Shown here one piece after another: positions 1-64,000 of a stretch of DNA of 64,000 bases. The notes below the pieces were generated by a model, which did no database searches, was not told the DNA's origin, and saw nothing but the letters and a program-made list of their open reading frames with translations. Source of the DNA: Amoebophrya sp. A120 (taxonomy: Eukaryota; Protista; Dinoflagellata); the NCBI GenBank assembly GCA_905178155.1, contig CAJINV010000008.1:1116001-1180000 (forward strand), written 5' to 3'. Within the stretch, counting starts at the first letter, position 1. The number at the start of each line of letters is the position of its first letter. Made by a program: the position numbers and the translations under genes.

Positions 1-339
1 GTGTGCCGGTTCACTTCGGACAGACCTTCGAAGCACACTCGACGCTGGACTGCGAAGTTATCGCAACTGGTACGTGTAGGTTCAGTAATTTTGGTAGAAG
101 TGGTTGTACATGATCTACGTCGACTTCTTGTTATCCTTCTCACCCAGTAGGTTAAGGTTTTATTTCCGTGTCCGCACCCTGCTATCGCTAATAGTAATAT
201 CGCTATACGCCATGGTATTGGTAAGTGCAACTGGTACTGGGATGTTCGTATTTGTAATTTTTCAAAAATCCGAATCAAAACCCCTTGACAAGGTCAACCC
301 GAAAGTGGACAATGTGTCGCGGGAGAGGGTGCAGTTTTC

Positions 340-1464
340 ATGGAAGTTGGTTCTGAGGTGGACAAGGCACATTTCTGCTCTACCAACTGCGAACCCGCGG
401 CCATGTTTGTCAGAACTCATACTGCTGCGCCGGCTGCGCCCAACACGGGCAACGCGAATGCTGCGCCTGCGCCCAGTCTTTTGCAGCCGGAGCACCAGAA
501 GCCTCCCGGACCGGAGTGCGTGGCGGTGAGCAACGTGAGTCTTTCTCGGCTGGGACTGGATCCCAACGACGGATCGTCGCACACGAACAGTCTGAATCTG
601 AACCTGCAAAGCTGCGATAGCTACGTGATGCAACTCTACGGTGGGAGTGCGGCCAGCAAGAGCTGCGCGTTTGCACGGTTCGCGATGAACGGCGAGCTTC
701 CCGACGAGTCTTGCGCAGAGGAGGCGGTCTGCGACAGTACCGCTGCCATGTTGCACAAGTTGCTCCCCACCTTCGACGATAACACAGACTGCGCTTGCCA
801 GCTGTGCACCAAGCTGACGCACTGGTACGACTCCAAGGGCGACGTCGCCTGCAGCAACGGGGAGAGCGTCCGCCTGGCCTGCCAGGTGTGCACGCAACCG
901 ATGTCCGCCAGCGGTTGCGACGCTTTCAAGGTGCAGCACCTCACGCCAGCGGTACAGGAGTTCAACGAACGGGAGGGCACGTCGTTTTCGCCCGTCAACG
1001 TGGACATGTGTATGCTGGATCTGTATAACAACGTGCCCTCGGCGGCCTCCCAGCTGAGCGGCTTCTGCAGCCAGGCGCTCGCGGATGAGGTTGGTACCAA
1101 AGCAGTAGCGACGTTGACGGTGGAAGAGTTCGACTTGAACACACAGTGCACCTGTAGCATGTGTGTGCACTACTCGACCGCAATCGAAGCGAATGCAGTG
1201 CAGGAAATCAAGGACAAATGCAAATCCTGTGTCGCCGTGGATTTCACTGCCGCGACCGTGGAATCTTGTGCCAGTTTCCGCTCCGACACGTTCAACAGTG
1301 CGGGCGCCGCGTGGTCGAACTTGAAGCCTGGAGAGTTAGAGACCTGCACGTTAGCAGGGTTCAACAAAACCCCACCGGAGTACACGCGGCTTCTCAACGG
1401 GCTCTGCACCAAGAATTTCATCTGCGACGCCCTGCAGAACGTGGTACTTACGCCGCTTCAGTAG
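340..1464 (+). CDS. Cysteine-rich hypothetical protein, last exon; gene probably begins before the window (short exon at about 1-69, then a GT intron)
   Basis: 374-codon ORF with GC3-rich codon usage and many CxC/CxxC motifs (CACQLC, CQVC, CTCSMC, CKSC). No family recognised. Confidence 0.6.
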   Translation: MEVGSEVDKAHFCSTNCEPAAMFVRTHTAAPAAPNTGNANAAPAPSLLQPEHQKPPGPECVAVSNVSLSRLGLDPNDGSSHTNSLNLNLQSCDSYVMQLYGGSAASKSCAFARFAMNGELPDESCAEEAVCDSTAAMLHKLLPTFDDNTDCACQLCTKLTHWYDSKGDVACSNGESVRLACQVCTQPMSASGCDAFKVQHLTPAVQEFNEREGTSFSPVNVDMCMLDLYNNVPSAASQLSGFCSQALADEVGTKAVATLTVEEFDLNTQCTCSMCVHYSTAIEANAVQEIKDKCKSCVAVDFTAATVESCASFRSDTFNSAGAAWSNLKPGELETCTLAGFNKTPPEYTRLLNGLCTKNFICDALQNVVLTPLQ

Positions 1465-3052
1465 TTCTCTTGTATTTGTAATCAGGAATACTAGAGAAAT
1501 AGATATAGATCTAGAATCAACTGAGAAGTAAAAACAGTATTCCTATTCATTGAGACTCGCTCTGTTTTCTTCTCTTCTTTCATATGGAGAAAGCAATAGC
1601 AAAATAAATGTGAAACGCGAATGCTGTCACTGGAACTCTGGTCTGTAGGATGGCATGGATCATAAAGTCACCAATGGCAATGATATTGACTTTGGTGCAA
1701 CACGTACAAGGCGGATGTAAATAAAATTTCTGTTGATCATGTTTCGATAAAACATGCACAGGCAACGAGCTTGGGGACAATACCGACCGGCGATGCAGCA
1801 AAGTGCCCCTGCTTGATGTGCCTTGAGATGCGGAAATATTTGGCATCGGGAGGGCAGGGGTGCCAGCATGCGCTGGCTGTACAGAAAGCGTGTCAGACTT
1901 GTGCCGCCAAGTCAGATAGCAGAATTGTTACTCTCCCAGTATGAAGTAGAAGTTGGCTGGCTTGACACGAGGATGACTTTGGTCACCGTCCGTTCCAGGA
2001 AATTCCAACGTTATGCCCAACGCCGCGAGCACCGAAACAGGCCCTATGTATTTTTTCCTCTCGCGAAGAAAACTCTTTAAGTTTGATTCGCATGATAGCT
2101 ATAGCAAGCCGCGAAAGCTTCAGCTTGACGCTATTAGCGGCTTGAAAATCTGCAACAGGGCAGAAACAACTTTCAACACGGAATGGTAGTGATGAAGCTT
2201 CTAGCAGCTTATCGTGATCATGTCCTCCCTGCTTCGCTCCATGCAAAAAAGCACAGCCGCCAGGTTATATGCAACATGAAAGTTGAAGAGGAAAATGATT
2301 GGACTCGCACGCGGCTGTCCACAGAAACTTGAATATCTGATGAGTTGCTTTGTTGCAATGATCGCTCGGTTTTTATGGTCGGTGCTAGAAGAATAGAAAG
2401 TGCATGAACATGGTATTCCGATGGATTCACATTCACGTACCGTTTTAACATTTTGTGAACAACGCCCCGAAAAATTCGGTGATGTCGATCTGAGCGTAGA
2501 ATAATTTCTTGCGGTCAAGTGTCTGTCAAAAATTATGAAATCGTGATCTTCCACTTCCACCTTTCAAGGGCTTGGCAGAAAAATAATCATTGCAGAGTCA
2601 ATAATTGCTCCAGAGCGAAAAAAAAATAAAATTAGAAGAACGCGACCTCGATCGGTAAATCTAAATTGATGCTACAGGAGCAAAGTCATTTCAAAGGACT
2701 GAGTCGGTGACTGTCAAAATCTAGTTCTGAACATATAATGACTACACGTGCATTGTCGTCTTCGTCAAATTTCTCGCCATACTAGCAAGCATTTTTATCT
2801 TCGATCGACAGGTGCTTCAGCGATAGCGACTCCCGTAGCTAGCTGCTTCCGCTTGACATAGCGCCACCGAAGTTGTCCTTTCGTGCTGCGACTTGTTGGA
2901 TAGGCCAAAAAATCGAAATAGAAGTACCGCAATTATTTCGTTAGCTTCGAAATTTGATTCTTACTTTTCAGTGATTGTAGCACCTTCCGACCTATCCCCA
3001 TCGAATAAGCCATCTACTTCCTGTCGCCGCTAGAAAAGAAAAGTCGAAGAAG

Positions 3053-4621
3053 ATGTCTAGCCTTTTGGAAGATTTGCTGGCTTTGTACCCGACGGAGCTG
3101 AGTTGGTTTTGGGCATTGTTTGGGTGTGCCTTCTATGAATTCTTCTTCTACCTCTCGAGGCGGTACTCGCAACTGGTTCTGGTGAAATTTTCCAGCAAGC
3201 CGACGCAACTGAACACGCCATTGGGGGGAAAGAACGAAAAGAAGCATTGCGGGATATCAAAAGCGCCATCTGGATGCATAGTTGATAAGTTTGCGGTATC
3301 GGCTGAAGCGCTACCTTGCACATCGTCGCCTACCTGTGATGCCAAAAGTGTTCCAACGGAAACGACACCCTGCAGCTCTTCGCCTGGAGCGGCTTTTTAC
3401 GCCGCGCTACCGGAAGAAAAGAAACGTGTTTGGGATATGAATGTGGTGTCGCTTTGTTATGCGACCTGTGTAAGCATCGCCGGGTTCTACCAGTCCTTTT
3501 ACCCTGGGTTTTACTTGCGAAAGAGCAACGAAGGTGCGCGCTACGATGGTATGATGATTCCAGGCATACAGCAGCTCCGTTCACTTTTTGGACATCAAAC
3601 AGAGACCCCAAGCGAAATAACATCAGCATGGACCGACTTCGTCTCCGTTCTGGAACCGCACGAGAGAGGCTCGTCATCGACTCTCAGCCACAACATATTC
3701 TCTCCTGCTGCAACTGATGAAGCCTTCCTGTTCCAGATTCGCCGAGCGGGCGTCTCCGAACCGGTGGCGGCCATGGTTAGCTTCTCGGCGGGAATCTTTC
3801 TAGTAGGCGCGATTCGTGAGTATCTTCACGGCGGCTTACCCTACGTCTTCCACCACGTGGCAGTCTGTCTGAACGCGGTGCTCACGCTGCGTCCCTTTTT
3901 CCTTTATTGGTGTGTCTACCTGATGACCTGGGAAGTGAGCAATATCCCCCTGAGCTTGATGCTGTGCTGCGACACCATGCCGGAATTCAAGCGATCAAAG
4001 ACGCACGGTAAGTACATATCAATTTTGAATCACGCTTGATGTTTTTTTGTTCGATTAGGGCTAGACCTAGAGGATAAAAATCAATGGTAATGAAACATCA
4101 CTTCTATCTACGGCTCTGTGACGAGCGCGGAGGTTCTCTTCTACGTAGTTTGCAGATGATCCGTCGGGTTTCCATTCTTATGATGAAAGAATCAAGCGTT
4201 TTCCTTTTAGTTTTACCGGTTTGCTCGCAGGTCAAAAATCAGAAGCAAAAATAAAACAGGTCGCTGCCGTATTATATTCTTCCTGACATTCGTATTCGTC
4301 CGCATAGTTCTCGGGACCCCAATGAGCTACCTTTGCCTGAAAGATTTTTTTCGGGTTGCTTTTTTCGAGGATGACAACGTCGCGTCTTCACCTGGTGACC
4401 GACTGACTGCCCAGATTCTGTCCGCAACGAGCGTCCTGGCGTTCGGTTTGAATGCTTTCTGGTCACTGATCATTCTCTACAAGGGCGCACAAGTTATTTG
4501 CGGCTGTGGCGGGCGGCAAAAAAGTCAAGGCTCACCAGCTTCCAGCCCCAACACGACTGATGAAGTTGATGCTCGCGACGCGGTTCAGCTAACGGATACA
4601 AGTTGTAAAAAGTCAAACTAA
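3053..4621 (+). CDS. TLC (TRAM/LAG1/CLN8) domain membrane protein, TMEM56/TLCD-like; exons 3053-4007 and 4260-4621
   Basis: Motifs YVFHHVAV, MTWEVSNIPL and IFFLTFVFVRIV with several hydrophobic helices. The GT-AG intron 4008-4259 (GTAAGT...ACAG) joins in frame as HGRCRIIFFL. Confidence 0.75.
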
Positions 4622-5985
4622 GTAAGTACAAAACGAAAATCCAAAGTATCGCTGTTACACAAGGACGACCATGAAGATTTATGCCCTTAAGCTGTGTGCA
4701 ACCTTCTCGGGCATTTTTTTCTGTAGTTTTGTGACCGTGAAACAAACAGCACGAAAGGCGTCGCATTCTCATTCATGTGTGCAGATGATCTCCACGACTA
4801 GCAGTCGCGATAGCGTATTGATGCGAAGCACCCTCCAATTATAGCTTGCTACAAACCGATGTCTTTCTGAAACATTTTACCCTCTGAGCCTTGTCTTATT
4901 TACTTGTTGCGCGAATCCGTGACTTTTTCAATAAACTAGATAGAGAGATTAAAGAACTCGAGCTACCCTAATCGCCCCGCTGCAACCCATCTAGTTTGGC
5001 AAGTTGTTGTGCCTGACCACCTCAAAGGATCGACGTAGAAAACCCGCGACTCTGAAGGAACAATCATGATTGATTACCCATGTCCATGATTAGCGGTGCC
5101 GATGCCGGACTTCGGATTCGGAAGCATGAAAACTTGAACTCTCCGCGGCCGATGAAGTGCTTCTTGCGGAGAGTAGGTGCTGTTGCTACCAAGTAGCGCA
5201 GAGGCACATCCGAACGCAAATCGTGGCCACATCAAGCCAAAAGAGAACGGGTAAAAGCCAAGTTGATCCCAGGGAAAAAAGAACTTGAAGTTGTCTACTA
5301 ACCACTCGTGAATGTTGATTGCACAGTGTTCCGGTTTCTTTGCGTGCCGGAGCGATCTAGTTTGCGAACTCAACACGGTCGTGCCGATGATGGCCGCTAT
5401 GAGGAATGATTCGAGCCCGATCTTCTAGTTCTTGCATGATGTCGAACAACAACAAGCGTGGATCCGGTAAAAATATAAATAACAATACGGCGGGCAGTGA
5501 TGTCCACGTCGAAGCAAATAAGATGAGAAAACTAAACTATTGATTAGATGATCAAAACAATAACAAACAGTTGAAGTTGAAGATGATCGTAAAGCGACTG
5601 CCAGCTTCTGGTCCCTCCCTACTTATAATTGATTTCCTTGATCTAGAGCAGATTTTTGTTCTTTTGGTGAAAAGCTTCTTCTAGCAGGTTTGTCACCTGC
5701 ACTTTTGTTTACCTCTTGCTTCATACTTCAATTTCAGGACCCCAGATTAAATGCTGAATTTTATTGCGAAGCGAGAGAATATTGATATCTACTGTAGTTC
5801 TGTTTACTCCCCTCGAGGACAGAAAGAATGTCCTTACGTTATAACAGCAAGTGCTTTAGTCTACTTCTTAGAGATAGAGTTTTTTTCTCACTCTCTTCTT
5901 GCTTGAAAAATTTGGGCATGCCCGGTCGTCCCCTGCCGCCGCGATCCATTCGGAAGGTTGGTCCTCCCGCCTCTACTGCCTGGCC

Positions 5986-7515
5986 ATGAACCTGAACAAG
6001 CGTGGGCGGGGTGCCGGCGCCGGGGCTGGGTACAGCGGCCTAGATTTCCTGAAGAACCGCGTGAAGAAGGCGAAACAGGAGGAAACCGCCGCCACCACCG
6101 AGGAACCGGCGAACACCATCCGGGCCGATGAGGAGGAAACCGTCACCGTTTTTCGCACCAAGGCGGACCTGCAGCGGGAGGAGATGGAGAAGCAGGCACA
6201 GATGCGACTCGTGGAAAGAGAGAAGAAGCAGCGGGACGCCGAGACGAGGCTGGAAAACTTGAAGGCGAATTTCTACAAGGAGCGTCAGGGCACGATGTTT
6301 GCAAAGAACAGGCTGCCGGAGGGCATGAACCTCTCGCCGGAGGAGGAGGAGGAACTGCTGAAGCTGGACATGACCGATACGGACGAAATCAGGAGGATCA
6401 ACAGCACGGACTACTGGCAGGACATCGACGCAAAGGAGCTACAACTGGATGACGAAGATGCGACGCCGCTGTCCTTGACTCTGTGGGAGATCATCTGCCG
6501 CCTGCGCAAGATCAGCGAGCCGATCACTTTTTTCGGCGAGAAGCCGATGCAGCGGTTCCGGAGGCTGCGGGAGAAGGAAAAGGAGAAGGGGATTCTCCTC
6601 GAGTTGAGATCCTCCCGGGGCCACAACGCCTACCAGAAACAGATCCGGGAGCAGGAGCAAATGTTCGTATCCAGTTCCCCAGCGAGTCCGTTTGGCGACG
6701 ACTACTCCGACAGTGACAAAGACGTCGACCACCGTGTAGCAGATTTAATCAGTCCAAGCAAGCTTGAAGATGCCGAGGTGGTCCAGAACAACAGCCAGGG
6801 TGGAGGACGACGAGATGACGAGGCCGCTGGGGGTCGCGACAGCGACGCGCTTGCAATTCCGGCGCCGATATCCTCCTCGGTCAGTAGTTCATCGGCAGCA
6901 AAGAAGCAGCGGCGCAGAAGCTCCGCTGGTGGTCTGAGGACGGTTGCATCTTCTGCTACAACTTCCGCACAAAAGCTGGACGGGGAAAGCAAGGCAGACG
7001 ACGAAAGTGAGAATGAAGAGGTAGATGCGGCTCTGTCAGACGAGAAACTGCTTCGCAAGTGGATAAAGAAGTGGACGAAAATATGGGAGTCGCAACTTGG
7101 CGAAGAATTTGAAAAGGACGAAGACGCACGTTTTTCCGCCCAGGGAAAGCATCAGCTTGCGCTCTTCAGACAGTCGAAGAAGGACATGCAGCCACTGCTG
7201 AAAAGGTTGAAGAAGCAAGACCTTGAAAGAGATACAGTAGTGCTTCTCAAAGAGATGGCAGTGCTGTGTGACAAGCGGGAATACCGTCTGGCGAGTGAAA
7301 AATACATCGAATTAACAGTCGGAAACGCCGCATGGCCGGTCGGTGTCACCTCCGTCGGGATTCACGAGCGGGTGGGGCGAAGTAAGATCTCCAGCAGTAA
7401 TATCGCCAATACTCTGAACGACGACACCACGAGAAAGTGTATGCAAGTGTTTAAAAGACTGATGAAGCAGTGCCAAACAACAAACCCTCCTGATGACGGT
7501 TCCAATGTGTTGTAA
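5986..7515 (+). CDS. PRP18: Pre-mRNA splicing factor Prp18
   Basis: PRP4/SFM-like motif LRKISEPITFFGEKPMQRFRRLRE and the Prp18 signature YIELTVGNAAWPVGVTSVGIHERVGRSKI. Intronless. Confidence 0.93.
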   Translation: MNLNKRGRGAGAGAGYSGLDFLKNRVKKAKQEETAATTEEPANTIRADEEETVTVFRTKADLQREEMEKQAQMRLVEREKKQRDAETRLENLKANFYKERQGTMFAKNRLPEGMNLSPEEEEELLKLDMTDTDEIRRINSTDYWQDIDAKELQLDDEDATPLSLTLWEIICRLRKISEPITFFGEKPMQRFRRLREKEKEKGILLELRSSRGHNAYQKQIREQEQMFVSSSPASPFGDDYSDSDKDVDHRVADLISPSKLEDAEVVQNNSQGGGRRDDEAAGGRDSDALAIPAPISSSVSSSSAAKKQRRRSSAGGLRTVASSATTSAQKLDGESKADDESENEEVDAALSDEKLLRKWIKKWTKIWESQLGEEFEKDEDARFSAQGKHQLALFRQSKKDMQPLLKRLKKQDLERDTVVLLKEMAVLCDKREYRLASEKYIELTVGNAAWPVGVTSVGIHERVGRSKISSSNIANTLNDDTTRKCMQVFKRLMKQCQTTNPPDDGSNVL

Positions 7516-8173
7516 TTGCACAGCGACAGCGACTGCTCTACCAAAATGGAAAACAGAAATCACAATGTAGTGCTGTAGTGCACGTGTCATGATCGTGTTT
7601 ATTCTCGTGCCGGAGCTGCGGCTTTTTCTTGTCTTTCTCGAACGATCTCAAATTTTTGAGCCTTGATCCTCGAACGTCATGAACGCCGACACACGGTCGG
7701 CAGACGTAGTCAAACAAAGAAGTGTTGACTAGAGATGGATCACATTCACGATCACGACACGTATTTCATACTGAATTCAATAATTTGCAATCTGCTGCTA
7801 GTGTTGAAGCTGATGCAAACATGAAATATTCTTATTCCTGAGCAGATCAAGAGTTCTTTTCCCGCCGCGACAAGATCAATCACATACACCATTATAATCG
7901 ACATTCTGATTCTGCTCTTGTTGAAGAACGCTTTACAAGATACAGGGTAAGGAAGTACAGTGACAGCTTTAGCCAGGTAGAACTATATCACGAATTTATA
8001 AGGAGTTGCGACGCACCGACCATTTGACTTCTTGATGTGCTTTTCTCATTAAGTATTGGTACTCCGTGTCGTTTCGTGATCGCGAACGCACGTGCCTAGA
8101 ACTCTTGAACTTTACTTGACGTACTTACAAGTGCTGGCCGACTTCTCTGCGGACGATATAGCACAGCAGAATC

Positions 8174-10063
8174 ATGTCGCTGACGGTCCGACAGGCTCGG
8201 CAGCAGGCTCCTGCGCTGTACAATGTGCTGCAGGAGAAAGGAAAGAACCTTGACGACACCGATGAAATCATTAAGTTCATCAAGCCTTTGCTTCGACAAA
8301 ACCAGCTGAAGCTTGACCAACTCGGCAGTAAGATCAGGCTAATGGACTCGGACAAAAATAGTTTAAAGGCCACCCTGAACCAACTCGACGACGCAACGAC
8401 GGAATTCGAATCACTGTACGTCCACAAGCTGGCGCTCCTGATCTCAAACCTGCACTCAATAGCGGAAAAAATCGGCAGTACGCAATCGCTGACAAACTCC
8501 ATCATTCTGGAGATTCCCCATCCGTACTTCATTTTCAGTGTTGTTTAAGTTTATTTCACATAGGTACGATTACGAAGTTGAAGTAAAGACTGACGTGACC
8601 ATGGCGAGACCTTTGTGTTACAGGCACGTTGTTCTCGACTGTTTACGACGGTGCCACTGTTATGTGTTTTGTTGACTAGAGAAGTAAGCACTTGCTGCAT
8701 TTGACGAAACCTTTGGTCGAACGCAGGTATTTTCAAGTTCTAGCGCGCGACTACCAACTTCAGTTGGAAAGGCTGAAACACTCGATCGACGCCTGTGAGA
8801 CATCACTATGAAATGTAAAAATGTCTGGGTCTGGAAACTTGTGATGCTGGGTGGCGTCTCATGATGAGGCTACGAATACTGGCTGAGCATGACAAGTTTC
8901 TGAGCTCCTAGCTGTTGCCTATTCTGCATGACAAACCGCGGCTCTGCATCACAGAAAAACGGGGCTCTTGGGTAACGTGCATGACAGATTTAAGAGTCAT
9001 GCCAGACAAGCACGACAAACTCAAACTCAAACATGAATTCTTCCAGACCCAGACATTTTTGCAGTTCATAATCACTTGTTGGTTACCAAAGGGAAAGACA
9101 GGAGGCGCTGGCAGTGAACGAATTCCAAGAAAGCGCTGTTACGGTACATTGATTCATTTTTTTACCGTTGCGTGGTTTACTGCGATGAGTGCATACTTAA
9201 CCATAACCATGATAGAAAAGTACAGGAAGTGGAAATTATTGAGATCGAAGTCGAACTACTTCTATTGGCTTGCACAGCTTCGAAATTCTGTACCACACTC
9301 GACACGACAGGGCCGAAAAATCGAAGTTGCGTTACGTGCTAACTACGCTCAGTTCCGGTCCATTGCGGGAGAGCTACTAAAGCTCGAGGAGCGTATGGAA
9401 GAGCTGAAGCAAGCCGCGCAAGTCCAGAAAAATATCAACCTGCGAAATCTGGTTCTCGAAACCGGTACCTCTTCCGTAAGCGCAACTTCCATGACCAACT
9501 ATTTTGGCAACAACGGGGTTGCAGCGAACATGCTAGGAGGCAGTTTGGGCGTTGGGCAACAACCAGGTGGTGCCGGCGCATTTGCCCAGCAACCAGCTGG
9601 AACCGCTGCCCAGCCCGCCATTGGTGGTGGTATGTTCGGCGGGCAAAGCAATGCAAGTCTTTTTGGGCAACCAGGAGCACAAACACAGCCTGCAGCTACG
9701 GGTGGAGGTTTATTTGGAACGCAACCACAGCAGCCAGCGACCGGCGGTGGGTTGTTTGGAAACACGCAACCGCAAAACACCTCCACGGGTGGTGGCCTCT
9801 TCGGTAGCACCACCGCACAACAACCAGCGAACACAGGCGGCGGCTTGTTCGGAAGCACGCAGCCAGCCGCACAAAATACTGGCGGAGGACTGTTCGGCGG
9901 TCAACCGGCGCAGCCACAAAACACAGGTGGAGGATTGTTCGGGGGCCAACCAGCACAAAATACCGGCGGAGGATTGTTCGGTAGTCAGCCAGCACCGGCA
10001 CAAAACACTGGTGGAGGGCTCTTCGGCAACAGCGCCGGTGGCAGCATTTTCGGGGGCAGATAG
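8174..10063 (+). CDS. FG nucleoporin, Nup58/Nup49-like; exons 8174-8523, 8727-8806, 9076-9143, 9311-10063
   Basis: After removing GT-AG introns 8524-8726 and 9144-9310 and the TIR element 8807-9075, the protein reads [40 protein letters not shown]...[33 protein letters not shown] (Nup58-type coiled coil). C-terminal GGGLFG repeats follow. Confidence 0.75.
8807..9070. mobile_element. Introner-like MITE, family A (subfamily A1), in the nucleoporin CDS
   Basis: 30-bp TIR TATGAAATGTAAAAATGTCTGGGTCTGGAA / TTCCAGACCCAGACATTTTTGCAGTTCATA. TSD ATCAC at 8802-8806 and 9071-9075. Removal gives ...CETS|LVGYQ. Confidence 0.93.
9690..10055 (+). repeat. Coding tandem repeat encoding GGGLFG-(Q/P/A/N/T)n FG units
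   Basis: About 8 units of ggcgg(a/t)gg(a/c)(c/t)tgttcgg separated by cagccagc-rich spacers. Confidence 0.85.
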
Positions 10064-10874
10064 CTACTTACCCAAGCCGTCCTACTTGACGTCATGATTC
10101 ACGATGTCGGGCAGTTTCATACAACTACTTGCTAACAAAAATAGACAAGATCTCGGTCACGACATGTACGCACGACACAATGCTGACTTACCCACGCAAC
10201 AGCATATACAATTTCTTGCCAACAGAGGGGGAGCAGGCTGCCACACCTCCGAAACCCACAAGAAACGCAGGCTTTAAATTGAGTCTGTGCTAATGTTGTT
10301 CCCAGGGTTACTTTCGCGCCTCGAGACGCCATGGAAGTTGTTGTAATATCACCGCACAAATTGTGCCTACGTGTAGTCGTCCTCGTCCTTTCGCTTTGTT
10401 TATTCGCCCAACAATCGTACGAAGCCAATCCAAATGTTGATGAGTCAGGCAGTCCTCCTTCATCGTGCCTCTCTCCGTTCGTTCAGCTTGCTCGATGTGT
10501 GCGTGTCGTGTGGTTGTGGCGTTACCTAGAAGGTGCTCACAAAGTAGGTACACGGTTAATGCAATCTCGTTCTCCACCATCAGCATCACATCCGCGTTTT
10601 TCTCGTCGTCGTTCTCATCCTTTGTCAGCACCTCGAAATGTTATCCACTCCTCTGTGCCTGCGCGGGCACGGCTCTAGCGGTTCTGAAATCAAACAAATG
10701 AAAACTCTAGCCGTCAAGGTCAAGCTCAACAGCCCACACTTGTTTCTAGATACTTAAGTTGTATATGTTTTCTGAGTTTTCACTTTCTGATGATTCTTGT
10801 CAGGCCAGCTCCATGGCAGGCACCCTCCTCGAGTAGCATATGAAGCACAAAAAGAATAAAACCAGAAAGAAAAA

Positions 10875-13800
10875 GTGAAAAATTCGTTTTTTCAAGTAGA
10901 TTGTCGAACATCAATCTTGCACCCATTTGCAATGGTATTTCGGTATCACTATCTTTGCTTCGTCGAGCACATCTGGATGTTGACAAGAAGAGGAAGCGTC
11001 TCGTCAGTCTTTTTCTTCGTCGTTAGATCTAGTACGTTCATTGATGTGTTGTTTGCGCTTGCGGTCGGAACTGTGTCATCTTCAATGAACAAGAGCCGTA
11101 TTGTCGGTGCCGACAATAATGAAAATGCAGATATCAACCTCACGCTCACGCGTAGAAGTTTCCTCGAGAAGAAGAAGTCGAGGGCGAAGGTCCTGCGTCG
11201 AGTTCGGCGTACTACAAAAAAATGTAGTGGTGACGCTGAAGATGAATATGAAACCGATAAGAAGAACACAACGACCGTTACAAGTACGACGACACAGAGT
11301 AACCGCGCACCAGACACCAGCTCCGCGGGGGCCGCCAGCACAGTTACCCCAACTGTCACGCCGACGCCAGGTCTTCTCCCCGAGCTCGCGTTGGGAACGC
11401 GCATCGCCATCGATGAGTGCAGCGGGGAAGCGATATCCGGCACCAATCCCTGCGTCGTGTTCCTCAACTACGTTTCCTTCTCCCTGGAGGCCTGCGAGAC
11501 CTACAACCCGAATCGCTTCACGTTGAAGGCCTTTCGCACCGAAAACCGCCAAACGGACATCGCGGAGCAAACGAGTGTCAAGTTTTTGCTTTACGACAGC
11601 GTCTTGTGGAATCAGTTCAGCTTTGGAATCCAAGAGAACTCCTGGTACTGGCGAGCCGATCCAGCGGACCCGGGTTTTAACCAGGTGTCGAAGTCCCCCC
11701 CACTGAATCCCGACAATTGCGGCAACCAGCTCCATTTTGTTTCCCAGTCCTCTGGGACGACGTTTGCTGCCGATAACAGAAGCCAACCTCCTCCTCCTGA
11801 TTTGCGAGCGGAGCTGCGACGGTCCTTGGTCGATGATAGTGGGCCGGAGCGAGCGCCGGACTGCAGACGGGTGCTGAATTTCCGGGTAGATTCGACATCC
11901 ACCGCGGAAGACGGACTGCTCTACGTGCTTGTGGAGCGGAAGACGCCGGAAGAGCAAAATGCCCCGACAAAGAACTGTGTAGGATATCTTACAAGGGAAA
12001 ACGGGTAATTGAAACGGGATAGCGACTTTTCCAAAACTTTTACTTTGACTTTTGGCAAAGTCGCTATTTTGATCGTCGGCAATTCATGCTTTGCGACAAT
12101 TGTTTGGACCGTGCTGCCTTTTGCTGGTAAGTCCGCACTTTGGGAGTGGCAGAGCATGAAAGGGCGGCACCTCTTCGCCGCGGCGTGTGCCCGCCAGCTG
12201 CCTGCCATTTTGATCGACGCCTCCAAGCAGGCTGCGGGAAATGCCACCCGCCGCGCATCGGACGGGCAGCGCCTCCGTGGTCGGTTGTTCGCGATTATTC
12301 GCGAGCGCTGTGGGGCCCTGTGCGCATTTTGTGCACCTTTTGAAGTGGTGCGCGGGCGCTGGCCTTTGGCCTTTCAGTATTCGCCCGGATGTTGATCGCC
12401 GCCTCGCGCTTCGGAAATGCCGGGGCGCGTCGGCCCTCTTCGCCCTGAGCGCCTTTTAAATAAGCAATGGCACTGGCTGCCAGGGCCCGAATGGGCGCGC
12501 CGCCCCGCCGCGGTGCCTTGGATGGCACGCCGGCCGCGCGCGGTCCTACGTACCTTTAGCCCCCTACATTCTGGCCCGCCGCTTGGCCATTCTTACAAAA
12601 TAGAGGCCGTCGCGCCCCGGTATTCTGTATCCTGCCCGCCTTTCCGCGGTTACGCGACGCGACCGAAGCGCGCGCCAAAGAAAGGCGCCCCCCTTTTGCA
12701 ATCAACGGGCAGAGGCGGCTCCTCCGCTCGTCTCGCTAGCGGTGGCAGAAGTGTCAAGGGCCTGCGGTCGGGGGGCCACCCCGATGGCCGGCGCGTGATA
12801 TGGGTCTGTGGCGCGTTGTGGTGGCGCCACCTGTCTATTTCTGTTGCCCGTCTATTCTGCTTCGTCTGTTTGAACGAGAGAAGCAGAGAGGCAGCATACC
12901 ATGCGGTCCGACGTCGGACCGCATGGTATGGCGCGCGATGGTGGGCCGACCTCTCGCGCCAGGCCGTCCGTGCGTGCGGCGGGCGTCGCGATGTGTGGCC
13001 GACCTCTGCCGGTTGGGTGGGCTTCCCCGGTGGGGTGTTCTTTGGTTCAGGAAATGGATAACGCAACTCCCCCGGGTGGCCCGCCCCACAAGCGAGCCGG
13101 CGGGCGGGGGCCCCGTGGCCCCTCTGGGTGGTATGTTGCTCTCCAGCACGAGCCTGTGTGCCTGGGTGGTTTGCCTTCTCTTGTAAGATGTACTGTAGCG
13201 ACCCCGTGGGCCGGCTCTATCTCTGCAGCTTTCCTGACAAGAACCGCCAAAAACGGCCGGGGGCTTGGGGCGTTGGCTCGCGTTTTTTCGCATGTTGAAG
13301 ATGAAAAAAACCCAAGCGCGCCCGCCTGTTTGCTTTTGTCTTCAATGAATGCAGTCGCCGGCGGGCTCAGTCGGCCGCCGGTAGAAAGACTGAAAAAATG
13401 ACGTAGGGGGGCCGGCAAACGTGGCACCCTTCTCAGGCGTCGGCCGCGTGGGATTCTGGCGCGCGACTTGGGGTGCCCAAAAGGGCGCCCCAAAAAACTC
13501 GCCCGAAGCCAGAACAGCGAAGCCGTAGGGCAGGGCCGCGAAACCGGGCGCGAATCGAAAGCGGCCGCCCTTGTGCCGGGTTCTCAGCGGGGGGCGCTAG
13601 CTTTGCAAAAGGCGCGGGCGCGAAAAATAACACACAACGCAAAAAAGAAGAAACGCGCCAAGCGCGCGAAGCCCGCCCGCATCCTATGGGCCCGCTTTTC
13701 CTTCGGTTTTTGGGCGCCCCCCGCGGTGCCCGGGTCGGCCCGATAGCGTCGGGGTTGGCTTTCGGGAAGGCGTTTTGGCAAGTTGCCCAACGCCTGCCAT

Positions 13801-16800
13801 TTTCCCCAACCGGCCGCCATACCGTGCGGCATAACCTTACCCGCCCCGGCACGGCGGGCCCAGAAAAAGCAAAAACGTGGCGCGGGCAGAGGTCGGCGGG
13901 CAAAGAAGCGGCGCCGGCCTCATTATCTCCGCCCCGGCGGCTATGTTTGGCGCATTGAAGTAGGGGCGCAGCACGCCGCGCGGCCCGGCCTCGCATGTTC
14001 CTGCGGGCCGCATGGCGTGGCGCGCTTCGCTGGAGCTGCCCGCGCCTCACGTTTTGGCGTGGCGCCTTTCTTTTGGCGCTAGCTAGAGGCCGCCCGGCCT
14101 GCCCCTTTCTCTTTCATATTCGCCGTCCCCCCGCACTTACATACAAAGCGCCGAGACCATGCCGCCGCTCCAGAGTGCTCCGCCTAGGTCGCGGCGGCCT
14201 ACCTTGCGCGGCCGGCTTTTCGCGAGTAGAAAGGGCGCCGGCGCAGCAGGGGCACGCGCGGGGCGCCCCTCACATCTTGCTGCGCCGGCGCGCGCAATAA
14301 GTTCGCCCAGGAGGCTCTGTCCCCATTTTCGGGGAGACCGCCTCAGCCATGTAAAAAAGGGGGGGGGCAGCAGGATTCTGCGCAAGCCTGGCGGATGCGC
14401 AGCCACGCCTTCAGGCTTTTCGGCTTTTGAGGGGGCGGCGAAATCTTCTGTCTGAGTGCCGAAAATCTGCCGAGAACTTGCCGAAAACTTTCCCCCGAAC
14501 TTTCCCGAAACTTTCCCGCTTCGGGATCATTTTCGGACCCGAAAACTTTTGGTTGACTTTTCAACTCCCGGTCTGTAACTTTTGGTCGACTTTTAAACGG
14601 GAGAATTTTTGGGGAAGGTTTCGCGGAAGGTTTTCGCCGACTTTTCGGGAAAGTCCGGGGGAAAGTTTTCGGCAAGTTCTCGGCAAAGTTTCCGGCAGAG
14701 TTTTCGGTAGAGGGTCGGAAAAGTTTCGCCGCCCGGCGCCTGCCCTTTGTTCCTGCCCGCCAGCCGGGCCGCCCTCGGGCGGCTGCCTTGCGCCCGAAAA
14801 GAGGCACAGCCTCCCGGCAGGCACGCCTGCGGTTATTGCGCACGTAGCCAGGCAAGCGGCCGGCTCCGCCCCGGCGGGCGGCCGGCGCTATGTTGTCGCA
14901 TGCGCCACCGGGCAGCGGATTCACGCCCCGGGGGCGCCGGTGCGCGTGTCGCTCGCTTGCTGCGAACCAAGAGAGGGCGCCCGGGCTTCGGCGGTTGCTA
15001 CCGACCCCCTGAACTTGGCGCGTTGCGCCGTTCGGGGCGCGTGCGGGGCATGCGCTCCGCGTACTCCACACTTGCGGCGGCGGGCTCTTGGGGGCCCGGG
15101 CGCCGCTGGAGTTGGCGGTGGTTTGCCCAAACCCATAGACGGAAGGAACACCCGGCCCGGCCGCGCCAGTCCTTCGCCCCCCCGCCCGCGACCGACCTAG
15201 ACCGGGGCCGGCCACAGTGTGCCGGCAGGCAACAGCCGCGCGGGCGTGGCGCCTGTGCACCGCCGGGCCCGGGCGGGGGAGGCGGGCTTTTGGGGTGCCG
15301 AAGCGATTCCGCCGCATCCGCCAGGCGCCCGCCGGCCGGAGCCGGCCTGCCTGGGGGCCTCCCACCCTCTGAGTGGGGGGGGCGCCTGCATGTTGGGCCC
15401 CGCCGGCCTGCCTGCGCGCCCGCCTGGAATACCGGGCGGCGCCGCCGCGGGTCTACTTTCTACGTGCCGGCGGCCCGATTGCCACCCATCGTTCGTCTCG
15501 CCCTTCGCTCGCCCTGCGCCCCACCCTGTCGGCCGGGATTGGGCGATCTGCTTCGTCTCTATCTGGTCAGCCGGGGCCTGTGCCTTTGCTGTTTCGCTTT
15601 TCCGACAAGCATACCGTGCGGTCCGACGTCGGACCGCATGGCACGCTCGACACCGTTTCGGGCGGGGCGAGCCATATTGGGGCGCCGGGCGATGTGGTTG
15701 GTGCACGGGCGGAACTGCGCCCCTGCGTGCGACGTAGGGGAGGGGACGTCGTGGGGGCTTACTTACCCTCGGGGCCTGTTTGCTTGCTACGTGTGGGGCT
15801 GCCGGACGGTAAGCCGCTGCTGCGTGTGCCCAGCGTGCCAAATATAGCCTCCGTGGCGGAGGTGGTGAGGTCGGTGCCGCTGGCTGCCTTGCCCGCCGAC
15901 CGTTGCCCTGGCCAGCCACTGCGTGCTTTTTCTGGGCCCACCGTGCCGCTTTTGGTATGGCCATGCCGCGTGGCTTGGCCGTCTTTTGGAGAGCATGGCA
16001 GTTCTTTGCCAAATTTTCAGAACCCCTGCCCGAAAGCCAGCCCCGGCGGCATGGGGCCGATCCGGGCGCCGCGGTGGAGCGCCCTAAAACCGAAGGCAAA
16101 CCGGGCCCATGGCATGGGGATTGGCCTCGCGCGCTTGGCGCGCTTTTGCTTTTCTGTGTTTTTTCTTTGCGCGCCGGCACCCTTTGCAAAGCTTCCGCCG
16201 CATAGAAACCGGCGAAAAGGTGGGGGCCGCTTTCGCGGCCGGCCAAATGCTCCGAACCAACGAAGCCCCGCCCGGCCCTGTCGTGCGGCTTCGCTTTTCT
16301 GATTTGCCGCGAGTTTTTTGGGGCGCTCTTTTGCGCGCCCCAAATCGCCAGAACCCCACGCGGCCGGCGCCTCAGGGGGGTGCCCCTTTTCTTTGTCGGC
16401 CCCCCTGCGTCGTTAGTATTATCAGTCGGCGACCGATAGAGCCCGGCGCCGGCGGTTCGTTGAAGTCAAACAAAGCCCAACAGGCTGGCGCGCTTTGATC
16501 TTCTTCATGTGGAAGAGCGCGAAACAGCAGCACACACCGCCGGCAGCTTTTGGCCGGTGGTTGCTTTGCATTCAGAAAGCTGCCAGGGTCGGGCCGTTTC
16601 GCGGTGGCGGCCCGCCGGCGGCAGGAGGCGCGGGCTGGCGCCGCGATTCCGGGTGTTTGTGAGGCTTGGGCGCGCGCGTTTTTTGGCGAGGGCGCGCGTT
16701 GCCGGGTGCCCGGTTGCGTCGGGTTTAGGGTCTGGCGGACCGGCCCCCTTCCCTGTGTCGGTAGCCCTCCTCCTAGTCAGTTCCCGGGTAGGCCTTCCGG

Positions 16801-17264
16801 GCCTGGGGGGCGGGTGGGTGCGATGGGCGGTCATGGCCTTTTTCTTTAGGGCGCCCGCGCCGGCAGCCGTTGGCTGCGTGCGGTCGGCGGGTACCCGGCG
16901 CGCGCGCACGCTTCGGCGGGTGGAAAGGCGGTCGCTCGGGCTTCGCCGATCACCCGCGGGACAAGAGGAGGCGTCGGCGCCCAAGACCTCGCAGGCGCCC
17001 CTGTTCTGTCGCTTGGAGTATCTTCACTGCGTTTTTTCGTTCTGACTCGCTTTATCAAATCGTTTTCAATACCCTGAAATCCTGAAAAGTCAAATGAAAA
17101 GTTTTGGAAAAGTTCGAATCGCCCGCCAATTAGCCGTTTTCCCTTGTAAATATCAAGGACTAGAAAACGGGTCAACTGACGTGAACGCAAATGCCACACT
17201 GGCAGAGATGCGGCCAGTGTCGCCGATCACTCTCGCTTCTATCACGCCTGCACCGACAAGCTGA
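10875..17264 (+). CDS. Hypothetical protein with hydrophobic N-terminus, interrupted by a 5.2 kb TIR element; exons about 10875-11984 and 17160-17264 (true start uncertain)
   Basis: The ORF runs into the left TIR at ...PTKNCVG. After the right TIR and repeated AGGA the same frame continues LENGSTDVNANATLAEMRPVSPITLASITPAPTS-stop (TGA 17262-17264). Confidence 0.55.
12895..12930. repeat. Perfect 36-bp palindrome; diverged second copy at 15610-15645
   Basis: CATACCATGCGGTCCGAC|GTCGGACCGCATGGTATG; copy 2 is CATACCGTGCGGTCCGACGTCGGACCGCATGGCACG. Confidence 0.95.
13244..16560. repeat. Diverged long inverted repeat of about 0.7 kb: arm 1 about 13244-13975, arm 2 about 15820-16560
   Basis: Colinear reverse-complement blocks, e.g. 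GGGCCCAGAAAAAGCA vs TGCTTTTTCTGGGCCC, AAACGCGCCAAGCGCGCGA vs TCGCGCGCTTGGCGCGCTTT, GCGCCCCAAAAAACTCGC vs GCGAGTTTTTTGGGGCGC. Confidence 0.85.
14468..14685. repeat. Central inverted repeat (43-bp arms, 1 mismatch) embedded in 11-12-nt CCGAAAACTTT-like microrepeats
   Basis: TGCCGAGAACTTGCCGAAAACTTTCCCCCGAACTTTCCCGAAA (14468-14510) pairs with 14643-14685. Confidence 0.9.
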
Positions 17265-18520
17265 GGATGAGGTCGTGCTTAGGCTTACTCTTTTTTTTAT
17301 TTCAGTAATTACAATTGCGTCGTGGTCGTGTCCGAGGGCGAGGTACAATCTCAATCTTCTCAAAGTCCGCACCATCTTCCGTGTTCAGCTTCATGGATAC
17401 ATCGAACGGAGGAAAATCGTCATCACAGGGCGCTCGGTGTTCACCGAAATGGAGGCTGTTCAGTCGAAGTAGAAGCTTTTGGCTGTGTATGTTGTGAAGA
17501 TTTTTTTTTATCATTTTTGGCTAAGGAAACGTCGCTCTTGTTCAAACATCGCTCTTCTTGTCGCGTATCGTTTATCATTTGATCGCTGAGTCTTGCTCTT
17601 GTTTTGCTGTGACGACTTTTTCATTGATTGGAGGTCAGTGTGAAAGTTCAGGTCCCTTCGCTGTGTTGTGCCGAGAGAGGACGATGTCAATGTCGATTTC
17701 CGACATCATGTCCGAGCGAGAACTGAGCAAAGATCTGATCGTCGTGAATCGCCAGGTTGTTGTAGTTCCGTCTCAGTATGATCCGGGCGGCAAACAAAAA
17801 TCTGGCAGCAGGCCCGTCATTGGTGCTGCAAGTAACTCAGAAATAAATTCGCTCGTCGAACATGCTTTGTTGCTTACGAGCTGGTATCGCCGCTAGTCAT
17901 AGGCTTTTGAGATGAATTTTCGTGGACCAATATTGTTCCTACACATTTTTTACTAGAAACAGGTGCGAAACGCAAACGCCCGCGCTGCGCGCTAATTCGT
18001 TGCCTCTAGGTTGTAGCGCAACTGAAGCAAATGCAAATGCAAAGCATGTTTGGTGTAGCCTCCTCTCTTCTTGCGGTATGATTTTTACTTGAGAAAGAGG
18101 AAGATCGCGTTCTCGACCTGCACTGCTTATTCCACACTTGGTCCCCCTGTGGAACTTCTTTCAGTGAGCTCCTCTTGGTGAAGCTCTTAGTTTCAGCGCA
18201 TGTTCAAGCGGCTTCTCTTGGTATGAAGATCGATGATGAACTGCCTTCACAGCCAGAGACTTTCCTTGCGACGAAAAAGATGTCTTTTCACTTTCTCGAC
18301 TTTAGTGCGATGGAAAATATATGATATCTTGCGAAGTTAAGTATAATAGAGCGTCGTAATCAAGAAAGAAAGTCGTGGCTTTGTTTTTATGACATCAAAA
18401 TTTTGTTTTTGCTGGAAGATATCAATCCTACATAAAAAAAGAAGAACTAGAGGCTTCTTGCGTTAGAAGCGCCGTGGAAGATCTCCTTGCCTCCACGACC
18501 ATCAGGGACAAAGAAAGAAA

Positions 18521-21500
18521 ATGGAAATCGATCAAGACAATCGCTTCGGATCCTACGCTAGGACGAACAACATGGCCTCTACTTCGGCCATGAAGCGCGG
18601 CGGAGTAGTTTCGCCAGGTACAGGCGTGTTAGACAATCGATTTCGGCCGCAGCTGAAGCGCCAGAAAACCATTGACGAAAAGGATGAGCATAACTTGACG
18701 GGTGGGCCACCGAACTACGGCTACACAAGTGTGCAGAGCACTGGCGCGGTGTACACGATCGGCGGAAGCAGCAGCAGCACTGCTGGTAGCTACGCGCCGT
18801 CAAGTACAACAGCAGGCGCCAACTTCAGTGCCCGCTCGCTCGATGCAGCGATGCGCGAACGAACCTACCAAGGCGCGGGATCCGCGGGTCTGCACTGGTT
18901 CAATGCCTCGAATTCCAACAACAACAGTCGTCGCGGATCGCAGGAGCGGTACCACACACGCAATTATAACCCGCCTCCGCGTGCCGGCGTCAATAATTTC
19001 GGGACCTACTCTTCCGCGAACGGAACGCACCACGACCTCCCGGGAGCTGCCCCCGCCAGTCCGCAGCGGGCCGGCGGGCGGCGAAGTGGCGGCGGTACAA
19101 ACGGCCAACATCGTGGTGGAAGTTACAACGGGGGTCAGCATAGGGCGGTGAGTGACCTGATTGGCTCCATCTGGGATGTCTGCAAGGCGGTCGAGTCTTG
19201 CGATCTGGAAAACTCTGAGTTCGCAATCGATGCTCTCGCTGTGCCGGCCGTTCTAGGTAATATCAGGTTGCTTCTTGCTACTTTTGTTTCATCGAGAAGA
19301 TCGGCGCGAGACCTGAAGAACTCTTCTGTGTGTTATTTTGCTTTTTAACAATTTTGTCTTCGTTTCATCTACTCCTGTGTCCAAGCCTGTTTGTGTCGAT
19401 AACGAAGACCAATGGAGGCCCAAACAGAGCGAAAGACAAAGCTAGGAAAATTTTTTTCCTCACTTCCTTCACCGAAGGTGCTCGTGGTTTTCACACCATA
19501 GCGCGCGCATTTGGTCTGACGAAGTTGCAGCCCACGTGGAAGGAAAGCCGGCTCGGACAGCGAAGGCCGACGCTAATCAGTTTCCGTCCTGGGCCTGCGT
19601 CAGGTGGTGTGAGGTGTGTCGTCTACGAAGATGCGACGTTGTCTTCGTCCTCCTCCAGCAGTGCCTCTGCAAAGCGGATGTACCCTCACACGACAGGCTC
19701 ATCTTCGTCGAGTTCTTCCGGGAGCAGTGGTAGGACCAAGATTTGCCGGGAGGTGACCGAGCAAGAACTGGAAAAGTTCATTGCGGTCGAAAACGAGCGC
19801 TGTGGCGATCGCGTGCTGATCGCCAGCCCGGTTCGCGTAGAAATTATCACGCCAGAGGTGCGTGACGAGATCCAGATTTTGGACCTCCCGGACTATCCCG
19901 CGGCCGGAGCGACGGGCAGGCGGGCGCGCACCAGCAGTCAATTCAACATCGGAGCAGGCGCTGGCGGACGGTATTTTTAAACGTTTTTTACGCGAAGGAA
20001 AGCTTGCTTCCTTGCAGAGATTTCATCCTTTTTATTTTTTACATTTCGACTTCGAGGTCGTGCTACTGCTACTGCTATCGCTTCCCCTCAGGCTTTCCAC
20101 CACAATGATAGATCAGCGTGCGAGAAGATGAAAAACAACTGATGGAAAGTGATCGTGATCAATCCTGAACCAAAATTATAAATTCCCAAATACAAGAACT
20201 TTTGATTTTCGCAGGCCGCTGCACTCGCAGACAGGTGGCCACTACCCGTTCAGCTCTCAAAATGCAAACGCCTTTGACCACCACTCGAGCGAGGTGAACG
20301 CTTGGCCAGGTTGGGTCCGCAAACTGTGCCGCGGCAAGCCAGTAATCCTGGACCAGCCCGCCAGTCACGCTGAGCAGGGGAAAGAGTACTTTCTGCTTCC
20401 GATACCAGACCTTATCTACGACATTTATGGCTCATCTGCCGATGGCGACGCTGATGTGAATATGGGCGGAGGAGCAGGAACAAGAACAGACGCGCAACAA
20501 GACCAGATCATGCATGACCTCCCTGCACCAGATGATCCAGGTGCGAATCCATTGACGACACCACGAATCGCGGACGCAGGAGGTGCTGCAGACGCGGACA
20601 TGAAAGACGTCGACGGGCAGGATGGAAACCACGGCTCATCTTCAAAGGGGGGCGCCGTAGTTGCTAATACCGTCCGCAAAACGTCCAACGTCGCCATCAT
20701 AAACGGCGACCAAGACGACCACGACGGTGGAGCGGCCGACACCGCACTTCAAAGCGGGCAAATTTTCCGGCCGACGAAACGGGTTCGCTTCTTCAGCGCC
20801 CGGGACAGTTTGGTCGCGTATCTGCTCGCTTACCACGAGAAAAACTTCGTGAACCGCGTCGCGCCCTTGTGGGGGAAGCTGATGCACTCGAAGCTGCAGA
20901 ACTTGGACCAGCAGCACCGCGAGGTATTGCAGCTCGACCGGAACATCGAGACCACTATCATCCTCGCACGCAACGCTGGCGCGAGCGTTGCAGCCTGTTC
21001 GTCGTTTCTGCTGGACGGCAGCATACGACAGAACTCGTTTTCAGCACCATCATCTGGGCAAGGACAATATTCCAGCCGCGGTAGTTCATCTCCCACGGTT
21101 GCTGGTCAAACCCTTTTGGAGGAGCTCGTGCAGTTTGGGAAGGACTTGGAGGATGAGGAGCTGACAAACTATGGCAACGCGAGCGAACCCGTTCAACTGC
21201 CAGATTTGCGGTTCCAAACCTGGAGACAGTTGGGACAGTACTACGAATCCCTTTCTACCGCGAACAGCGAGCACTTCTTCAGCGAGTCGCTGTCCGGCGG
21301 GGCCGCGCTGGCGCGCTTGCTGAAGGAGTGCGAGGCTAGTGTGCACTTCGCGCACCCCAATCTGCCGAACAAGATGGACGAGGTCTTGCAGTACTTGAAT
21401 AAGGAGCTGAGTCAGTGCGGGGGCGTCGGCTTAAACCAAACCACTTGGCAAGACGTGGTCACGAAGATCTTCCAGTCCACAACTCATGGCGTACTGCAAC

Positions 21501-23832
21501 GCCAGGTCTCGTACGTCACGAAGAGGTTGCAGTGGTTTCTGACACGCGAAAAATTTGCTATCGTAAACTGGATGAAGACCATCAAGGTATAAGCGATGAA
21601 GTGATTTCACCTCGTCGTGTTCTTATTTCTATCGTTGCTCTAGTACTCCTACTCTAAGAATATTCGCAGGCACTTCATATCGTTGCCATGGAGATGGATC
21701 TCCGTGATGCGCTCCCTTGCCATGATTTTTGCTGCTTTTTGTATACATCGATGACTATGAGTACTTATGACATCAGTCTACTTCCAGTGTCTGCTTGACA
21801 CATCATGGAAATGGCTCAACATCGCAAAAAATAAAATATCCAGTCGTCGTCAGACGAACCTTGGTATAGTCGGCTATATGGGCAACATGGGGAATTGTTG
21901 GAAAAGCGTAACGAAATCCGCAAGGCTGTCTATGAGGCATACGACGACGCCATAGAGAAAAGCTGCCAAGCGTTTCAGCGAATCGTGCAACAGATGCTCT
22001 CCGCGATCTACAACCAGCCCAATGCGTACGCATCATGGTTTTAGTGATGAAGTAGACTGTGATCATGCTTATTGCTAATTGCTTGACATGCTGGAATGTC
22101 GCGTTGTACGTGGTGCTTCTTCATCTGCCTCGTCTCTGCCAAAATTGTTGTAGTGCGAGTCTTCTGGTGACGAGCAGGGTGACGCTATTGGCGCTAGCAT
22201 GTCTACGTCTTATCATGGCAAGATGAGCACACTTACAGCCAGATACGTGGTTGGCCCGAAATCATGCGCCCCAAACTCACAGGTTCATTGCGAAACAGAC
22301 GATCAAGGAGAACGACATAGACGATGTGGAGGAGTTCACAAATTATGTCCTGGCCTACATTCAGCCCAACGAGGAGACGGAGCATCTTCCGCCGCAGCGG
22401 AAGATCATCCTGAAGCTGGATCCTAAGTGCCGGCTCAACATCACGAGGCAGATTGTCGTGGACTTAACCAAGAAAAGAAAAGGGACCGGATACTGCTGCG
22501 TGGTGGGCCGTAATCCGACGCTCGTCACCGAACACATCGACGATCTGCGAATTTCCTCCACACATTTCGCGTTGTGCGTCCACCAGGGCCGCATGGTAGA
22601 AAACTTAAGCTCAAGGACGTGTCCTTGGAGAAAGCGAGAAGCTCTGCTATGTATTCCATTCCCTGAAGAGCGCGTTCAAGCTCAGGACGATAGTATTGTC
22701 CTTGTCCTGCTCTAACAAGTTCAAGTGAATGACTTCTATTCGAACAACGACCAGGTCATGAATGCACCACACCTAAGAACATATTACACCAGGTTCTGGC
22801 TGACATGAGCAGCAATGGGACTTTTGTGACCCGCGCCGACGGGTTGACTACCCGCGTCGGGCGCGACAGCACGGCGGAGATTGCCATCGGCGAGCGCATT
22901 GGCGTGCTGAATGGACCCAGCATTCCGGAGGAGGAGCACATCTGGTACACGGTGGAAGAGTACAACCCGGACGGAATCAACCAAAGTACGATCATGCGCG
23001 GCGAACAGCAGAATCCCAATGACATGGAAGACGTCTCGATGGTTCAGATCGACCCCGCGATGGTGCGCCCGGTGGTCTTGGAGACCGACCAGCGAAAGCG
23101 GGTGCGGGCGGCAATCACCCGCGTCCAGGCCGAAATGGACGTGAAAAGGTATAAAGTAGACGCTCTTCTTGTTGTCGTTGTGGGCGAAGCCGGTCCTCGT
23201 GAACTGTTCCAGTTTCAAAAGGTTCTAGTCTTGAGCTATTTTATTTCCAACAGTACTCCTACCGCTACTGTTACTGTAGCAGTAGCTACTTGCTTCGTGC
23301 CCATGTGGCTTAATACAATCCGCAGCTGCAAATACCTTGATTCGTAGCCTTCCGAGTATCTGAAGCTAGTAAGTACTTAGCTATGTTGTATTCCTATTCC
23401 TTCCTTGATCGTTTGACATCTTCATTTTCTCAATGCCACAAACCACAAAACAGGAAAAGCATGGACTCACTTAGCAAGCTGGATCGTCGGTTTGACCAAC
23501 AGGAAGTCGAGAAGTACCTCCCTGTTGCCGCGGACCACATTCTGAGTGCCTTTCTGCAAATCAAACGGTGGGTCGCGACGCATGTTGGGTTGTTCGCGCA
23601 TGCATTCCTTATAAAACCACTGCGCAATCATTTGCTCGAGGCCATGAGCCACCTAACCATCAAGCCCTCGAGCAAAGAAAACATCTCCGCAGAGGAACAG
23701 CTCTGGAAGGAACACGCCGCGCACTTGAATGACATCGAGCGGCAGCAGCACCGAATCCAGGAGGCACTGGACGATCTGCTTTTCCACCAAAGAAGCATCT
23801 TACGTCGAGGCAAGCAAAGCTTCAACATCTAA
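18521..23832 (+). CDS. Multi-exon divergent dynamin-related (DRP5/ARC5-like) protein with an inserted FHA domain
   Basis: Approximate exons 18521-19256, 19478-19970, about 20215-21587, 21845-22025, 22282-22594, 22793-23148, 23453-23832, joined by GT-AG introns. Dynamin-like GQRRPTLISF, IQILDLPDY and LSGGAALARLLKE; FHA motifs VVGRNP, RISSTHF and DMSSNGTFV. Confidence 0.6.
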
Positions 23833-24873
23833 AGCTGCAGCATTGAGGACGCTTCTGACTGCCGAGTGCAAAGTAGAGTAGGTTAAAGTTGCTTGCTCGT
23901 CCTCTCCAAAATTATCGTTATTCTGATTCCTTCACTGAGAAAGTAGTCTCAGAACGAGAAAGTATTGAAAGGTATTCAAGAAGTCCAGCTCGAGCCTCAT
24001 CGTCGCGCTCGCGGTCGAGGTTGATGTATTAATCGCATTTTCCGCCCGCAGAAGTATACCTAAAGGTATGCGTCTGTTTCTTTGCTCAGGACGACATGTC
24101 GTCCTGAACCTGATGAAGATGTGTCGGGGAAACTGGAACAGAGCTGCTTCAGTACTAATCAGAGTGAGCGTACCGCTTCTCCTTTTGTTTGCTTCATTGC
24201 TTAGAAGATGTTCGACGTTTTCGTTTTGAAAAAATAAAAATCAATGATGTCCCCATCGCGGAATGGCCTAGAAATGGCTTTTATTGACGTTCACTTCACT
24301 CTCCGACCGCCGCAGGAAGAGGCTCGTAATTGATTCGACGATCAGAACCAGACGATCAGCATTGGCATTAGTATTGGAGACTGACGATGATCAATTTCAA
24401 TTGTTTCCATTATAATACAACACCAAATGAAAATGTAAACGACTAAAGCCTATTTTCGTGCACTCGCGTGCAGAGCCAGAGATCCACCTCCACCACTATA
24501 CTTTTTCTACATCACAAAAGATTGATACGGCAAATAAAGTAAAGTAGGATCTTCATGTTTGATTGATTTTATCGACAAGGCACCAAGAAGGTCATCATGT
24601 TATGTACACAGTGACGTTACTTATGACCTCTCCAAAGAGTAACAGAACCAGATGGTATCAAAAAACAGTTTCATAACGACATCAACACGATTCAGAACTA
24701 CTCAACACATACTGTGATCTCCGTCTCCTAGCGACAAAGCATTATTTGTACTTCTTGGGTCTTTTTTTATTTTTTTGTCGTAGCTGCACTGCATCTGCAG
24801 AAGCAGATCCAGATCATTTTCTTTTACTGTTTCTGTAAACCTTGACTGAAGAACGCCATAGAAAAGAGAAAAA

Positions 24874-25341
24874 ATGGCCGCAGCTTCGTCCACAGACGCC
24901 GATACCTCGGGGTGGAACATCTTTTACCCGAACTACTGCAACTCCGAGAAAACCGTGCCCGAGGGTCGGCGCCTCGGCAAGGAGCATTGTGTTGCGCACC
25001 CGACGGCCCCCGAAATGGCCGAGGCTGGGAAGCAGCTTCAGCTCCGGGTTGCGCTGGAGATGAGCAAGTGCTACCCGCGGGACTGGCTGGTCCAGGGGCG
25101 CGTGAAGGTCCTGCTAAAGAAGGAAGATGGATCGTTTTGCAATCCAGAAATCAAGACGAAGCGGGACTTCCTCAAGCAAGTCTGCAAGGTTATCCAGAAG
25201 ATGAAGCACCGAACGGACGGAGCAAACAAGAACGTCGGCCAGGACGAGGTCATGCTTGCCGTGGAGAAGGTATCGCAAATGGCGGGACCAAGCCAGCCCA
25301 ACAAGAAAAAAGACGACGGAAAAAAGAAAAAGAAGAAGTGA
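24874..25341 (+). CDS. SRP19: Signal recognition particle 19 kDa protein
   Basis: WNIFYPNYCNSEKTVPEGRRLGKEHCVAHPT...KCYPRDWLVQGRVKVLLK, then a Lys-rich tail. Confidence 0.95.
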   Translation: MAAASSTDADTSGWNIFYPNYCNSEKTVPEGRRLGKEHCVAHPTAPEMAEAGKQLQLRVALEMSKCYPRDWLVQGRVKVLLKKEDGSFCNPEIKTKRDFLKQVCKVIQKMKHRTDGANKNVGQDEVMLAVEKVSQMAGPSQPNKKKDDGKKKKKK

Positions 25342-25974
25342 AGATGACGAGCCTCGAAGAGCTCTTGTGAAAGTACCCTATAAACAGCGACTGACGACGC
25401 ATACCGTGCGCGGGCCCCTCCAGCAGGCCCCACAGGGATGTACGACGACTATTTGTGTCGTCGACGTGAGGGCTAGTTTGGCTTCCCAGTACACGTAGAA
25501 TTCTATAATTCAATGGTGTGCTCATGCTCAAAAGTCAAAATAGAACGCCATAATTCTGTCCACAGCTCCTGCTGCGTTTCACCGCATCTTCCCAGTCGAC
25601 GAAACTATAATTTGAGTAAAGTGGTAGTGGTCCAGGGCCACACAAAGCGATAGTGTGCCGCTTTTTTCAATTGTGGAGTTGGTGCTAGTATTCATCCAAA
25701 TGAACTACCACGCAGATGAATGTCAAACCACAGTCGTTTTTTCATACACCAAAAGCAAAACCAAGATTCAGTGTTCTACAAACTAAAGACAGTCACTTTT
25801 TTCTTTTCTGGTTTTCCGGAAGATGGAGGGACTGGACTCGCGGTCGACACTGTCTACTTCGCTCTGCTTGATTCAGGTCCCGGCATCGGATGAAATTTAT
25901 ATTTTGGGCAGAGCAAAAGACGGAAACGTCGGTGACTGATAATTTTCTTGTTCCGTTGTAGTCCATGACAACTT

Positions 25975-28900
25975 GTGAATGTTTTTCAATGTGCAGCGTC
26001 CACGACCAACATGCTCTACCTTCACACGAGAAGTGCCACCTTCGCACAGCGGAAACATGTCGTTGGTCTCGTGTTCTTCCTTGCTGTCGTTTCGTTGTGC
26101 CGCAGAGGTACTCTGCCGGTTACTTCGGGCCTGAAATTTGAGTCTCGCTTTGACAGCAGATCTGGTGGAAGCAGCGGCTCCTCCTCTAGGTCTCCCATCT
26201 TCACAGGAGCCGTTGGTGGAAGCGATGTTGGTGCGAGAGCCACTGGGTTTCGTTTCGGCAGCGCGGTATTCGGACACGGAGCTAGTACTTCCTCTTCGCC
26301 GGGAAGAAAGATTCGCCGCACACCTCGTCGGCCAATTCGGAGCTACGAGTTTCGTTTCTATTTTGCGCTGCGCATGCAGTTGATGTATGATGGTGGAGAC
26401 CAAGTTTGCGGAGTGGCAGCAGGCCGAGATCGAGATGATCAGAAAACTCGGTATGCTGATGCCGGTTCCCAGGTTCTTGCTTCTCGGACAGACAACAGCA
26501 ACGTAAAGAAAAACCGCATTGAGTGCGCCGTTTGTTTACAGCAGATTGACGGCAGAGCCTGCCTCATGCGATGCGGACATGCCTTCTGTCTTGAGTGTAG
26601 CGAACATTTGGAAAGCCTTGGAGGAGAACAGGTTCACGCCAGGAAGTGTCCGCTTTGCCGCAAAGGTGACTCCACCGAGCTTCCGAGCACCCGTTTTCTG
26701 ACAAATTGCATGGAGGCGATCTACTCAGCAGGAGAGATGACGGCAGCAGGGGGAGCAGGAGCGGCAAGCGTGGTGGCAGGAGGTACAACTCCTCGCGATC
26801 TTTTTGGCGCATGTGCCCAGCGAAGTGATGCTCGTGCTGGTAGTACCCTGGCGTCCTGTAGTTGCCGGCGAGAACTTTGCCCGCGCCAAGTGTGTGTGAA
26901 CGATCTGAACGATTTGCGCAACGTCGACGCTTTTGTTTCATTGTTCATCGAGGGTGCAGCGGAGGATGCCGCTGTCCTCGATTCTGAGACACGTCGCCGA
27001 GCTTGGGAAACCGCCGTTATTCCTTACATGGAGAAGGAAATCCAGCAAAGCCTACGGAAAGAAACAACAATTTTGCAACGCACGAAAGCCGCGCAAATGA
27101 AAAATAGCGAGTCGGCGGAACAAGAGAAAAAAGTGAAGTCAAAGCTACGCCAGTGCTACGGGGCAGCGAGAGGTTGCAAGGAGCACGCTGCCAGGCAGAA
27201 AAATGACTATTGTGACGTTGCGCACACCTACCTTGAGAATGCCGTAGCTTTATGCTGTGGATCCTGGGAGTGTTTGTGTCACTGTGCCCCTCCTGAGCTG
27301 GAAGTTGCTCAACTGCGTGTACAGGCGAACAACCAACGGTTGGAAGAGCGACGAGTCCGCAGGCGCGAGCGAATTAGTAGAGCGACGCTGATGCGAATTG
27401 ACGACATACAACCGGCACACGACCCGGGCGTCGACCCGAATATCGGCAGTAGCAACAGTGATAACATCGAGCAGGAGCAAGCCGAAGGAGAGAACGCTTT
27501 CCAGCAAAAACATGCACACGAAGCTGAAGGCCAACGAACATCACCTGCGGTTAATGCTCGTCTGGACCGCGAAGTATTCGTGCGCACGCGCGCAGTCCAG
27601 GATTTGGTGCGCGCTTTCGGCAGCTATCACGCGTGTCGCTTTGCGGCGTTGGCGCTCGCAGAGGAAGCCAGAAAACACGACAAGAAAGCCAGAAAACAGG
27701 AAAATCGACATGGTGACGACGAATGCTGCTGTTGTTGTTGTTGTAGCTGTTGCATCAATCCCGGCACAGCGGCTAAGTGGTGGGACATGAGCACCAGCGG
27801 CTCGCGGTCAACCACGCTGCGACAAGAGCTGAAAAAGCCTCTGCTCCGACGCGAGCGCCACATTGCTGTGGCTCCGAGGCAGCAACAGATGGTCGGTGGT
27901 GGAGGGGCACCAGCTGCAGGTTCGTCGCCGTTGCCAAGTAGTCTTCACGTCCAAGAAGTAGATCACGATAGCGTTGTTCTGGACGATGAAGCTGCACGAC
28001 CAGGGCAGGGGCGAGCAGCGCCGTTCCTGCGAAAGCCATTGACGGCGGATTCCGACGAGGATTCCGGACAGGAAGCGGACGCTGCTGCTCTAAAGCCTAA
28101 TTGGCGAAGCGACTCGTTGCTCCTACTGGCTGACGGCGAGGAGCCGATGTGGAGTGCCGAGCTGGACGAAGAGCTATGGAAAGCCAGGTGGTGGTGCAAT
28201 TGCAGCCGTCTCGCGTTCGCTCTTCTGTTTCTTGCCTGCGACGTGACTTACCTGTCGGCCAACACGGTATGGTGTCTTGCCGGGCACTGCTTGTGCGACA
28301 CGGAGGCATCGTGCGAGGGTTTGTTCTGCTGCTGGCTGTGTCCCTGTGTCAGGACTTTAATGCTTGAGGGCACCGCGGAAACCGGGCCGCCTCCATGTTG
28401 CCCCAGTTGGGAGGGGCCCGGCGAGGATGTGACTGAAGCATGGTGCTGCCCGCCCACTTTTCACTGGGCTCTAAATTGTTGTTGCGACCACGCCACGCGG
28501 ATTCCCCGGGTCATTGCGGAGGAGTGCTGTGCGACCAAGGATGCCATTTTGAGCCTTTGCCCGCGGTCACTGGTGAGGCGCTGCAGGAGAGGATCCTCGA
28601 CTGACGGGAAGACAGGCAGCCACGTCGGCCCCACAAGCTCATCCATGCAACGCTGTGCCAGCATTTTGCTTCGGTTACTCCGGGACCCTGCACTGTTCCC
28701 GAACGAAGAAGAGTTGGCAAGAACAGACAAATCCAAATCGTCCTTCCCGCGTGCACCCTCGATGGCACTGCGAAGAGAGATTACCAAGCAATGCCCGCTA
28801 CTTCGGATGGCCGTCGCGAACCCGAAGTGCCTAACGCTGCTGCGTGATCTGCAGTTGGCGATCTTGCTGGCAGACCAGGAAGAGCATCAAACTGCATCGG

Positions 28901-29121
28901 CAGGCGATGGCGCCACGGAAAATACCGTACGCGACGGCGAGGAACACGACGTGCCACTGGTTGCAACAAGTGAGGACGGTTCATACCGATATCCGCAAGG
29001 TCATTTTTTTTGCTGGGACACTGGGCAAGACCGAGACTCGGACTCCCGTAGTTCGAGCCGGGCCGCCTCGGCTTCCTCTGATCTTCAAGACGTCGCAGAA
29101 GATTCCGGACGGGAGGAGTAG
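25975..29121 (+). CDS. C3HC4 RING-finger protein with Cys-rich clusters (start codon uncertain)
   Basis: CAVC...CGHAFCLEC...KCPLCR RING motif in a 1048-codon intronless ORF; many CC/CCC clusters and a hydrophobic segment. Confidence 0.75.
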   Translation: MNVFQCAASTTNMLYLHTRSATFAQRKHVVGLVFFLAVVSLCRRGTLPVTSGLKFESRFDSRSGGSSGSSSRSPIFTGAVGGSDVGARATGFRFGSAVFGHGASTSSSPGRKIRRTPRRPIRSYEFRFYFALRMQLMYDGGDQVCGVAAGRDRDDQKTRYADAGSQVLASRTDNSNVKKNRIECAVCLQQIDGRACLMRCGHAFCLECSEHLESLGGEQVHARKCPLCRKGDSTELPSTRFLTNCMEAIYSAGEMTAAGGAGAASVVAGGTTPRDLFGACAQRSDARAGSTLASCSCRRELCPRQVCVNDLNDLRNVDAFVSLFIEGAAEDAAVLDSETRRRAWETAVIPYMEKEIQQSLRKETTILQRTKAAQMKNSESAEQEKKVKSKLRQCYGAARGCKEHAARQKNDYCDVAHTYLENAVALCCGSWECLCHCAPPELEVAQLRVQANNQRLEERRVRRRERISRATLMRIDDIQPAHDPGVDPNIGSSNSDNIEQEQAEGENAFQQKHAHEAEGQRTSPAVNARLDREVFVRTRAVQDLVRAFGSYHACRFAALALAEEARKHDKKARKQENRHGDDECCCCCCCSCCINPGTAAKWWDMSTSGSRSTTLRQELKKPLLRRERHIAVAPRQQQMVGGGGAPAAGSSPLPSSLHVQEVDHDSVVLDDEAARPGQGRAAPFLRKPLTADSDEDSGQEADAAALKPNWRSDSLLLLADGEEPMWSAELDEELWKARWWCNCSRLAFALLFLACDVTYLSANTVWCLAGHCLCDTEASCEGLFCCWLCPCVRTLMLEGTAETGPPPCCPSWEGPGEDVTEAWCCPPTFHWALNCCCDHATRIPRVIAEECCATKDAILSLCPRSLVRRCRRGSSTDGKTGSHVGPTSSSMQRCASILLRLLRDPALFPNEEELARTDKSKSSFPRAPSMALRREITKQCPLLRMAVANPKCLTLLRDLQLAILLADQEEHQTASAGDGATENTVRDGEEHDVPLVATSEDGSYRYPQGHFFCWDTGQDRDSDSRSSSRAASASSDLQDVAEDSGREE

Positions 29122-30544
29122 AGCAAGAGGCCTTTCGCAGCTGCTCTGCGGCTGCAGCTGTGTTGTCAACCTCGGACTTTCGCGAAGAAAATGTAGTTCT
29201 AAGCACTTGGCTCTGCTAGCACATGGGAGGGTAAGCTGTGCGATTAGTCTTGGCATGCGGCTTGGACATGGGTCGCCTTGACGATTGGTGCTAGTCCTGT
29301 TGATGAAGTCTCTCTGTACAAAAGCAAAACCACTGTAAAAAAAATGAAAAACAAAAGTAGAAAGTATCGCATGAACATAGCTCTCGTTCCCAATAATTCC
29401 AATGGATTTATTTTTATCGATTTCAATAATTTTGGTTTCTGCTCCTGTTTCGATATGATGAGATTTGGTTTCCTTGCGCACGCAGGCCGCATTTGGAATG
29501 GAAAGAAAGAACAAAAGGACTGCGAAACATCAAGACACAACAGTCTGAAGCAACGCAAAGGAAGATGTAAATCTAAATGTAATGTTAAGAAAATGAAGAC
29601 AAACCCATGTATAAACAGATGATGTAATTCCAATCCTACTAAACTATGACCGCCTCCGCCAGCAAGACTACGCTGCAAGTGCATTGACATTGAGTCTCCC
29701 TTAGAGTCTTGTAGACCACGTGCAATCTCATTCCTGCTTTATTTGTTTCCATGTCGCTTTTTTGGTAGGAGGTTCGCCGTACGTGTCGGTCAGACAGCGC
29801 AATTTGCACAATTGCATGTGGTTTCAAACCTGCGCTTTCCTTGTATGTTGTAATTATCACAACTTATCAGGTAAGTACAGTAGCGAGAGGTTAAGTTATC
29901 ATGCCAGACAAATCACAGAAACAGAGAAAAAGAACTACTTAAAACACCGACCAGCAGACGAGGGAGAGAAAGTGGAGAGAGTCAAAAAGAAAGCAATTTC
30001 AAACCAATACATAGGTCTAGGTTGGTTAACTTCATCGTGCACGAATGTGACTCCCTGGTGCATGTTCTCGAGCAGTTTGGTTCTCGTCTGTTTCTGGCGT
30101 TGTCAAATGTTGGAATGTTGATTCCAAAATTTCCTCCTCTAGCTTAATGTTGCAAAGACAGGTCCTCCCTCTTCCACCAAGTGGATTCACTCACTGTACA
30201 CCCGAAAGTGATTTGTCGCTACTGTTGAAGTAGTACAGCTATAAAAGTAGTTCGATGGATTAATATACAATAGGTACTTCTAGTAGTTCTAGTTGTAGTA
30301 TAGACGTTGAAGATCATTGTTCGCGCATCCGGCTACTTCCAACCGAACCTGCGTTCTTGAGTCTGCTTATTATTGAGGGCGTTTCGTTTCCGAACATTAA
30401 TAGCCGACCCGGCCCGGGGGGTTTATTTTGAAGCAGGTAAGAAGCGACGCGGCGTCGACGTGTCGTGTCACACCAGAGTATATTTCATGCTGGTTCTACT
30501 TCTACTTACGTCCCGGTCGTCCCTCTAAATCTATCACATCAATC

Positions 30545-33500
30545 ATGTCGAATTGGTTCGACCGCGCCAAGGCGTGGACGAGCGAGGCCGCCGTGAAGGT
30601 AACGGAAGCGACGCAGAAGGGTTACGAAAAGACGAAAGATGCGACGATCAAGGCGAAGGAAATTGCCAAGCAAAAGCTGGGCCGCATGGAGACGGCCCAG
30701 GAGCTGACGAAGATTTTGGAGGAGAAGGCACGGAACGCGGTGACGCTGATATCAAATGTAAAAATGTCTGGGTCTGGAAGAATGCAAGTTTGTCATGCTT
30801 GTCTGGCATGACTCTTAAATCTGTCATGCGCATTACCAAAGAGCCCCACTTTTCTGTCATGCAGAGACGTAGTTTGTCATGCAGATTAGGCAACACCTAG
30901 AAGCTCAGAAACTTGTCATGCTGAGCCAGCAATTGTGGCCTCCTCATGATACGCCGCACAGCATCACAAGTTTCCAGCAGACCCAGACATTTTTGCATTT
31001 GATAGCTGACCCAGATCGCGGACTTGCACCGCTCCTGGATCTCGTCGATGAACCGGAAGGACGGGCCGAGCTACATTTTGCCCTCCTACGCCTGGGAGGT
31101 ATCAACTGCAAAAATGTCCGGGTCTGGAAGATTCTGAGACTTTGACTTGTCATGTACGTTTTGCATGAGCCATGAGGTCTGGAATGCGAGGCCTAGCATG
31201 ACAGATTCTCTGGGGTCTCTATCATGCCTTTCCTGCGTGAGAAACTCCCGCGCAATTTGGTCAAAAGCGGACAGCTTTTGGTACTCACGCAACACAGATT
31301 TTTGCATCATTCGGATTTAGCATGACAAGTTCTAATCTTCCAGACCCAGACATTTTTGCATTTGATAAGAGGAAAACTTGAACAACCCGGACGCCGATGT
31401 CGTGGAGCGCCAGTTGTCGACGGATGCTGCGGTCTATCAAATGTAAAAATGTCTAGGTCTGGAAGATTACAACTTGTCATGCTGTTTTTGGACTCTAAAA
31501 AAATTTGTATTGCATGGCCGGCAAGATGGGTGCAATTTGTGCTTACACGGAGAGGGCATTCCTCATGCGGAAGGTGCATCAGGAAGCCCTCTAAAAGTCT
31601 GCGATGCTAGGTCATGCATTACAAACATCATGGGTCATGAGAAATATGCATGACAAATCTCGCATTCTTCTAGACCCAGACACTTTTGCAATTCATACGG
31701 TCGTGGCGGAGAGTCCAGGGGAACAAACCTCGACCACCACATCATCCGGGGACACGAGCAGTTCGAAAGAAACGACGCCCGCAGGAGGGGGAAAGGAAAA
31801 GGAAAACAAATCGATATTTTCAAAAATCTCCTCCGTCGTCAGCAAACGGGCTGGCTCGCACGAGGCAATCATGGCGGAACGAGAAGCGGCCGCAAAGGAT
31901 CCAAACAAACGAATTCTGTCGTTCAAACAGGTGCAGCTTGTTTTCCTGACAAGTAGTTTTCACCAGTGAATGGGAGTTGTATCGCCAGTTGCTTCAATAT
32001 CAATGCCGTCACTACAACTTCTCATGCTACTACTGGTGCGTAATAATTTCCACGCATGCTGCTTTTGTGCTCGTCAAGAGTGAATTTTTTGAATTTGATT
32101 GGTTACATTCATTCCAGTTCACTTGGGCTAGTGGTGATGCCGAACACGACATCATCTCAACTCCAAGGTATTCCTGCGGTCCCGGGCATTGGAGATCACG
32201 ATGGAAACTATTTTGTGTGACGAGTACATGCGGAAGCGCTTTGCGCCACCAACACCTGACGACCACAGCTCGCATTCGTTTTACTTCTACTCGTTGTTGC
32301 AAAACGCGCTGTCGTGTCCCCCGGAAATCTGGGGCGGGCTCTTGCGGACCGCCACGGAAGCAGAGCTCCTGACTGACTACCACATTCGATGGCTGTCAAG
32401 GCTGTTTGGCGTGCTGAAGATCGACTGGTTGGACGAGGTATTCCACAGCGAAAGGAAAGACATGGCAGTTCGGGCGGAGCAGCTACGAAACGAAATTCGC
32501 AGCGTCAAGACGGCACTGCCGAGCCTCACTGATCTCGAGATTGAAAAGCACCACAAGAAAAAAGTCACGGCGAGTCGCGACCTGGTACTATATTTATAAT
32601 TTTTTTCTTTTCAGCTGGACGAGAATTGATTCGGGGGAAATCAGATGGAAACGAGATTGAATGATGATAATCATTAATCAATTCGAAATAAGAACACGAC
32701 AGGGACACAGGGCCATCATCAAAGATGAGGACGGCCATCCTTTAACTTTATCTATGAATTGGAACAAGTTCTGTATGCAACATCCACAACGAGGAACAGC
32801 GAAAATAAGTATGAATATGAACAACTTTTCGCCAGGTCCAACTGTATAAAGGACTCCGAGTCAATATGGAGGAAGCTTTGAAGCATCGACAAGTGACGCT
32901 GCAAAAACGTGATGAGAACATGAAGAATCTCGAACTGGAAATGACGAACTACAAGACCGAGCTGGGTTCCACCACGGTGTCAAGTATGGAAACCCGGGAG
33001 AAGCTGACAAAAGAGCTTGCGGAAGCAGCGGAAGTGCTCAAGGTAGATCTGGAATCCATTGACAAAGACCGTCTCGCTGTCGACCAGGAAATCGAAGAGC
33101 TCGAAGTGCGCAAGAAGAACCTAAAACTGGAAATCGAGGAGGTAAAAAGTTGTAAGGGCACTGCGACTTCTACTTTCTTGAATCTTTTGAATCCACCGAT
33201 TTCCTTGCATGACTTGTCCTTGAGTTTGAGTAGCACGATCTTATTTCGTACCTACGTACTTGTTGAGTTCCATAGTTGTTTCCGATCGCCAGCCCGGCAG
33301 ACATAGTTTTTGCTATAGGTGAATACAACGACGACTTCAGGTGACGCAATTGCTGCTCATAGCGCGGCAGAAGCAGAAGCACTTCATGACCGAGCAGGAC
33401 CAGAAGCGAAACAACATGTACTCCGAAAAGAACAATTTCAAGCGTCAGATCTCCGAGAAGGAGCGGCTGGCCCTGGAGTGTGAAATTGGGGGCAAGGTGC

Positions 33501-34762
33501 TCGAGGAGATCCACAAGATCGTGGAGGTCACAGAGAAGCAAATGTCGGCGTCGCTCGGAAAACAAATTTCGGAGCTGGGGAAGAAGCGCGACCAATTTGA
33601 CCAGCACTTTGTCGAGGTGCTACGCGATCATTGCCGGTACGAGGACGACAGGCTTGTGTCCATCGGGGAAATCGCAAAGGTTAGCTGCAGCCGGCTCATA
33701 AAGCTGAACGATGGGGACGAGACGCTGGTGATGCAGGAAACTGCCAAAGCCGCCGGCGCTGCAACGGGCGATGGTACTTTTCGTATAGCTGCGCATTTAG
33801 ATTTAGTCACCTTTGGCACCTGCGGCCGGACTTCTTCACCTTTTGTAGCTTGTTTGTACCGTCGTAGCTTGATTTTACTGGCGTTTCATCGTGTTGCTTC
33901 GCGTTGTCGTTTCTCCGGAAAAAACACAAGTGATGTCTTTGCTTTCTACAGGATCTTCGGCAGCCCCGCAGCAACTGACGCGAGCAGAATTTCTGGTGCG
34001 CGAGCGGCATGTCTTCACAAAGGCAACGCACGACCTCGAGTTGGTTTGGACGGACATTATGAGCTTCAAAAAACAGCACGAGGACATTATCGCTTCCAGT
34101 CCAGTTTTGAAGGACCTGGTTTCCAGGATGGAAACAAAATACCGACAAATCAAACAGCATCTTTCGCCTGGTATATTGATGAAGAAGAGCTATCCCTTGT
34201 CGTCATTTTGTGAGGTATCTCCGAGAGCAAAAATAATCAAAATGTTGAAGCTGATGGCTCTTTTTTAAAAGAAGCGTTGTTACAACCAAGAAAATCAAGT
34301 CAATGTCGCGTACAAATTTCAGGTTTGGAAATGATGGTCCAAGCCAGCATGCAAAGTCCGGTGGGCACACCGGACGCGGGCTCCGTTGGATCTATCCAGC
34401 CTACCGAGGCCCAAGTGGAGGCTATGCCCCCGGTTCAGACGCACACGCAGGTGCAGCAAGCTCCACCACCGCCCCCACCCGCACCTCCGGTGGTTGTGGA
34501 AAAGAAGGAAGCACCACCTGCTCCTGCCGCGCCGCCGGCCCCGGTTGTCGCAGCAGAAGCGAAAGAGCAGGACCCAGCTCCTCCAGTGGTTGTAAAACAA
34601 TCCAAACCGGAACCACCAGCAGCGCCGACGTCTCCGGTCGCTGCAAAAGTAGATGCCCCTCCGCCTGTCGACGACGTGGTCGATGCGGCTGTTACTGAGC
34701 CAACAAGCACAACTGCAGCTAAAACAGCCGAAGGCGAAGATGAGGATTTTGCCATTGCCTAA
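30545..34762 (+). CDS. Multi-exon coiled-coil hypothetical protein with Pro/Ala-rich C-terminus; contains three TIR elements
   Basis: Starts MSNWFDRAKAWTSEAAVK. After removing the elements it reads ...NAVTL|TQIADLHRSW...YAWE|ENLNNPDAD...DAAV|VAESPGEQ. Further GT-AG introns follow (e.g. 31931-32168, 32585-32835); ends ...EDFAIA-stop at 34762. Confidence 0.75.
30750..31004. mobile_element. Introner-like MITE, family A (A1, opposite orientation to 8807-9070)
   Basis: TIR TATCAAATGTAAAAATGTCTGGGTCTG / CAGACCCAGACATTTTTGCATTTGATA. TSD GCTGA at 30745-30749 and 31005-31009. The interior is a diverged reverse complement of the 8807 element. Confidence 0.93.
31100..31367. mobile_element. Introner-like MITE, family A (A2)
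   Basis: TIR TATCAACTGCAAAAATGTCCGGGTCTGGAAGAT / ATCTTCCAGACCCAGACATTTTTGCATTTGATA. TSD GGAGG / AGAGG (4 of 5 match). Interior similar to 40411-40675. Confidence 0.92.
31435..31697. mobile_element. Introner-like MITE, family A (A3)
   Basis: TIR TATCAAATGTAAAAATGTCTAGGTCTGGAAGA / TCTTCTAGACCCAGACACTTTTGCAATTCATA. TSD CGGTC at 31430-31434 and 31698-31702. Confidence 0.92.
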
Positions 34763-36150
34763 TCAGCGGTTTTTTCCAATATCACCTGTACACTACTAAT
34801 TGTAATTTCAATCGAATACTTTTTTACTTACAAATACGAGCTGACGCAAGAGCACCGTGTATCCAAATCCCCGTCGGAGCGACTACTTCCAGCATTGTTG
34901 TACTTCCTCTCCTTTCAGATACGACGCACTTCAATGGTGCCCCCGGGATAAACTACTGTTGTTTAGATGATTTCTTCGATATTATATACGCAAGGCATTC
35001 TACCTCTACGTCTACCCCACCTACGAGGACCACGACGGCAGTGGCATCTGAACTTTTTGCTCCCCAATGGTTAAATAATGTCATGCGCTGTGGATGTGGT
35101 GGTTATGGTTTCCTAACTTCGCCGCGCCTTGATGGCATTTCCTGAACGTCAGAAACGAAAGCGATTGCATGCACCGGCCGTGAGAATCGTCGTGATTCAC
35201 CGGCCACTTTTGACATAACGACGAAATATTATTCTGCAACGAAGAGGATGATGATCACAATTATCGAAATCATGATAGCGGGCATTCTTATCCTTTTCTG
35301 GAGTGAAGATTGAAGACGTGCGCTTTTTGGTTTGTTCTTATGTGGTGTGACGAACAAATTGCAACTGTTTCCCGTGTTCTGTATGCGCTTTTCTTACTAT
35401 TTCATTTAATCTTGACCTTGAGGCCTTGCTCTCGTTCAAGCAAGATGCTTCAGGAAGCGCCATCGTGTGGTTTCGATTTTGGTCTTCGAGCCCAGGCGCT
35501 CGGAATTGAAATCGCAGGAGAGACCGGCATGATTTATCAGAACAAGGTCGTTATCGTCGCGAATGTCTTTCTTGAGAGAGAGGTAGAGAGTCGTAGCTCG
35601 ACGGAGCTCGTGTGCGTGGGGCCTTACAAATATCGTCCCTGCTCTGCCTTTGGTTCGTGACGTCTTTTTCGTTGTCATGGTCTGGAGGACATCGGCGGGG
35701 GATGCGTCGCTGTAGTGTCGATTTCGGAGGGATGGTAGCGAATTCGTTGTTGACCGCGATGCCTGGTCCTGTGCGGGCATGATGTATTGCTTTTCCACGT
35801 CTGCAACTTTCATCAAGTTGCTGTGAACGAGAAGCACATCTAGCAGGTCGAGTTCAGATATTGATATTATTATAAGCAAGTGAAGATGCTGATGTAGTAG
35901 TATTTGTAGATGACGAACTTGTCGACACGACCGTGATGAAACCTTGACATCAAGACAAAACCCTCTGCGGCGGGAGCCAGAGCTGCCCTACCACTTCTGG
36001 AATAGGCTTGTAATGATGTACAGTCGGAGAACGACGTAGGTCTGGGGGCCCGCTCCTGATCGTCTACACGACTGAGTTTTTCAATAAGTGGGTGCGGTCG
36101 TCGTGGAGATTAACTTGAACACTGTCCTCTCGTCCAGCACGCTTGCCAAG

Positions 36151-39100
36151 ATGGCACCGTCTGTTCCGCGGGAAGTGCAGAAATGGATGCAGATGCTCGC
36201 GCTGACGCATACCATCAAGGACGCAAAATTCGACTTGGCGAATGGGTACCTGATCGCGCAGATGTTCCAGCGGTACTACCCGAAGGACTGCTCTTTGTAC
36301 CAATACGAAAACGGTCAGTCCATTCACTGTAGATCCAACAACTGGGAGATGCTCTTCCGGCTCTTCAAGAAACTCAAATTTCCCTGCACTCGGGAAGAGT
36401 TCGACGAGGTGCTGCATCACGTGGACGACGCCGCCGTTTTGTTCCTGTGCAAAGTGTACGAGTTTCTCACAGGAAAGAAGGTTCTTTTTGTTTTTCTTGT
36501 TTCGTTTTTACTTTGTTTTATGCCGATGCTTTTCATTCGTCAAAGTCAAGTAAGAAGTAAAGCGCTTAAGTTCTGATGTCAGACAGTTTGCTTTACTTTT
36601 AGCTTTGACTTGTTCTCTCGTGAAATACGTTTTACGCGGAGAGAACATGATGTGCACAAACTCAGGTGGTGCTCTTTGGCAGTCCACAGAAACCAACGGA
36701 GCCGAGATTTGCGAAGCATACTGCCTCTTGGAAGCTGAAAGATGCGCATCTGGAGCGAATAGAGGACAACATTCACCGCACTATAAGACGAATCCAGACT
36801 CTGGAGCGGCACAACGACGATCTTGCCAGGGATCGCATAGGACCGGACGGTGCAGGTAAATGTAAATCTAAATTACTTATGCTCAACGCATGCAACGAAA
36901 ACGACGCTTGCAAGCTCAAACATTTTTGGTGCTGTATTTTTTGCCGTGAGCTGGTGTGAAGTAACGACGCTGATGCTTACTTAGCTGCTTTCAAAGTGAA
37001 TGCATTCTTATTTCTAATTCTAGGTGTTCGTCGCTTCATTGCGCTGGCCAAGGCACACGACACGGCCGACAACGACAAGCTAAGGTCGTTGAAATCCAAG
37101 ACGGAGACGGAAGTCACGGACACCCAAGGCCCAGTACGAGAGCAGACGGTGAATGCCATGCTCTCGAAAACCGCGGGCATGCAGAGCATGAACAGCGTGA
37201 GCAGTAACCAAACGACAAGACCAATCAAGAGTCAACAGACACACACGGCTTCGGTCATTGCCAATATCGGCTTTCACCAGCCGACAGGTATTTTTTCATG
37301 CACGATAGATAGATGCGGTTCATCTTCATACAGCTTGTACTTTTTGCTTTATGACGTTTTTGCAGACAATATCGGAAGATATAGATTTTCGAAACTCGTA
37401 CGTTTTTGCTCGTGGCTCGAACGGAGCCATTGGCGAACATTTTTTTTTCGTTGGTGCTTCTGCTTTCAACCTCTAGCTACGCGCCATGCATTTCCTTTTC
37501 ATTCAGGTACAATAAAAGCCACTCTGGACATCATAAAGCCACTGATTCTCGGGGAACTAGACAAGCAGACGTTGGCTCAGGCTGCGGATTCGGAGGAACT
37601 TGACCCAGTTATGGCCTTTATCGAGGCAACGCTGCGGGAAGCGCTCCCCGAGCCTTTGATCTTGAAGCTTTTCAAGGAGAAGTTGATAGCGCGCGCATCT
37701 CTCTTTATCGACAGTCTGTTGAAAAGCTCGGTGGAATTTTGGAAGACCTGGTCGGCCTTTCTCCCACTTCTCAACGAGCTACCTGCAAGAAGCAAAGTTT
37801 TCGAATCCGTATAACTCTATTCAAGCAATTTCGACCCTTGTATTTCTTTTTGATTTTTTTTTCCTTCGTCTATCATGTAAAAGTAAAAAAATCTAAATGT
37901 AAATGCGTTTTTGCTTGTGACGCTGCATTTCTTGGCTACAAAACACGACAGGCGATGGACTTCTGGAAGCGGGTCGGAGAGCTTTGCAAAAACCGGGACG
38001 AAGCGCTCACGCAAAAGTGCATGCTTAACGTGTGTCTGCCCTCCCTCGTGCAGCTTATGCACGCGGATGCGACGAAGCGAGAGACGTGCTGTCAGCTTGT
38101 CTACACCTTCTTAACGGGCGAGGTCACACACGCGGATCAGAGCGGGTTAAGCTTACCCCGCGCGGTAGCTCGTTTGCAGGCGCTGAAAACCGTGAAGGAT
38201 CTTCTGTTCGAAAAATTTGGCAACAAGTTCGTCACGAGCTACGTTCCGTGCCTAGCGTGCTTCGTGCACTGGGACTGCTCCCCGAGTCAGCCGCTGACCG
38301 ACCATTTGCTTGACTTGTATCTGTATTACGCCCTGCTTGCGCTGCAAATGCCCCAGCCACGACTGCGAATGGCGGGGCTCACACTCCTGACCAGCATCGC
38401 CGGAAGCGGGTACAGCCACCTCATATTTGTTTCATACGTATTTTCTTCGTCGCCGGCTCGTTTCTTTTCTCAATATGAATATGAATCATGCGAGCCTGAG
38501 GCTAGAGTGGTTCACAAACTAACCAGCGCTCACAGTGAGTGCGAGCACAAGACGAGCCGAAAAATTTTTGAAGCAATTCGCTTATTTCCGCTCTACTTGT
38601 CCTTGTGCACGATGATCCCCATTAGGCGGTGAGATTCTTCCACTCCAAAATAAAAAATAATCGAAGGTCGTCCGATGCGGTCTTGTCTCTGGTCGCATCG
38701 TTGAAGGGCTTGATGTACGACTCCTGGTGGGAGGTTCAGGCAGGTTTGTTGCTGCTGGTTTCCACACTCTTGCTGAAGTACTTCCCCGGGTACACCACGC
38801 AGCCCCTTTCCCCGCAAAACACGACCGCGGTGGAGGATCTGTTGAAGATTGTGAAGCACGTCGTGAACCCGCAGACCGCCAGCAAGAATGTGCTCCAGGT
38901 CGGCTTGAGCTATTTCAGCCGCAACCTGCACCAACTGGTGCTGCCGCCTACAATATCAAATGTAAAAGTGTCTGGGTCTGGAAGAATGCAAGATTTGTCA
39001 TGCATATTTCTCATGACCCATAATGCCTGTAATGCTTGAACTAGCATCGCAGACTTTTAGAAGGCTTCCTGATGCACCTTCCGCATGAGAAATGGCCCGT

Positions 39101-41136
39101 CTGTGTAGCAAAAACTGTACCCATTTTGCTGGTCATGCAATACAATTTTTTTTAGAGTCCAAAAACAGCATGACAAGTTCCAATCTTCCAGACCCAGACA
39201 TTTTTACATGTGATATACAACTGCACCACCGAAGGACGAGGACGGCGGGGAGGCACCGCAAACGAACGCCGCTATTGTGAGGAAAAATCCCCCCTCCCCA
39301 TATTCAAACAGGAAATTTGTGATGCTGATTTGTGACCACAAATCATGTTGTCATGCTAGAAGGGAAAAGACGCAGACTGTAGTGCTGGCTGGCGTAAGAA
39401 GGCCTTGCATCTTCAGCATGACAGGAGGCAACTGGAAGTGGGAAACAGCATCACAAATTGCCTGCAATTCAGGCCGCAAGTGCGTCCCTTGGCCTTCTAG
39501 CAACACAAGCCGATTTGGGGAAGCAAATCCAGCATCACAAATTTCCTGTTCGATATGGGGAGGGGGGATTTTTCCTCTTGATAGCCGCCGTGAAGTCTTT
39601 CTGCATGCTTTACGCAAACGCACTGACCAGCCAGCAGGCGGCCTTCCGTGGGAGGCTGCTGCCCCCAGAGTGCCAGGCCGGCGGGGGATCGGAGCAGGCC
39701 GGCGGCGCCGAGAGCAGCTCCATCTCGCAGCACCAGCCGGAAAAGGTGCAGTACGTGCTGGGAGAAAACACCGTCTTTTTTCAGGAGTACCCGCTGTTCC
39801 CGCTTGCGGCCGCATCCGGGGGCGGATCCTTATCCACAGAAAAAAACCCATCCACATCCATTTTTTGCATGGCAAACAGGTGACTTGATACGTGTTTTGC
39901 ATGACAAATTGGATGTGAGTGGGTTTTTTTCTGTGGATAATCCTCGCCCAGTTCCTCCAGTGCGAAGAACACGACGAGCCGGCTTTGCGTGGAACTCGCG
40001 GAGGCCGTGTGCGCGGTCGCGAACGGCAGTGGGGCCGCCAAGGAAGAGAGCGAAGTCGACCCGGTGGATATCCTGAGTAAAAACGTACCCAAACCAGAGT
40101 CAGGATGAGGATTTTGCAACACAAACCTAGGAGTTTTGTGAGTCACGCATGACAAGTTGGACTATGCAGTGTAGTGCAGGTTAGCAAGTGCAGCCGCGTC
40201 ACAGATTCATCTGCTCATCCTGTTCACAGCGTCACAAATTCCAAAACAGGATTGGAAATGGCTCTCATGGGGATGCGCATTACAAGTCTTCCTGTCTTTG
40301 CAATTCTGCATTACAACTCTGGTGTGGGTATGTTTTTACTCAGGATAGTGGAAAACGCCGCGGCCATACTCCACGTCCCGCTGCTGCCGCTCGACCGACT
40401 GGAAGCTGGGTATCAAACGCAAAAATGTCTGGGTCTGGAAGAGTGTAGACTTGTCATGCAGGTTTTCCATGACTCGTGGGGTCTGGAATGCGGGACCTAG
40501 CATGACAGAGTCTGTGAGGTCTCTGCCATGCCTATCCTGCGTGAGAAACTCCCTCTAAACATGGTCGACAGTAAGTGGACAGCTTTTGGCACTCATGCAG
40601 CACAGATTTCTGCATTATTCAGATTTAGCATGACAAGTTGCAATCTTCCAGACCCAGACATTTTTGCAATCCATACTGGGCACTTGGAAACCATCTACGC
40701 ACTGGTAAAGCGCAAAATACTCGACAACAACGGCCTGCCGGCGCAGAGCTGGGTCCCGGTCTACGACCTCTTGAAAAAGTATCTTTTCGTGGCGCTACTG
40801 GAGCCGGAGAACCACGCACTGGCCGCAAAAGTCCTGCGGGAGACCTTCTACGCACCGGAGGCGGGTCAAACCCGCCAATTGTTCATTCGCAATAGCACAG
40901 AGACTTTTGTCTCCATGTATGGCTTGTGTTTGGCAAACGATGCCGCCGACCCCGAGGCGGAGGACGGCGGGCCGTCGGCAGCGCTCGTCTCGGAAGCCAC
41001 TCTGTGCGAATTCGTGAAGTCCCTCATCAGCGAAGATTCCGAGCTCAAGTCGGCTTTCAAAAACGTCTTCCGCTACTACAAAGAGCAAAAGCGTGACGAG
41101 TTTGATCGCTCCATGCTCGCACCGCTGGCCTCGTAG
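36151..41136 (+). CDS. SPEF1/SPATA4-type calponin-homology (CH_2) domain flagellar protein with long helical C-terminus; about 11 exons, five TIR elements
   Basis: VPREVQKWMQMLAL...FDLANGYLIAQMFQRYYP...YENGQSIHCRSNNWEMLFRLFKK. The frame is continuous through five element excisions (PPT|TAPP, TNAA|VKSF, GGS|SPSS, DPVE|NAAA, EAG|HLET) to TAG at 41136. One junction near 38430-38670 was not resolved. Confidence 0.8.
38954..39215. mobile_element. Introner-like MITE, family A (A3, opposite orientation to 31435-31697)
   Basis: TIR TATCAAATGTAAAAGTGTCTGGGTCTGGAAGA / TCTTCCAGACCCAGACATTTTTACATGTGATA. TSD TACAA at 38949-38953 and 39216-39220. Confidence 0.93.
39273..39583. mobile_element. Introner-like MITE, family B
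   Basis: About 55-bp TIR TATTGTGAGGAAAAATCCCCCCTCCCCATATTCAAACAGGAAATTTGTGATGCTG / CAGCATCACAAATTTCCTGTTCGATATGGGGAGGGGGGATTTTTCCTCTTGATA. TSD GCCGC at 39268-39272 and 39584-39588. Confidence 0.92.
39831..39939. mobile_element. Introner-like MITE, family C (109 bp, almost entirely a hairpin)
   Basis: TIR TATCCACAGAAAAAAACCCA...ACATCCA / TGGATGT...TGGGTTTTTTTCTGTGGATA. TSD ATCCT at 39826-39830 and 39940-39944. Confidence 0.92.
40069..40347. mobile_element. Introner-like MITE, family D
   Basis: TIR TATCCTGAGTAAAAACGTACCCAAACCAGAGT / ACTCTGGTGTGGGTATGTTTTTACTCAGGATA. TSD GTGGA at 40064-40068 and 40348-40352. Confidence 0.92.
40411..40675. mobile_element. Introner-like MITE, family A (A2)
   Basis: TIR TATCAAACGCAAAAATGTCTGGGTCTGGAAGA / TCTTCCAGACCCAGACATTTTTGCAATCCATA. 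TSD CTGGG at 40406-40410 and 40676-40680. Confidence 0.93.
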
Positions 41137-42881
41137 TGCAAGAGGCTTCAGGGTGGGAGACGAGGCAGCGAAAATGTTGAGCTGAACGATGGCCGGGAGC
41201 GGACGCTATTGCTCAAGTTCATACATACTTTGGAAACGAAAAAGATCAATCTTTGATAAACTAACCTTTGACTGATAGATATCACCCAGTAGAAGCAAGT
41301 AGTAGACCTTCTACAACACTAAAAATGCTACATATGACAAAAACCAAAACAAGGAAATTACAAATGCGAAACTCGTATTGCGAAAGGAAACAAGGAATCA
41401 GAGAAGCGCGTTGCGAGCTGCAGTTGATTTGGCACAACTGTATCGAGAGGTTGAGGTTGCAACATTCATTATAAATTACTGTATCAAACAAATAAGAACG
41501 ACCGGATCGCCGGCACCACGGTAAGGAGTATAAAATGTTGGATGAAGAACAAGAACTACACAGAGGCGAGCAGAAGAATTTCAGTGCGGAAAATGGACCA
41601 CAAGCTCAGGCGGTCACAGCCCCACCAGGTGATAAAAATCATCTTCGAGGACGTTGCTCGCTTTTGTTTTTGCTGGCTCGGTATTTTGCTATTTTGGCTC
41701 ATCGAAGAGCAGTGCACTTGCGTAGGGCCCATTGGCAGCGACGCAGTGTCTGTGACTGATCTTACATACAAATTCAGGGTCTGATGGTTGCTTGTACACG
41801 ACCGTATGTGAAGGTGAAAGTCAATCTCTTCGAGGATAATATGAAGCGCTATCAGAACTGCTCGACCATTATTCAGACAGCAATGTCGCAGTGTCAGTGC
41901 TTTGAGCAGGTGCAGGAGGCATGCAATATTCCGTTCATCAAGATCCACAATCAAGAACAAGCTCAGAAGGCAATTTAGAACAGGTTCAAGGCTGTAGTCC
42001 GCCTCCAGCAAGATGAGATAATGTCATATCAGCTTTCACATTTACATGCACGGCGTTTGCATGAGTGAGGATATTGATTTCCTCGAGAGCCTCGCCCAAA
42101 AATTCGAGTGCCTCATGATGATGTAAGATCTTCAAGATCTCTGTGCATACGCACGAATTTGTTATATCGTGATCGACACCAATGCTTTAACTTTTTTTTC
42201 TTACTCTTACTTTGATGTTTGTGAAAAACTTCTACACCAGCCGGCGTAGTGTAAAAAAACATTACTATGCCACTGACTTATCCAAACTAAACGAAGCACC
42301 TACAAGATCGCTTTTCAATATTCATCATATTCACAACTGACCGACTTAAGCATATTAGACCTGTCGATAATAGCTCCTGGACAGTTTTAGCTTTACGTAT
42401 CATCATCATGTATCAACTGTAAACGTGTTTACGTGTACGATGAATTTGTAGAATTTTGATTTTCATTTTTATTATCAAGAAACGATAAAGGGAAGTAACA
42501 AAAAGCGACGAGAAAACTTTTAACTACTTAACGTCATAGAAATCACAACGAGCGCACATAACTGAGAACTGAGGCGAAGAGCTACAGCTACTCCCGTTCC
42601 AGATTTGGCCGGTCGCTGCGTCGATTTTTATGAACTGAATTTCGGGGGCGCCGTTGTTTCGGTGGAATAACCAACGTTAAAAAATGTACTGATTTATTGT
42701 AGGCACTGTGGTGCCTTCCTCGCGAACTGCTTCGACAAAACTGGCGGTGACGGCGGGATTTGCAAAATAAACCGAGAAGCCCGGGGAACAAGTCACATCG
42801 CAGTTTGTTCAGCACTTATCACCGCAGGCGTCGCCGTGCACCACGGTTCCGTGTCAGGAAGGATCGACTTCGCAGCACAAG

Positions 42882-45800
42882 ATGAAGAGTAGGATGCTCT
42901 TCTTTCTTCAAGCTTTTCTGATCGTCCGTAGCCTGCTTAATTGCAGGCTATTGAGTCTCATCGCGCCGCCACTTTCCGGGGCGGGCTTTGTTCTCGCCGT
43001 TGCATCCCGTTCGCAAAGAAAGGGCAGCACGGAGAAAACCAAAGATAAGCACGAGACCGGTGGAACTACCGGAAGTCGAAGTGGTGGTCTGCGGTCGATC
43101 TCCTCGCTGTCAACTACCGAGTGCGAGCGCGAATCGTGCAGCCGTCGAGAACTAGACCCTGACCAACGTCGCCAATATGTTCGCGATGTCGGAAGTAGAA
43201 CGGACGTGGCAGCAGCTCCAGGAGGCTTAGGAGGTCGTACACGACCAGCATCAGGTTCTGCTGACATAGACGAGTCGCCCTGGTGGGTTGGCGGCGAGCC
43301 CGACGCCGATGATCTCGAACTCGATGGCCTGGCGCCATTTGAGCTGCCTGGGTCGTTCGCTGGTGAGGACGAAACTGCGATGCGGTCGCCCCATGATGTA
43401 GGTGGAGTGCTGCATCGAGACCTCGTCCATGGGCAAGATGTTGACTTTCGCGGAGCTCTGACGGACGCACAGACGGCGCTTCGAAAGCTATCTCTCAGCG
43501 GCGGTCGTACAACCTCAACCAGCGGTCGTAGAAACAAGAAGAACAAAAAGAGTGGAGGAGTAGGCGGTAGTGGACGAGCAGAAGTATCTCAGCCTCCTCC
43601 ACCAGCTGCCCGCAGCTTCGGGGCCCCCTCAGGTGCGTCCTCCTCCAGCAACTTGAGCCCCCGCCGCCCGCACAGAGCGGCGGGTTCCTCTGCGAATCAC
43701 CACCAGCCCGGCGAAGTTTGGACGCGCACCGGACGAATTTTCATTTCTTCGAACGACCAGGCGGCTGCAGCGAGTACGTCTCGCGCAATGGACCAGCAAT
43801 TTTTCCGCGAGCAGGTGCGCGACGCCAAGCACCACGTGGGTCCCGTCGAAGAGGCGCGGCTTGGCCAGGAGACAGCACGAGAGCGTCTCATTGAGCTAAT
43901 GCGCACGTATGAGGATGTACAACGACAACTCCCCCTCCTTTCTACTTTTGCATGAACAGACAATACAACGCGCCGCTATTGCATGACAAGCTCATCATGC
44001 CTGCCCGAGCGTTGTACGGCCTGGGCTTGTTCCGGTATTCGTCATGCGAACAGCCCCCCGTCATGCGAACAAGACGAGGGCCTTTGCATGACAAAAAATG
44101 AGGGCGCGGTAGCGCAGTCTGATAAGCATGACAAATGAGGGGGAGTTGTGCACTCGGATAGCACGACGAGCAACTTCAGTGGTTGTGGGCGTTTTAGGAC
44201 CTTCAATACACCCAGTTCGCAGACAGAGTTGGAGAGAAGCGTCCGGTTGCTGGAGGAAGCCACGAATATCTTTTATTCTCGCGCCGCTCGACATGTCTGC
44301 AAAGAGCGCCGCACGGCGTCCTCCGCCCCGCCACCAGGAGATCATCCAGAGTATAATTCTTCGAGCGGCCGTGCCGTTCCATCTCCGCCCGCAATTCCCA
44401 TTTCCAACCTTCGCGACTCGCACCGAGGGCGGGCACACCAACGTCGACCGGCAATGTTGTCTGGTATTTCAAGAACATCTCAGGACTGGGAATGGTCATC
44501 TACTTCATCTTCTAAGGAAGACATCCGGGGCAGCATTTTTTTCGGTGCAGATTATAGTGAAGGAGAAGAGACACAGCAAGAGGACCACAACCTTGAGAGG
44601 ATCACAGCCGAGATGGACTCAAAATTACAGACGGTTTCTCGCTTGGCGGAAAGAACGTACTGGAGCGAGGGCGTGCTAGCGTATTATCGAGCTCGCGCAA
44701 AGTATGTGCTGCTCCGTGGCGATCGCGACAAGCCACAGTACGATTCGGATTCTGAGGACGACAGTATCGCTGGAGATGACGACACTGACACTGAGACTGA
44801 CCCTGACCACTCCGGGGTTGGGGAAAGAGAAAGAGGCGATCTGGTCCAGCTGGACCTCAACGTCGAGGAGGTAACCGCAGAGCATGTGGGCATGCGCATT
44901 ATGATGCAGCCGGACGGAACGGCCGTCCTTCTGGATCACAACCATTTCGCAACGGGGCCAATCCCTGAGGAAGAGGATTCAGACAACGAGAAACGCAGTG
45001 CTGCACTTGATGCCCCGGAAGAATCCGAAGAAGTAGACCACGATGTTGTACGACTGCTGCATGAAGAGGAGCCAGTGTCCTGGGGAAGAGATGAACTCGC
45101 TTCTATCGTTGCCCTTGTCTACGGTCTGGCCATTCATTCCAAGCATGCCCACGTCCGCACGAGGGCATTGGAAGCGCTAGTCAACATCTGGAGCGATATC
45201 ATTCAGGCACTCTACATGCTTGACGAACACCACGAGTACATGACACCGGGGCGAGGCCCGGCCGCGTATGACAAATTGTTGGGTCCCCTTGCCTATCCTG
45301 TGCAAAAGTATCGTACTCGTACTATCTCTTGCAGTTATGCATGCCAAATATTGTTCTTCGTTCTTAAGGTAAAACAGCACGACAAATTCCAGTTCGCACG
45401 CTGAGCGAATTTGTAAATGCAATTCATATAATTAGTGCGATACTTTTGCATTGCATACTGTTCGATTACTAGCGCTCAAACTTGCTGGGTTCGGGGACTA
45501 TGTGAAAATTGCACCTGAGCTGTCCGCGCGGTCGCGGATTTTTCCGAAGGACTGCCCCTGGCAACTTAAAATAAAGCAGCAGCTCGATGCTTTATCGAGC
45601 AGGGGGGGAGCAGGAGAGCCGCCAGCCGCACCACTTCCTGGTCGGAGTATCCGCATGCGTCTCCCTGATGTTGTTCTTGCGGAGGTTGACACCGACGTCT
45701 CCTCAAGTGCCGCTGCCAAAACGTTGTGGCGGCGACAACTGACCAAGCCCAAGCGGAAGCCTCGGCCACACAAAAACGACAGCTTTGCTTTGGTGGAGCG

Positions 45801-46635
45801 TGCGCTGTGGCTTTTCCTTCAAAGGTTGGAAGACTGTCGTGCTCGAGAACCAGCAGGAGGACTAGAAGCAGCATCAAAGCTGGGCCGCGACGCGTGCTTT
45901 AGCAACGATGACGAGGTGCGCAGAGCATTTCTGTTCTACTACTCGTTGGAAATGACTCATCGAGAGTTCGATTCTGACGGGTATAAGTTTCGAACTACCT
46001 GGTGGCAGAAGAAGCTGTTCTTGCTCCGAGAAGCGCGACTAGCCGACCAGAGGGAGAAGGAAACTGTAGACCTCCTGGAGAGGATTCTCGACATCATGGT
46101 TGGTGCAGATAAAGATAAACACGACATCAGCACGAGGACGACGCATCAAGAACCCGCACACGAAACTGGAGGTGGTGAACACGAGATGAACCAGCTCCAC
46201 TCAACAGCGCTCCTTCACGACCACCGCGGACACGCACGAATACTTTCGAAGTTGTATGCGGCGGTTCCGCACGAGAGCGATCCCCGAAGCGAGAACATTT
46301 CTCATGCTTTGTCGTTCTTTTCGGGCCTGTACAAAGACGGTTTCATTGCGCGCGCCCCCACCGACCAACGTCGTGATTTTCTCACGCAAGGTTTCATAGA
46401 TGCAAGTCGCGCGTCATCCGCTCTGTTGCAAGGTACTCCACGACCTTCCGCGGAGTACGACGCTGTTGTCGCACAGGTCGAGCGGTACCGACAAGAATTG
46501 GGAGACATCGACCGGTCGGCCCGCGAGTTGCGAGAAAGCATCGAAGAAAGCAGCGCACGCTCGAGGGAACTTCGAGCCATTCTCAGCCGCTGTTTTGCAG
46601 CCGGTCTTGGTACTTCATCTAGTAGAGCAGCCTGA
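42882..46635 (+). CDS. Large hypothetical protein with signal-peptide-like N-terminus; exons 42882-43907, 44166-about 45310, about 45480-46635
   Basis: Three consecutive long + ORFs. The first junction is restored by excising the 43908-44165 element (ELMRT|TSNFSG). The second junction is an AT-rich intron whose exact borders were not resolved. Confidence 0.6.
43908..44160. mobile_element. Introner-like MITE, family E (degenerate TIR)
   Basis: Starts TATGAGGATGTACAACGACAACTCCCCCTC and ends GAGGGGGAGTTGTGCACTCGGATA. TSD GCACG at 43903-43907 and 44161-44165. Several internal GCATGACAA motifs. Confidence 0.85.
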
Positions 46636-48342
46636 TATAAAGTAATTCACAATTATTAATTTTTAAGGAGCGCAAGAAGTAGTCTTGTTGTTCAGCCGAA
46701 CAGAGAGCGCAGACACGATGATGTGCCTGTGCTTTCTTCACTACACCATGGACATCAAGGTGGTGGAACAGCTCGAACTGCAATCGAAACATTTGCAGCG
46801 ACTTCGAAGATCTCCAGCCAAGTGGCTACGAGAAGAACGCACTAAAAATATCAGCAGCCATCAGCATTGTAGTTTGTGTTTGGTGGTCAAATAGGCCGGA
46901 GTCGTCGTGCTCGTGTCACGAGCACGACGCTTTCCTTGACCAGACACATGCTAAGTATCGTTTTAATTCCTACCTAGAAAGAAAAGGAAAACGAAGCGGG
47001 AGATTTCACACGGCCAGCTCTCGTCATTGAGAGTAGGTACTAATATGTCCTGGCCCAACTTCACGCGTACTACTACTATCAATCTTGTATTTTGATGATT
47101 CTCATTCAATTCATAATTATACCATATAGTTTTTTTTTCCTTCGACCACCAGCAGAACCACAAGGGACGGGGCTTTGAGTTGTTGAGACAGTACTTCGTG
47201 AGAACGAATGAACTAGGGATGTTGACTAAGATACGAGAGGTCCCGTGTTGGCTTTTTGAAGAAAGTAAGAAAGGCTGGCGATGAATGAGGGTTGTTTTCC
47301 TCACTTTTTCATGGAAGCTGTGCAGCTTTTTGTTAAGACGCGCCCATTTTTTTTTTTTTCAGCCGTGCCTAAAAGCAGCCAAAACATTTCTAGAAAATGG
47401 TGCAAGCCGAAGCCCTTGCACTTGTAAGTGTAATGGCAATTAATACTGGCCAGGGAGTGCTGAGGTGACTCTGTCACCAATTGTAATTCATCATGTTGTG
47501 TATTTGTTTTGCGCTTGATCGAAATTGCGACTCAACAGTCTGCTTTTGCATTTGGTGGCAGCGACTTACCCGCGTTGTTCCATCCCGGCTCTCTTTTTTA
47601 TTTTTCGATCACTATGTACTTATATATCACAGCGTCGCACTGGTCGATACGTGTACTGGTCGACGCGCCCTGCTTCTCGCAGCGTGCGCATCTTCCAGCC
47701 CGCGAATGAAGTTGGCCAACGGGCGTTCCACACGAGAAAACCTGGCCTCATTCAACGGCGTTGCCCCTATGGCATTCGGCGGGTAGGTTGTTCCTACCGT
47801 GCGTCGGAGGAGGGAGTAGTGCCGAGCCCAGCTCGAGATAGTTATCATTCATATCGCAATCAATCTACTCGTGTCCACGCCATGGCCACCATAGCTAGAG
47901 ACGAGATTTTTGTAGGCTGCACATCATAAATACTTTAACTTTTCATTTATCATATTTCAGTGCTCTTTCAGAAGAGACACCATAGAGGCATATTCGTAAA
48001 AGTAACTACTGCTGATCAATATGAATATCGAGAAACTGGTAGCGTGTGGCCGATGTCTTTTCAGTATGAGTATGACTATATTAATTTTCAGAGATACAAT
48101 TACAAGCAACGAACTATGTGTCTCCATTTTTTTCTTCGTCATTGTCGTGCCCCATGGTAACGAAAAGCACCGCGTTGCTCGATCATGATACCATCGACCG
48201 CTTCTTCTGCAACACCTTTTCCTGCCGAGATGGGCGTCAAGAAGTGGAGAGCACAATTTTTTTTTATTCAAAAGATTTTTATTAAGGACAAGAGGGGGCG
48301 CCCCTACCGGAAGACCCGACGCAACTACCCTGGGACCCCGCG

Positions 48343-51300
48343 TTGTGGCGCGATCCCACGCCGGTCGTGCAAAGGCGCACAAGACTGAACCTGAAGCGGG
48401 CGGACTGGACGCTATACCGGGAAGACCTCGGGCGCTTCCTAGCACAAAACGCACCCCCAGCAACCGTCGAAGGGAAGGTCGAGCACGTGAAGACCGCGAT
48501 CTTCGAAGCAGCACGCAGAAGCATTCCGCGCACAAACGTCGCGCGGAAAAGGCACAAGCGCCCGAGGGGGTCGGCGCCCGGCGTGGGCACGGAGCTAGAC
48601 CTCGCCTTGAGAGAGCGAGGAGAGTGCATGCGCAGGTTAGCACTCTGCCCGCCGGGACAGAAGCTGCTGTGGCGCACCGCGCTACGACAAGCCACAAAAA
48701 GGGTCGCGCAGGCGGAGTACAGCAGGCAGGGCGAACGCTTCGCGGATAAACTCGCGGAAGCGGAGCAGAGCACAGGCGGCGCCTTCAAGCTCCTGCGCGA
48801 GCTGGAGGGGCGGCCCCCACCGAAACAGCACACCGGCGCGCTGCGCTACGCGGGCGGCTACGCGTTCAAGAAGCTCGCGTGTGTGCTCGCGCACTTCTAC
48901 GGCTCCCACCCAGCTCTCGACCCAGCTTCAGAGCAAGGGGCGTGGGCAACGTACAGCAACACCCTCGCGACAGAGCTCTCACCGGGCACGCCGATGAGGC
49001 TGGACCTGGACGACGTGGAGTTCGTACTACGGGGACAAAAACCAGCGGGGGCCGCGGGGCCGGACGACATCCTGGGCGCGATGTTGAAGAACTTCACACA
49101 GGACGGCAAGAAGCTGCTGCGGGACACGTTTTCACAGGGCATCACGGAAGGCGTCACGCCCGAAGCGTTGCGCCTGGAAGTGTGCGTGCCGGTGCCAAAA
49201 CCCGGGCGCCCCGGGGACTTACCGAAGTCGCTGAGGCCAGTCGCACTAACATCCTGCCTCGCAAAAGTGTGGGAACGCGCGGCGCTCCGAAGGCTGCGGG
49301 CAGTGTTCCAGGCCGAGGGCCTATCCCTGTACGCACGGAACCAGTACGGGGACACCCCGGGGAGGAGCGCGACCGACCACACGGCGACCCTGGCGGCGGC
49401 AGCCGCCGACTCGCTGCGGAAGGGCAAGAGACGCGCAGCGTGCTTCTTGGACTTGAGCTCCGCACTCGAAAGGGTGCCGATCCCATTGTTCCTCAATGGG
49501 TTGCTACGCAGGAGCGCAGAGTTCAAAAACGCGGCGAGAAAACAGGAATTCCTGCTGCTCACGCGGTGGGTTCGCTCCTTTGTAGCCGGGCGGTCGAGGG
49601 TAGTGCGCTTCAACGAAGAAGTGTCGCAAGCGGTGCCACTCCGCCAAGGGGTCCCCCAGGGCACGTGCCTCGGGCCGTTCGTCTGGTGTAGTTTTGTAGA
49701 CGTGTTACTCCAGGAACTGGCAGAGCGGTGCCCGATGGTGCAGGTGCTGGCCTACGTGGACGACCTCGCGCTGACCTGTGAGTACGAAGAAAGCACGAAG
49801 AGCGACGCACAGGCACAGTTACAACGCGCGCTCGACATCGTCTCAGACTTCTGCAAGGCGAGCAACATGGAGCTGTCCCCCGGGAAGTGCGCGTATACCG
49901 TCTTCCAGACGGAGTTTGCGTGCGAACTCGACGAGTTGTCCCTTACCGGCTCCGGCGAACCACTGGTCTATGAGGCCTGCCCCAGATTCCTGGGAGTGTG
50001 GTTCGACCGGCGGCTTACCTTCAGCAAGCCCTACCAGGTGATCAGCGAAACAATCACCAAGCGAATGGCTGCCGTGCGGATCCTCAGCAGATCCATGCAC
50101 GCAGGAACCAAATCCGTGAGGATGTTCTACCAGCTTTTCGTCGAGAGCGTGCTGGCCTATGGCCTGCCGACATATTGGCATGGCGCGCGAAGGAAAAGGC
50201 GGCGCTCAACAGCGTGCAGCTGGAGGGGGCGACGGAGATCCTCGGGTTTCCCAAGTTCCGGCGGGTCAACCGCAGCTGCGCGCTGATGACCGCGGGGCTA
50301 TTGCCGCTGGAGGCACTGTACAAAGTCGAGTCCGTAGCACTGGCAGCGAGAGCGTTCGCCCGGCCCCAGGCGGATGGGCTTAGGCAAATCGCGGAAAGCA
50401 CCGAAGCGGACTGGCTGACGACGGCGCTGGGGGTCATCGAGGCTTCAAACGCGGCAGCGGCCACAGTCCTACCCGAAACCGGAGCCCTGCCGGGCGTCGG
50501 CGCCAGCCTCCTCCACGAGGCGGAGGAGCAGGGCCGGTTTCGCGCCGTCTGGCAGAGCGAGGGGGTGCCATCGCTGGTGGACACACTCCAGTCCTCGGAC
50601 CTGGTGTTCTACTGCGACGGCTCAGCGCGAGAGTTCCAAGGAGCGGCCGGAGTCTTCGTCCATGGCTTCGGCATCCAAGGAGGGGCGGCCTGGCCAGTGG
50701 GAGTGCATGCGGACTCGTTTGAGACCGAGCGCATGGCGCTGATCGCAGCCCTTCGGGGGGTGGCAACCAAAGCACTGCGAACAGAGTGCGCCACCATCTG
50801 CACCGACAGCCAGTCCAATGTGCGCGCACTGCTCAACCCGCGGCTGCGGGACGACCTGGACACGGAGCTCTACACCGCGACACGCGATGCGCTCGCGTCC
50901 TGCAGGAAGCTGGTAGTCCGATACGTGCCGGGCCACGCAGGAATTGCGGGGAACGTGGTGGCCGACCACCTTGCAGGGTACGCCAACGAGCCAGACCTGC
51001 AAGAAGAAGGGGAGCCAATCACGCACCGCCAGTTCAAAACCGAGGCCAAGAGAGTGGCGCGGAACGCACTGCGCCAAGACCTGGAGGACAGGCAACACCA
51101 AGCAGAAACCAGAAGCAAAACCGCGACCACCCTGGCAGCGACAGGGGGGTGGGGCCAGGACCTCACCGCGGACGGAGTGGAGCGAACCGGCCAAGCACTG
51201 TACTACGCACTCCGCTTCGGCCTGCTGGCCGCGGAGGCATCGGGAGAAGACATGCCGTGCGCCCTGTGCAGGGCACCGTGCGCAACAACAGCGCACTTCG

Positions 51301-51497
51301 TCCAATCCTGCCCGGTGACCCGCCCATTCTTCGAAGCCGCGGGGGTGCAGGGGTTAGAAGAGTGCAAAAAGAAATGGAGCGGCGCAGCCCGCGCGCTAAC
51401 ACAGGCCAACGAACTCCTCACGCCCCTGGTGGGCCCGTTCCCGGCGGTGCGGCACCTCTGCTGGGCAGGAGGCCGGCCGGACAGCGCGGAGGCGTAG
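48343..51497 (+). pseudogene. LINE pol ORF (reverse transcriptase-RNase H-zinc knuckle) with one frameshift near 50188
   Basis: RT motifs AAGPDDI, RPVALTSCLAKVWER, FLDLSSA, GVPQGTCLGP, YVDD, FLGVWFDRRLTF. RNase H motifs YCDGSA, ICTDSQS, VPGHAGIAGNVVADHLA. C-terminal CALC...HFVQSCP. The frame switches between YWHGA and KEKAALNSVQ. Confidence 0.88.
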
Positions 51498-51632
51498 CAC
51501 ACCACACAACCAACAAAACGCGAGACAACCAGGCGACCACCAACGAGCACGCAGACGCTGCAAGTTAGTGATCCACCCGCCGCAGGAGTATCCAGACGCC
51601 TGCCACGGTGGTGATTTTGAGTTTATATGTCC

Positions 51633-51769
51633 AAGCACGAACGGTCGCTGACGAAGCGCAAGCCTGGGAGCAAGCCCCTATACTACGCGCGAAACCTCGG
51701 GGCAGGGTTGCGCCCTCCTTCGTGGAGGAATTGAAGGGGGCGCACCCTTCAGGTACTCTGTTATGCGTT
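51633..51769 (+). ncRNA. Candidate type I hammerhead ribozyme
   Basis: Core CTGACGA (51648-51654) plus A, stem II GCGC/GCGC, GAAA (51691-51694), stem III CCT...AGG extended by a long hairpin, cleavage triplet GUA (51753-51755), imperfect stem I (AACGG/CTGTT, GCA/TGC). Confidence 0.5.
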
Positions 51770-53844
51770 CCGCTTCGTTTTCATCATGCTCTAGTAGTGC
51801 TGGCCTGAAGTTGTTGTTGCACCAAGATCAATCTGCTGGTTTAATGCGGTCCCGCTTCTGTTCCTCCCCTGCCGCTACAACGCAGGCGTCCCCACCCACG
51901 ACCGCCGCCCCACGCGCCACACCCTGCTCCACACCCCTTCTCCACCGGTAACGGCGCGACGATCTGCTCCACAAGCCCCACCTGCTCCACAGCCGACGCA
52001 CTAGCCCAGACGCACGATCACCTCTCCATGCACAGAGACGTCCACGCAAGCCATGAAAGCGGGATCGGGTTGCATCTTTCCCCAGCGGGCGGGGGGAGGT
52101 GCACCCTTCAGGTACGTGGGGCCAGAGCTGCTACGCCGTCCTCTGCGGTTACCGGTGGTGGAGCGTCCTCATCTGTCCGCCGGTGGCGCTAGCCAGCACC
52201 TCCTGACGACACCATGACTGGGGAGATGCGGAAACTGGCCGCGCAGTTCCGGAGCCGAAGTGGAGGACGGATGGGAGGACGCAACAGTGTGCTGGAGGCC
52301 TTATCGGAAGTTGAAGCTGAGCCTTTTCGCTCGTGCAGGGATCTCTCAGACAAATTTGAAAAAGATTCGAAACTTAAGCATGGCTGTACTTGAAAACCTG
52401 AGCTACGACGTAAGCGACCACTTTAGACTTTGAAACTTTGACGTAGAAGCAGACAGAAATAAAAGAAATTCAAAAAGCTTGTATCCCAAGCGAAAACTTT
52501 ACGGATCGGAATTCTACTATAGACCTGGCGACTTTTAGAGATTTAAACTTGAAGCTTTAACTTCGACAACGCAATACGTATTTTTTGAACAGCAACAGCT
52601 AGAAGGGACGATCAAAGCATCGTAGTTGTAGTCAGGAAGGGTTATTTTTCTTTGAGTTAGCAGCTATTCTTAGTCAGTCTTACTTCCCTTTACTTTTTAA
52701 GAAAGCACAAGAGCAGTAGTAGTCCCGGGTTTTTTCAGCGCTTCTGGTTCTGGTGCCAGAGAGGATTTTTATTGAAATAGCGCTAGAGAAAAAAGGTGAG
52801 TAAACGCGTTCCCACCTTGACGCATAACTACAAACAAACAAACATTTTTATTAAGTTACATCATGAATAAAACACATCACTGGCGGCACGCTTAGGTAAA
52901 AAGTTGATCTTGCCTGTCCACGTTATTTCCTGCTTATGTTTTGCCTTGGCTTGCCAGATGAAGTGGCGGGTCTATTCAATCATCGTGGTCGCGAAGAAGC
53001 TGTCATTGACCAGATGGATCATCATGCTAAGATGATCTTCAGCCAAGGACATCACAAAGCCGGAGTTTCAAGGGCCAGAAAACAAGCTTGAGCCCGAGGT
53101 GGGCTCTTCGATCTGGAAAAACTTCAGCAAGAGGAAAAATGTATCATCTTAGACAGTTGCTTTCTAGTTTCTACCACTTTCAAACCACGCCACATATCTA
53201 TGATTGAAGAAGAACAGCATATTGCCGCGGCTCGTTGCTGGTTGTCGCACTTAGACGGCATACTTTACGCCCTCCGGTGTGACGATATCTGATATGTTCC
53301 ACCCTGTCATGAGCACTCGAGTACTTCTGCGATCGAGCTGTTAGGACAATTTAGAAGTTGCGTTTTTTTGATCTTTTTTTGTTCTCCTGTCGGTTTTGAT
53401 GGAGTAGGGTGTTTCAGCGTCCACTTGAGACAGCTGCTGGTTAGGTTTATCTGTATATACAGTTTGTATTTGAATTTTCCGAGTGTATTTTTCATCGCGC
53501 CCTGCTGACGAAGACGAGTCACACTCCAGACAGTATGGTGATCGCTGTGCTGGTGACTCGGGCGGATCCGAAAGATTCTGTGAACTACTTGATGACCACG
53601 TCGTACTCTTACTTTCTTTTCTTTCTTCAACCGAGAGGTCAATGTCAAGGGAGTGAGCGCAGAAAGGTAAATGTGGAAACACCAGCAAAGCGTTTTTGTT
53701 TTTAGTAGTTCAGTCGAAAAATAGCCGCACGCACGACCGAGATGGTTTTGCAGTGGCTTCTACTCCTGCAGACCAACTGTACTTCGATTCCTCTTCTTTT
53801 ATTTGGTACTTGGTGAAAAAGAAAAGTGCGCCGCCGCCTAAGAT

Positions 53845-54954
53845 ATGTTTTCTGCATTCAGGAGCAAAGGCTCAGCCTTGGCGTCCGAGCGCTCGGAATC
53901 CGAACCGCAGGCGGTGCTTTCGCCGGCGGACGACGATGAGCAGGGAAGGGGAGCAGAGAAGTACCGGAATCGTTTTGTTTCCGCTTCCATAGATGTTGGC
54001 GATACAAACTCCAGTCAGAAGAGAGCTGCGCCCCCGCGGGATTCCGATTCGCTTGCGGTAAAAAGAAAAACCGGGGTTTTTACGATCACGCGTCTCGCGA
54101 TTTTGTACGTCATTCTGGTGATGCTATTGTGGGACGCATCGTTACCCCGAACCGGCTGGCGTGTCTCGGAACGAACGCACCATGAAAGACAACTAGACTT
54201 ACTGACGCTGTCACGAAGCTCCAAGGACGTCCTGTTGACTACCGCAGGCGGTGGCGGACCACTTGATGCCAGAGTCGTTTCATCTTTTCCTTTAGGAACA
54301 GACAAGGACGTTGGACAAGAAAATTCTTTTTTGTACTGGCTGTCGTCTTTACCGCTTCCACATTTGCGGCTTCCCTGGAGAACGTCGACGGGGATTTTTT
54401 CGTACTTCAGACACAATCCAGGCTTGCTGGCCGGAGATGAACTCGCAGTGAAACAGATTGTCTACCTCAAGCGAGAAATTTTCCAGGACAACAGCGAAGC
54501 CCATCTGCGGTCGTCTAGTATCGTCCTCCCGCGAGAAGATAAAGGCACCAGCAACGAACTGGCTACGAGCAAAAATACCGCACCCCTGCAAATAACACGA
54601 AGACATAGTCCAGAAGACAATCATGAATTTGGCAGCGGAACGAGAGGTGAGCGAATCGTGACAAGAAGCGGCTCGACGTCGACGGATCGCAGCGGGGGCG
54701 ACAAAAAACTCTTTGAATTCATTTATTTACCACCTGAAACCGACACGAGCTCACAAGTGCAGAATATTCTCAGTGGCCTGGAGAAGATGAACGACAAAGG
54801 GCAACCTTCTGCGGAGGAGCCACTCCCTCCCAATCCTTTCCCCGGTGGCATCGGCTTTGGGAGCGTAGACGCAAGAACGTTGCTCTCGCTGGAGCCGATG
54901 AAGACAAAGACCGATGAAAGCAGCTGGCGCCGCGAAGCTTCAACATCGCTATGA
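53845..54954 (+). CDS. Probable N-terminal part (TM anchor and stem) of the downstream GT17 glycosyltransferase
   Basis: 369-codon ORF with a single TM segment (LAILYVILVMLLW), type II membrane topology. The junction to 55359 was not resolved. Confidence 0.5.
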   Translation: MFSAFRSKGSALASERSESEPQAVLSPADDDEQGRGAEKYRNRFVSASIDVGDTNSSQKRAAPPRDSDSLAVKRKTGVFTITRLAILYVILVMLLWDASLPRTGWRVSERTHHERQLDLLTLSRSSKDVLLTTAGGGGPLDARVVSSFPLGTDKDVGQENSFLYWLSSLPLPHLRLPWRTSTGIFSYFRHNPGLLAGDELAVKQIVYLKREIFQDNSEAHLRSSSIVLPREDKGTSNELATSKNTAPLQITRRHSPEDNHEFGSGTRGERIVTRSGSTSTDRSGGDKKLFEFIYLPPETDTSSQVQNILSGLEKMNDKGQPSAEEPLPPNPFPGGIGFGSVDARTLLSLEPMKTKTDESSWRREASTSL

Positions 54955-55358
54955 AACGTATCCAGACAGGAAGGAATCGGAAATGAGGGCCTGGCTTATC
55001 CCTTTACAGAGATGCAAATTATACAATAGAACTGGTAGGAGATGAAGAAAATGCAAAGTTTTGTGCACAACTGCTAGGTCTTCCTTTTTCTTTTGCCGAA
55101 AATTATTCACAGCTGCGCCGAACTCGAAAATTAAGAATAAGCGCTGCCAAACTGATTTGGGAAAGACCGCTAGCGCTGCTTGCATAACAGATAAGGAAAC
55201 AGGACAGCGCTAAGCTTAATAAGTTGAAGTTGTGCAACTACTGTAATTGACGACCGCGAAGAGAAGTCTAAATCTTCTTTTCGCCAAGGCTTCATGATTT
55301 TTCCGCTTCTTTCTGATGAAAAGGGTTGAAGAACTCGATACAAGGTGACTCCACTAGG

Positions 55359-57506
55359 ACGGGCCGGCAGATCTGGGACTGCTTCTTGTTCTCTGGTGAG
55401 CTGGACCTGCTGGAAGCGCGGTTGGGGGAGCTGCACGATGTAGTAACCGGGTTCGTGATTGTGGAGTCCAACTACACGCTTCAACTGGAACCGAAGCCAT
55501 TGTACCTGAAAAACAACTACGCGCGCTTCAAGAAGTGGCACTCCAAGATGTACCGCTACGAAATCGCGGCGCCCCCAGCGATGATGCCTGGGCTACTGTA
55601 CGGAACCACCACCACAAGCAGCACCACCGCTGCGGTGTCCTTAGACGGGTCGTCTCATCCTGCTGTTCTGCAAGGGGGCGACGTTGCCAAACCGGTCTCC
55701 CTACTCGATGGCGGCGACCTCCCCGATTTCTGGGCCATGGAAGTATTTCAGCGCAATGCAATAGGCTGCGCCTTCCGGGACGACAACTTTGCGTTGAAGA
55801 ACCAGGTCGAAGACTCAGCTCTTGTCTTCGTCATGGACGTCGATGAGATTCCGCATCCAGCTCTGCTGCAAGAGCTGAAATTCGAGCAGTTCGTACCGTC
55901 ACCTATAACTACTCCTCGGCCGGCCCAGGCCACACAGGAAATAAGGTCCCTCCACGTCTACCTACCGTTACAGCATTGTTTGGGAGCGTTCTCGTTGTGC
56001 AAGGTGGAAAAATATTGGACGATATCTGCCGCCGTGGAGTTTCGTTTCTTTCGCGATTTTTTGAACTACGAATCCAACTGCGTGAGGAACGGAAACTTCT
56101 TTGACTCTGCGAGAGGGAAAAACCAGTGCGCGATTGTTCATTTACTGAGCAGGCGTACCAGCACGACGAGCCCCCTTGATGTAGGCGCAGGGGAAGAAAC
56201 GCCATTGACGGCGTCCGCATCGCAACTGAGCTCCACCATAAGTGCACCACTTGGGGCAGCTGCACCGGTTGCCGACGAGGCCGCTCAAGCAGGAAAGTTA
56301 GGGAGTCCAGCTGCGGGGACAACAACATTCGGCACCGGGGCCGGCACCACTGCGCCATCCAAGGGCAGTGCGGCAGCAAATTCAGGGGCACCTCCGGAAG
56401 TGCCTTTGGAGTCCGCAACTCTGCGTGTTCTAGCTCGCCGCAACTTGAGAGGCATGTTGTTTGCGAGTTATGACGGTGCCAGTGCAGAGGCAGACCACAA
56501 CGAAGGCGGTCGGGACCGTGAGCAGCAGAAACATCCTGATGATTTTGGAGGAGGCCACGAGGAGAAATCTTCCGAGAACCACCGCGCAAACGGGCCCCTG
56601 GACAATGGTGCGTCAAGAGCAAGAAACTACGAAGTTAATGATGGGCACACTGCTACGTCTACGGAGCGATATGCAGAAGGAGTGGGAGGAGCCAGATTAC
56701 GTACGGGCGCTGCAGACGAGTCGAACGAGCCAGAGCCAATTTCGTCTGCATCTTCTTCTGCTCCAACGCTGAAACAACGACTCCAGAACTCCAATGCCTT
56801 TGACTTCAAGCGCGAAATCATGAGATACCATCTTTTGTTGCAGACCGCGGGCCCGCATCTGGGTGTCCACATCACGCCCCCAGCGACGGAGGAGTTGATC
56901 TTGAAGACGCTGTCGCAGCAGTGCCGTAAAAAGGGAAACACAACGAGGACGCACCAGCTGCGTGACGTGCGTTGTGCCCTGTCCCGCCGCTACTCTTTCC
57001 AGCGCTCACACGATTCCGAAGCAGCCCGCTTCGCGGACATGCTGCGGCACCGGCGAACCGGCGATGGCAACGGGGAAAATTTTTCCGGCGAGCAGCAAAC
57101 AGACGCCCTGCCTCGCAGTCTGGGCTTGTTCTTCCCACCGGCGCAGCTGAGCAAGGCCGCTGCGGCGCGGAAAATCGTAACGCGGATGCTTCCCATCGTG
57201 TTGCACGCCGGGGTCCACTGTTCTTCGTGTATGTCCACCGCAGGCATTGTGGAAAAGTTTCAACAAACGGCTCACACCTTCATGCGCAACCACGCAGATT
57301 TCCGAACTGCCCACCTCTTGGCTTGCCATGGCTTCTGGGTGGACGGCACCCTACACGGTTTTCGCATCGCGGGGGACTTTCGCCTGCTAAAGAATTTGCA
57401 AGCGGGCTGGGTTCCAGATTACGTCCTACAAACCGCGACAACCAATCCGCGGATGCGGGATCTGATTTACAATCAGACAGAATGCGACGGTTCTCAACGA
57501 CGCTGA
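55359..57506 (+). CDS. Glycosyltransferase family 17 (beta-1,4-mannosyl-glycoprotein GlcNAc transferase, MGAT3/GnT-III-like) catalytic exon
   Basis: RQIWDCFLFSGELDLLEARLGELHDVVTGFVIVESNYT...PKPLY, EVFQRNAI, MDVDEIP, AGVHCSSC. Confidence 0.85.
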   Translation, partial: TGRQIWDCFLFSGELDLLEARLGELHDVVTGFVIVESNYTLQLEPKPLYLKNNYARFKKWHSKMYRYEIAAPPAMMPGLLYGTTTTSSTTAAVSLDGSSHPAVLQGGDVAKPVSLLDGGDLPDFWAMEVFQRNAIGCAFRDDNFALKNQVEDSALVFVMDVDEIPHPALLQELKFEQFVPSPITTPRPAQATQEIRSLHVYLPLQHCLGAFSLCKVEKYWTISAAVEFRFFRDFLNYESNCVRNGNFFDSARGKNQCAIVHLLSRRTSTTSPLDVGAGEETPLTASASQLSSTISAPLGAAAPVADEAAQAGKLGSPAAGTTTFGTGAGTTAPSKGSAAANSGAPPEVPLESATLRVLARRNLRGMLFASYDGASAEADHNEGGRDREQQKHPDDFGGGHEEKSSENHRANGPLDNGASRARNYEVNDGHTATSTERYAEGVGGARLRTGAADESNEPEPISSASSSAPTLKQRLQNSNAFDFKREIMRYHLLLQTAGPHLGVHITPPATEELILKTLSQQCRKKGNTTRTHQLRDVRCALSRRYSFQRSHDSEAARFADMLRHRRTGDGNGENFSGEQQTDALPRSLGLFFPPAQLSKAAAARKIVTRMLPIVLHAGVHCSSCMSTAGIVEKFQQTAHTFMRNHADFRTAHLLACHGFWVDGTLHGFRIAGDFRLLKNLQAGWVPDYVLQTATTNPRMRDLIYNQTECDGSQRR

Positions 57507-59286
57507 CGCTGGTACTGTGGATTAGATTTACGATTCGAACATGGGGGGGGCTAGCTGAGAAGGATAGAGAATCTCGATTTCGAAATCTGTTTGCGTATCG
57601 AGGTTTTTCAGCGTTAGTGCTCGTTGTTCGATTGGCTAAAGCAACACACAAAACCAAACAGATTCCACAGTTGGGGCAAAGGATGGGGTAGTGGAGTAGG
57701 TAGCTTAGATGTCCACTACGCCCTGATGCCCCAACAGACTCAATGACATTCTCTATCTGTTACTAGCTTGCTTTTTTTTTTTTGGCGGGGTTTTTAAAAA
57801 AGAAGGGCAAAGATAAAGATGTCGCTAGGGCGTGATTCCTAATGTTCAAGAAGGCCTTTTTACGATGTGACTAACTTCTTTGCAAATGGACCCAAAATAG
57901 GAGACCTAAGGTTCGGGTGTGAATTTCTTCACGCAGCTTCTGTTCCCTTCCTTGAGTTGCTGCGGTGTTGAAGTTTACGCCTATGCTCGACTGCGCGGGA
58001 GGGTTTTTGCCTTACCCCTCTAAGGTCTCAGGAATCACGCTGCCACACTGTCACCAAACCCACGCCGACACTACCAAAAAGACTTTTTGATATGAATAAA
58101 AAAGCCCCAAAGAAGCATACTGCAGGGGGAAGGGAAAGGGCTTGCAGCTACCCAAAAAGCGCGGCCAAGCATATCAGAGGGCTTGCCTGGGGGTAGTTTC
58201 TGCACAGGTGCCGCGCTTGTGTATTTATATCGCAGCAATGAAGTAGAAGAGCATGGGCACGATAGTCAGCAACTGCCCCCTTCTCTGCCTTCCTCCTGTA
58301 GCAATACTTCCAAAAAGAGCCGATGCACAGCCAACATTCCGACGCGCCCAGCCATGCATGTCGTGGCACTTCGAGGTCCCAAAGATTGCTTCTTCAAAAC
58401 TCACAAGTGTGAATTGAGATTTCCCGACCTTTAGGCTTAGCGTTTTAGGCGTGTGGGGCGGGTCAGTGGGCCACTAGGAGGAACAGGTACAGAAACATCA
58501 CCGAAAAAAAGGAAGAGCAACATTGCGCGAGCGATGTCGCATCACTACAGTTGTCGACTTCTATGCGCAGCTAAGATGGAGGCAACTCGGTGATGTAACT
58601 CATTGCGTGGTGGACCGTGTGAACAACTGTAGCACGCTGCGAGGAGGAGGGAAGAGCATTCTGGAGCCGCAAGGCAAAGGCGTCCAAGCGCATGCACGAA
58701 CCACGAACAGGAACCGCGAAAAACGGCGACGACGAGCCTGGATCACCTCCCATTCCGATCTGATGTCGTTACTGAATTTTCTCGCAGTTTTAGCTTTGTG
58801 ATTTGTAGTTAAAAAAAAAAAAAATTTACGATGTATTTCTTTCTTTTGAAACGCTGCATCCACCGTACTAACAGTGATGTGGATTGAAACGCTGCATGAT
58901 CCACCGTTTTGAAACTTTGCATTTTTTTTTCGGCTGTGTCGTGGAAGCACAAGGCAGAATGAACGTGAAGCGAAGTCGTGTTCCTTTTTCTGCTGCGTTG
59001 CTGGTCCGATTCCAACTGCAACCACGATTCGCCCGTCAGACACAACCACTACAGTTCCACCTACAGGATTGTTTTCCCCTTGGTCTTGGATTTTTATTTC
59101 ATCAATTTTTCGACATCAATCACAATCTCTTTCTCTATGTATGTCTATGTTGATTATCATTATTCGCATTATTCGCATGAGTAAAAAGTAGTGTTAAAAA
59201 TAGAGCCCTCGCCCTCCAGCTGTTACCTGAAGAAATAAAGATAGCAGCCGACCCATACATTGTCGTTTACCGGCGAAGAAATAAAG

Positions 59287-61557
59287 ATGGCAGCAGCTGC
59301 GAGTGCGACCCATCAAGGGGGCAAGAAGGCTGAAGATGCTGAACCGCTGCTGCAGCCACTTCGAATATTGTTGGGTGTCTGTGGTTCCGTGGCCGCAGTG
59401 AAATTGGAAGAGCTACTCAATTCGCTCAGCAGGAATCCGCTTGGAGTGGCCATTGATGTGGTACTTACCGATGGGGCCTTGAAGTTTGCAGATGTTGACT
59501 ACAAGCCGAATCTCTCCGGGGGTGGGACTGGCAATAGTGCGAGCCGTTCTACTTCGTCCACCAAGAATGCCGGACTGCAGACGAATAGCACCACCAAGAT
59601 CTCGAGATTGCTCAAAAGGCCAAGAAGTCACGCAGCGGATTCGTCCGACAGCGCTGCGCTGAGCAGTAAGGTAAAAGCGGAAACGAACCATGATGCAAAT
59701 CATTCCAGCAAAGAAAGTGGTAACTCTGGTACTCGTCCCCAACACGCCCATAGGTGGGCGTTCTACACAGACGAAGACGAGTGGAGCAAGTACAGAACTG
59801 TGCATGAGGATCCGGTGCTACACATCGACCTGGCAAAGCGCAGCCACCTTTTTCTCATTGCCCCGCTGTCCGCGAACACCTTGGCAAAAATCGCTCACGG
59901 GCTCTGCGATAATCTGCTGACTTGCTGCGTGCGGGCCTGGCCGGCAGACAAGCCCCTCGTGGTCGCGCCGGCGATGAACACGGTAATGTGGCAAAATGCG
60001 CTCACCCAGCAGCACCTGTCTGCAATCCGGCGCGTCTACCCCCTCGCACGCGTGATAGAACCTCGAGGGTCCGCCTTGCTGGCTTGCGGAGACGTCGGAG
60101 TCGGGGCTATGGCTGAGGTGCAGCGAATACGCGAAGCCGTCCGAGAGAGTGTAGTTGCGACTGCATTTTTAGGAGCGGCAAGTAGCAAAGGCGGTTACAG
60201 CGATGTGCAGTCGAGGCCGGCGTCAGCATTAGAATCATCTTCAACGGGGGCTTCTACTGCTTTGTCGTCCGCTGCGCCGGCGGATATTCCTGCCGAGGCG
60301 AGTAGGAGTACTACAGGTTCAGGCTCACGGCTGGAACAAGGGACAAGCGAACATGCAAAAGTAGAGGAGTTTTTTAAGAAATCCACGCCGCCGGCAGACC
60401 TCACAGCGGTGCGGCAGCAAGTTGCAAAGTTGGTTCAGGAGCTCTCGGAAAACGAAAAAGTGATTTTAGTTACGTCCGGTGGAACGTCCGTGCCACTGGA
60501 AAAGAACCAGGTGCGCTCGATAGAAAACTTTTCCACTGGCGGGCGCGGAGCCCGATGTGTTGAAGAGTTTCTCCGGCAGCCTGATGCTCTCGTCCTGCCA
60601 GACGCCGCAAAGAATGATAGTGATTCTTTGCGTGGCTCTCGTGATCGTGAAAACGAGAATGCAGAGGCTCGTATTGCCTCGCCAGCTTCGCCGAAACGCA
60701 GGAAAATAAAGGCGTCGCCCCAGCAGGACGGATCCGGCAAAGGAGGTGGCGGCGCCTTGATATTCTTATATTCCACGAATAGCCGAGAGCTTCCGTTTGT
60801 TCGGGACACGCTGAAAGCCGCACGAGGAAATTTGGAGGAAGCAAGATCGACCTCTGATTTTGACGCCGGAGAACACGTCGCGAAACTCCATGCTGGCTTG
60901 TCACGAATACTCAATATGGAAAAGAGCTCCTGGGCGCCGAGTCTAGAAAAACTGAAAAAAAGTCGGACGCGTTTTATTGCGATCCCCTTCAGCACAGTAT
61001 ATCAGTATCTGTTCTACCTCCGCGCAATCGTGACGGAATTGCAGCCTCTGGGAAAGCGAGCCATGTTGTTTCTCGCTGCAGCAGTGTCGGACTTTTACGT
61101 GCCAGAAAAGGATATGGCGACTGACAAAATTCAATCATCTGTTGACGGGTTGTCTTTGACACTGCAACCCGTACCGAAGGTGTTGGGGGAAATACGCGCT
61201 AGCTGGGCGCCGAACAGCTTCCTCGTGACCTTTAAGCTGGAGACGAAAAGCGAACCTTTCTTGTACGAAAAAGCAAAAGGAGCACTGAAAAAATACCGGT
61301 GTGATTGCGTAGTAGCAAACATGTTGCAGTCCTACCGGGACTGGGCAACGCTTATTTGCTACACCGATCCTGCTACTTCGAGTTCTTCTAGCGGAGGTCA
61401 ACATCAAACCATCAAGCATGAGAAGTGCACGTGCAAGGCTCCAGTGGTCAAAAGCCCGGTTAGCAAGAACCCAGCCGCACCAGAAGGTGTCTCACTAGAC
61501 AGCCTACTCGTTGCGAGGTTACTGCAGATGCAAAATGAGGTCCTCGTAAAAAAGTAA
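59287..61557 (+). CDS. Bifunctional phosphopantothenoylcysteine decarboxylase - phosphopantothenate--cysteine ligase (PPCDC-PPCS fusion)
   Basis: N-terminal HFCD flavoprotein motifs ILLGVCGSVAAVK, VLHIDL, IAPLSANTLAKIAHGLCDNLLT, PAMNTVMW, LACGDVGVGAM. C-terminal eukaryotic PPCS motifs LVTSGGTSVPLEKNQVRSIENFSTGGRGA, LAAAVSDFYVP, KIQS, VTFKLET, VVANML. Confidence 0.92.
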   Translation: MAAAASATHQGGKKAEDAEPLLQPLRILLGVCGSVAAVKLEELLNSLSRNPLGVAIDVVLTDGALKFADVDYKPNLSGGGTGNSASRSTSSTKNAGLQTNSTTKISRLLKRPRSHAADSSDSAALSSKVKAETNHDANHSSKESGNSGTRPQHAHRWAFYTDEDEWSKYRTVHEDPVLHIDLAKRSHLFLIAPLSANTLAKIAHGLCDNLLTCCVRAWPADKPLVVAPAMNTVMWQNALTQQHLSAIRRVYPLARVIEPRGSALLACGDVGVGAMAEVQRIREAVRESVVATAFLGAASSKGGYSDVQSRPASALESSSTGASTALSSAAPADIPAEASRSTTGSGSRLEQGTSEHAKVEEFFKKSTPPADLTAVRQQVAKLVQELSENEKVILVTSGGTSVPLEKNQVRSIENFSTGGRGARCVEEFLRQPDALVLPDAAKNDSDSLRGSRDRENENAEARIASPASPKRRKIKASPQQDGSGKGGGGALIFLYSTNSRELPFVRDTLKAARGNLEEARSTSDFDAGEHVAKLHAGLSRILNMEKSSWAPSLEKLKKSRTRFIAIPFSTVYQYLFYLRAIVTELQPLGKRAMLFLAAAVSDFYVPEKDMATDKIQSSVDGLSLTLQPVPKVLGEIRASWAPNSFLVTFKLETKSEPFLYEKAKGALKKYRCDCVVANMLQSYRDWATLICYTDPATSSSSSGGQHQTIKHEKCTCKAPVVKSPVSKNPAAPEGVSLDSLLVARLLQMQNEVLVKK

Positions 61558-62440
61558 TGCTTTGGAAAAGTGACCACTGACACTGAGATGAAGTAGACGC
61601 GAAGACGAGGACTCGCCGGATCGAGTCTTCATCCTGCTGAAGACTTCTTCAATGGGAAAGAAAAATGATAAATGATTATCATAAGGTGTTCAGGTTGGTG
61701 CTGCAATATGATATGATCTGCAGCAGGTGCAGCTGCAGTGCGGTTGCGTAACTACAGGAGCCGCCGGTGCGTTCAGAACTGGTGCAGCTTTTCCGCCAGC
61801 AACACGACTGCATTGTTGCTGGTCCAGTTGTTGCCATAACCTTAACCATACCCATAGTTCTTCATCTCAAGCTTTGAGGATCAAATAAAGCGCACTAAAT
61901 ATGCAGGCCAAAACCCATCGACCTTGTAGTGCCACACACGAAAACGCACGGAATGATACACCGTGATACAGGAGGTCGCAGTTACAGGAGATCGATAGTA
62001 ACAAGATCTATGTATCTAAATCTATGGGTATGGACGCCTTCTTTTTCTCGGCTTAGGTACCATGACGATGTAAAGGTAAAAGCTCCAGTTGCGGCAGTAT
62101 CATATGATTATGTGATCTGATCCTGATCCTGATGTTGATATGGTCTCCTTTTTTTCTCGTGGTCAGAAGCCGACATCGACTAATACGTGCACGTGCATGC
62201 ACACCGGCAAAAAGTGGCCACAACTCTAATACTATCTTCGTCAGTACGATTACCAGGCACAACTACACAAAGAAACCATCGTAAAAATCTCACTTGTAAA
62301 ATTTATTTATGTACGATATCAATAAAAATAAAGATATACAGATTACGTATACGTCGTGAAGTAAATTTTCGCGTCAAAGTGTAAGCGAAAACACAAGTTA
62401 GACAAAACCCACGAATACGAAACCAATGCACCACAAGACC

Positions 62441-64000
62441 ATGTCGCGAATTTGGTTTAGGAGATTGATCGCTGTACCACTGCTAGCGGCGTTCATCTAC
62501 TTTAACGATGGAACGACGTGGAGCTGCAGCGCATTGAGGGTGCCTGCGTCCTCCTCCTCCTCGTCATTGCCACTTAGGAATGCCGAGGAAGAAGCTCCAC
62601 CCCACGCTGACGCTGGCGCAGGACCACCCGCAGCTCAGGCACAATTTTCGTCTTCTGTAGCTGGAGTAGGTGAACTTGAATTGGCGCGTCCAAAAGTACC
62701 AGGAGCAGCGGCAGCAGATGCGGCACGACAACGCTCAGAGTTGAAAGCAAAAATCGGATATCTCCGAGATTACCTGCACGAAGTCTGCGAGAGCACTTGG
62801 AAAGCGAAATTCGCGGAAGACATCGACTGTAATAAGTTCGTCGCAGCGTTGGATAAAATCAAGCAGGACAGCGAGGACAGCGACAGGCGCGAGATGAAAA
62901 AATTGCTGACGAGAATTCAGACTCTTTACGTCGCAAGGCTCAAGGAGTTGCAGTCTCAGCAGAAGGGAAAGAAAGGTGGCCCTGGCCGTGGTCGGTCGCA
63001 GTCTCCGTCCCCGTCCCGGTCCAGAAGTCGGAGCAGAAAAAGTCAAAGGACGGGCCAAGAGCAACATCTTCGTGAAGGTCGCCAAGAGGAGCAACAGGAT
63101 CAACACCGGGAACAAGTACCAGTGTTGAAAACGCCGGGCCTGGAAGCCTACGAGACAGCGCAGCAAGGATTAGATAATGCAGCTCGCCGCCGCGGACTGA
63201 AGCGCCAGCGCCGGTCTTCAGGTAGTTCTTACGAGAGAGCAGACGATTATGGCGACGAGCTGCAAGAGCTGTACGACATGGAGGAGGGGTGCGCGAGAGC
63301 CGACCAGAGCGCGCAGTCTACATTGGAGAGCCGCGCCCTGCAGCTGGCAATTACTGATTACGCGAAGGAGTATATTCGCGAGAGCGAAATCTTCGCAGGT
63401 GCCGGTCGCCCGCGAGCGAATTTGCCCGTTCGGGTAGCGTCGTGGATGGTTTCTGAATTAACGGCATTGCTTGTGACCACAGCGTTTATGCAGACCGCAG
63501 GACAGCTGCATGTGGCGATTCCGGCGGCACAGGCGATTCCGTTTCACTACGAACTCGCGGTGTTTGGCTTTCCATTCTTGGTGAACTTTTTCGGAAATCG
63601 ATTGTCCGGGGCGACGAAATGGGTATCGAAAGGGATCGGCATGTGCAGCCTGGCGCTTGCGGTGCAGGCCTTTAAATGGCCGGTCGCCTTGACGCCACTG
63701 GGCGTTGCCACGAACTTGGTTCCCGCAGCGCTCCGAGGGGCTCAAGCGGTGCTCCCGACGAGCGCGGACCGGAAGCGGAGGCGCTGCGAGGGATGCTTCG
63801 ACACGATAGCCGACGAGATTGGAGCGCCATCGAAGGAGGTCGTTGCGGCGGAGCGCTTCCAGTTCCGCAGCTTCGTCGCGAATTCTATGTTCTCGCTGGC
63901 CGCAAAGACCACGGAGTCGCTCTTTCCCGGACGATCCACGGAGGAAATGCTCGACCTGCACACGCGCGCAGTGGTCGTCGGCGTACCTCTTGCGGAGGTG
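62441..64000 (+). CDS. Hypothetical secreted/membrane protein, runs off the window end (absent from the ORF track)
   Basis: ATG at 62441 gives MSRIWFRRLIAVPLLAAFIYF..., open for 520 codons to the window end. Contains an RS-rich segment and hydrophobic stretches near 63440-63720. Confidence 0.7.
   Translation, partial: MSRIWFRRLIAVPLLAAFIYFNDGTTWSCSALRVPASSSSSSLPLRNAEEEAPPHADAGAGPPAAQAQFSSSVAGVGELELARPKVPGAAAADAARQRSELKAKIGYLRDYLHEVCESTWKAKFAEDIDCNKFVAALDKIKQDSEDSDRREMKKLLTRIQTLYVARLKELQSQQKGKKGGPGRGRSQSPSPSRSRSRSRKSQRTGQEQHLREGRQEEQQDQHREQVPVLKTPGLEAYETAQQGLDNAARRRGLKRQRRSSGSSYERADDYGDELQELYDMEEGCARADQSAQSTLESRALQLAITDYAKEYIRESEIFAGAGRPRANLPVRVASWMVSELTALLVTTAFMQTAGQLHVAIPAAQAIPFHYELAVFGFPFLVNFFGNRLSGATKWVSKGIGMCSLALAVQAFKWPVALTPLGVATNLVPAALRGAQAVLPTSADRKRRRCEGCFDTIADEIGAPSKEVVAAERFQFRSFVANSMFSLAAKTTESLFPGRSTEEMLDLHTRAVVVGVPLAEV

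What the first reader, a model, noticed from the sequence alone, without database searches (positions are those of the whole stretch)
8802..44165. Ten exon-embedded TIR elements from five families share one end code (TAT...ATA, 5-bp TSD) and must be excised without GT-AG
Seen in sequence: elements at 8807, 30750, 31100, 31435, 38954, 39273, 39831, 40069, 40411 and 43908 all start TAT, end ATA and carry a 5-bp direct repeat. Each would frameshift its host gene or add an in-frame stop if retained. Removing the element plus one TSD restores the frame every time. Sliding the junction across the TSD gives a GT..AG pair only for the 31100 element, and no GC..AG or AT..AC pair for the other nine. Established: non-canonical introns with inverted and direct repeats (introners) have been reported in Amoebophrya, so the class is not new. 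Inference: one shared end rule across dissimilar TIR families implies a single dedicated removal machinery, either structure-guided RNA splicing or IES-like DNA excision, working beside the normal spliceosome in the same genes.
Basis: partly seen in the sequence, partly recalled or inferred. Interest (0 to 1): 0.9.

Follow-up and report, generated by a model that had tools for sequence, protein, structure and literature searches.

The report
Transposon-born introns of parasite Amoebophrya
Ten small transposon copies inside genes of the marine parasite Amoebophrya A120 are real, and the eight covered by transcript data are missing from the transcripts together with exactly five extra bases; this odd intron class was described in this genome in 2021, and its removal is likely guided by an RNA hairpin rather than by the shared end letters.

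Summary
The elements are real but already published. The window is Amoebophrya sp. A120: my spliced gene model equals a public A120 protein. Farhat et al. 2021 describe these introner elements there, including the TAT start and 5-bp direct repeats. Transcript-like contigs lack element+5 nt for 8 of the 10 elements (1 direct joint, 7 by exact length), while a DNA-like run keeps them. Corrections: the repeat at 31100 is imperfect; 43908 has an in-frame GT-AG alternative; an eleventh element (45294) was missed. In loci from a related assembly, 210 of 283 elements have an exact 5-nt repeat, copies sit in both orientations, GT-AG is at chance level, and all families share an inner GCATGACA motif. 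Elements with a changed TAT/ATA lie in coding frames as often as intact ones (8 of 19 vs 127 of 300). The shared ends are therefore likely a transposition code, not proof of a dedicated removal machine. Best model: hairpin-guided RNA cleavage and ligation; a relaxed spliceosome is nearly as likely. The cut register was not read directly.

The parts
8807..9070 (.). Family A element, repeat ATCAC on both sides, in the FG-nucleoporin gene; opposite orientation to 30750
30750..31004 (.). Family A element, repeat GCTGA
   Evidence: direct joint 30744->31005 (skip 260 = element+5) in contigs of X3 and X5, 0 in X1
31100..31367 (.). Family A element, imperfect repeat GGAGG/AGAGG; GT..AG possible at +5 (31099-31371)
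   Evidence: removing the whole upstream copy would give a stop; side length 91 fits retention of the upstream G
31435..31697 (.). Family A element, repeat CGGTC; reverse complement of 38954 (89% identical)
   Evidence: exact contig length
38954..39215 (.). Family A element, repeat TACAA
39273..39583 (.). Family B element, repeat GCCGC
39831..39939 (.). Family C element (109 nt), repeat ATCCT
40069..40347 (.). Family D element, repeat GTGGA
40411..40675 (.). Family A element, repeat CTGGG, in a block that aligns without a gap to two orthologues
43908..44160 (.). Family E element, repeat GCACG, weak TIR; canonical in-frame alternative GT43907..AG44161
   Evidence: no RNA joint listed
45294..45457 (.).
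8174..10063 (+). Host gene: coiled-coil plus FG-repeat nucleoporin-like protein, 427 aa model, 2 GT-AG introns + 1 element
   Evidence: PF13634; model
30545..34762 (+). Host gene 1: 799 aa model without a Pfam match in the two exons scanned, 5 GT-AG introns + 3 elements
   Evidence: contig lengths 3308 and 3178 reproduced
36151..41136 (+). Host gene 2: 920 aa CH_2-domain protein, 5 GT-AG introns + 5 elements; identical to a public A120 protein
42882..46635 (+). Host gene 3: 1108 aa model, 2 elements, no family or homologue found

Best explanation
These are non-autonomous DNA transposon (MITE) copies lying in exons, missing from transcript contigs as element plus 5 nt, and likely removed from the pre-mRNA by a cleave-and-ligate reaction that is predicted to recognise the long end-to-end hairpin rather than GT-AG or the letters TAT/ATA. 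Shown: anatomy, 5-nt repeat, loss from transcript contigs (8 of 10), presence in a DNA-like run, both orientations, no GT-AG excess. Inferred: (1) one transposase, not found here, inserted all families with a 5-bp duplication and would explain the shared ends and the inner GCATGACA motif; (2) the TIRs pair in the RNA; (3) the two cuts fall at fixed distances outside the stem that sum to 5, with at least 2 of the 5 nt on the 3' side if the register is fixed; (4) the enzyme is separate from the spliceosome. I put about 0.8 on RNA-level, hairpin-defined removal and about 0.5 on the whole statement including step 4.
For: Joint 30744->31005 in X3 and X5, absent in X1, whose contigs run into or across the elements. 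Spliced models reproduce four contig lengths exactly: 3308, 3459, 3178, 3546. The same contigs skip the GT-AG introns, so they behave as RNA. 210 of 283 elements defined without using the repeat have an exact 5-nt repeat (4 nt: 1; 6 nt: 0). Removal of +5 opens a coding frame in 127 of 300 (+4: 22; +6: 11). In an RPB1 gene the exons flanking a 972-nt element map to yeast residues 1068 and 1070. Both orientations: 31435 and 38954 are reverse complements and both are removed; 5/6, 10/3, 8/4 and 3/2 opposite/same in related loci. GT-AG at +5 in 8 of 128 sense and 3 antisense, about 6.9 expected in a similar set. Folding z -2.7 to -11.9 for the 11 elements against -1.5 to +1.1 for 10 GT-AG introns; ends pair in 10 of 11. 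TAT positions are no better kept than other TIR positions (0.96-0.99). 8 of 19 elements with a changed end lie in restored frames, one in a conserved dehydratase gene with 7 elements and an 8-nt exon. Inner motif 2.0-5.25 per element against 0-0.5 shuffled in all 11 multi-member clusters. Register 0 gives a stop at 31100 and at L047:4667, register 1 at L044:1532.
Against: No enzyme, intermediate or excised product was seen. 7 of the 8 RNA-supported removals rest on length arithmetic, not on printed joints; RNA status of X3 and X5 is the tool's guess; both belong to one study; X1 may be the window's source. The raw-read RNA run X9 had no exon cover. 43908 does not pair its ends in the prediction. 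Strong folding is automatic for any TIR element and does not show that the fold is used. At register 4 the element supplies N-TAT, like the GTA start of 8 of the 10 GT-AG introns of genes 1 and 2; none of the 8 coding end-mutants changes that first T on the 5' side (too few to test). PMC7789003 reports that only 30% (repeat search) to 68% (profiles) of A120 non-canonical introns are such elements. The related loci have no RNA support, and their strand calls are heuristic: they changed.
Confidence: 0.5

Rival explanations
1. A relaxed major spliceosome removes them: the intron would begin one base before TAT (N-TAT as a degenerate GTA donor, supplied by either TIR) and the hairpin would deliver an arbitrary 3' site four bases after ATA.
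For: Register 4 is allowed by all stop constraints. 8 of 10 GT-AG donors in genes 1 and 2 start GTA. U1 was not detected in A120 or A25 while 83 of 89 spliceosomal proteins were (PMC7789003 section 10); a strain with GT-AG introns has U1 (PMC12005148 passages). Tunicate non-canonical introns are said to be excised by the spliceosome (PMC11282704 passage).
Against: No base preference at any repeat position, so no 3' signal. Donor and branch regions would be buried in a long predicted stem. G...G repeats that allow true GT-AG are not enriched (16 vs 14.0 expected of 128).
Confidence: 0.37
2. IES-like programmed DNA excision removes element plus one repeat in a transcriptionally active nucleus.
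For: Ends look like transposon ends. Only one DNA-like run was laid, as contigs, which drop rare variants.
Against: X1 shows 0 of the joint and its contigs enter or span the elements. A second DNA assembly keeps elements in RPB1. Element ends continue into unique flanks in RNA runs, including 71 raw reads of X9. No germline/soma split is known in this genus (recalled).
Confidence: 0.05
3. The junctions are reverse-transcriptase template switches across a hairpin flanked by short repeats, and the RNA really keeps the elements.
For: Template switching makes false non-canonical junctions (PMC2923612 abstract). A search for direct RNA data found no paper.
Against: Retention would break gene 2, which has full-length orthologues, and RPB1 in the related assembly. 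All eight are absent together from the long contigs.
Confidence: 0.02
4. The letters TAT...ATA are themselves the removal code read by one dedicated machine.
For: TAT[CG]N4G.AAA is shared by all clusters (C/G 0.97 at position 4 and G 0.90 at position 9 of 488 ends; TAT and AAA were required by that scan).
Against: 19 of 319 elements have a changed TAT/ATA and are in coding frames as often as intact ones. A25 has the same phenomenon with TTA ends.
Confidence: 0.06

Closest known systems
Introner elements (IEs) of Amoebophrya sp. A120 (Farhat et al. 2021, PMC7789003; sections 10-12 and 16 read, supplement passages)
   Same: Same organism and genome; non-canonical introns with terminal inverted repeats starting TAT + 7 nt + AAA, direct repeats, hairpin, many families, mixed with GT-AG introns.
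   Different: The paper gives repeats of 3-5 nt and variable splice positions; here the repeat is strictly 5 nt and the loss is element+5. The inner GCATGACA motif, two-way orientation and tolerance of end changes were not found in its main text; its figures were not visible.
A120 TIR DNA introner families of Gozashti et al. 2025 (PMC12130899; passages, 11 of 58 A120 rows of supplementary file 8)
   Same: TIR DNA families of 106, 148-165, 252-261, 278-279 and 305-349 bp, matching the sizes here; superfamily unknown.
   Different: Automated duplication calls of 2-5 nt and mixed splice-site calls in the rows seen; no removal mechanism in the passages seen.
Euglenid nonconventional introns (PMC12501133 abstract and introduction; PMC11282704 passages)
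   Same: No GT-AG, paired ends, duplication-like repeats at junctions, coexist with spliceosomal introns, machinery unknown.
   Different: Euglena needs a N3CDG...CH'GN5-6|R signature; these elements have TAT...ATA, long TIRs and no junction base preference. Circles are reported for Euglena and untested here. Unrelated lineage.
IS3EU/GingerRoot and hAT5 DNA transposons (PMC10045372, PMC12730594 passages)
   Same: IS3EU: TA..TA or TAY ends. hAT5: 5-bp duplication.
   Different: IS3EU usually makes 6-bp duplications (0 of 283 here). No transposase was found, so the superfamily stays open.

Membership tests
Amoebophrya A120 introner elements | Lies in the A120 genome | tested here: met
   Spliced gene 2 identical to the 920-aa A120 protein P0001
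Amoebophrya A120 introner elements | Removed from transcripts without GT-AG | tested here: met
   8 of 10 supported; one of the eight (31100) also allows GT-AG; 8807 and 43908 lack RNA support
Amoebophrya A120 introner elements | Inverted repeat starting TAT, 7 nt, then AAA | tested here: met
   9 of 10; 43908 lacks the AAA
Amoebophrya A120 introner elements | Direct repeat of 3-5 nt at the exon border | tested here: met
   5 nt, exact in 9 of 10; 210 of 283 in related loci
Amoebophrya A120 introner elements | Repeated as families | tested here: met
   9 of 10 cluster with other copies; 43908 is a singleton in the sample
MITE (non-autonomous TIR transposon) | Short, TIRs, target duplication, many copies | tested here: met
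   median 262 nt
MITE (non-autonomous TIR transposon) | Cognate autonomous transposase with the same ends | tested here: inconclusive
   No transposase family in 113 frames of >=230 aa from 0.49 Mb (110, 3); whole genome not held
IS3EU/GingerRoot | TA..TA / TAY termini | tested here: met
   TAT...ATA; definition
IS3EU/GingerRoot | 6-bp duplication | tested here: not met
   0 of 283
hAT5 | 5-bp duplication | tested here: met
   definition
hAT5 | hAT transposase | not testable with these tools
   no autonomous copy found
Major (U2) spliceosomal intron | GT/GC...AG ends | tested here: not met
   absent for 8 of 10; possible for 31100 (+5) and 43908 (+2)
Major (U2) spliceosomal intron | Lariat intermediate and snRNP dependence | not testable with these tools
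   no raw reads covered the genes
Euglenid nonconventional intron | Ends brought together by pairing | tested here: met
   predicted for 10 of 11
Euglenid nonconventional intron | N3CDG...CH'GN5-6|R signature | tested here: not met
   by inspection of the end logo and junction composition; signature
Ciliate-type IES | Empty site in somatic DNA | tested here: inconclusive
   0 joints in one DNA-like run, contigs only, stage not known

The most novel reading that the evidence does not exclude
Amoebophrya A120 runs a second, spliceosome-independent pre-mRNA splicing system that measures fixed spacers (summing to 5 nt) from the base of any transposon hairpin, cuts and religates. It makes one transposon superfamily harmless in exons in either orientation, possibly using a domesticated transposase part that binds the GCATGACA motif, and is convergent with Euglena's nonconventional splicing.
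Probability: 0.3. Interest if true: 0.8.

Novelty: already known. Interest (0 to 1): 0.32.

Why it matters
The class and its TAT ends are published for this genome, so the finding itself is not new. How tens of thousands of such introns are removed is still open. The refinements here (strict element+5, either orientation, no GT-AG excess, end letters dispensable, shared inner motif, register of at least 2 if fixed) narrow the mechanism and give a cheap test: elements whose two repeat copies differ let existing RNA reads show where the cut falls. A spliceosome-independent route would be a second nuclear mRNA splicing system in an alveolate.

Tried and rejected
Whole genome not held; the records behind the loci are not searchable by handle. 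A lay of X3-X6 on L025:4700-7069, chosen for repeats mismatched at positions 4 and 5, gave no exon cover, so the register was not read; the locus may be another strain or silent. No homologue of either gene 3 exon among longer proteins. No match of the family A end in viral contigs. No transposase in the related loci; a 2459-nt end pair with an exact repeat in L078 holds a 415-aa frame with no Pfam match. Register from indirect signals: A/T direction of mismatches leans to the downstream copy only at position 1 (7 vs 3) and is flat elsewhere; 12 of 31 mismatches are synonymous against 25-30% for random changes; junction residues in a SNF2 helicase, an enoyl-CoA hydratase and a weak HicA-like match were inconclusive. 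An apparent lack of antisense GT-AG-compatible repeats (0 of 128, P=0.002) did not hold when strand was called without the repeat (2 of 105; 3 of 128). The weak hits 52665-53723, 32591-32817 and 44765-45198 were dropped as chance (no good repeat, no motif cluster). and the nucleoporin model had coordinate errors of mine, corrected. Pyrimidine content near 3' ends does not separate the two intron types.
Full report
Observation. All ten elements are present with TAT...ATA ends. A scan of the whole window found 9 of them plus one weak hit; 10 shuffles gave no perfect-repeat hit. Nine have an exact 5-nt direct repeat; 31100 has GGAGG/AGAGG. 43908 has an exact repeat but a weak TIR. They fall into five clusters. 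An eleventh element at 45294-45457 has a degenerate repeat and sits in the same gene as 43908; both must go to give the long frame (1145 codons stop to stop, against 791, 775 or 421). Sliding the junction gives GT..AG only for 31100, as stated. But a repeat of the form G...G creates GT before TAT and AG after ATA, so 43908 could be spliced canonically as element+2, in frame with one added residue.

Source. The gene 2 model built by removing five elements plus 5 nt and five GT-AG introns is identical, 920 of 920 residues, to a public protein of Amoebophrya sp. A120. Orthologues from A25 and from a transcriptome of another strain align without a gap across the 40411 junction; the other four junctions lie in variable linkers.

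RNA and DNA. Contigs of runs X3 and X5 (RNA by the tool's guess; they also skip the GT-AG introns) show the joint 30744->31005, a skip of 260 = element+5, absent from the DNA-like run X1, whose contigs enter or span the elements. The joint table was cut (680 rows not shown), so the other junctions were tested by length: my models reproduce the four long contigs exactly (3308, 3459, 3178, 3546 nt) and all listed inner positions checked. This supports 8 of 10 removals, from one study. 8807 was outside the laid stretch; no joint over 43908 or 45294 was listed. The raw RNA run X9 covered no exon.

Larger sample. The family A end pattern gave 149 stretches in a metagenome collection, all listed rows from one record set, held as 147 loci, 0.49 Mb. 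Whether this is the same strain is not known; A120-type RNA contigs did not cover the one locus laid. Of 283 elements defined by ends alone, 210 have an exact 5-nt repeat, 34 one mismatch, 8 two and 31 more (many of these are ends of neighbouring elements paired wrongly); exact repeats of 4 and 6 nt number 1 and 0. Removing +5 opens a well-scoring frame in 127 of 300, +4 in 22, +6 in 11. In an RPB1 gene the exons around a 972-nt element map to yeast residues 1068 and 1070. A dehydratase gene holds seven elements and an 8-nt exon. So removal is exact where it matters, and pseudogenes or a cDNA artefact cannot explain the pattern.

What the signal is. The repeat has no base preference beyond exon composition. 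GT-AG-compatible repeats are at chance level (8 of 128 sense, 3 antisense; about 6.9 expected; 3 and 2 of 105). Copies lie in both orientations, in the window (31435/38954, 30750/8807) and outside. All 11 multi-member clusters carry 2.0-5.25 copies of an inner GCATGACA motif, against 0-0.5 in shuffles; repeated inner motifs are typical of transposase binding sites (recalled). Anchored on the inner TIR, the outer TAT is kept no better than other TIR positions. 19 of 319 elements have a changed TAT or ATA, and 8 of the 19 restore a frame, the same share as intact ones. The ends therefore read as a transposition legacy. What every orientation and family shares at RNA level is a long end-to-end stem (10 of 11 predicted). 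Strand calls in these loci are heuristic and none has RNA support.

Where the cut falls. Not read directly. Among 32 oriented elements with mismatched repeats, taking the whole upstream copy into the intron gives a stop in one, and keeping only its first base gives a stop in another; 31100 also excludes the first case, though it may be spliced canonically. If one register holds for all, 2 to 5 of the five bases lie at the intron's 3' end.

Mechanism. Most likely a transposase inserted the families with a 5-bp duplication, and the transcript is repaired by cuts placed relative to the hairpin, then ligation. I favour a pathway apart from the spliceosome (0.5) because both splice regions would be buried in the stem and no 3' signal exists. 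A relaxed spliceosome using N-TAT as donor is close (0.37): 8 of 10 ordinary donors here start GTA and U1 was not detected in A120. TAT...ATA as the code itself (0.06), DNA excision (0.05) and template switching (0.02) are unlikely.

Known work. PMC7789003 (abstract, sections 10, 11, 12, 16, passages, supplement legends and table passages; figures not visible) reports for A120 65% non-canonical introns, 29,850 repeated ones in 1954 families, inverted repeats starting TAT + 7 nt + AAA, direct repeats of 3-5 nt with a 5-bp example, a hairpin model and no transposase in A120. PMC12130899 (passages; 11 of 58 A120 rows of file 8; files 13-14 not searched) classes A120 families as TIR DNA of unknown superfamily and describes one with integrase-like frames. 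PMC12501133 (abstract, introduction), PMC11282704, PMC12005148, PMC11453091, PMC9860276, PMC10045372, PMC12730594, PMC4455052 (passages) and PMC2923612 (abstract) gave the comparisons. Roy et al. 2023 was seen only in reference lists. I found no mention of the inner motif, element orientation or excision in the main text of PMC7789003 and no paper for 'Amoebophrya, introner, subterminal' or 'Amoebophrya, direct RNA, intron'; unseen figures, supplements and subscription papers may hold them.

Verdict. Real, a member of the published A120 introner class: already known. Interest 0.32, for the refinements and the register test they open.

Noticed in passing
window 5986-7515 (+): Intronless gene for the spliceosomal second-step factor Prp18 (PF02840, PF08799), 509 aa, next to the nucleoporin gene.
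   Followed up: partly
window 48286-51497 (+): Reverse transcriptase and RNase H frames in a GC-rich stretch, in different frames; looks like a non-LTR retrotransposon.
   Followed up: no
window 12000-17000, inverted repeat 14461-14692: GC-rich (0.63-0.72) stretch with a 50-nt, 94% inverted repeat unlike the TAT elements; frames have no Pfam match.
   Followed up: no
window 31282-31367 (as a match): About 200 raw RNA reads of X9 match only this element 3' end and continue into other sequence on both sides; an element end retained in an abundant RNA from another locus.
   Followed up: no
L065 7121-7619: Two elements 7 nt apart with overlapping repeats would leave a 2-nt exon; suggests removal one after the other.
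   Followed up: no
L049 5517-5756: An element with a mismatched repeat appears to lie inside an ordinary intron of the RPB1 gene rather than in an exon.
   Followed up: partly
L021 4305-4560: A repeat mismatch (GGGTC/AGGTC) creates a GT..AG pair at +5, a possible drift of an element towards a canonical intron.
   Followed up: no
proteins P0003 and P0005: The orthologue of gene 2 in strain AT5.2 is annotated as two genes (513 and 363 aa); the first ends at the position of the 38410 intron. An annotation split worth checking for a missed intron.
   Followed up: no
window 38954-40347, gene 2: Four of the five elements sit in linkers that are variable or A120-specific against two orthologues.
   Followed up: partly
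window 2981-4039, 55320-57506, 59245-61557 (+): TLC-domain, glycosyltransferase 17 and flavoprotein/DFP frames.
   Followed up: no

Follow-up and report, generated by a model that had tools for sequence, protein, structure and literature searches.

Introner elements of Amoebophrya sp. A120 lie in exons in both orientations, consistent with removal guided by their ends

Introner elements of Amoebophrya sp. A120 face either way relative to their host genes about equally often, so their removal from RNA likely depends on their matching ends rather than on their interior. We analyzed a stretch of 64,000 nucleotides of genomic DNA (the window) and took a census of one element family, family 0, in a second public assembly, where 152 copies were found, 81 of them strand-callable and six of them from the window. 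Counting sense and antisense copies, as the initial annotation had proposed, gave 42:39 for the 81 strand-called copies (95% interval 0.40-0.63). Both orientations are present in all nine clusters that have at least four strand-called copies and, by a count that is independent of the strand call, in 16 of the 21 loci with at least two called copies. Given this balance, the RPB1 copies that lie both ways, and an exact GT-AG register that is possible for just 14 of the 181 called copies of all families, the interior does not appear to be read directionally. Independence of removal from the orientation of the interior is thus supported at the level of sequence, and this part of the initial annotation, which had placed recognition in the TIR stem and the TSD rather than in internal directional signals, stands. 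We read the elements as non-autonomous DNA-transposon copies that enter exons facing either way. Their removal from pre-mRNA is likely the work of machinery that recognizes nothing but the element ends, and a remodelled U2-type spliceosome is the most probable candidate; we hold this reading as a whole with about even confidence.

By their sequence, the elements in the window are the Amoebophrya A120 introner elements already described (Farhat 2021, PMC7789003), in a study that gives RNA-seq support for the non-canonical introns of A120. The two sets share a TAT followed by seven variable letters and an A run, a direct repeat at the border, non-canonical borders, membership in a repeated family (here with the 152 copies of family 0) and a length of ~240-260 nt, and a hairpin had already been proposed there. 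The arms are ~30 nt long here as opposed to the 8-20 nt reported. The border repeat, 3-5 nt in that description, is here a duplication whose length is exactly 5 nt for 212 out of the 286 strong copies, and lengths of 3, 4, 6, 7 and 8 nt account for 7, 3, 0, 1 and 1 of them, respectively. Family 0 arms are composed of TAT, seven variable letters and at least three A, and clusters 5, 7 and 8 have no A run. The elements range from 109 to 972 nt and have the features of MITEs, namely a TIR, a TSD of fixed length, a short non-coding interior and many copies. No transposase was found among the 48 window frames scanned, an Rfam search returned no matches, and the TIR pattern did not occur in viral contigs. 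The orientation of the elements relative to their hosts is not discussed in the main text or supplement text of Farhat 2021 (PMC7789003), and our literature search found no paper giving introner orientation for Amoebophrya.

The four elements singled out by the initial annotation had been delimited exactly. Each runs from TAT to ATA, with inverted arms of 27-32 nt, and is flanked by 5-nt duplicates that match perfectly. Two of them are in orientation A (8807..9070, duplication ATCAC, and 38954..39215, duplication TACAA) and two are in orientation B (30750..31004, duplication GCTGA, and 31435..31697, duplication CGGTC). The six family 0 copies of the window also include 31100..31367, whose duplication has one mismatch, and 40411..40675 (duplication CTGGG), both in orientation A. 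Other families are represented by 39273..39583 (cluster 6), 40069..40347 (cluster 2) and the short element 39831..39939, all with TAT...ATA ends and a 5-nt duplication. At 43908..44160, the arms are weaker and the 5-nt duplication is perfect; the element at 45294..45457 matches a cluster 1 copy at 78%. A loose scan of the window for TAT...ATA elements found 21, compared with 9-17 per shuffle by chance. Because this chance rate is high, we adopted stricter limits, under which two shuffled sequences yielded, by chance, 2 and 0 candidates whose duplicate was intact. Two candidates were dropped for want of a duplicate, 32591-32817 and 44765-45198, the latter inside an open frame.

Interiors were compared after 35 nt had been cut off either end of each element. 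As had been claimed, the interior of 30750-31004 is a diverged reverse complement of that of 8807-9070 (80% identity in reverse versus 52% forward), and 38954-39215 stands in the same relation to 31435-31697 (89% versus 58%). Each interior has just 52-60% identity to its own reverse complement, indicating that the interiors are truly asymmetric. All hosts are indeed on the + strand; they are three genes rather than the four initially counted, since 30750 and 31435 lie in one gene.

In the window genes, the host frame is regained on deleting the element together with one duplicate. The gene at 8174..10063 (+ strand), which encodes an FG-repeat nucleoporin, gives in our own gene model a single frame of 416 codons with exact removal only; a shift of 1 or 2 nt, retention, or use of an internal GT..AG leads to an early stop. 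The gene at 30545..34762 (+ strand) encodes a conserved protein that has no Pfam match and carries copies in the order B, A, B. Its orthologues are P0002-P0006, and A120's own protein is absent among the orthologue matches. The junction at 30750 is conserved in three orthologues, to which it aligns without gaps, and support for the junction at 31435 comes solely from the frame because that junction lies within an unconserved linker. The gene at 36151..41136 (+ strand), which encodes the CH_2-domain protein deposited for A120 as P0001, contains five introners, all within its final coding block. Exact removal of all five yields the last 405 residues of P0001, and the exon at 38662-38952 matches a protein labelled Amoebophrya sp. 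A120 with 100% identity. A fourth gene, at 42771..46635 (+ strand), has no Pfam match and forms a frame of 1145 codons after deletion of 43908 and 45294. Recovery of a frame by exact removal is expected for any exon insertion, spliced or not.

A single RPB1 gene (locus L066) is interrupted by copies of both orientations and holds six exonic copies. One B copy lies at yeast residue 831, with exons that stop at residue 830 and restart at 832-833, and a second B copy lies after yeast residue 1068. Among homologues that span the sites of these B copies, exact removal leaves no gap in 106 of 110 and in 113 of 114, respectively, and for an A copy it leaves none in 31 of 39. In-frame G[TC]-AG alternatives perform better than exact removal in at most 2 of the 110, 1 of the 114 and 5 of the 39 homologues. 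One RPB1 copy has grown to 972 nt through a second insertion into the element, suggesting that the interior is flexible.

No border dinucleotide is fixed except for the TIR letters, and the target sequence of the 5-bp duplication is random. A G precedes TAT in 58 of 181 copies and follows ATA in 55 of 181, which is the background G frequency of 0.30 and indicates that the target does not supply the splice sites; 22 of 181 copies have an exact G[TCA]-AG register, versus 16 in the antisense control. Duplicates contain a mismatch in 54 of 318 cases, or about one in six, suggesting that enough time has passed since insertion for decay to be visible. Among the 19 clear cases, the mismatch is at the third letter of a codon in 11, versus 213 of 589 simulated ones, and on this ground the hosts have probably been under selection after insertion; with 19 cases the excess is weak (p 0.024 against one third and p 0.18 against 0.45). 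The copy at 31100..31367 is the sole one whose duplicate mismatch is informative about the cut register; a stop codon would result from its right-hand duplicate, and no other copy in the window allows exact removal at GT-AG. The part that had been assigned to the TSD in recognition is not supported as it was argued, given that the duplication can decay: in 45294-45457 it is mismatched at three of five positions within the 1145-codon frame.

Several features of the proposed end-reading spliceosome can be sketched. Since the 30-nt inverted ends look identical in either orientation, any directional signals could be located within these ends, where the same terminal letters would be presented both ways. 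The letter before TAT, together with TAT, may act as a relaxed GTAT-like donor, and the ~30-bp stem would draw the element ends together. A fixed 5-nt offset from the stem would set the cut sites, with no need for GT, for AG, for a branch point in the interior or for the duplicates to be identical. Two-way insertion by itself leaves a spliceosome possible, and the two-way introners of Polarella and Aureococcus are reported to be spliceosomal.

A terminal stem is predicted in both orientations (z -7.25 and -7.33). However, G-U pairs are not in excess over A-C in the stems of the 181 copies (161 versus 160), arm positions 4, 5 and 7, beside the junction, pair no better than independent arms, and TAT is about equal to inner arm positions in conservation, not clearly higher. 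The arms thus resemble the ends of DNA transposons and bear no clear mark of selection at the RNA level, which weakens the case that had been made for the stem as the recognized feature. An idea of G-U wobble, drawn from the T at 5' arm position 10 of the six window copies, fails on the 181 copies. The same anatomy would suit a non-spliceosomal nuclease and ligase that act on the TAT...ATA stem of the RNA and release circles, as proposed for euglenids, and we regard this as possible but doubtful. The lack of any GT, AG, target preference or required sense-strand interior motif argues for such enzymes, as do the failure to find U1 in A120 and the terminal pairing, spacer rule and circular products of euglenid introns. 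The missing G-U excess and the poor pairing at positions 4-7 argue against them, as does the absence of the euglenid CAG/CTG motif; most spliceosome parts are kept in A120, though canonical introns require them anyway. We found no branch point candidate, and the best of 758 six-mers for strand bias within elements (p 0.001) was insignificant after correction. A sub-terminal motif, GCATGACAA, could serve as a directional cue, for instance as a branch point, with one for each orientation because it occurs on both strands. Its density is 13.0 per kb inside elements, compared with 1.4 in the sequence around them, and is highest 30-45 nt from either end; of the 31 clusters or singletons, 25 have the 8-mer CATGACAA, and the motif contains TGAC, which we take to resemble the branch consensus. 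This role is improbable, with 308 sense versus 291 antisense copies and no sense copy in 19 of 181 elements, figures that do not support the motif as an obligatory branch point; moreover, six of nine cluster-2 copies in one orientation lack a sense motif yet lie in open frames, and a transposase-binding role would fit equally well.

Conventional splicing that used cryptic GT/GC-AG sites close to the ends, with small in-frame changes, could draw on in-frame GT-AG pairs that lie within 18 nt of the ends in 124 of 181 copies (104 in the antisense control) and on the copies with an exact register, 31100 among them. Within 8 nt, however, in-frame pairs are not enriched over the other phases (49 versus 51 and 38), no pair lies within 18 nt in 38954, 39831 and 40411, the alternatives open gaps in conserved stretches of RPB1 and of the gene at 30545..34762, and exact removal is what P0001 shows, all of which makes cryptic splicing very unlikely. 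We consider precise excision from DNA before transcription just as unlikely, even though a transposon that excises precisely would likewise take its TIR and one duplicate with it and no pairing signal is seen at the RNA level. Two genomic assemblies contain the elements, and we know of no germline-soma split in Amoebophrya. Furthermore, Farhat 2021 classes the elements as introns on the basis of RNA-seq and reports no putative transposase in A120 (PMC7789003). Hardest to credit is the notion that the hosts are dead or tolerant and the elements stay in. Taking out any insertion would trivially restore a frame, but RPB1 with its exonic copies is among the hosts, flanking exons remain open, the decayed duplicates suggest old insertions, and RNA-seq support is published.

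Related systems differ from this one in instructive ways. In Polarella glacialis and Aureococcus, TIR/TSD elements likewise form introns either way round, but their borders are G[TCA]-AG with sites recruited from constrained targets, and the classes described have a one-orientation bias (bioRxiv 10.1101/2020.10.14.339549); here the borders are non-canonical, the targets unconstrained and the orientations balanced, and G[TCA]-AG with a TSD-recruited site does not describe the elements. Euglenid nonconventional introns share non-canonical borders, terminal pairing, TSD-like repeats, a proposed MITE origin and fixed border spacing, and excised circles have been reported for them (PMC12501133, PMC11282704). 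They need CAG...CTG, however, whereas the ends here are TAT...ATA with a longer stem, and the CAG consensus is absent from family 0 arm positions 1-10. Fritillaria borealis also has TIR-derived introns with non-GT-AG borders, which are reported to be U2-spliced; it prefers AG-AC/AG-AT borders and a TAC exon context, in contrast to the elements here, in which no border dinucleotide beyond the TIR letters is fixed.

Non-canonical introns are removed by the tens of thousands in Amoebophrya with no U1 detected, and the mechanism is a standing question; U2, U4, U5 and U6 were found in A120 and U1 was not (Farhat 2021, PMC7789003). Balanced orientation, unconstrained targets and exact removal in RPB1 would confine the signal to the terminal ~30 nt, and sister copies of opposite orientation in one gene offer paired natural test substrates. 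More tentatively, and with well under even confidence, we suggest that A120 might have a second, spliceosome-independent splicing system that accepts any TAT...ATA inverted end, cuts at a 5-nt offset and is blind to interior, orientation, length and target. If so, every insertion would be harmless, which would explain the spread through the genome, and selection would have been left with no orientation bias to act on. End-only, sequence-blind excision, if true, would mean either that splicing here follows a novel chemistry or that the spliceosome has been heavily rewired. The system itself is known, and the orientation data add a useful new constraint on how its introns are spliced.

Each of the four elements described in the initial annotation (8807..9070, 30750..31004, 31435..31697 and 38954..39215) was located at its position, with TAT...ATA termini, arms of 27-32 nt, and bordering 5-nt direct duplications without mismatch. 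With ends trimmed, the interiors of 8807 and 30750 are 80% identical as reverse complements versus 52% forward, and those of 31435 and 38954 are 89% versus 58%, confirming the proposed reverse-complement relation; trimmed interiors share 52-60% identity with their own reverse complements. With two further window copies, 31100..31367 and 40411..40675, these elements form family 0, in which 8807, 31100, 38954 and 40411 lie in one orientation relative to the host strand (A) and 30750 and 31435 in the opposite one (B). Five other window elements, starting at 39273, 39831, 40069, 43908 and 45294, fall outside this family.

Conserved host proteins require exact removal, meaning loss of the element plus one 5-nt duplicate. 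Gene 1 (8174-10063) has a 416-codon reading frame solely after such a loss. Gene 3 (36151-41136), an exon of which matches a protein recorded under Amoebophrya sp. A120 at 100% identity (the sole hit of 286 candidates), yields the last 405 residues of the deposited A120 protein P0001 when its five elements are removed exactly, and removal shifted by 1 or 2 nt gave an early stop in 20/20 shifts tested. For gene 2 (30545-34762), the proteins found by our search included none from A120. Exact removal of its B copy 30750 aligns without a gap to 3/3 orthologues tested and scores above every one of the 17 G[TC]-AG alternatives that keep the frame; its B copy 31435 sits in an unconserved linker where in-frame canonical alternatives exist and may be used. 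A restored frame is by itself no proof of splicing.

We scanned metagenome contigs with the arm pattern and obtained at least 145 loci (at least 536 kb), all with contig prefix JACKZZ01. Among the loci listed, overlap with the window never exceeds the length of an element, and the window copies have their closest relatives there at 85-96%. Window included, there were at least 432 candidates, at least 318 of them with at most one mismatch in the duplicate; at least 310 copies with at least 17/25 paired positions were kept, 9 from the window. Host strand was assigned by summing, over 5 kb, the scores of a codon model that had learned from genes in the window; tested on 150-nt pieces held out from training, this model chose the right strand in 110/130. 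Among the loci listed plus the window, 181 kept copies were called and 129 dropped. Pfam matches, present in 7/47 loci (94 of 100 frames listed, three overlapping loci omitted), agree with the codon-model strand in 7/7. Family 0 comprises 42 A and 39 B copies (81 strand-called of 152, among the loci listed plus the window), or 38:37 without window copies. Among the loci listed plus the window, both orientations occur in all 9 clusters (element families) having at least four called copies and in 16/21 loci having at least two called family-0 copies. The claim that the same element occurs in both orientations inside genes is thus borne out, and the counts of the two orientations in family 0 are near-equal.

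Locus L066 encodes RPB1, here inferred to be single-copy and essential, and holds family-0 copies in both orientations as well as cluster 6 in both. We fetched 150 homologues and counted those spanning each junction. The B copy at 5001-5262 interrupts the codon matching yeast residue 831, in the bridge helix; its exact removal is gapless in 106/110 spanning homologues, as is that of the B copy at 6024-6995 in 113/114 and the A copy at 722-983 in 31/39. The other three exonic copies are gapless in 5/8, 70/111 and 42/56; for the last, a canonical option one residue shorter scores higher in 11/56. A short stretch of RPB1 exon and downstream intron sequence is present twice at ~980-2140, representing either a duplication or an assembly artefact. 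Family-0 copies L066:6024-6995 and L068:8961-9456 are enlarged by second insertions with terminal A runs, the former with an apparent duplication of ~18 nt; both resemble non-LTR retro-insertions.

The element borders are not canonical. Among the loci listed plus the window, 14/181 called copies have an exact GT-AG register (antisense control, 8), and in these 181 copies G occurs at background frequency at those duplicate positions where it would yield GT or AG. In-frame cryptic pairs were no more favoured than those in the other phases, whether at 8, 12 or 18 nt. Separate frame calls on the two flanks were in phase in 36/38 clear cases, in both orientations (139 unclear).

The recognition signal is probably the element ends, because interior orientation, length and content all vary. 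The initial annotation had proposed a symmetric stem and the duplication rather than directional signals; varying interiors and reading of the ends stand, but the contrast is not a true alternative, since symmetric ends can themselves carry directional signals. Nor is reliance on the duplication supported: among the loci listed plus the window, 54/318 copies have one duplicate mismatch, and 45294, within a 1145-codon frame, has three. The duplication probably arises as a by-product when the element inserts. L059:5329-5608 and L143:76-330 have flanking direct repeats of 8 and 7 nt rather than 5.

Both orientations have a terminal stem in their predicted fold. An RNA stem signal fared poorly: G-U and A-C mismatches number 161:160, without G-U excess, and arm positions 4, 5 and 7 show no covariation. 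Covariation is seen at positions 10 and 14 (0.66 vs 0.50; 0.84 vs 0.72) and may reflect descent or pairing. TAT is not clearly more conserved than inner arm positions. One family-0-like copy (L063:945-1211), which received no host-strand call, has GAT...ATC termini in place of TAT...ATA. Across the 16 closest sister pairs (window plus L001-L145), family-0 arm positions 4-10 diverge about four times faster than interiors (15.6% vs 3.9%), possibly because ends are shuffled or processed as the element transposes. The motif GCATGACAA is common to most families, whose arms are otherwise unalike, and lies 30-45 nt inside most ends (13.0 per kb inside elements vs 1.4 outside); it is not required on the sense strand and is a candidate binding site of one common mobiliser.

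With moderate confidence, we favour end-defined excision at the RNA level, in which the catalyst would likely be a remodelled U2-type spliceosome and the stem would contribute. The main rival, non-spliceosomal excision of the euglenid kind, we consider possible but doubtful. What the data establish is the anatomy of the elements, their balanced orientation and the exact loss that conserved proteins require.

The window also contains a splicing factor Prp18 gene (5878-7515, with Prp18 and PRP4-like domains) and a likely non-LTR retroelement (48286-51497, +) with reverse transcriptase and RNase H frames. A 5-kb GC-rich region (11980-17150) has long inverted repeats set one within another (695 nt at 72%; outer arms ~70 nt at 82%) and no match in Pfam or Rfam; a 133-nt piece of it matches L066/L067.

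The accessible text of Farhat 2021 (PMC7789003) describes A120 introner elements, backed by RNA-seq, with direct repeats of 3-5 nt and an inverted-repeat motif in which TAT is followed by seven variable letters and then a run of A, and it reports that U1 was not found in A120; the window elements are these elements as described there. Introners in either orientation are reported for Polarella in the available part of 10.1101/2020.10.14.339549, which cites two-way introners in Aureococcus. In the portions available, PMC9860276 permitted opposite-orientation matches, PMC12130899 included A120 introners but demanded ends in the same orientation, and PMC11282704, PMC12501133, PMC12005148 and 10.1101/2025.08.15.670264 do not mention the orientation of Amoebophrya elements. 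A literature search, with subscription papers mostly beyond reach, found no paper on it. The observation is real, and the elements belong to an already described system, to which the orientation result adds a constraint that was apparently unreported before.

Follow-up and report, generated by a model that had tools for sequence, protein, structure and literature searches.

A 5.2-kb element with terminal inverted repeats in a coding exon of Amoebophrya sp. A120, probably removed as a large non-canonical intron

The element and its host gene

The window—the whole stretch of 64,000 nucleotides of Amoebophrya sp. A120 DNA that was analysed—contains a gene in two coding parts with a long insertion between them. 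The product of this host gene (P0002; CAD7957446.1, GSA120T00006461001.1) is an unnamed Amoebophrya sp. A120 protein of 388 amino acids, belonging to no known family. The features of the locus are as follows:

10932..11988, + strand: coding part of host exon 1 (P0002); the cut may sit 0–5 nt further left
11984..11988, + strand: left copy of the target-site duplication, ATATC
11989..17149, no strand: terminal-inverted-repeat (TIR) element, 5,161 bp, 65% GC, TTA...TAA
11989..12053, + strand: left terminal inverted repeat, first 16 bp perfect, 53/65 overall
12006..12008, + strand: in-frame TAA within the left repeat, where the unspliced product would end (358 aa)
12895..12930, no strand: perfect 36-bp palindrome P1
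13199..13990, + strand: inner inverted arm A, ~790 bp, ~70% identical to A'
14457..14697, no strand: central hairpin, GC 50%, 50-bp arms 94% complementary
15608..15647, no strand: palindrome P2, a second, slightly decayed copy of P1
15804..16609, − strand: inner inverted arm A'
17085..17149, − strand: right terminal inverted repeat
17150..17154, + strand: right copy of the target-site duplication, ATATC
17155..17264, + strand: coding part of host exon 2, the last 36 residues of P0002, with TGA at 17262–17264

The element is a real insertion: it lies inside a coding exon, ends in terminal inverted repeats and is flanked by a 5-bp target duplication. The terminal repeats are 65 bp each and 82% complementary, the first 16 bp at both ends being exact complements, and the flanking direct repeat ATATC is a perfect match. 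When the window was scanned without bias for inverted ends lying between exact 5-bp direct repeats, 11989–17149 was recovered with 19 of the 20 terminal bases matching; the scan gave 16 candidates, eight of them corresponding to the small elements described below and the remainder to inner arms or chance. With 65% GC as against 54% in the host exon, the element forms a GC-rich block at ~12–17 kb of the window. In Rfam 15 it matched no curated model of a self-splicing or other structured RNA, giving two matches (E-values of 0.31 and 0.71) that were both far under the gathering score. A first-pass annotation, made from the letters of this DNA, had recognized a GC-rich 5.2-kb element with terminal repeats of about 70 bp, and both are real, but the ends had been misplaced: the left one was read as TAT at 11985 instead of TTA at 11989, the flanks as TAGGA/AAGGA instead of ATATC, and the right end was taken as imperfect. 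This is understandable, since G plus ATATC is a palindrome, by which the predicted RNA stem extends into the duplication across one bulged C.

Concerning the interior, the inner arms, the hairpin and the palindromes have no single centre of mirror symmetry, and the central hairpin shows a weak likeness to the terminal repeat, a level reached by 5 of 300 shuffles. A nested element within the inner arms is not supported, the sole duplication-like 5-mer, CTCAG (13437–16370), falling inside the arms. An autonomous TIR transposon, or a Ginger-like or Polinton-like element, carries an open reading frame (ORF) for a transposase, integrase, polymerase or capsid. No such ORF was found among the element ORFs examined, although a split or very divergent gene is possible. 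The 27 longest of the 43 element ORFs of at least 80 aa gave no Pfam match at an E-value of 0.1, the longest one had no relative in the protein search, and the host codon model returned negative scores for all seven long ORFs tested; the element is therefore likely to be a non-autonomous DNA transposon. Its inverted repeats, target duplication and lack of a transposase are those of a non-autonomous TIR DNA transposon or MITE; MITEs are, however, miniature, with a size of a few hundred bp, as against 5,161 bp here.

The annotated cut and the small elements of the window

In a search of 5.8 billion proteins, with 7,998 candidates scored, P0002 was the single match for the host ORF. The upstream ORF stops inside the left terminal repeat, as had been claimed previously, the stop being located 20 nt inside the element; P0002 carries the tail, reading ...KNCVGYQGLENG..., with the junction peptide ...VGYQGLENG.... 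When single cuts were tried on a 90 × 100 grid of boundaries, only six yielded P0002, each of them removing 5,166 nt, which comprise the element and a single duplication copy. The six registers of this cut—AT..AA, TA..AA, AT..AT, TC..TA, CT..AT and TT..TC—include none with GT/GC/GA..AG or AT..AC ends.

The gene models of A120 were built with Gmove, which was given alignments of transcripts and proteins and no ab initio predictions, according to the published description (PMC7789003), and among 1.84 billion representatives no relative of P0002 covers the junction, the two matches being the protein itself and a 100-aa match; P0005 matches P0002 at residues 204–302 only. The annotated cut therefore most likely came from a transcript, and splicing appears likely on the strength of this transcript-based public gene model. 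A comparison of the C-terminus with orthologues, proposed in the first-pass annotation, leaves the tail neither matched nor contradicted, since the searches of both protein collections (5.8 billion proteins and 1.84 billion representatives) returned no orthologue of P0002 showing it. The frame of the tail is the best of six on the codon model and GC falls after the tail stop, its codon score being −0.15 bits per codon versus +0.02 for exon 1. It is also correct that the removal of 11985–17159 leaves an open frame with a 34-codon tail; since, however, 44% of 5,000 random 34-codon stretches of the window are stop-free by chance, an open tail is weak evidence when taken alone. What is lost without splicing is 36 C-terminal residues of low complexity, so that selection for the removal may be weak.

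The window also holds nine small elements of 109–311 bp with TAT...ATA ends and 5-bp duplications, eight exact and one with one mismatch. The neighbouring annotated gene P0003, encoding 920 aa, serves here as a control: it maps to 11 exons and is 51% identical over the query exon to the A25 protein P0004. A GT..AG register exists for five of its ten introns; the other five introns (267, 316, 114, 284 and 270 nt) are TIR elements, every one of which is cut as element plus 5 nt and none of which offers a GT/GC/GA..AG register. The A25 orthologue spans three of these five junctions—two without a gap and the third with a short one—and the remaining two flank a stretch absent from the A25 protein. 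Left unspliced, the four small elements tested lead to a stop within 2–28 codons. Since a conserved gene regains its frame under this rule at five small elements, real removal of the element-plus-duplication type exists in this organism, and the cut of the large element obeys the same element-plus-one-duplication rule as all five.

With regard to the termini, all 18 ends of the small elements read TAT, with G at position 9 and AAAA at positions 11–14. Both ends of the large element have T1, G9 and AAA at 11–13 in common with them, but read TTA and carry C at position 14. On a matrix of the small-element ends they rank in the top 0.9% of the window 14-mers, whereas the ends placed by the first-pass annotation rank at 9% and 42%. 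Because the ends share these positions and score high, yet read TTA with C14, it is likely, as judged from sequence, that the large element belongs to the same insertion system as the small ones but to another family. The earlier idea that a giant TIR element, sharing its insertion system with the small ones, serves as a non-canonical intron is thus supported by the public tail, the shared cut rule and the end features; the idea of a larger copy of the TAT...ATA family is contradicted by the TTA ends, and a BLASTN search of the window with the element matched nothing beyond the element itself.

Relation to described introners

The introners of A120 were described by Farhat et al. 2021 (PMC7789003) as having an inverted repeat of 8–20 nt, a direct repeat of 3–5 nt at the exon border, a TAT start and As at positions 11–13 (at least three after position 10), as repeated in the genome and as having no transposase in A120; a junction was to be supported by at least three RNA-seq reads. 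The same source reports an average of 240 nt for the non-canonical introns of A120 and 46.5% GC for its introns; it analysed introns of 40–1,000 bp only, the A120 annotation holding introns up to 35,152 bp. The large element agrees with that description in its non-canonical ends, the 16-bp perfect inverted repeat and the 5-nt direct repeat ATATC; it comes from the same organism, lacks a transposase, and has As at 11–13 as well as the G9 seen in the small elements. It differs in its length (5,161 bp versus 240 nt), its GC content (65% versus 46.5%) and its large inner arms and palindromes. As far as the TAT-type families of A120 are concerned, both of its ends read TTA, as against TAT in 18 of 18 small-element ends, although at least three As follow position 10; the TTA end is a start of the A25 type, but without the two following purines, and not the TAT of the A120 introners (PMC7789003). 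Judged by these structural features, the element likely works like an A120 introner without being a member of the TAT-type families, and is likely to represent a large variant of the known non-canonical introners of A120.

Median lengths of introner families are 30–654 nt in Gozashti et al. 2022 (PMC9860276). Dataset S2 of Gozashti et al. 2025 (PMC12130899) lists 58 A120 families, mostly as 'TIR DNA, unknown family', whose TIR-element lengths reach ~1.6 kb (fam86), with longer alignment spans and, in a few rows, stray multi-kb matches. In this dataset fam38 has a 5-bp target-site duplication and TA/TA termini, as among the features of the large element; fam103 comprises 27 copies of ~1,190 bp with a 16-bp terminal repeat and non-canonical 5' sites in 24 of the 27, and fam135 four copies, all non-canonical, with a 16-bp terminal repeat on a 1,180-bp match. 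Compared by description only, fam103 or fam135 may include the large element or be related to it. The introners of Polarella and Symbiodinium are also TIR elements, some with 5-bp duplications, but in their Dataset S2 rows all copies start with GT/GC/GA and end with AG (PMC12130899), a register absent from the large element. Other Amoebophrya strains are reported to use mainly GT–AG (PMC12005148). The nonconventional introns of euglenids, of up to several thousand nucleotides and with circular excised products reported, are alike in having non-canonical ends joined by terminal pairing, repeats resembling target-site duplications and a removal mechanism described as unknown, but they come from an unrelated lineage and carry CAG/CTG-type signatures (PMC11282704). 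In the literature searched as open text without figures, no further paper on kilobase-sized TIR introns of A120 was found beyond those cited. It should be pointed out that the surprise is limited, since the class has already been described in A120 and the public gene model already implies this intron.

Sequencing reads, alternative explanations and a possible mechanism

Four of the 11 sequencing runs listed (X1, X3, X7 and X9) were compared with the window. In the DNA run X1 the flank depth is 42–54, and the contigs covering 9043–12016 (depth 42) and 17107–21000 (42.6) cross both junctions with no differences. Since these flank contigs are unbroken at single-copy depth, the DNA carries the insertion and gives no sign of a common empty allele, X1 possibly being the sample from which the window was assembled and contigs being prone to drop rare variants. 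The RNA-like run X3—RNA by guess—covers the host ORF with a contig at 10806–11810 (no differences, depth 6.2), which ends 178 nt before the left junction, the gene being weakly covered at a depth of ~6; the run skips two introns with GT..AG registers, at 19255–19475 and 19970–20213. In the interior of the element its depth is zero in seven of ten bins, including the first bin past the left end, the other three lying on the inner arms. In the junction check in RNA-seq proposed by the first-pass annotation, no joint across the element is found among the 15 listed of 48 joints, nor was a junction read or contig seen; the public protein does carry the tail. The left-over depth of X3 beside the two ends, ~775 and ~600 depth-bases, fits one junction contig of depth ~4 but also short matches of related repeats; it has not been counted as evidence. 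Of the 3.3 million reads in the raw RNA run X9, three were placed, every one of them on a small element, and the run is uninformative for the large one; X7 covers the flanks thinly. Exact-pattern scans of metagenome contigs returned no loci for the terminal repeat and none for the palindrome, and a search of viral contigs for the 16-mer found 21 loci attributable to chance, none exceeding 26 bases aligned to the element or falling below an E-value of 0.042.

Taken together, it appears probable that a non-autonomous TIR element leaves the pre-mRNA as a non-canonical intron and takes one duplication copy with it, the frame being restored. It is rather unlikely, by comparison, that in vivo the interrupted gene yields a truncated protein of 358 aa, ending at the stop at 12006, and that the joined cDNA results from a jump of the reverse transcriptase between the ATATC copies. 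Such skipping is known from hairpins that have short direct repeats on either side, and the geometry found here—a stable hairpin with direct repeats at the base, one of which stays in the product—equals that of the published artefacts (PMC8240250); moreover, only 36 residues are at stake, with neither orthologue support nor a junction among the listed joints. The jump needs, however, abundant unspliced RNA across 5.2 kb, whereas X3, at its low overall depth, drops to zero in most interior bins, and five small elements in a conserved gene are cut by the same rule, with the frame restored at each. The joined transcript could also have come from cells or a haplotype without the insertion, by an empty site or precise DNA excision, with the inserted allele left unspliced, which seems improbable. 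The removal of the element with one duplication copy recreates the pre-insertion sequence exactly, so that cDNA cannot separate an empty allele from splicing, and the element family looks young, the interior contigs of X1 being 98–99.7% alike; an empty allele, if common, would nevertheless break the X1 flank contigs, both of which run into the element uninterrupted. The jump and the empty allele both stay alive because only 36 low-complexity residues depend on the removal and there is no orthologue.

Much less credit can be given to a spliceosomal GA...AG intron at 11983–17157 (5,175 nt), with sites adjoining the element, as drawn in the first-pass annotation. Such a cut exists and is in frame, as is the 5,166-nt one, since the two lengths differ by 9 nt, and the GC/GA–AG class accounts for 2.95% of A120 introns (PMC7789003, Table 1); it would, however, give ...VGLENG..., whereas the annotated ...VGYQGLENG... 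keeps nine more bases, and it ignores the perfect duplication. As none of the six annotated registers has GT/GC/GA..AG ends, it is not the annotated cut. Hardly credible, finally, is a misassembly of the element into this site from a repeat copy elsewhere: the interior is repeated, the window copy disagrees with the majority contigs at numerous positions and no listed piece covers the entire element, but error-free DNA contigs cross both junctions, and an exact duplication at both ends is unlike a misassembly.

For the preferred reading, i.e. removal as a non-canonical intron, the following course can be proposed. Insertion of the element would have involved a putative transposase or integrase, acting in trans and cutting the target with a 5-nt stagger. 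RNA pairing of the terminal repeats (predicted at −82 kcal/mol with flanks) would bring the duplication copies together across 5.2 kb, and the cutting and joining within the duplication may be due to the same activity that removes the A120 introners of 100–300 nt; the pre-insertion sequence and the original reading frame would thereby be restored. A more speculative version, doubtful as a whole, envisages a young family of 5-kb non-coding fold-back elements as the full-length parents of the A120 introners, excised from mRNA by end pairing only, across 5 kb, base-exact and without a spliceosomal dinucleotide. The shared terminal code of TAT- and TTA-type ends (T1, G9, AAA at 11–13) would then be read by both the mobilising enzyme and a spliceosome-independent RNA cutter, and the palindromes and arms of the interior would serve as cis-sites for a novel replication or excision route.

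How Amoebophrya removes most of its introns without GT–AG ends, and what mobilises them, is described as open (PMC7789003). A member of ~20 times the usual size that follows the same cut rule suggests that the paired ends and the duplication matter, rather than the length or the interior. The excised 5-kb RNA would be large enough to be detected as a lariat, a circle or a linear molecule, which makes the rule testable, and an element of 5 kb separates true splicing from reverse-transcriptase skipping more sharply than a 250-nt hairpin does.

Further near-identical copies of the element, together forming a small family, would also be expected at other genomic sites. The interior contigs of X1 have a depth of 238–354, with 1–8 other letters each per 300–570 bp, which suggests about 5–8 near-identical copies in the genome, contig depth not being a copy number. 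Greater values still were recorded at the right repeat (1,223 at 17095) and in one section of arm A (1,479), and these peaks suggest shorter relatives.

Ends of the small TIR elements

8807-40675, span of the ends of the nine small TIR elements in the window

All 18 ends of the nine small elements share TAT, G9 and AAAA at positions 11-14, and the ends carrying this common motif belong to at least four unlike sequence types. The invariant G9 is absent from the A120 motif as worded in the available part of the text of the published description, its logo figure aside (PMC7789003).

The duplication flanking the small element at 31100-31367 is imperfect (GGAGG/AGAGG), and it is this change from which a GT..AG register arises at the site; the element may be an introner on its way to a canonical intron. 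The element at 8807-9070 belongs to a 260-bp family of very high copy, its bin in the DNA sequencing run X1 reaching a contig depth, not a copy number, of 269,186 vs about 45. GGLFG repeats are abundant in the downstream exon of its host gene, which gives it a likeness to an FG nucleoporin.

Two intron types in one gene

36151-41133, gene model P0003 (920 aa), with CH_2 and CAMSAP_CH domains

Of the introns in this gene, the five in the 5' half are of the GT..AG type, and the five in the 3' half are TIR introners, each of which leaves together with one copy of the 5-bp duplication (5/5). With both kinds side by side and an orthologue in strain A25 for comparison, P0003 represents a clean test locus.

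Interior of the large element and its surroundings

11989-17149, large TIR element (5,161 bp)

The motif TCTTACAA and its complement are repeated within the large element, at 12591-12598 and 13181-13188, with the perfect 36-bp palindrome P1 positioned between these copies. Measured from the left end, the stretch up to 13186 is 1,198 bp long, similar to the 1,190 bp given for fam103 (PMC12130899). It lacks a flanking duplication, so this may reflect chance or a decayed inner end.

Concerning the inner arms, the parts at 13515-14015 and 16020-16520 exhibit surplus contig depth in DNA (1,479) and some depth in the RNA-like run X3 (7.2 and 3.5, respectively), the latter part also containing a variant at 16050. 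There may be a shorter, transcribed relative sharing the arm of the large element. One X1 contig connects position 13497 with position 16219, the two lying on opposite strands, which looks as though another copy had its arms rearranged.

The downstream gene at 18574-21000 has good read coverage, and its two GT..AG introns, 19255-19475 and 19970-20213, are seen in an X3 contig. A second GC-rich block (59-65% GC) occupies 48001-52000.
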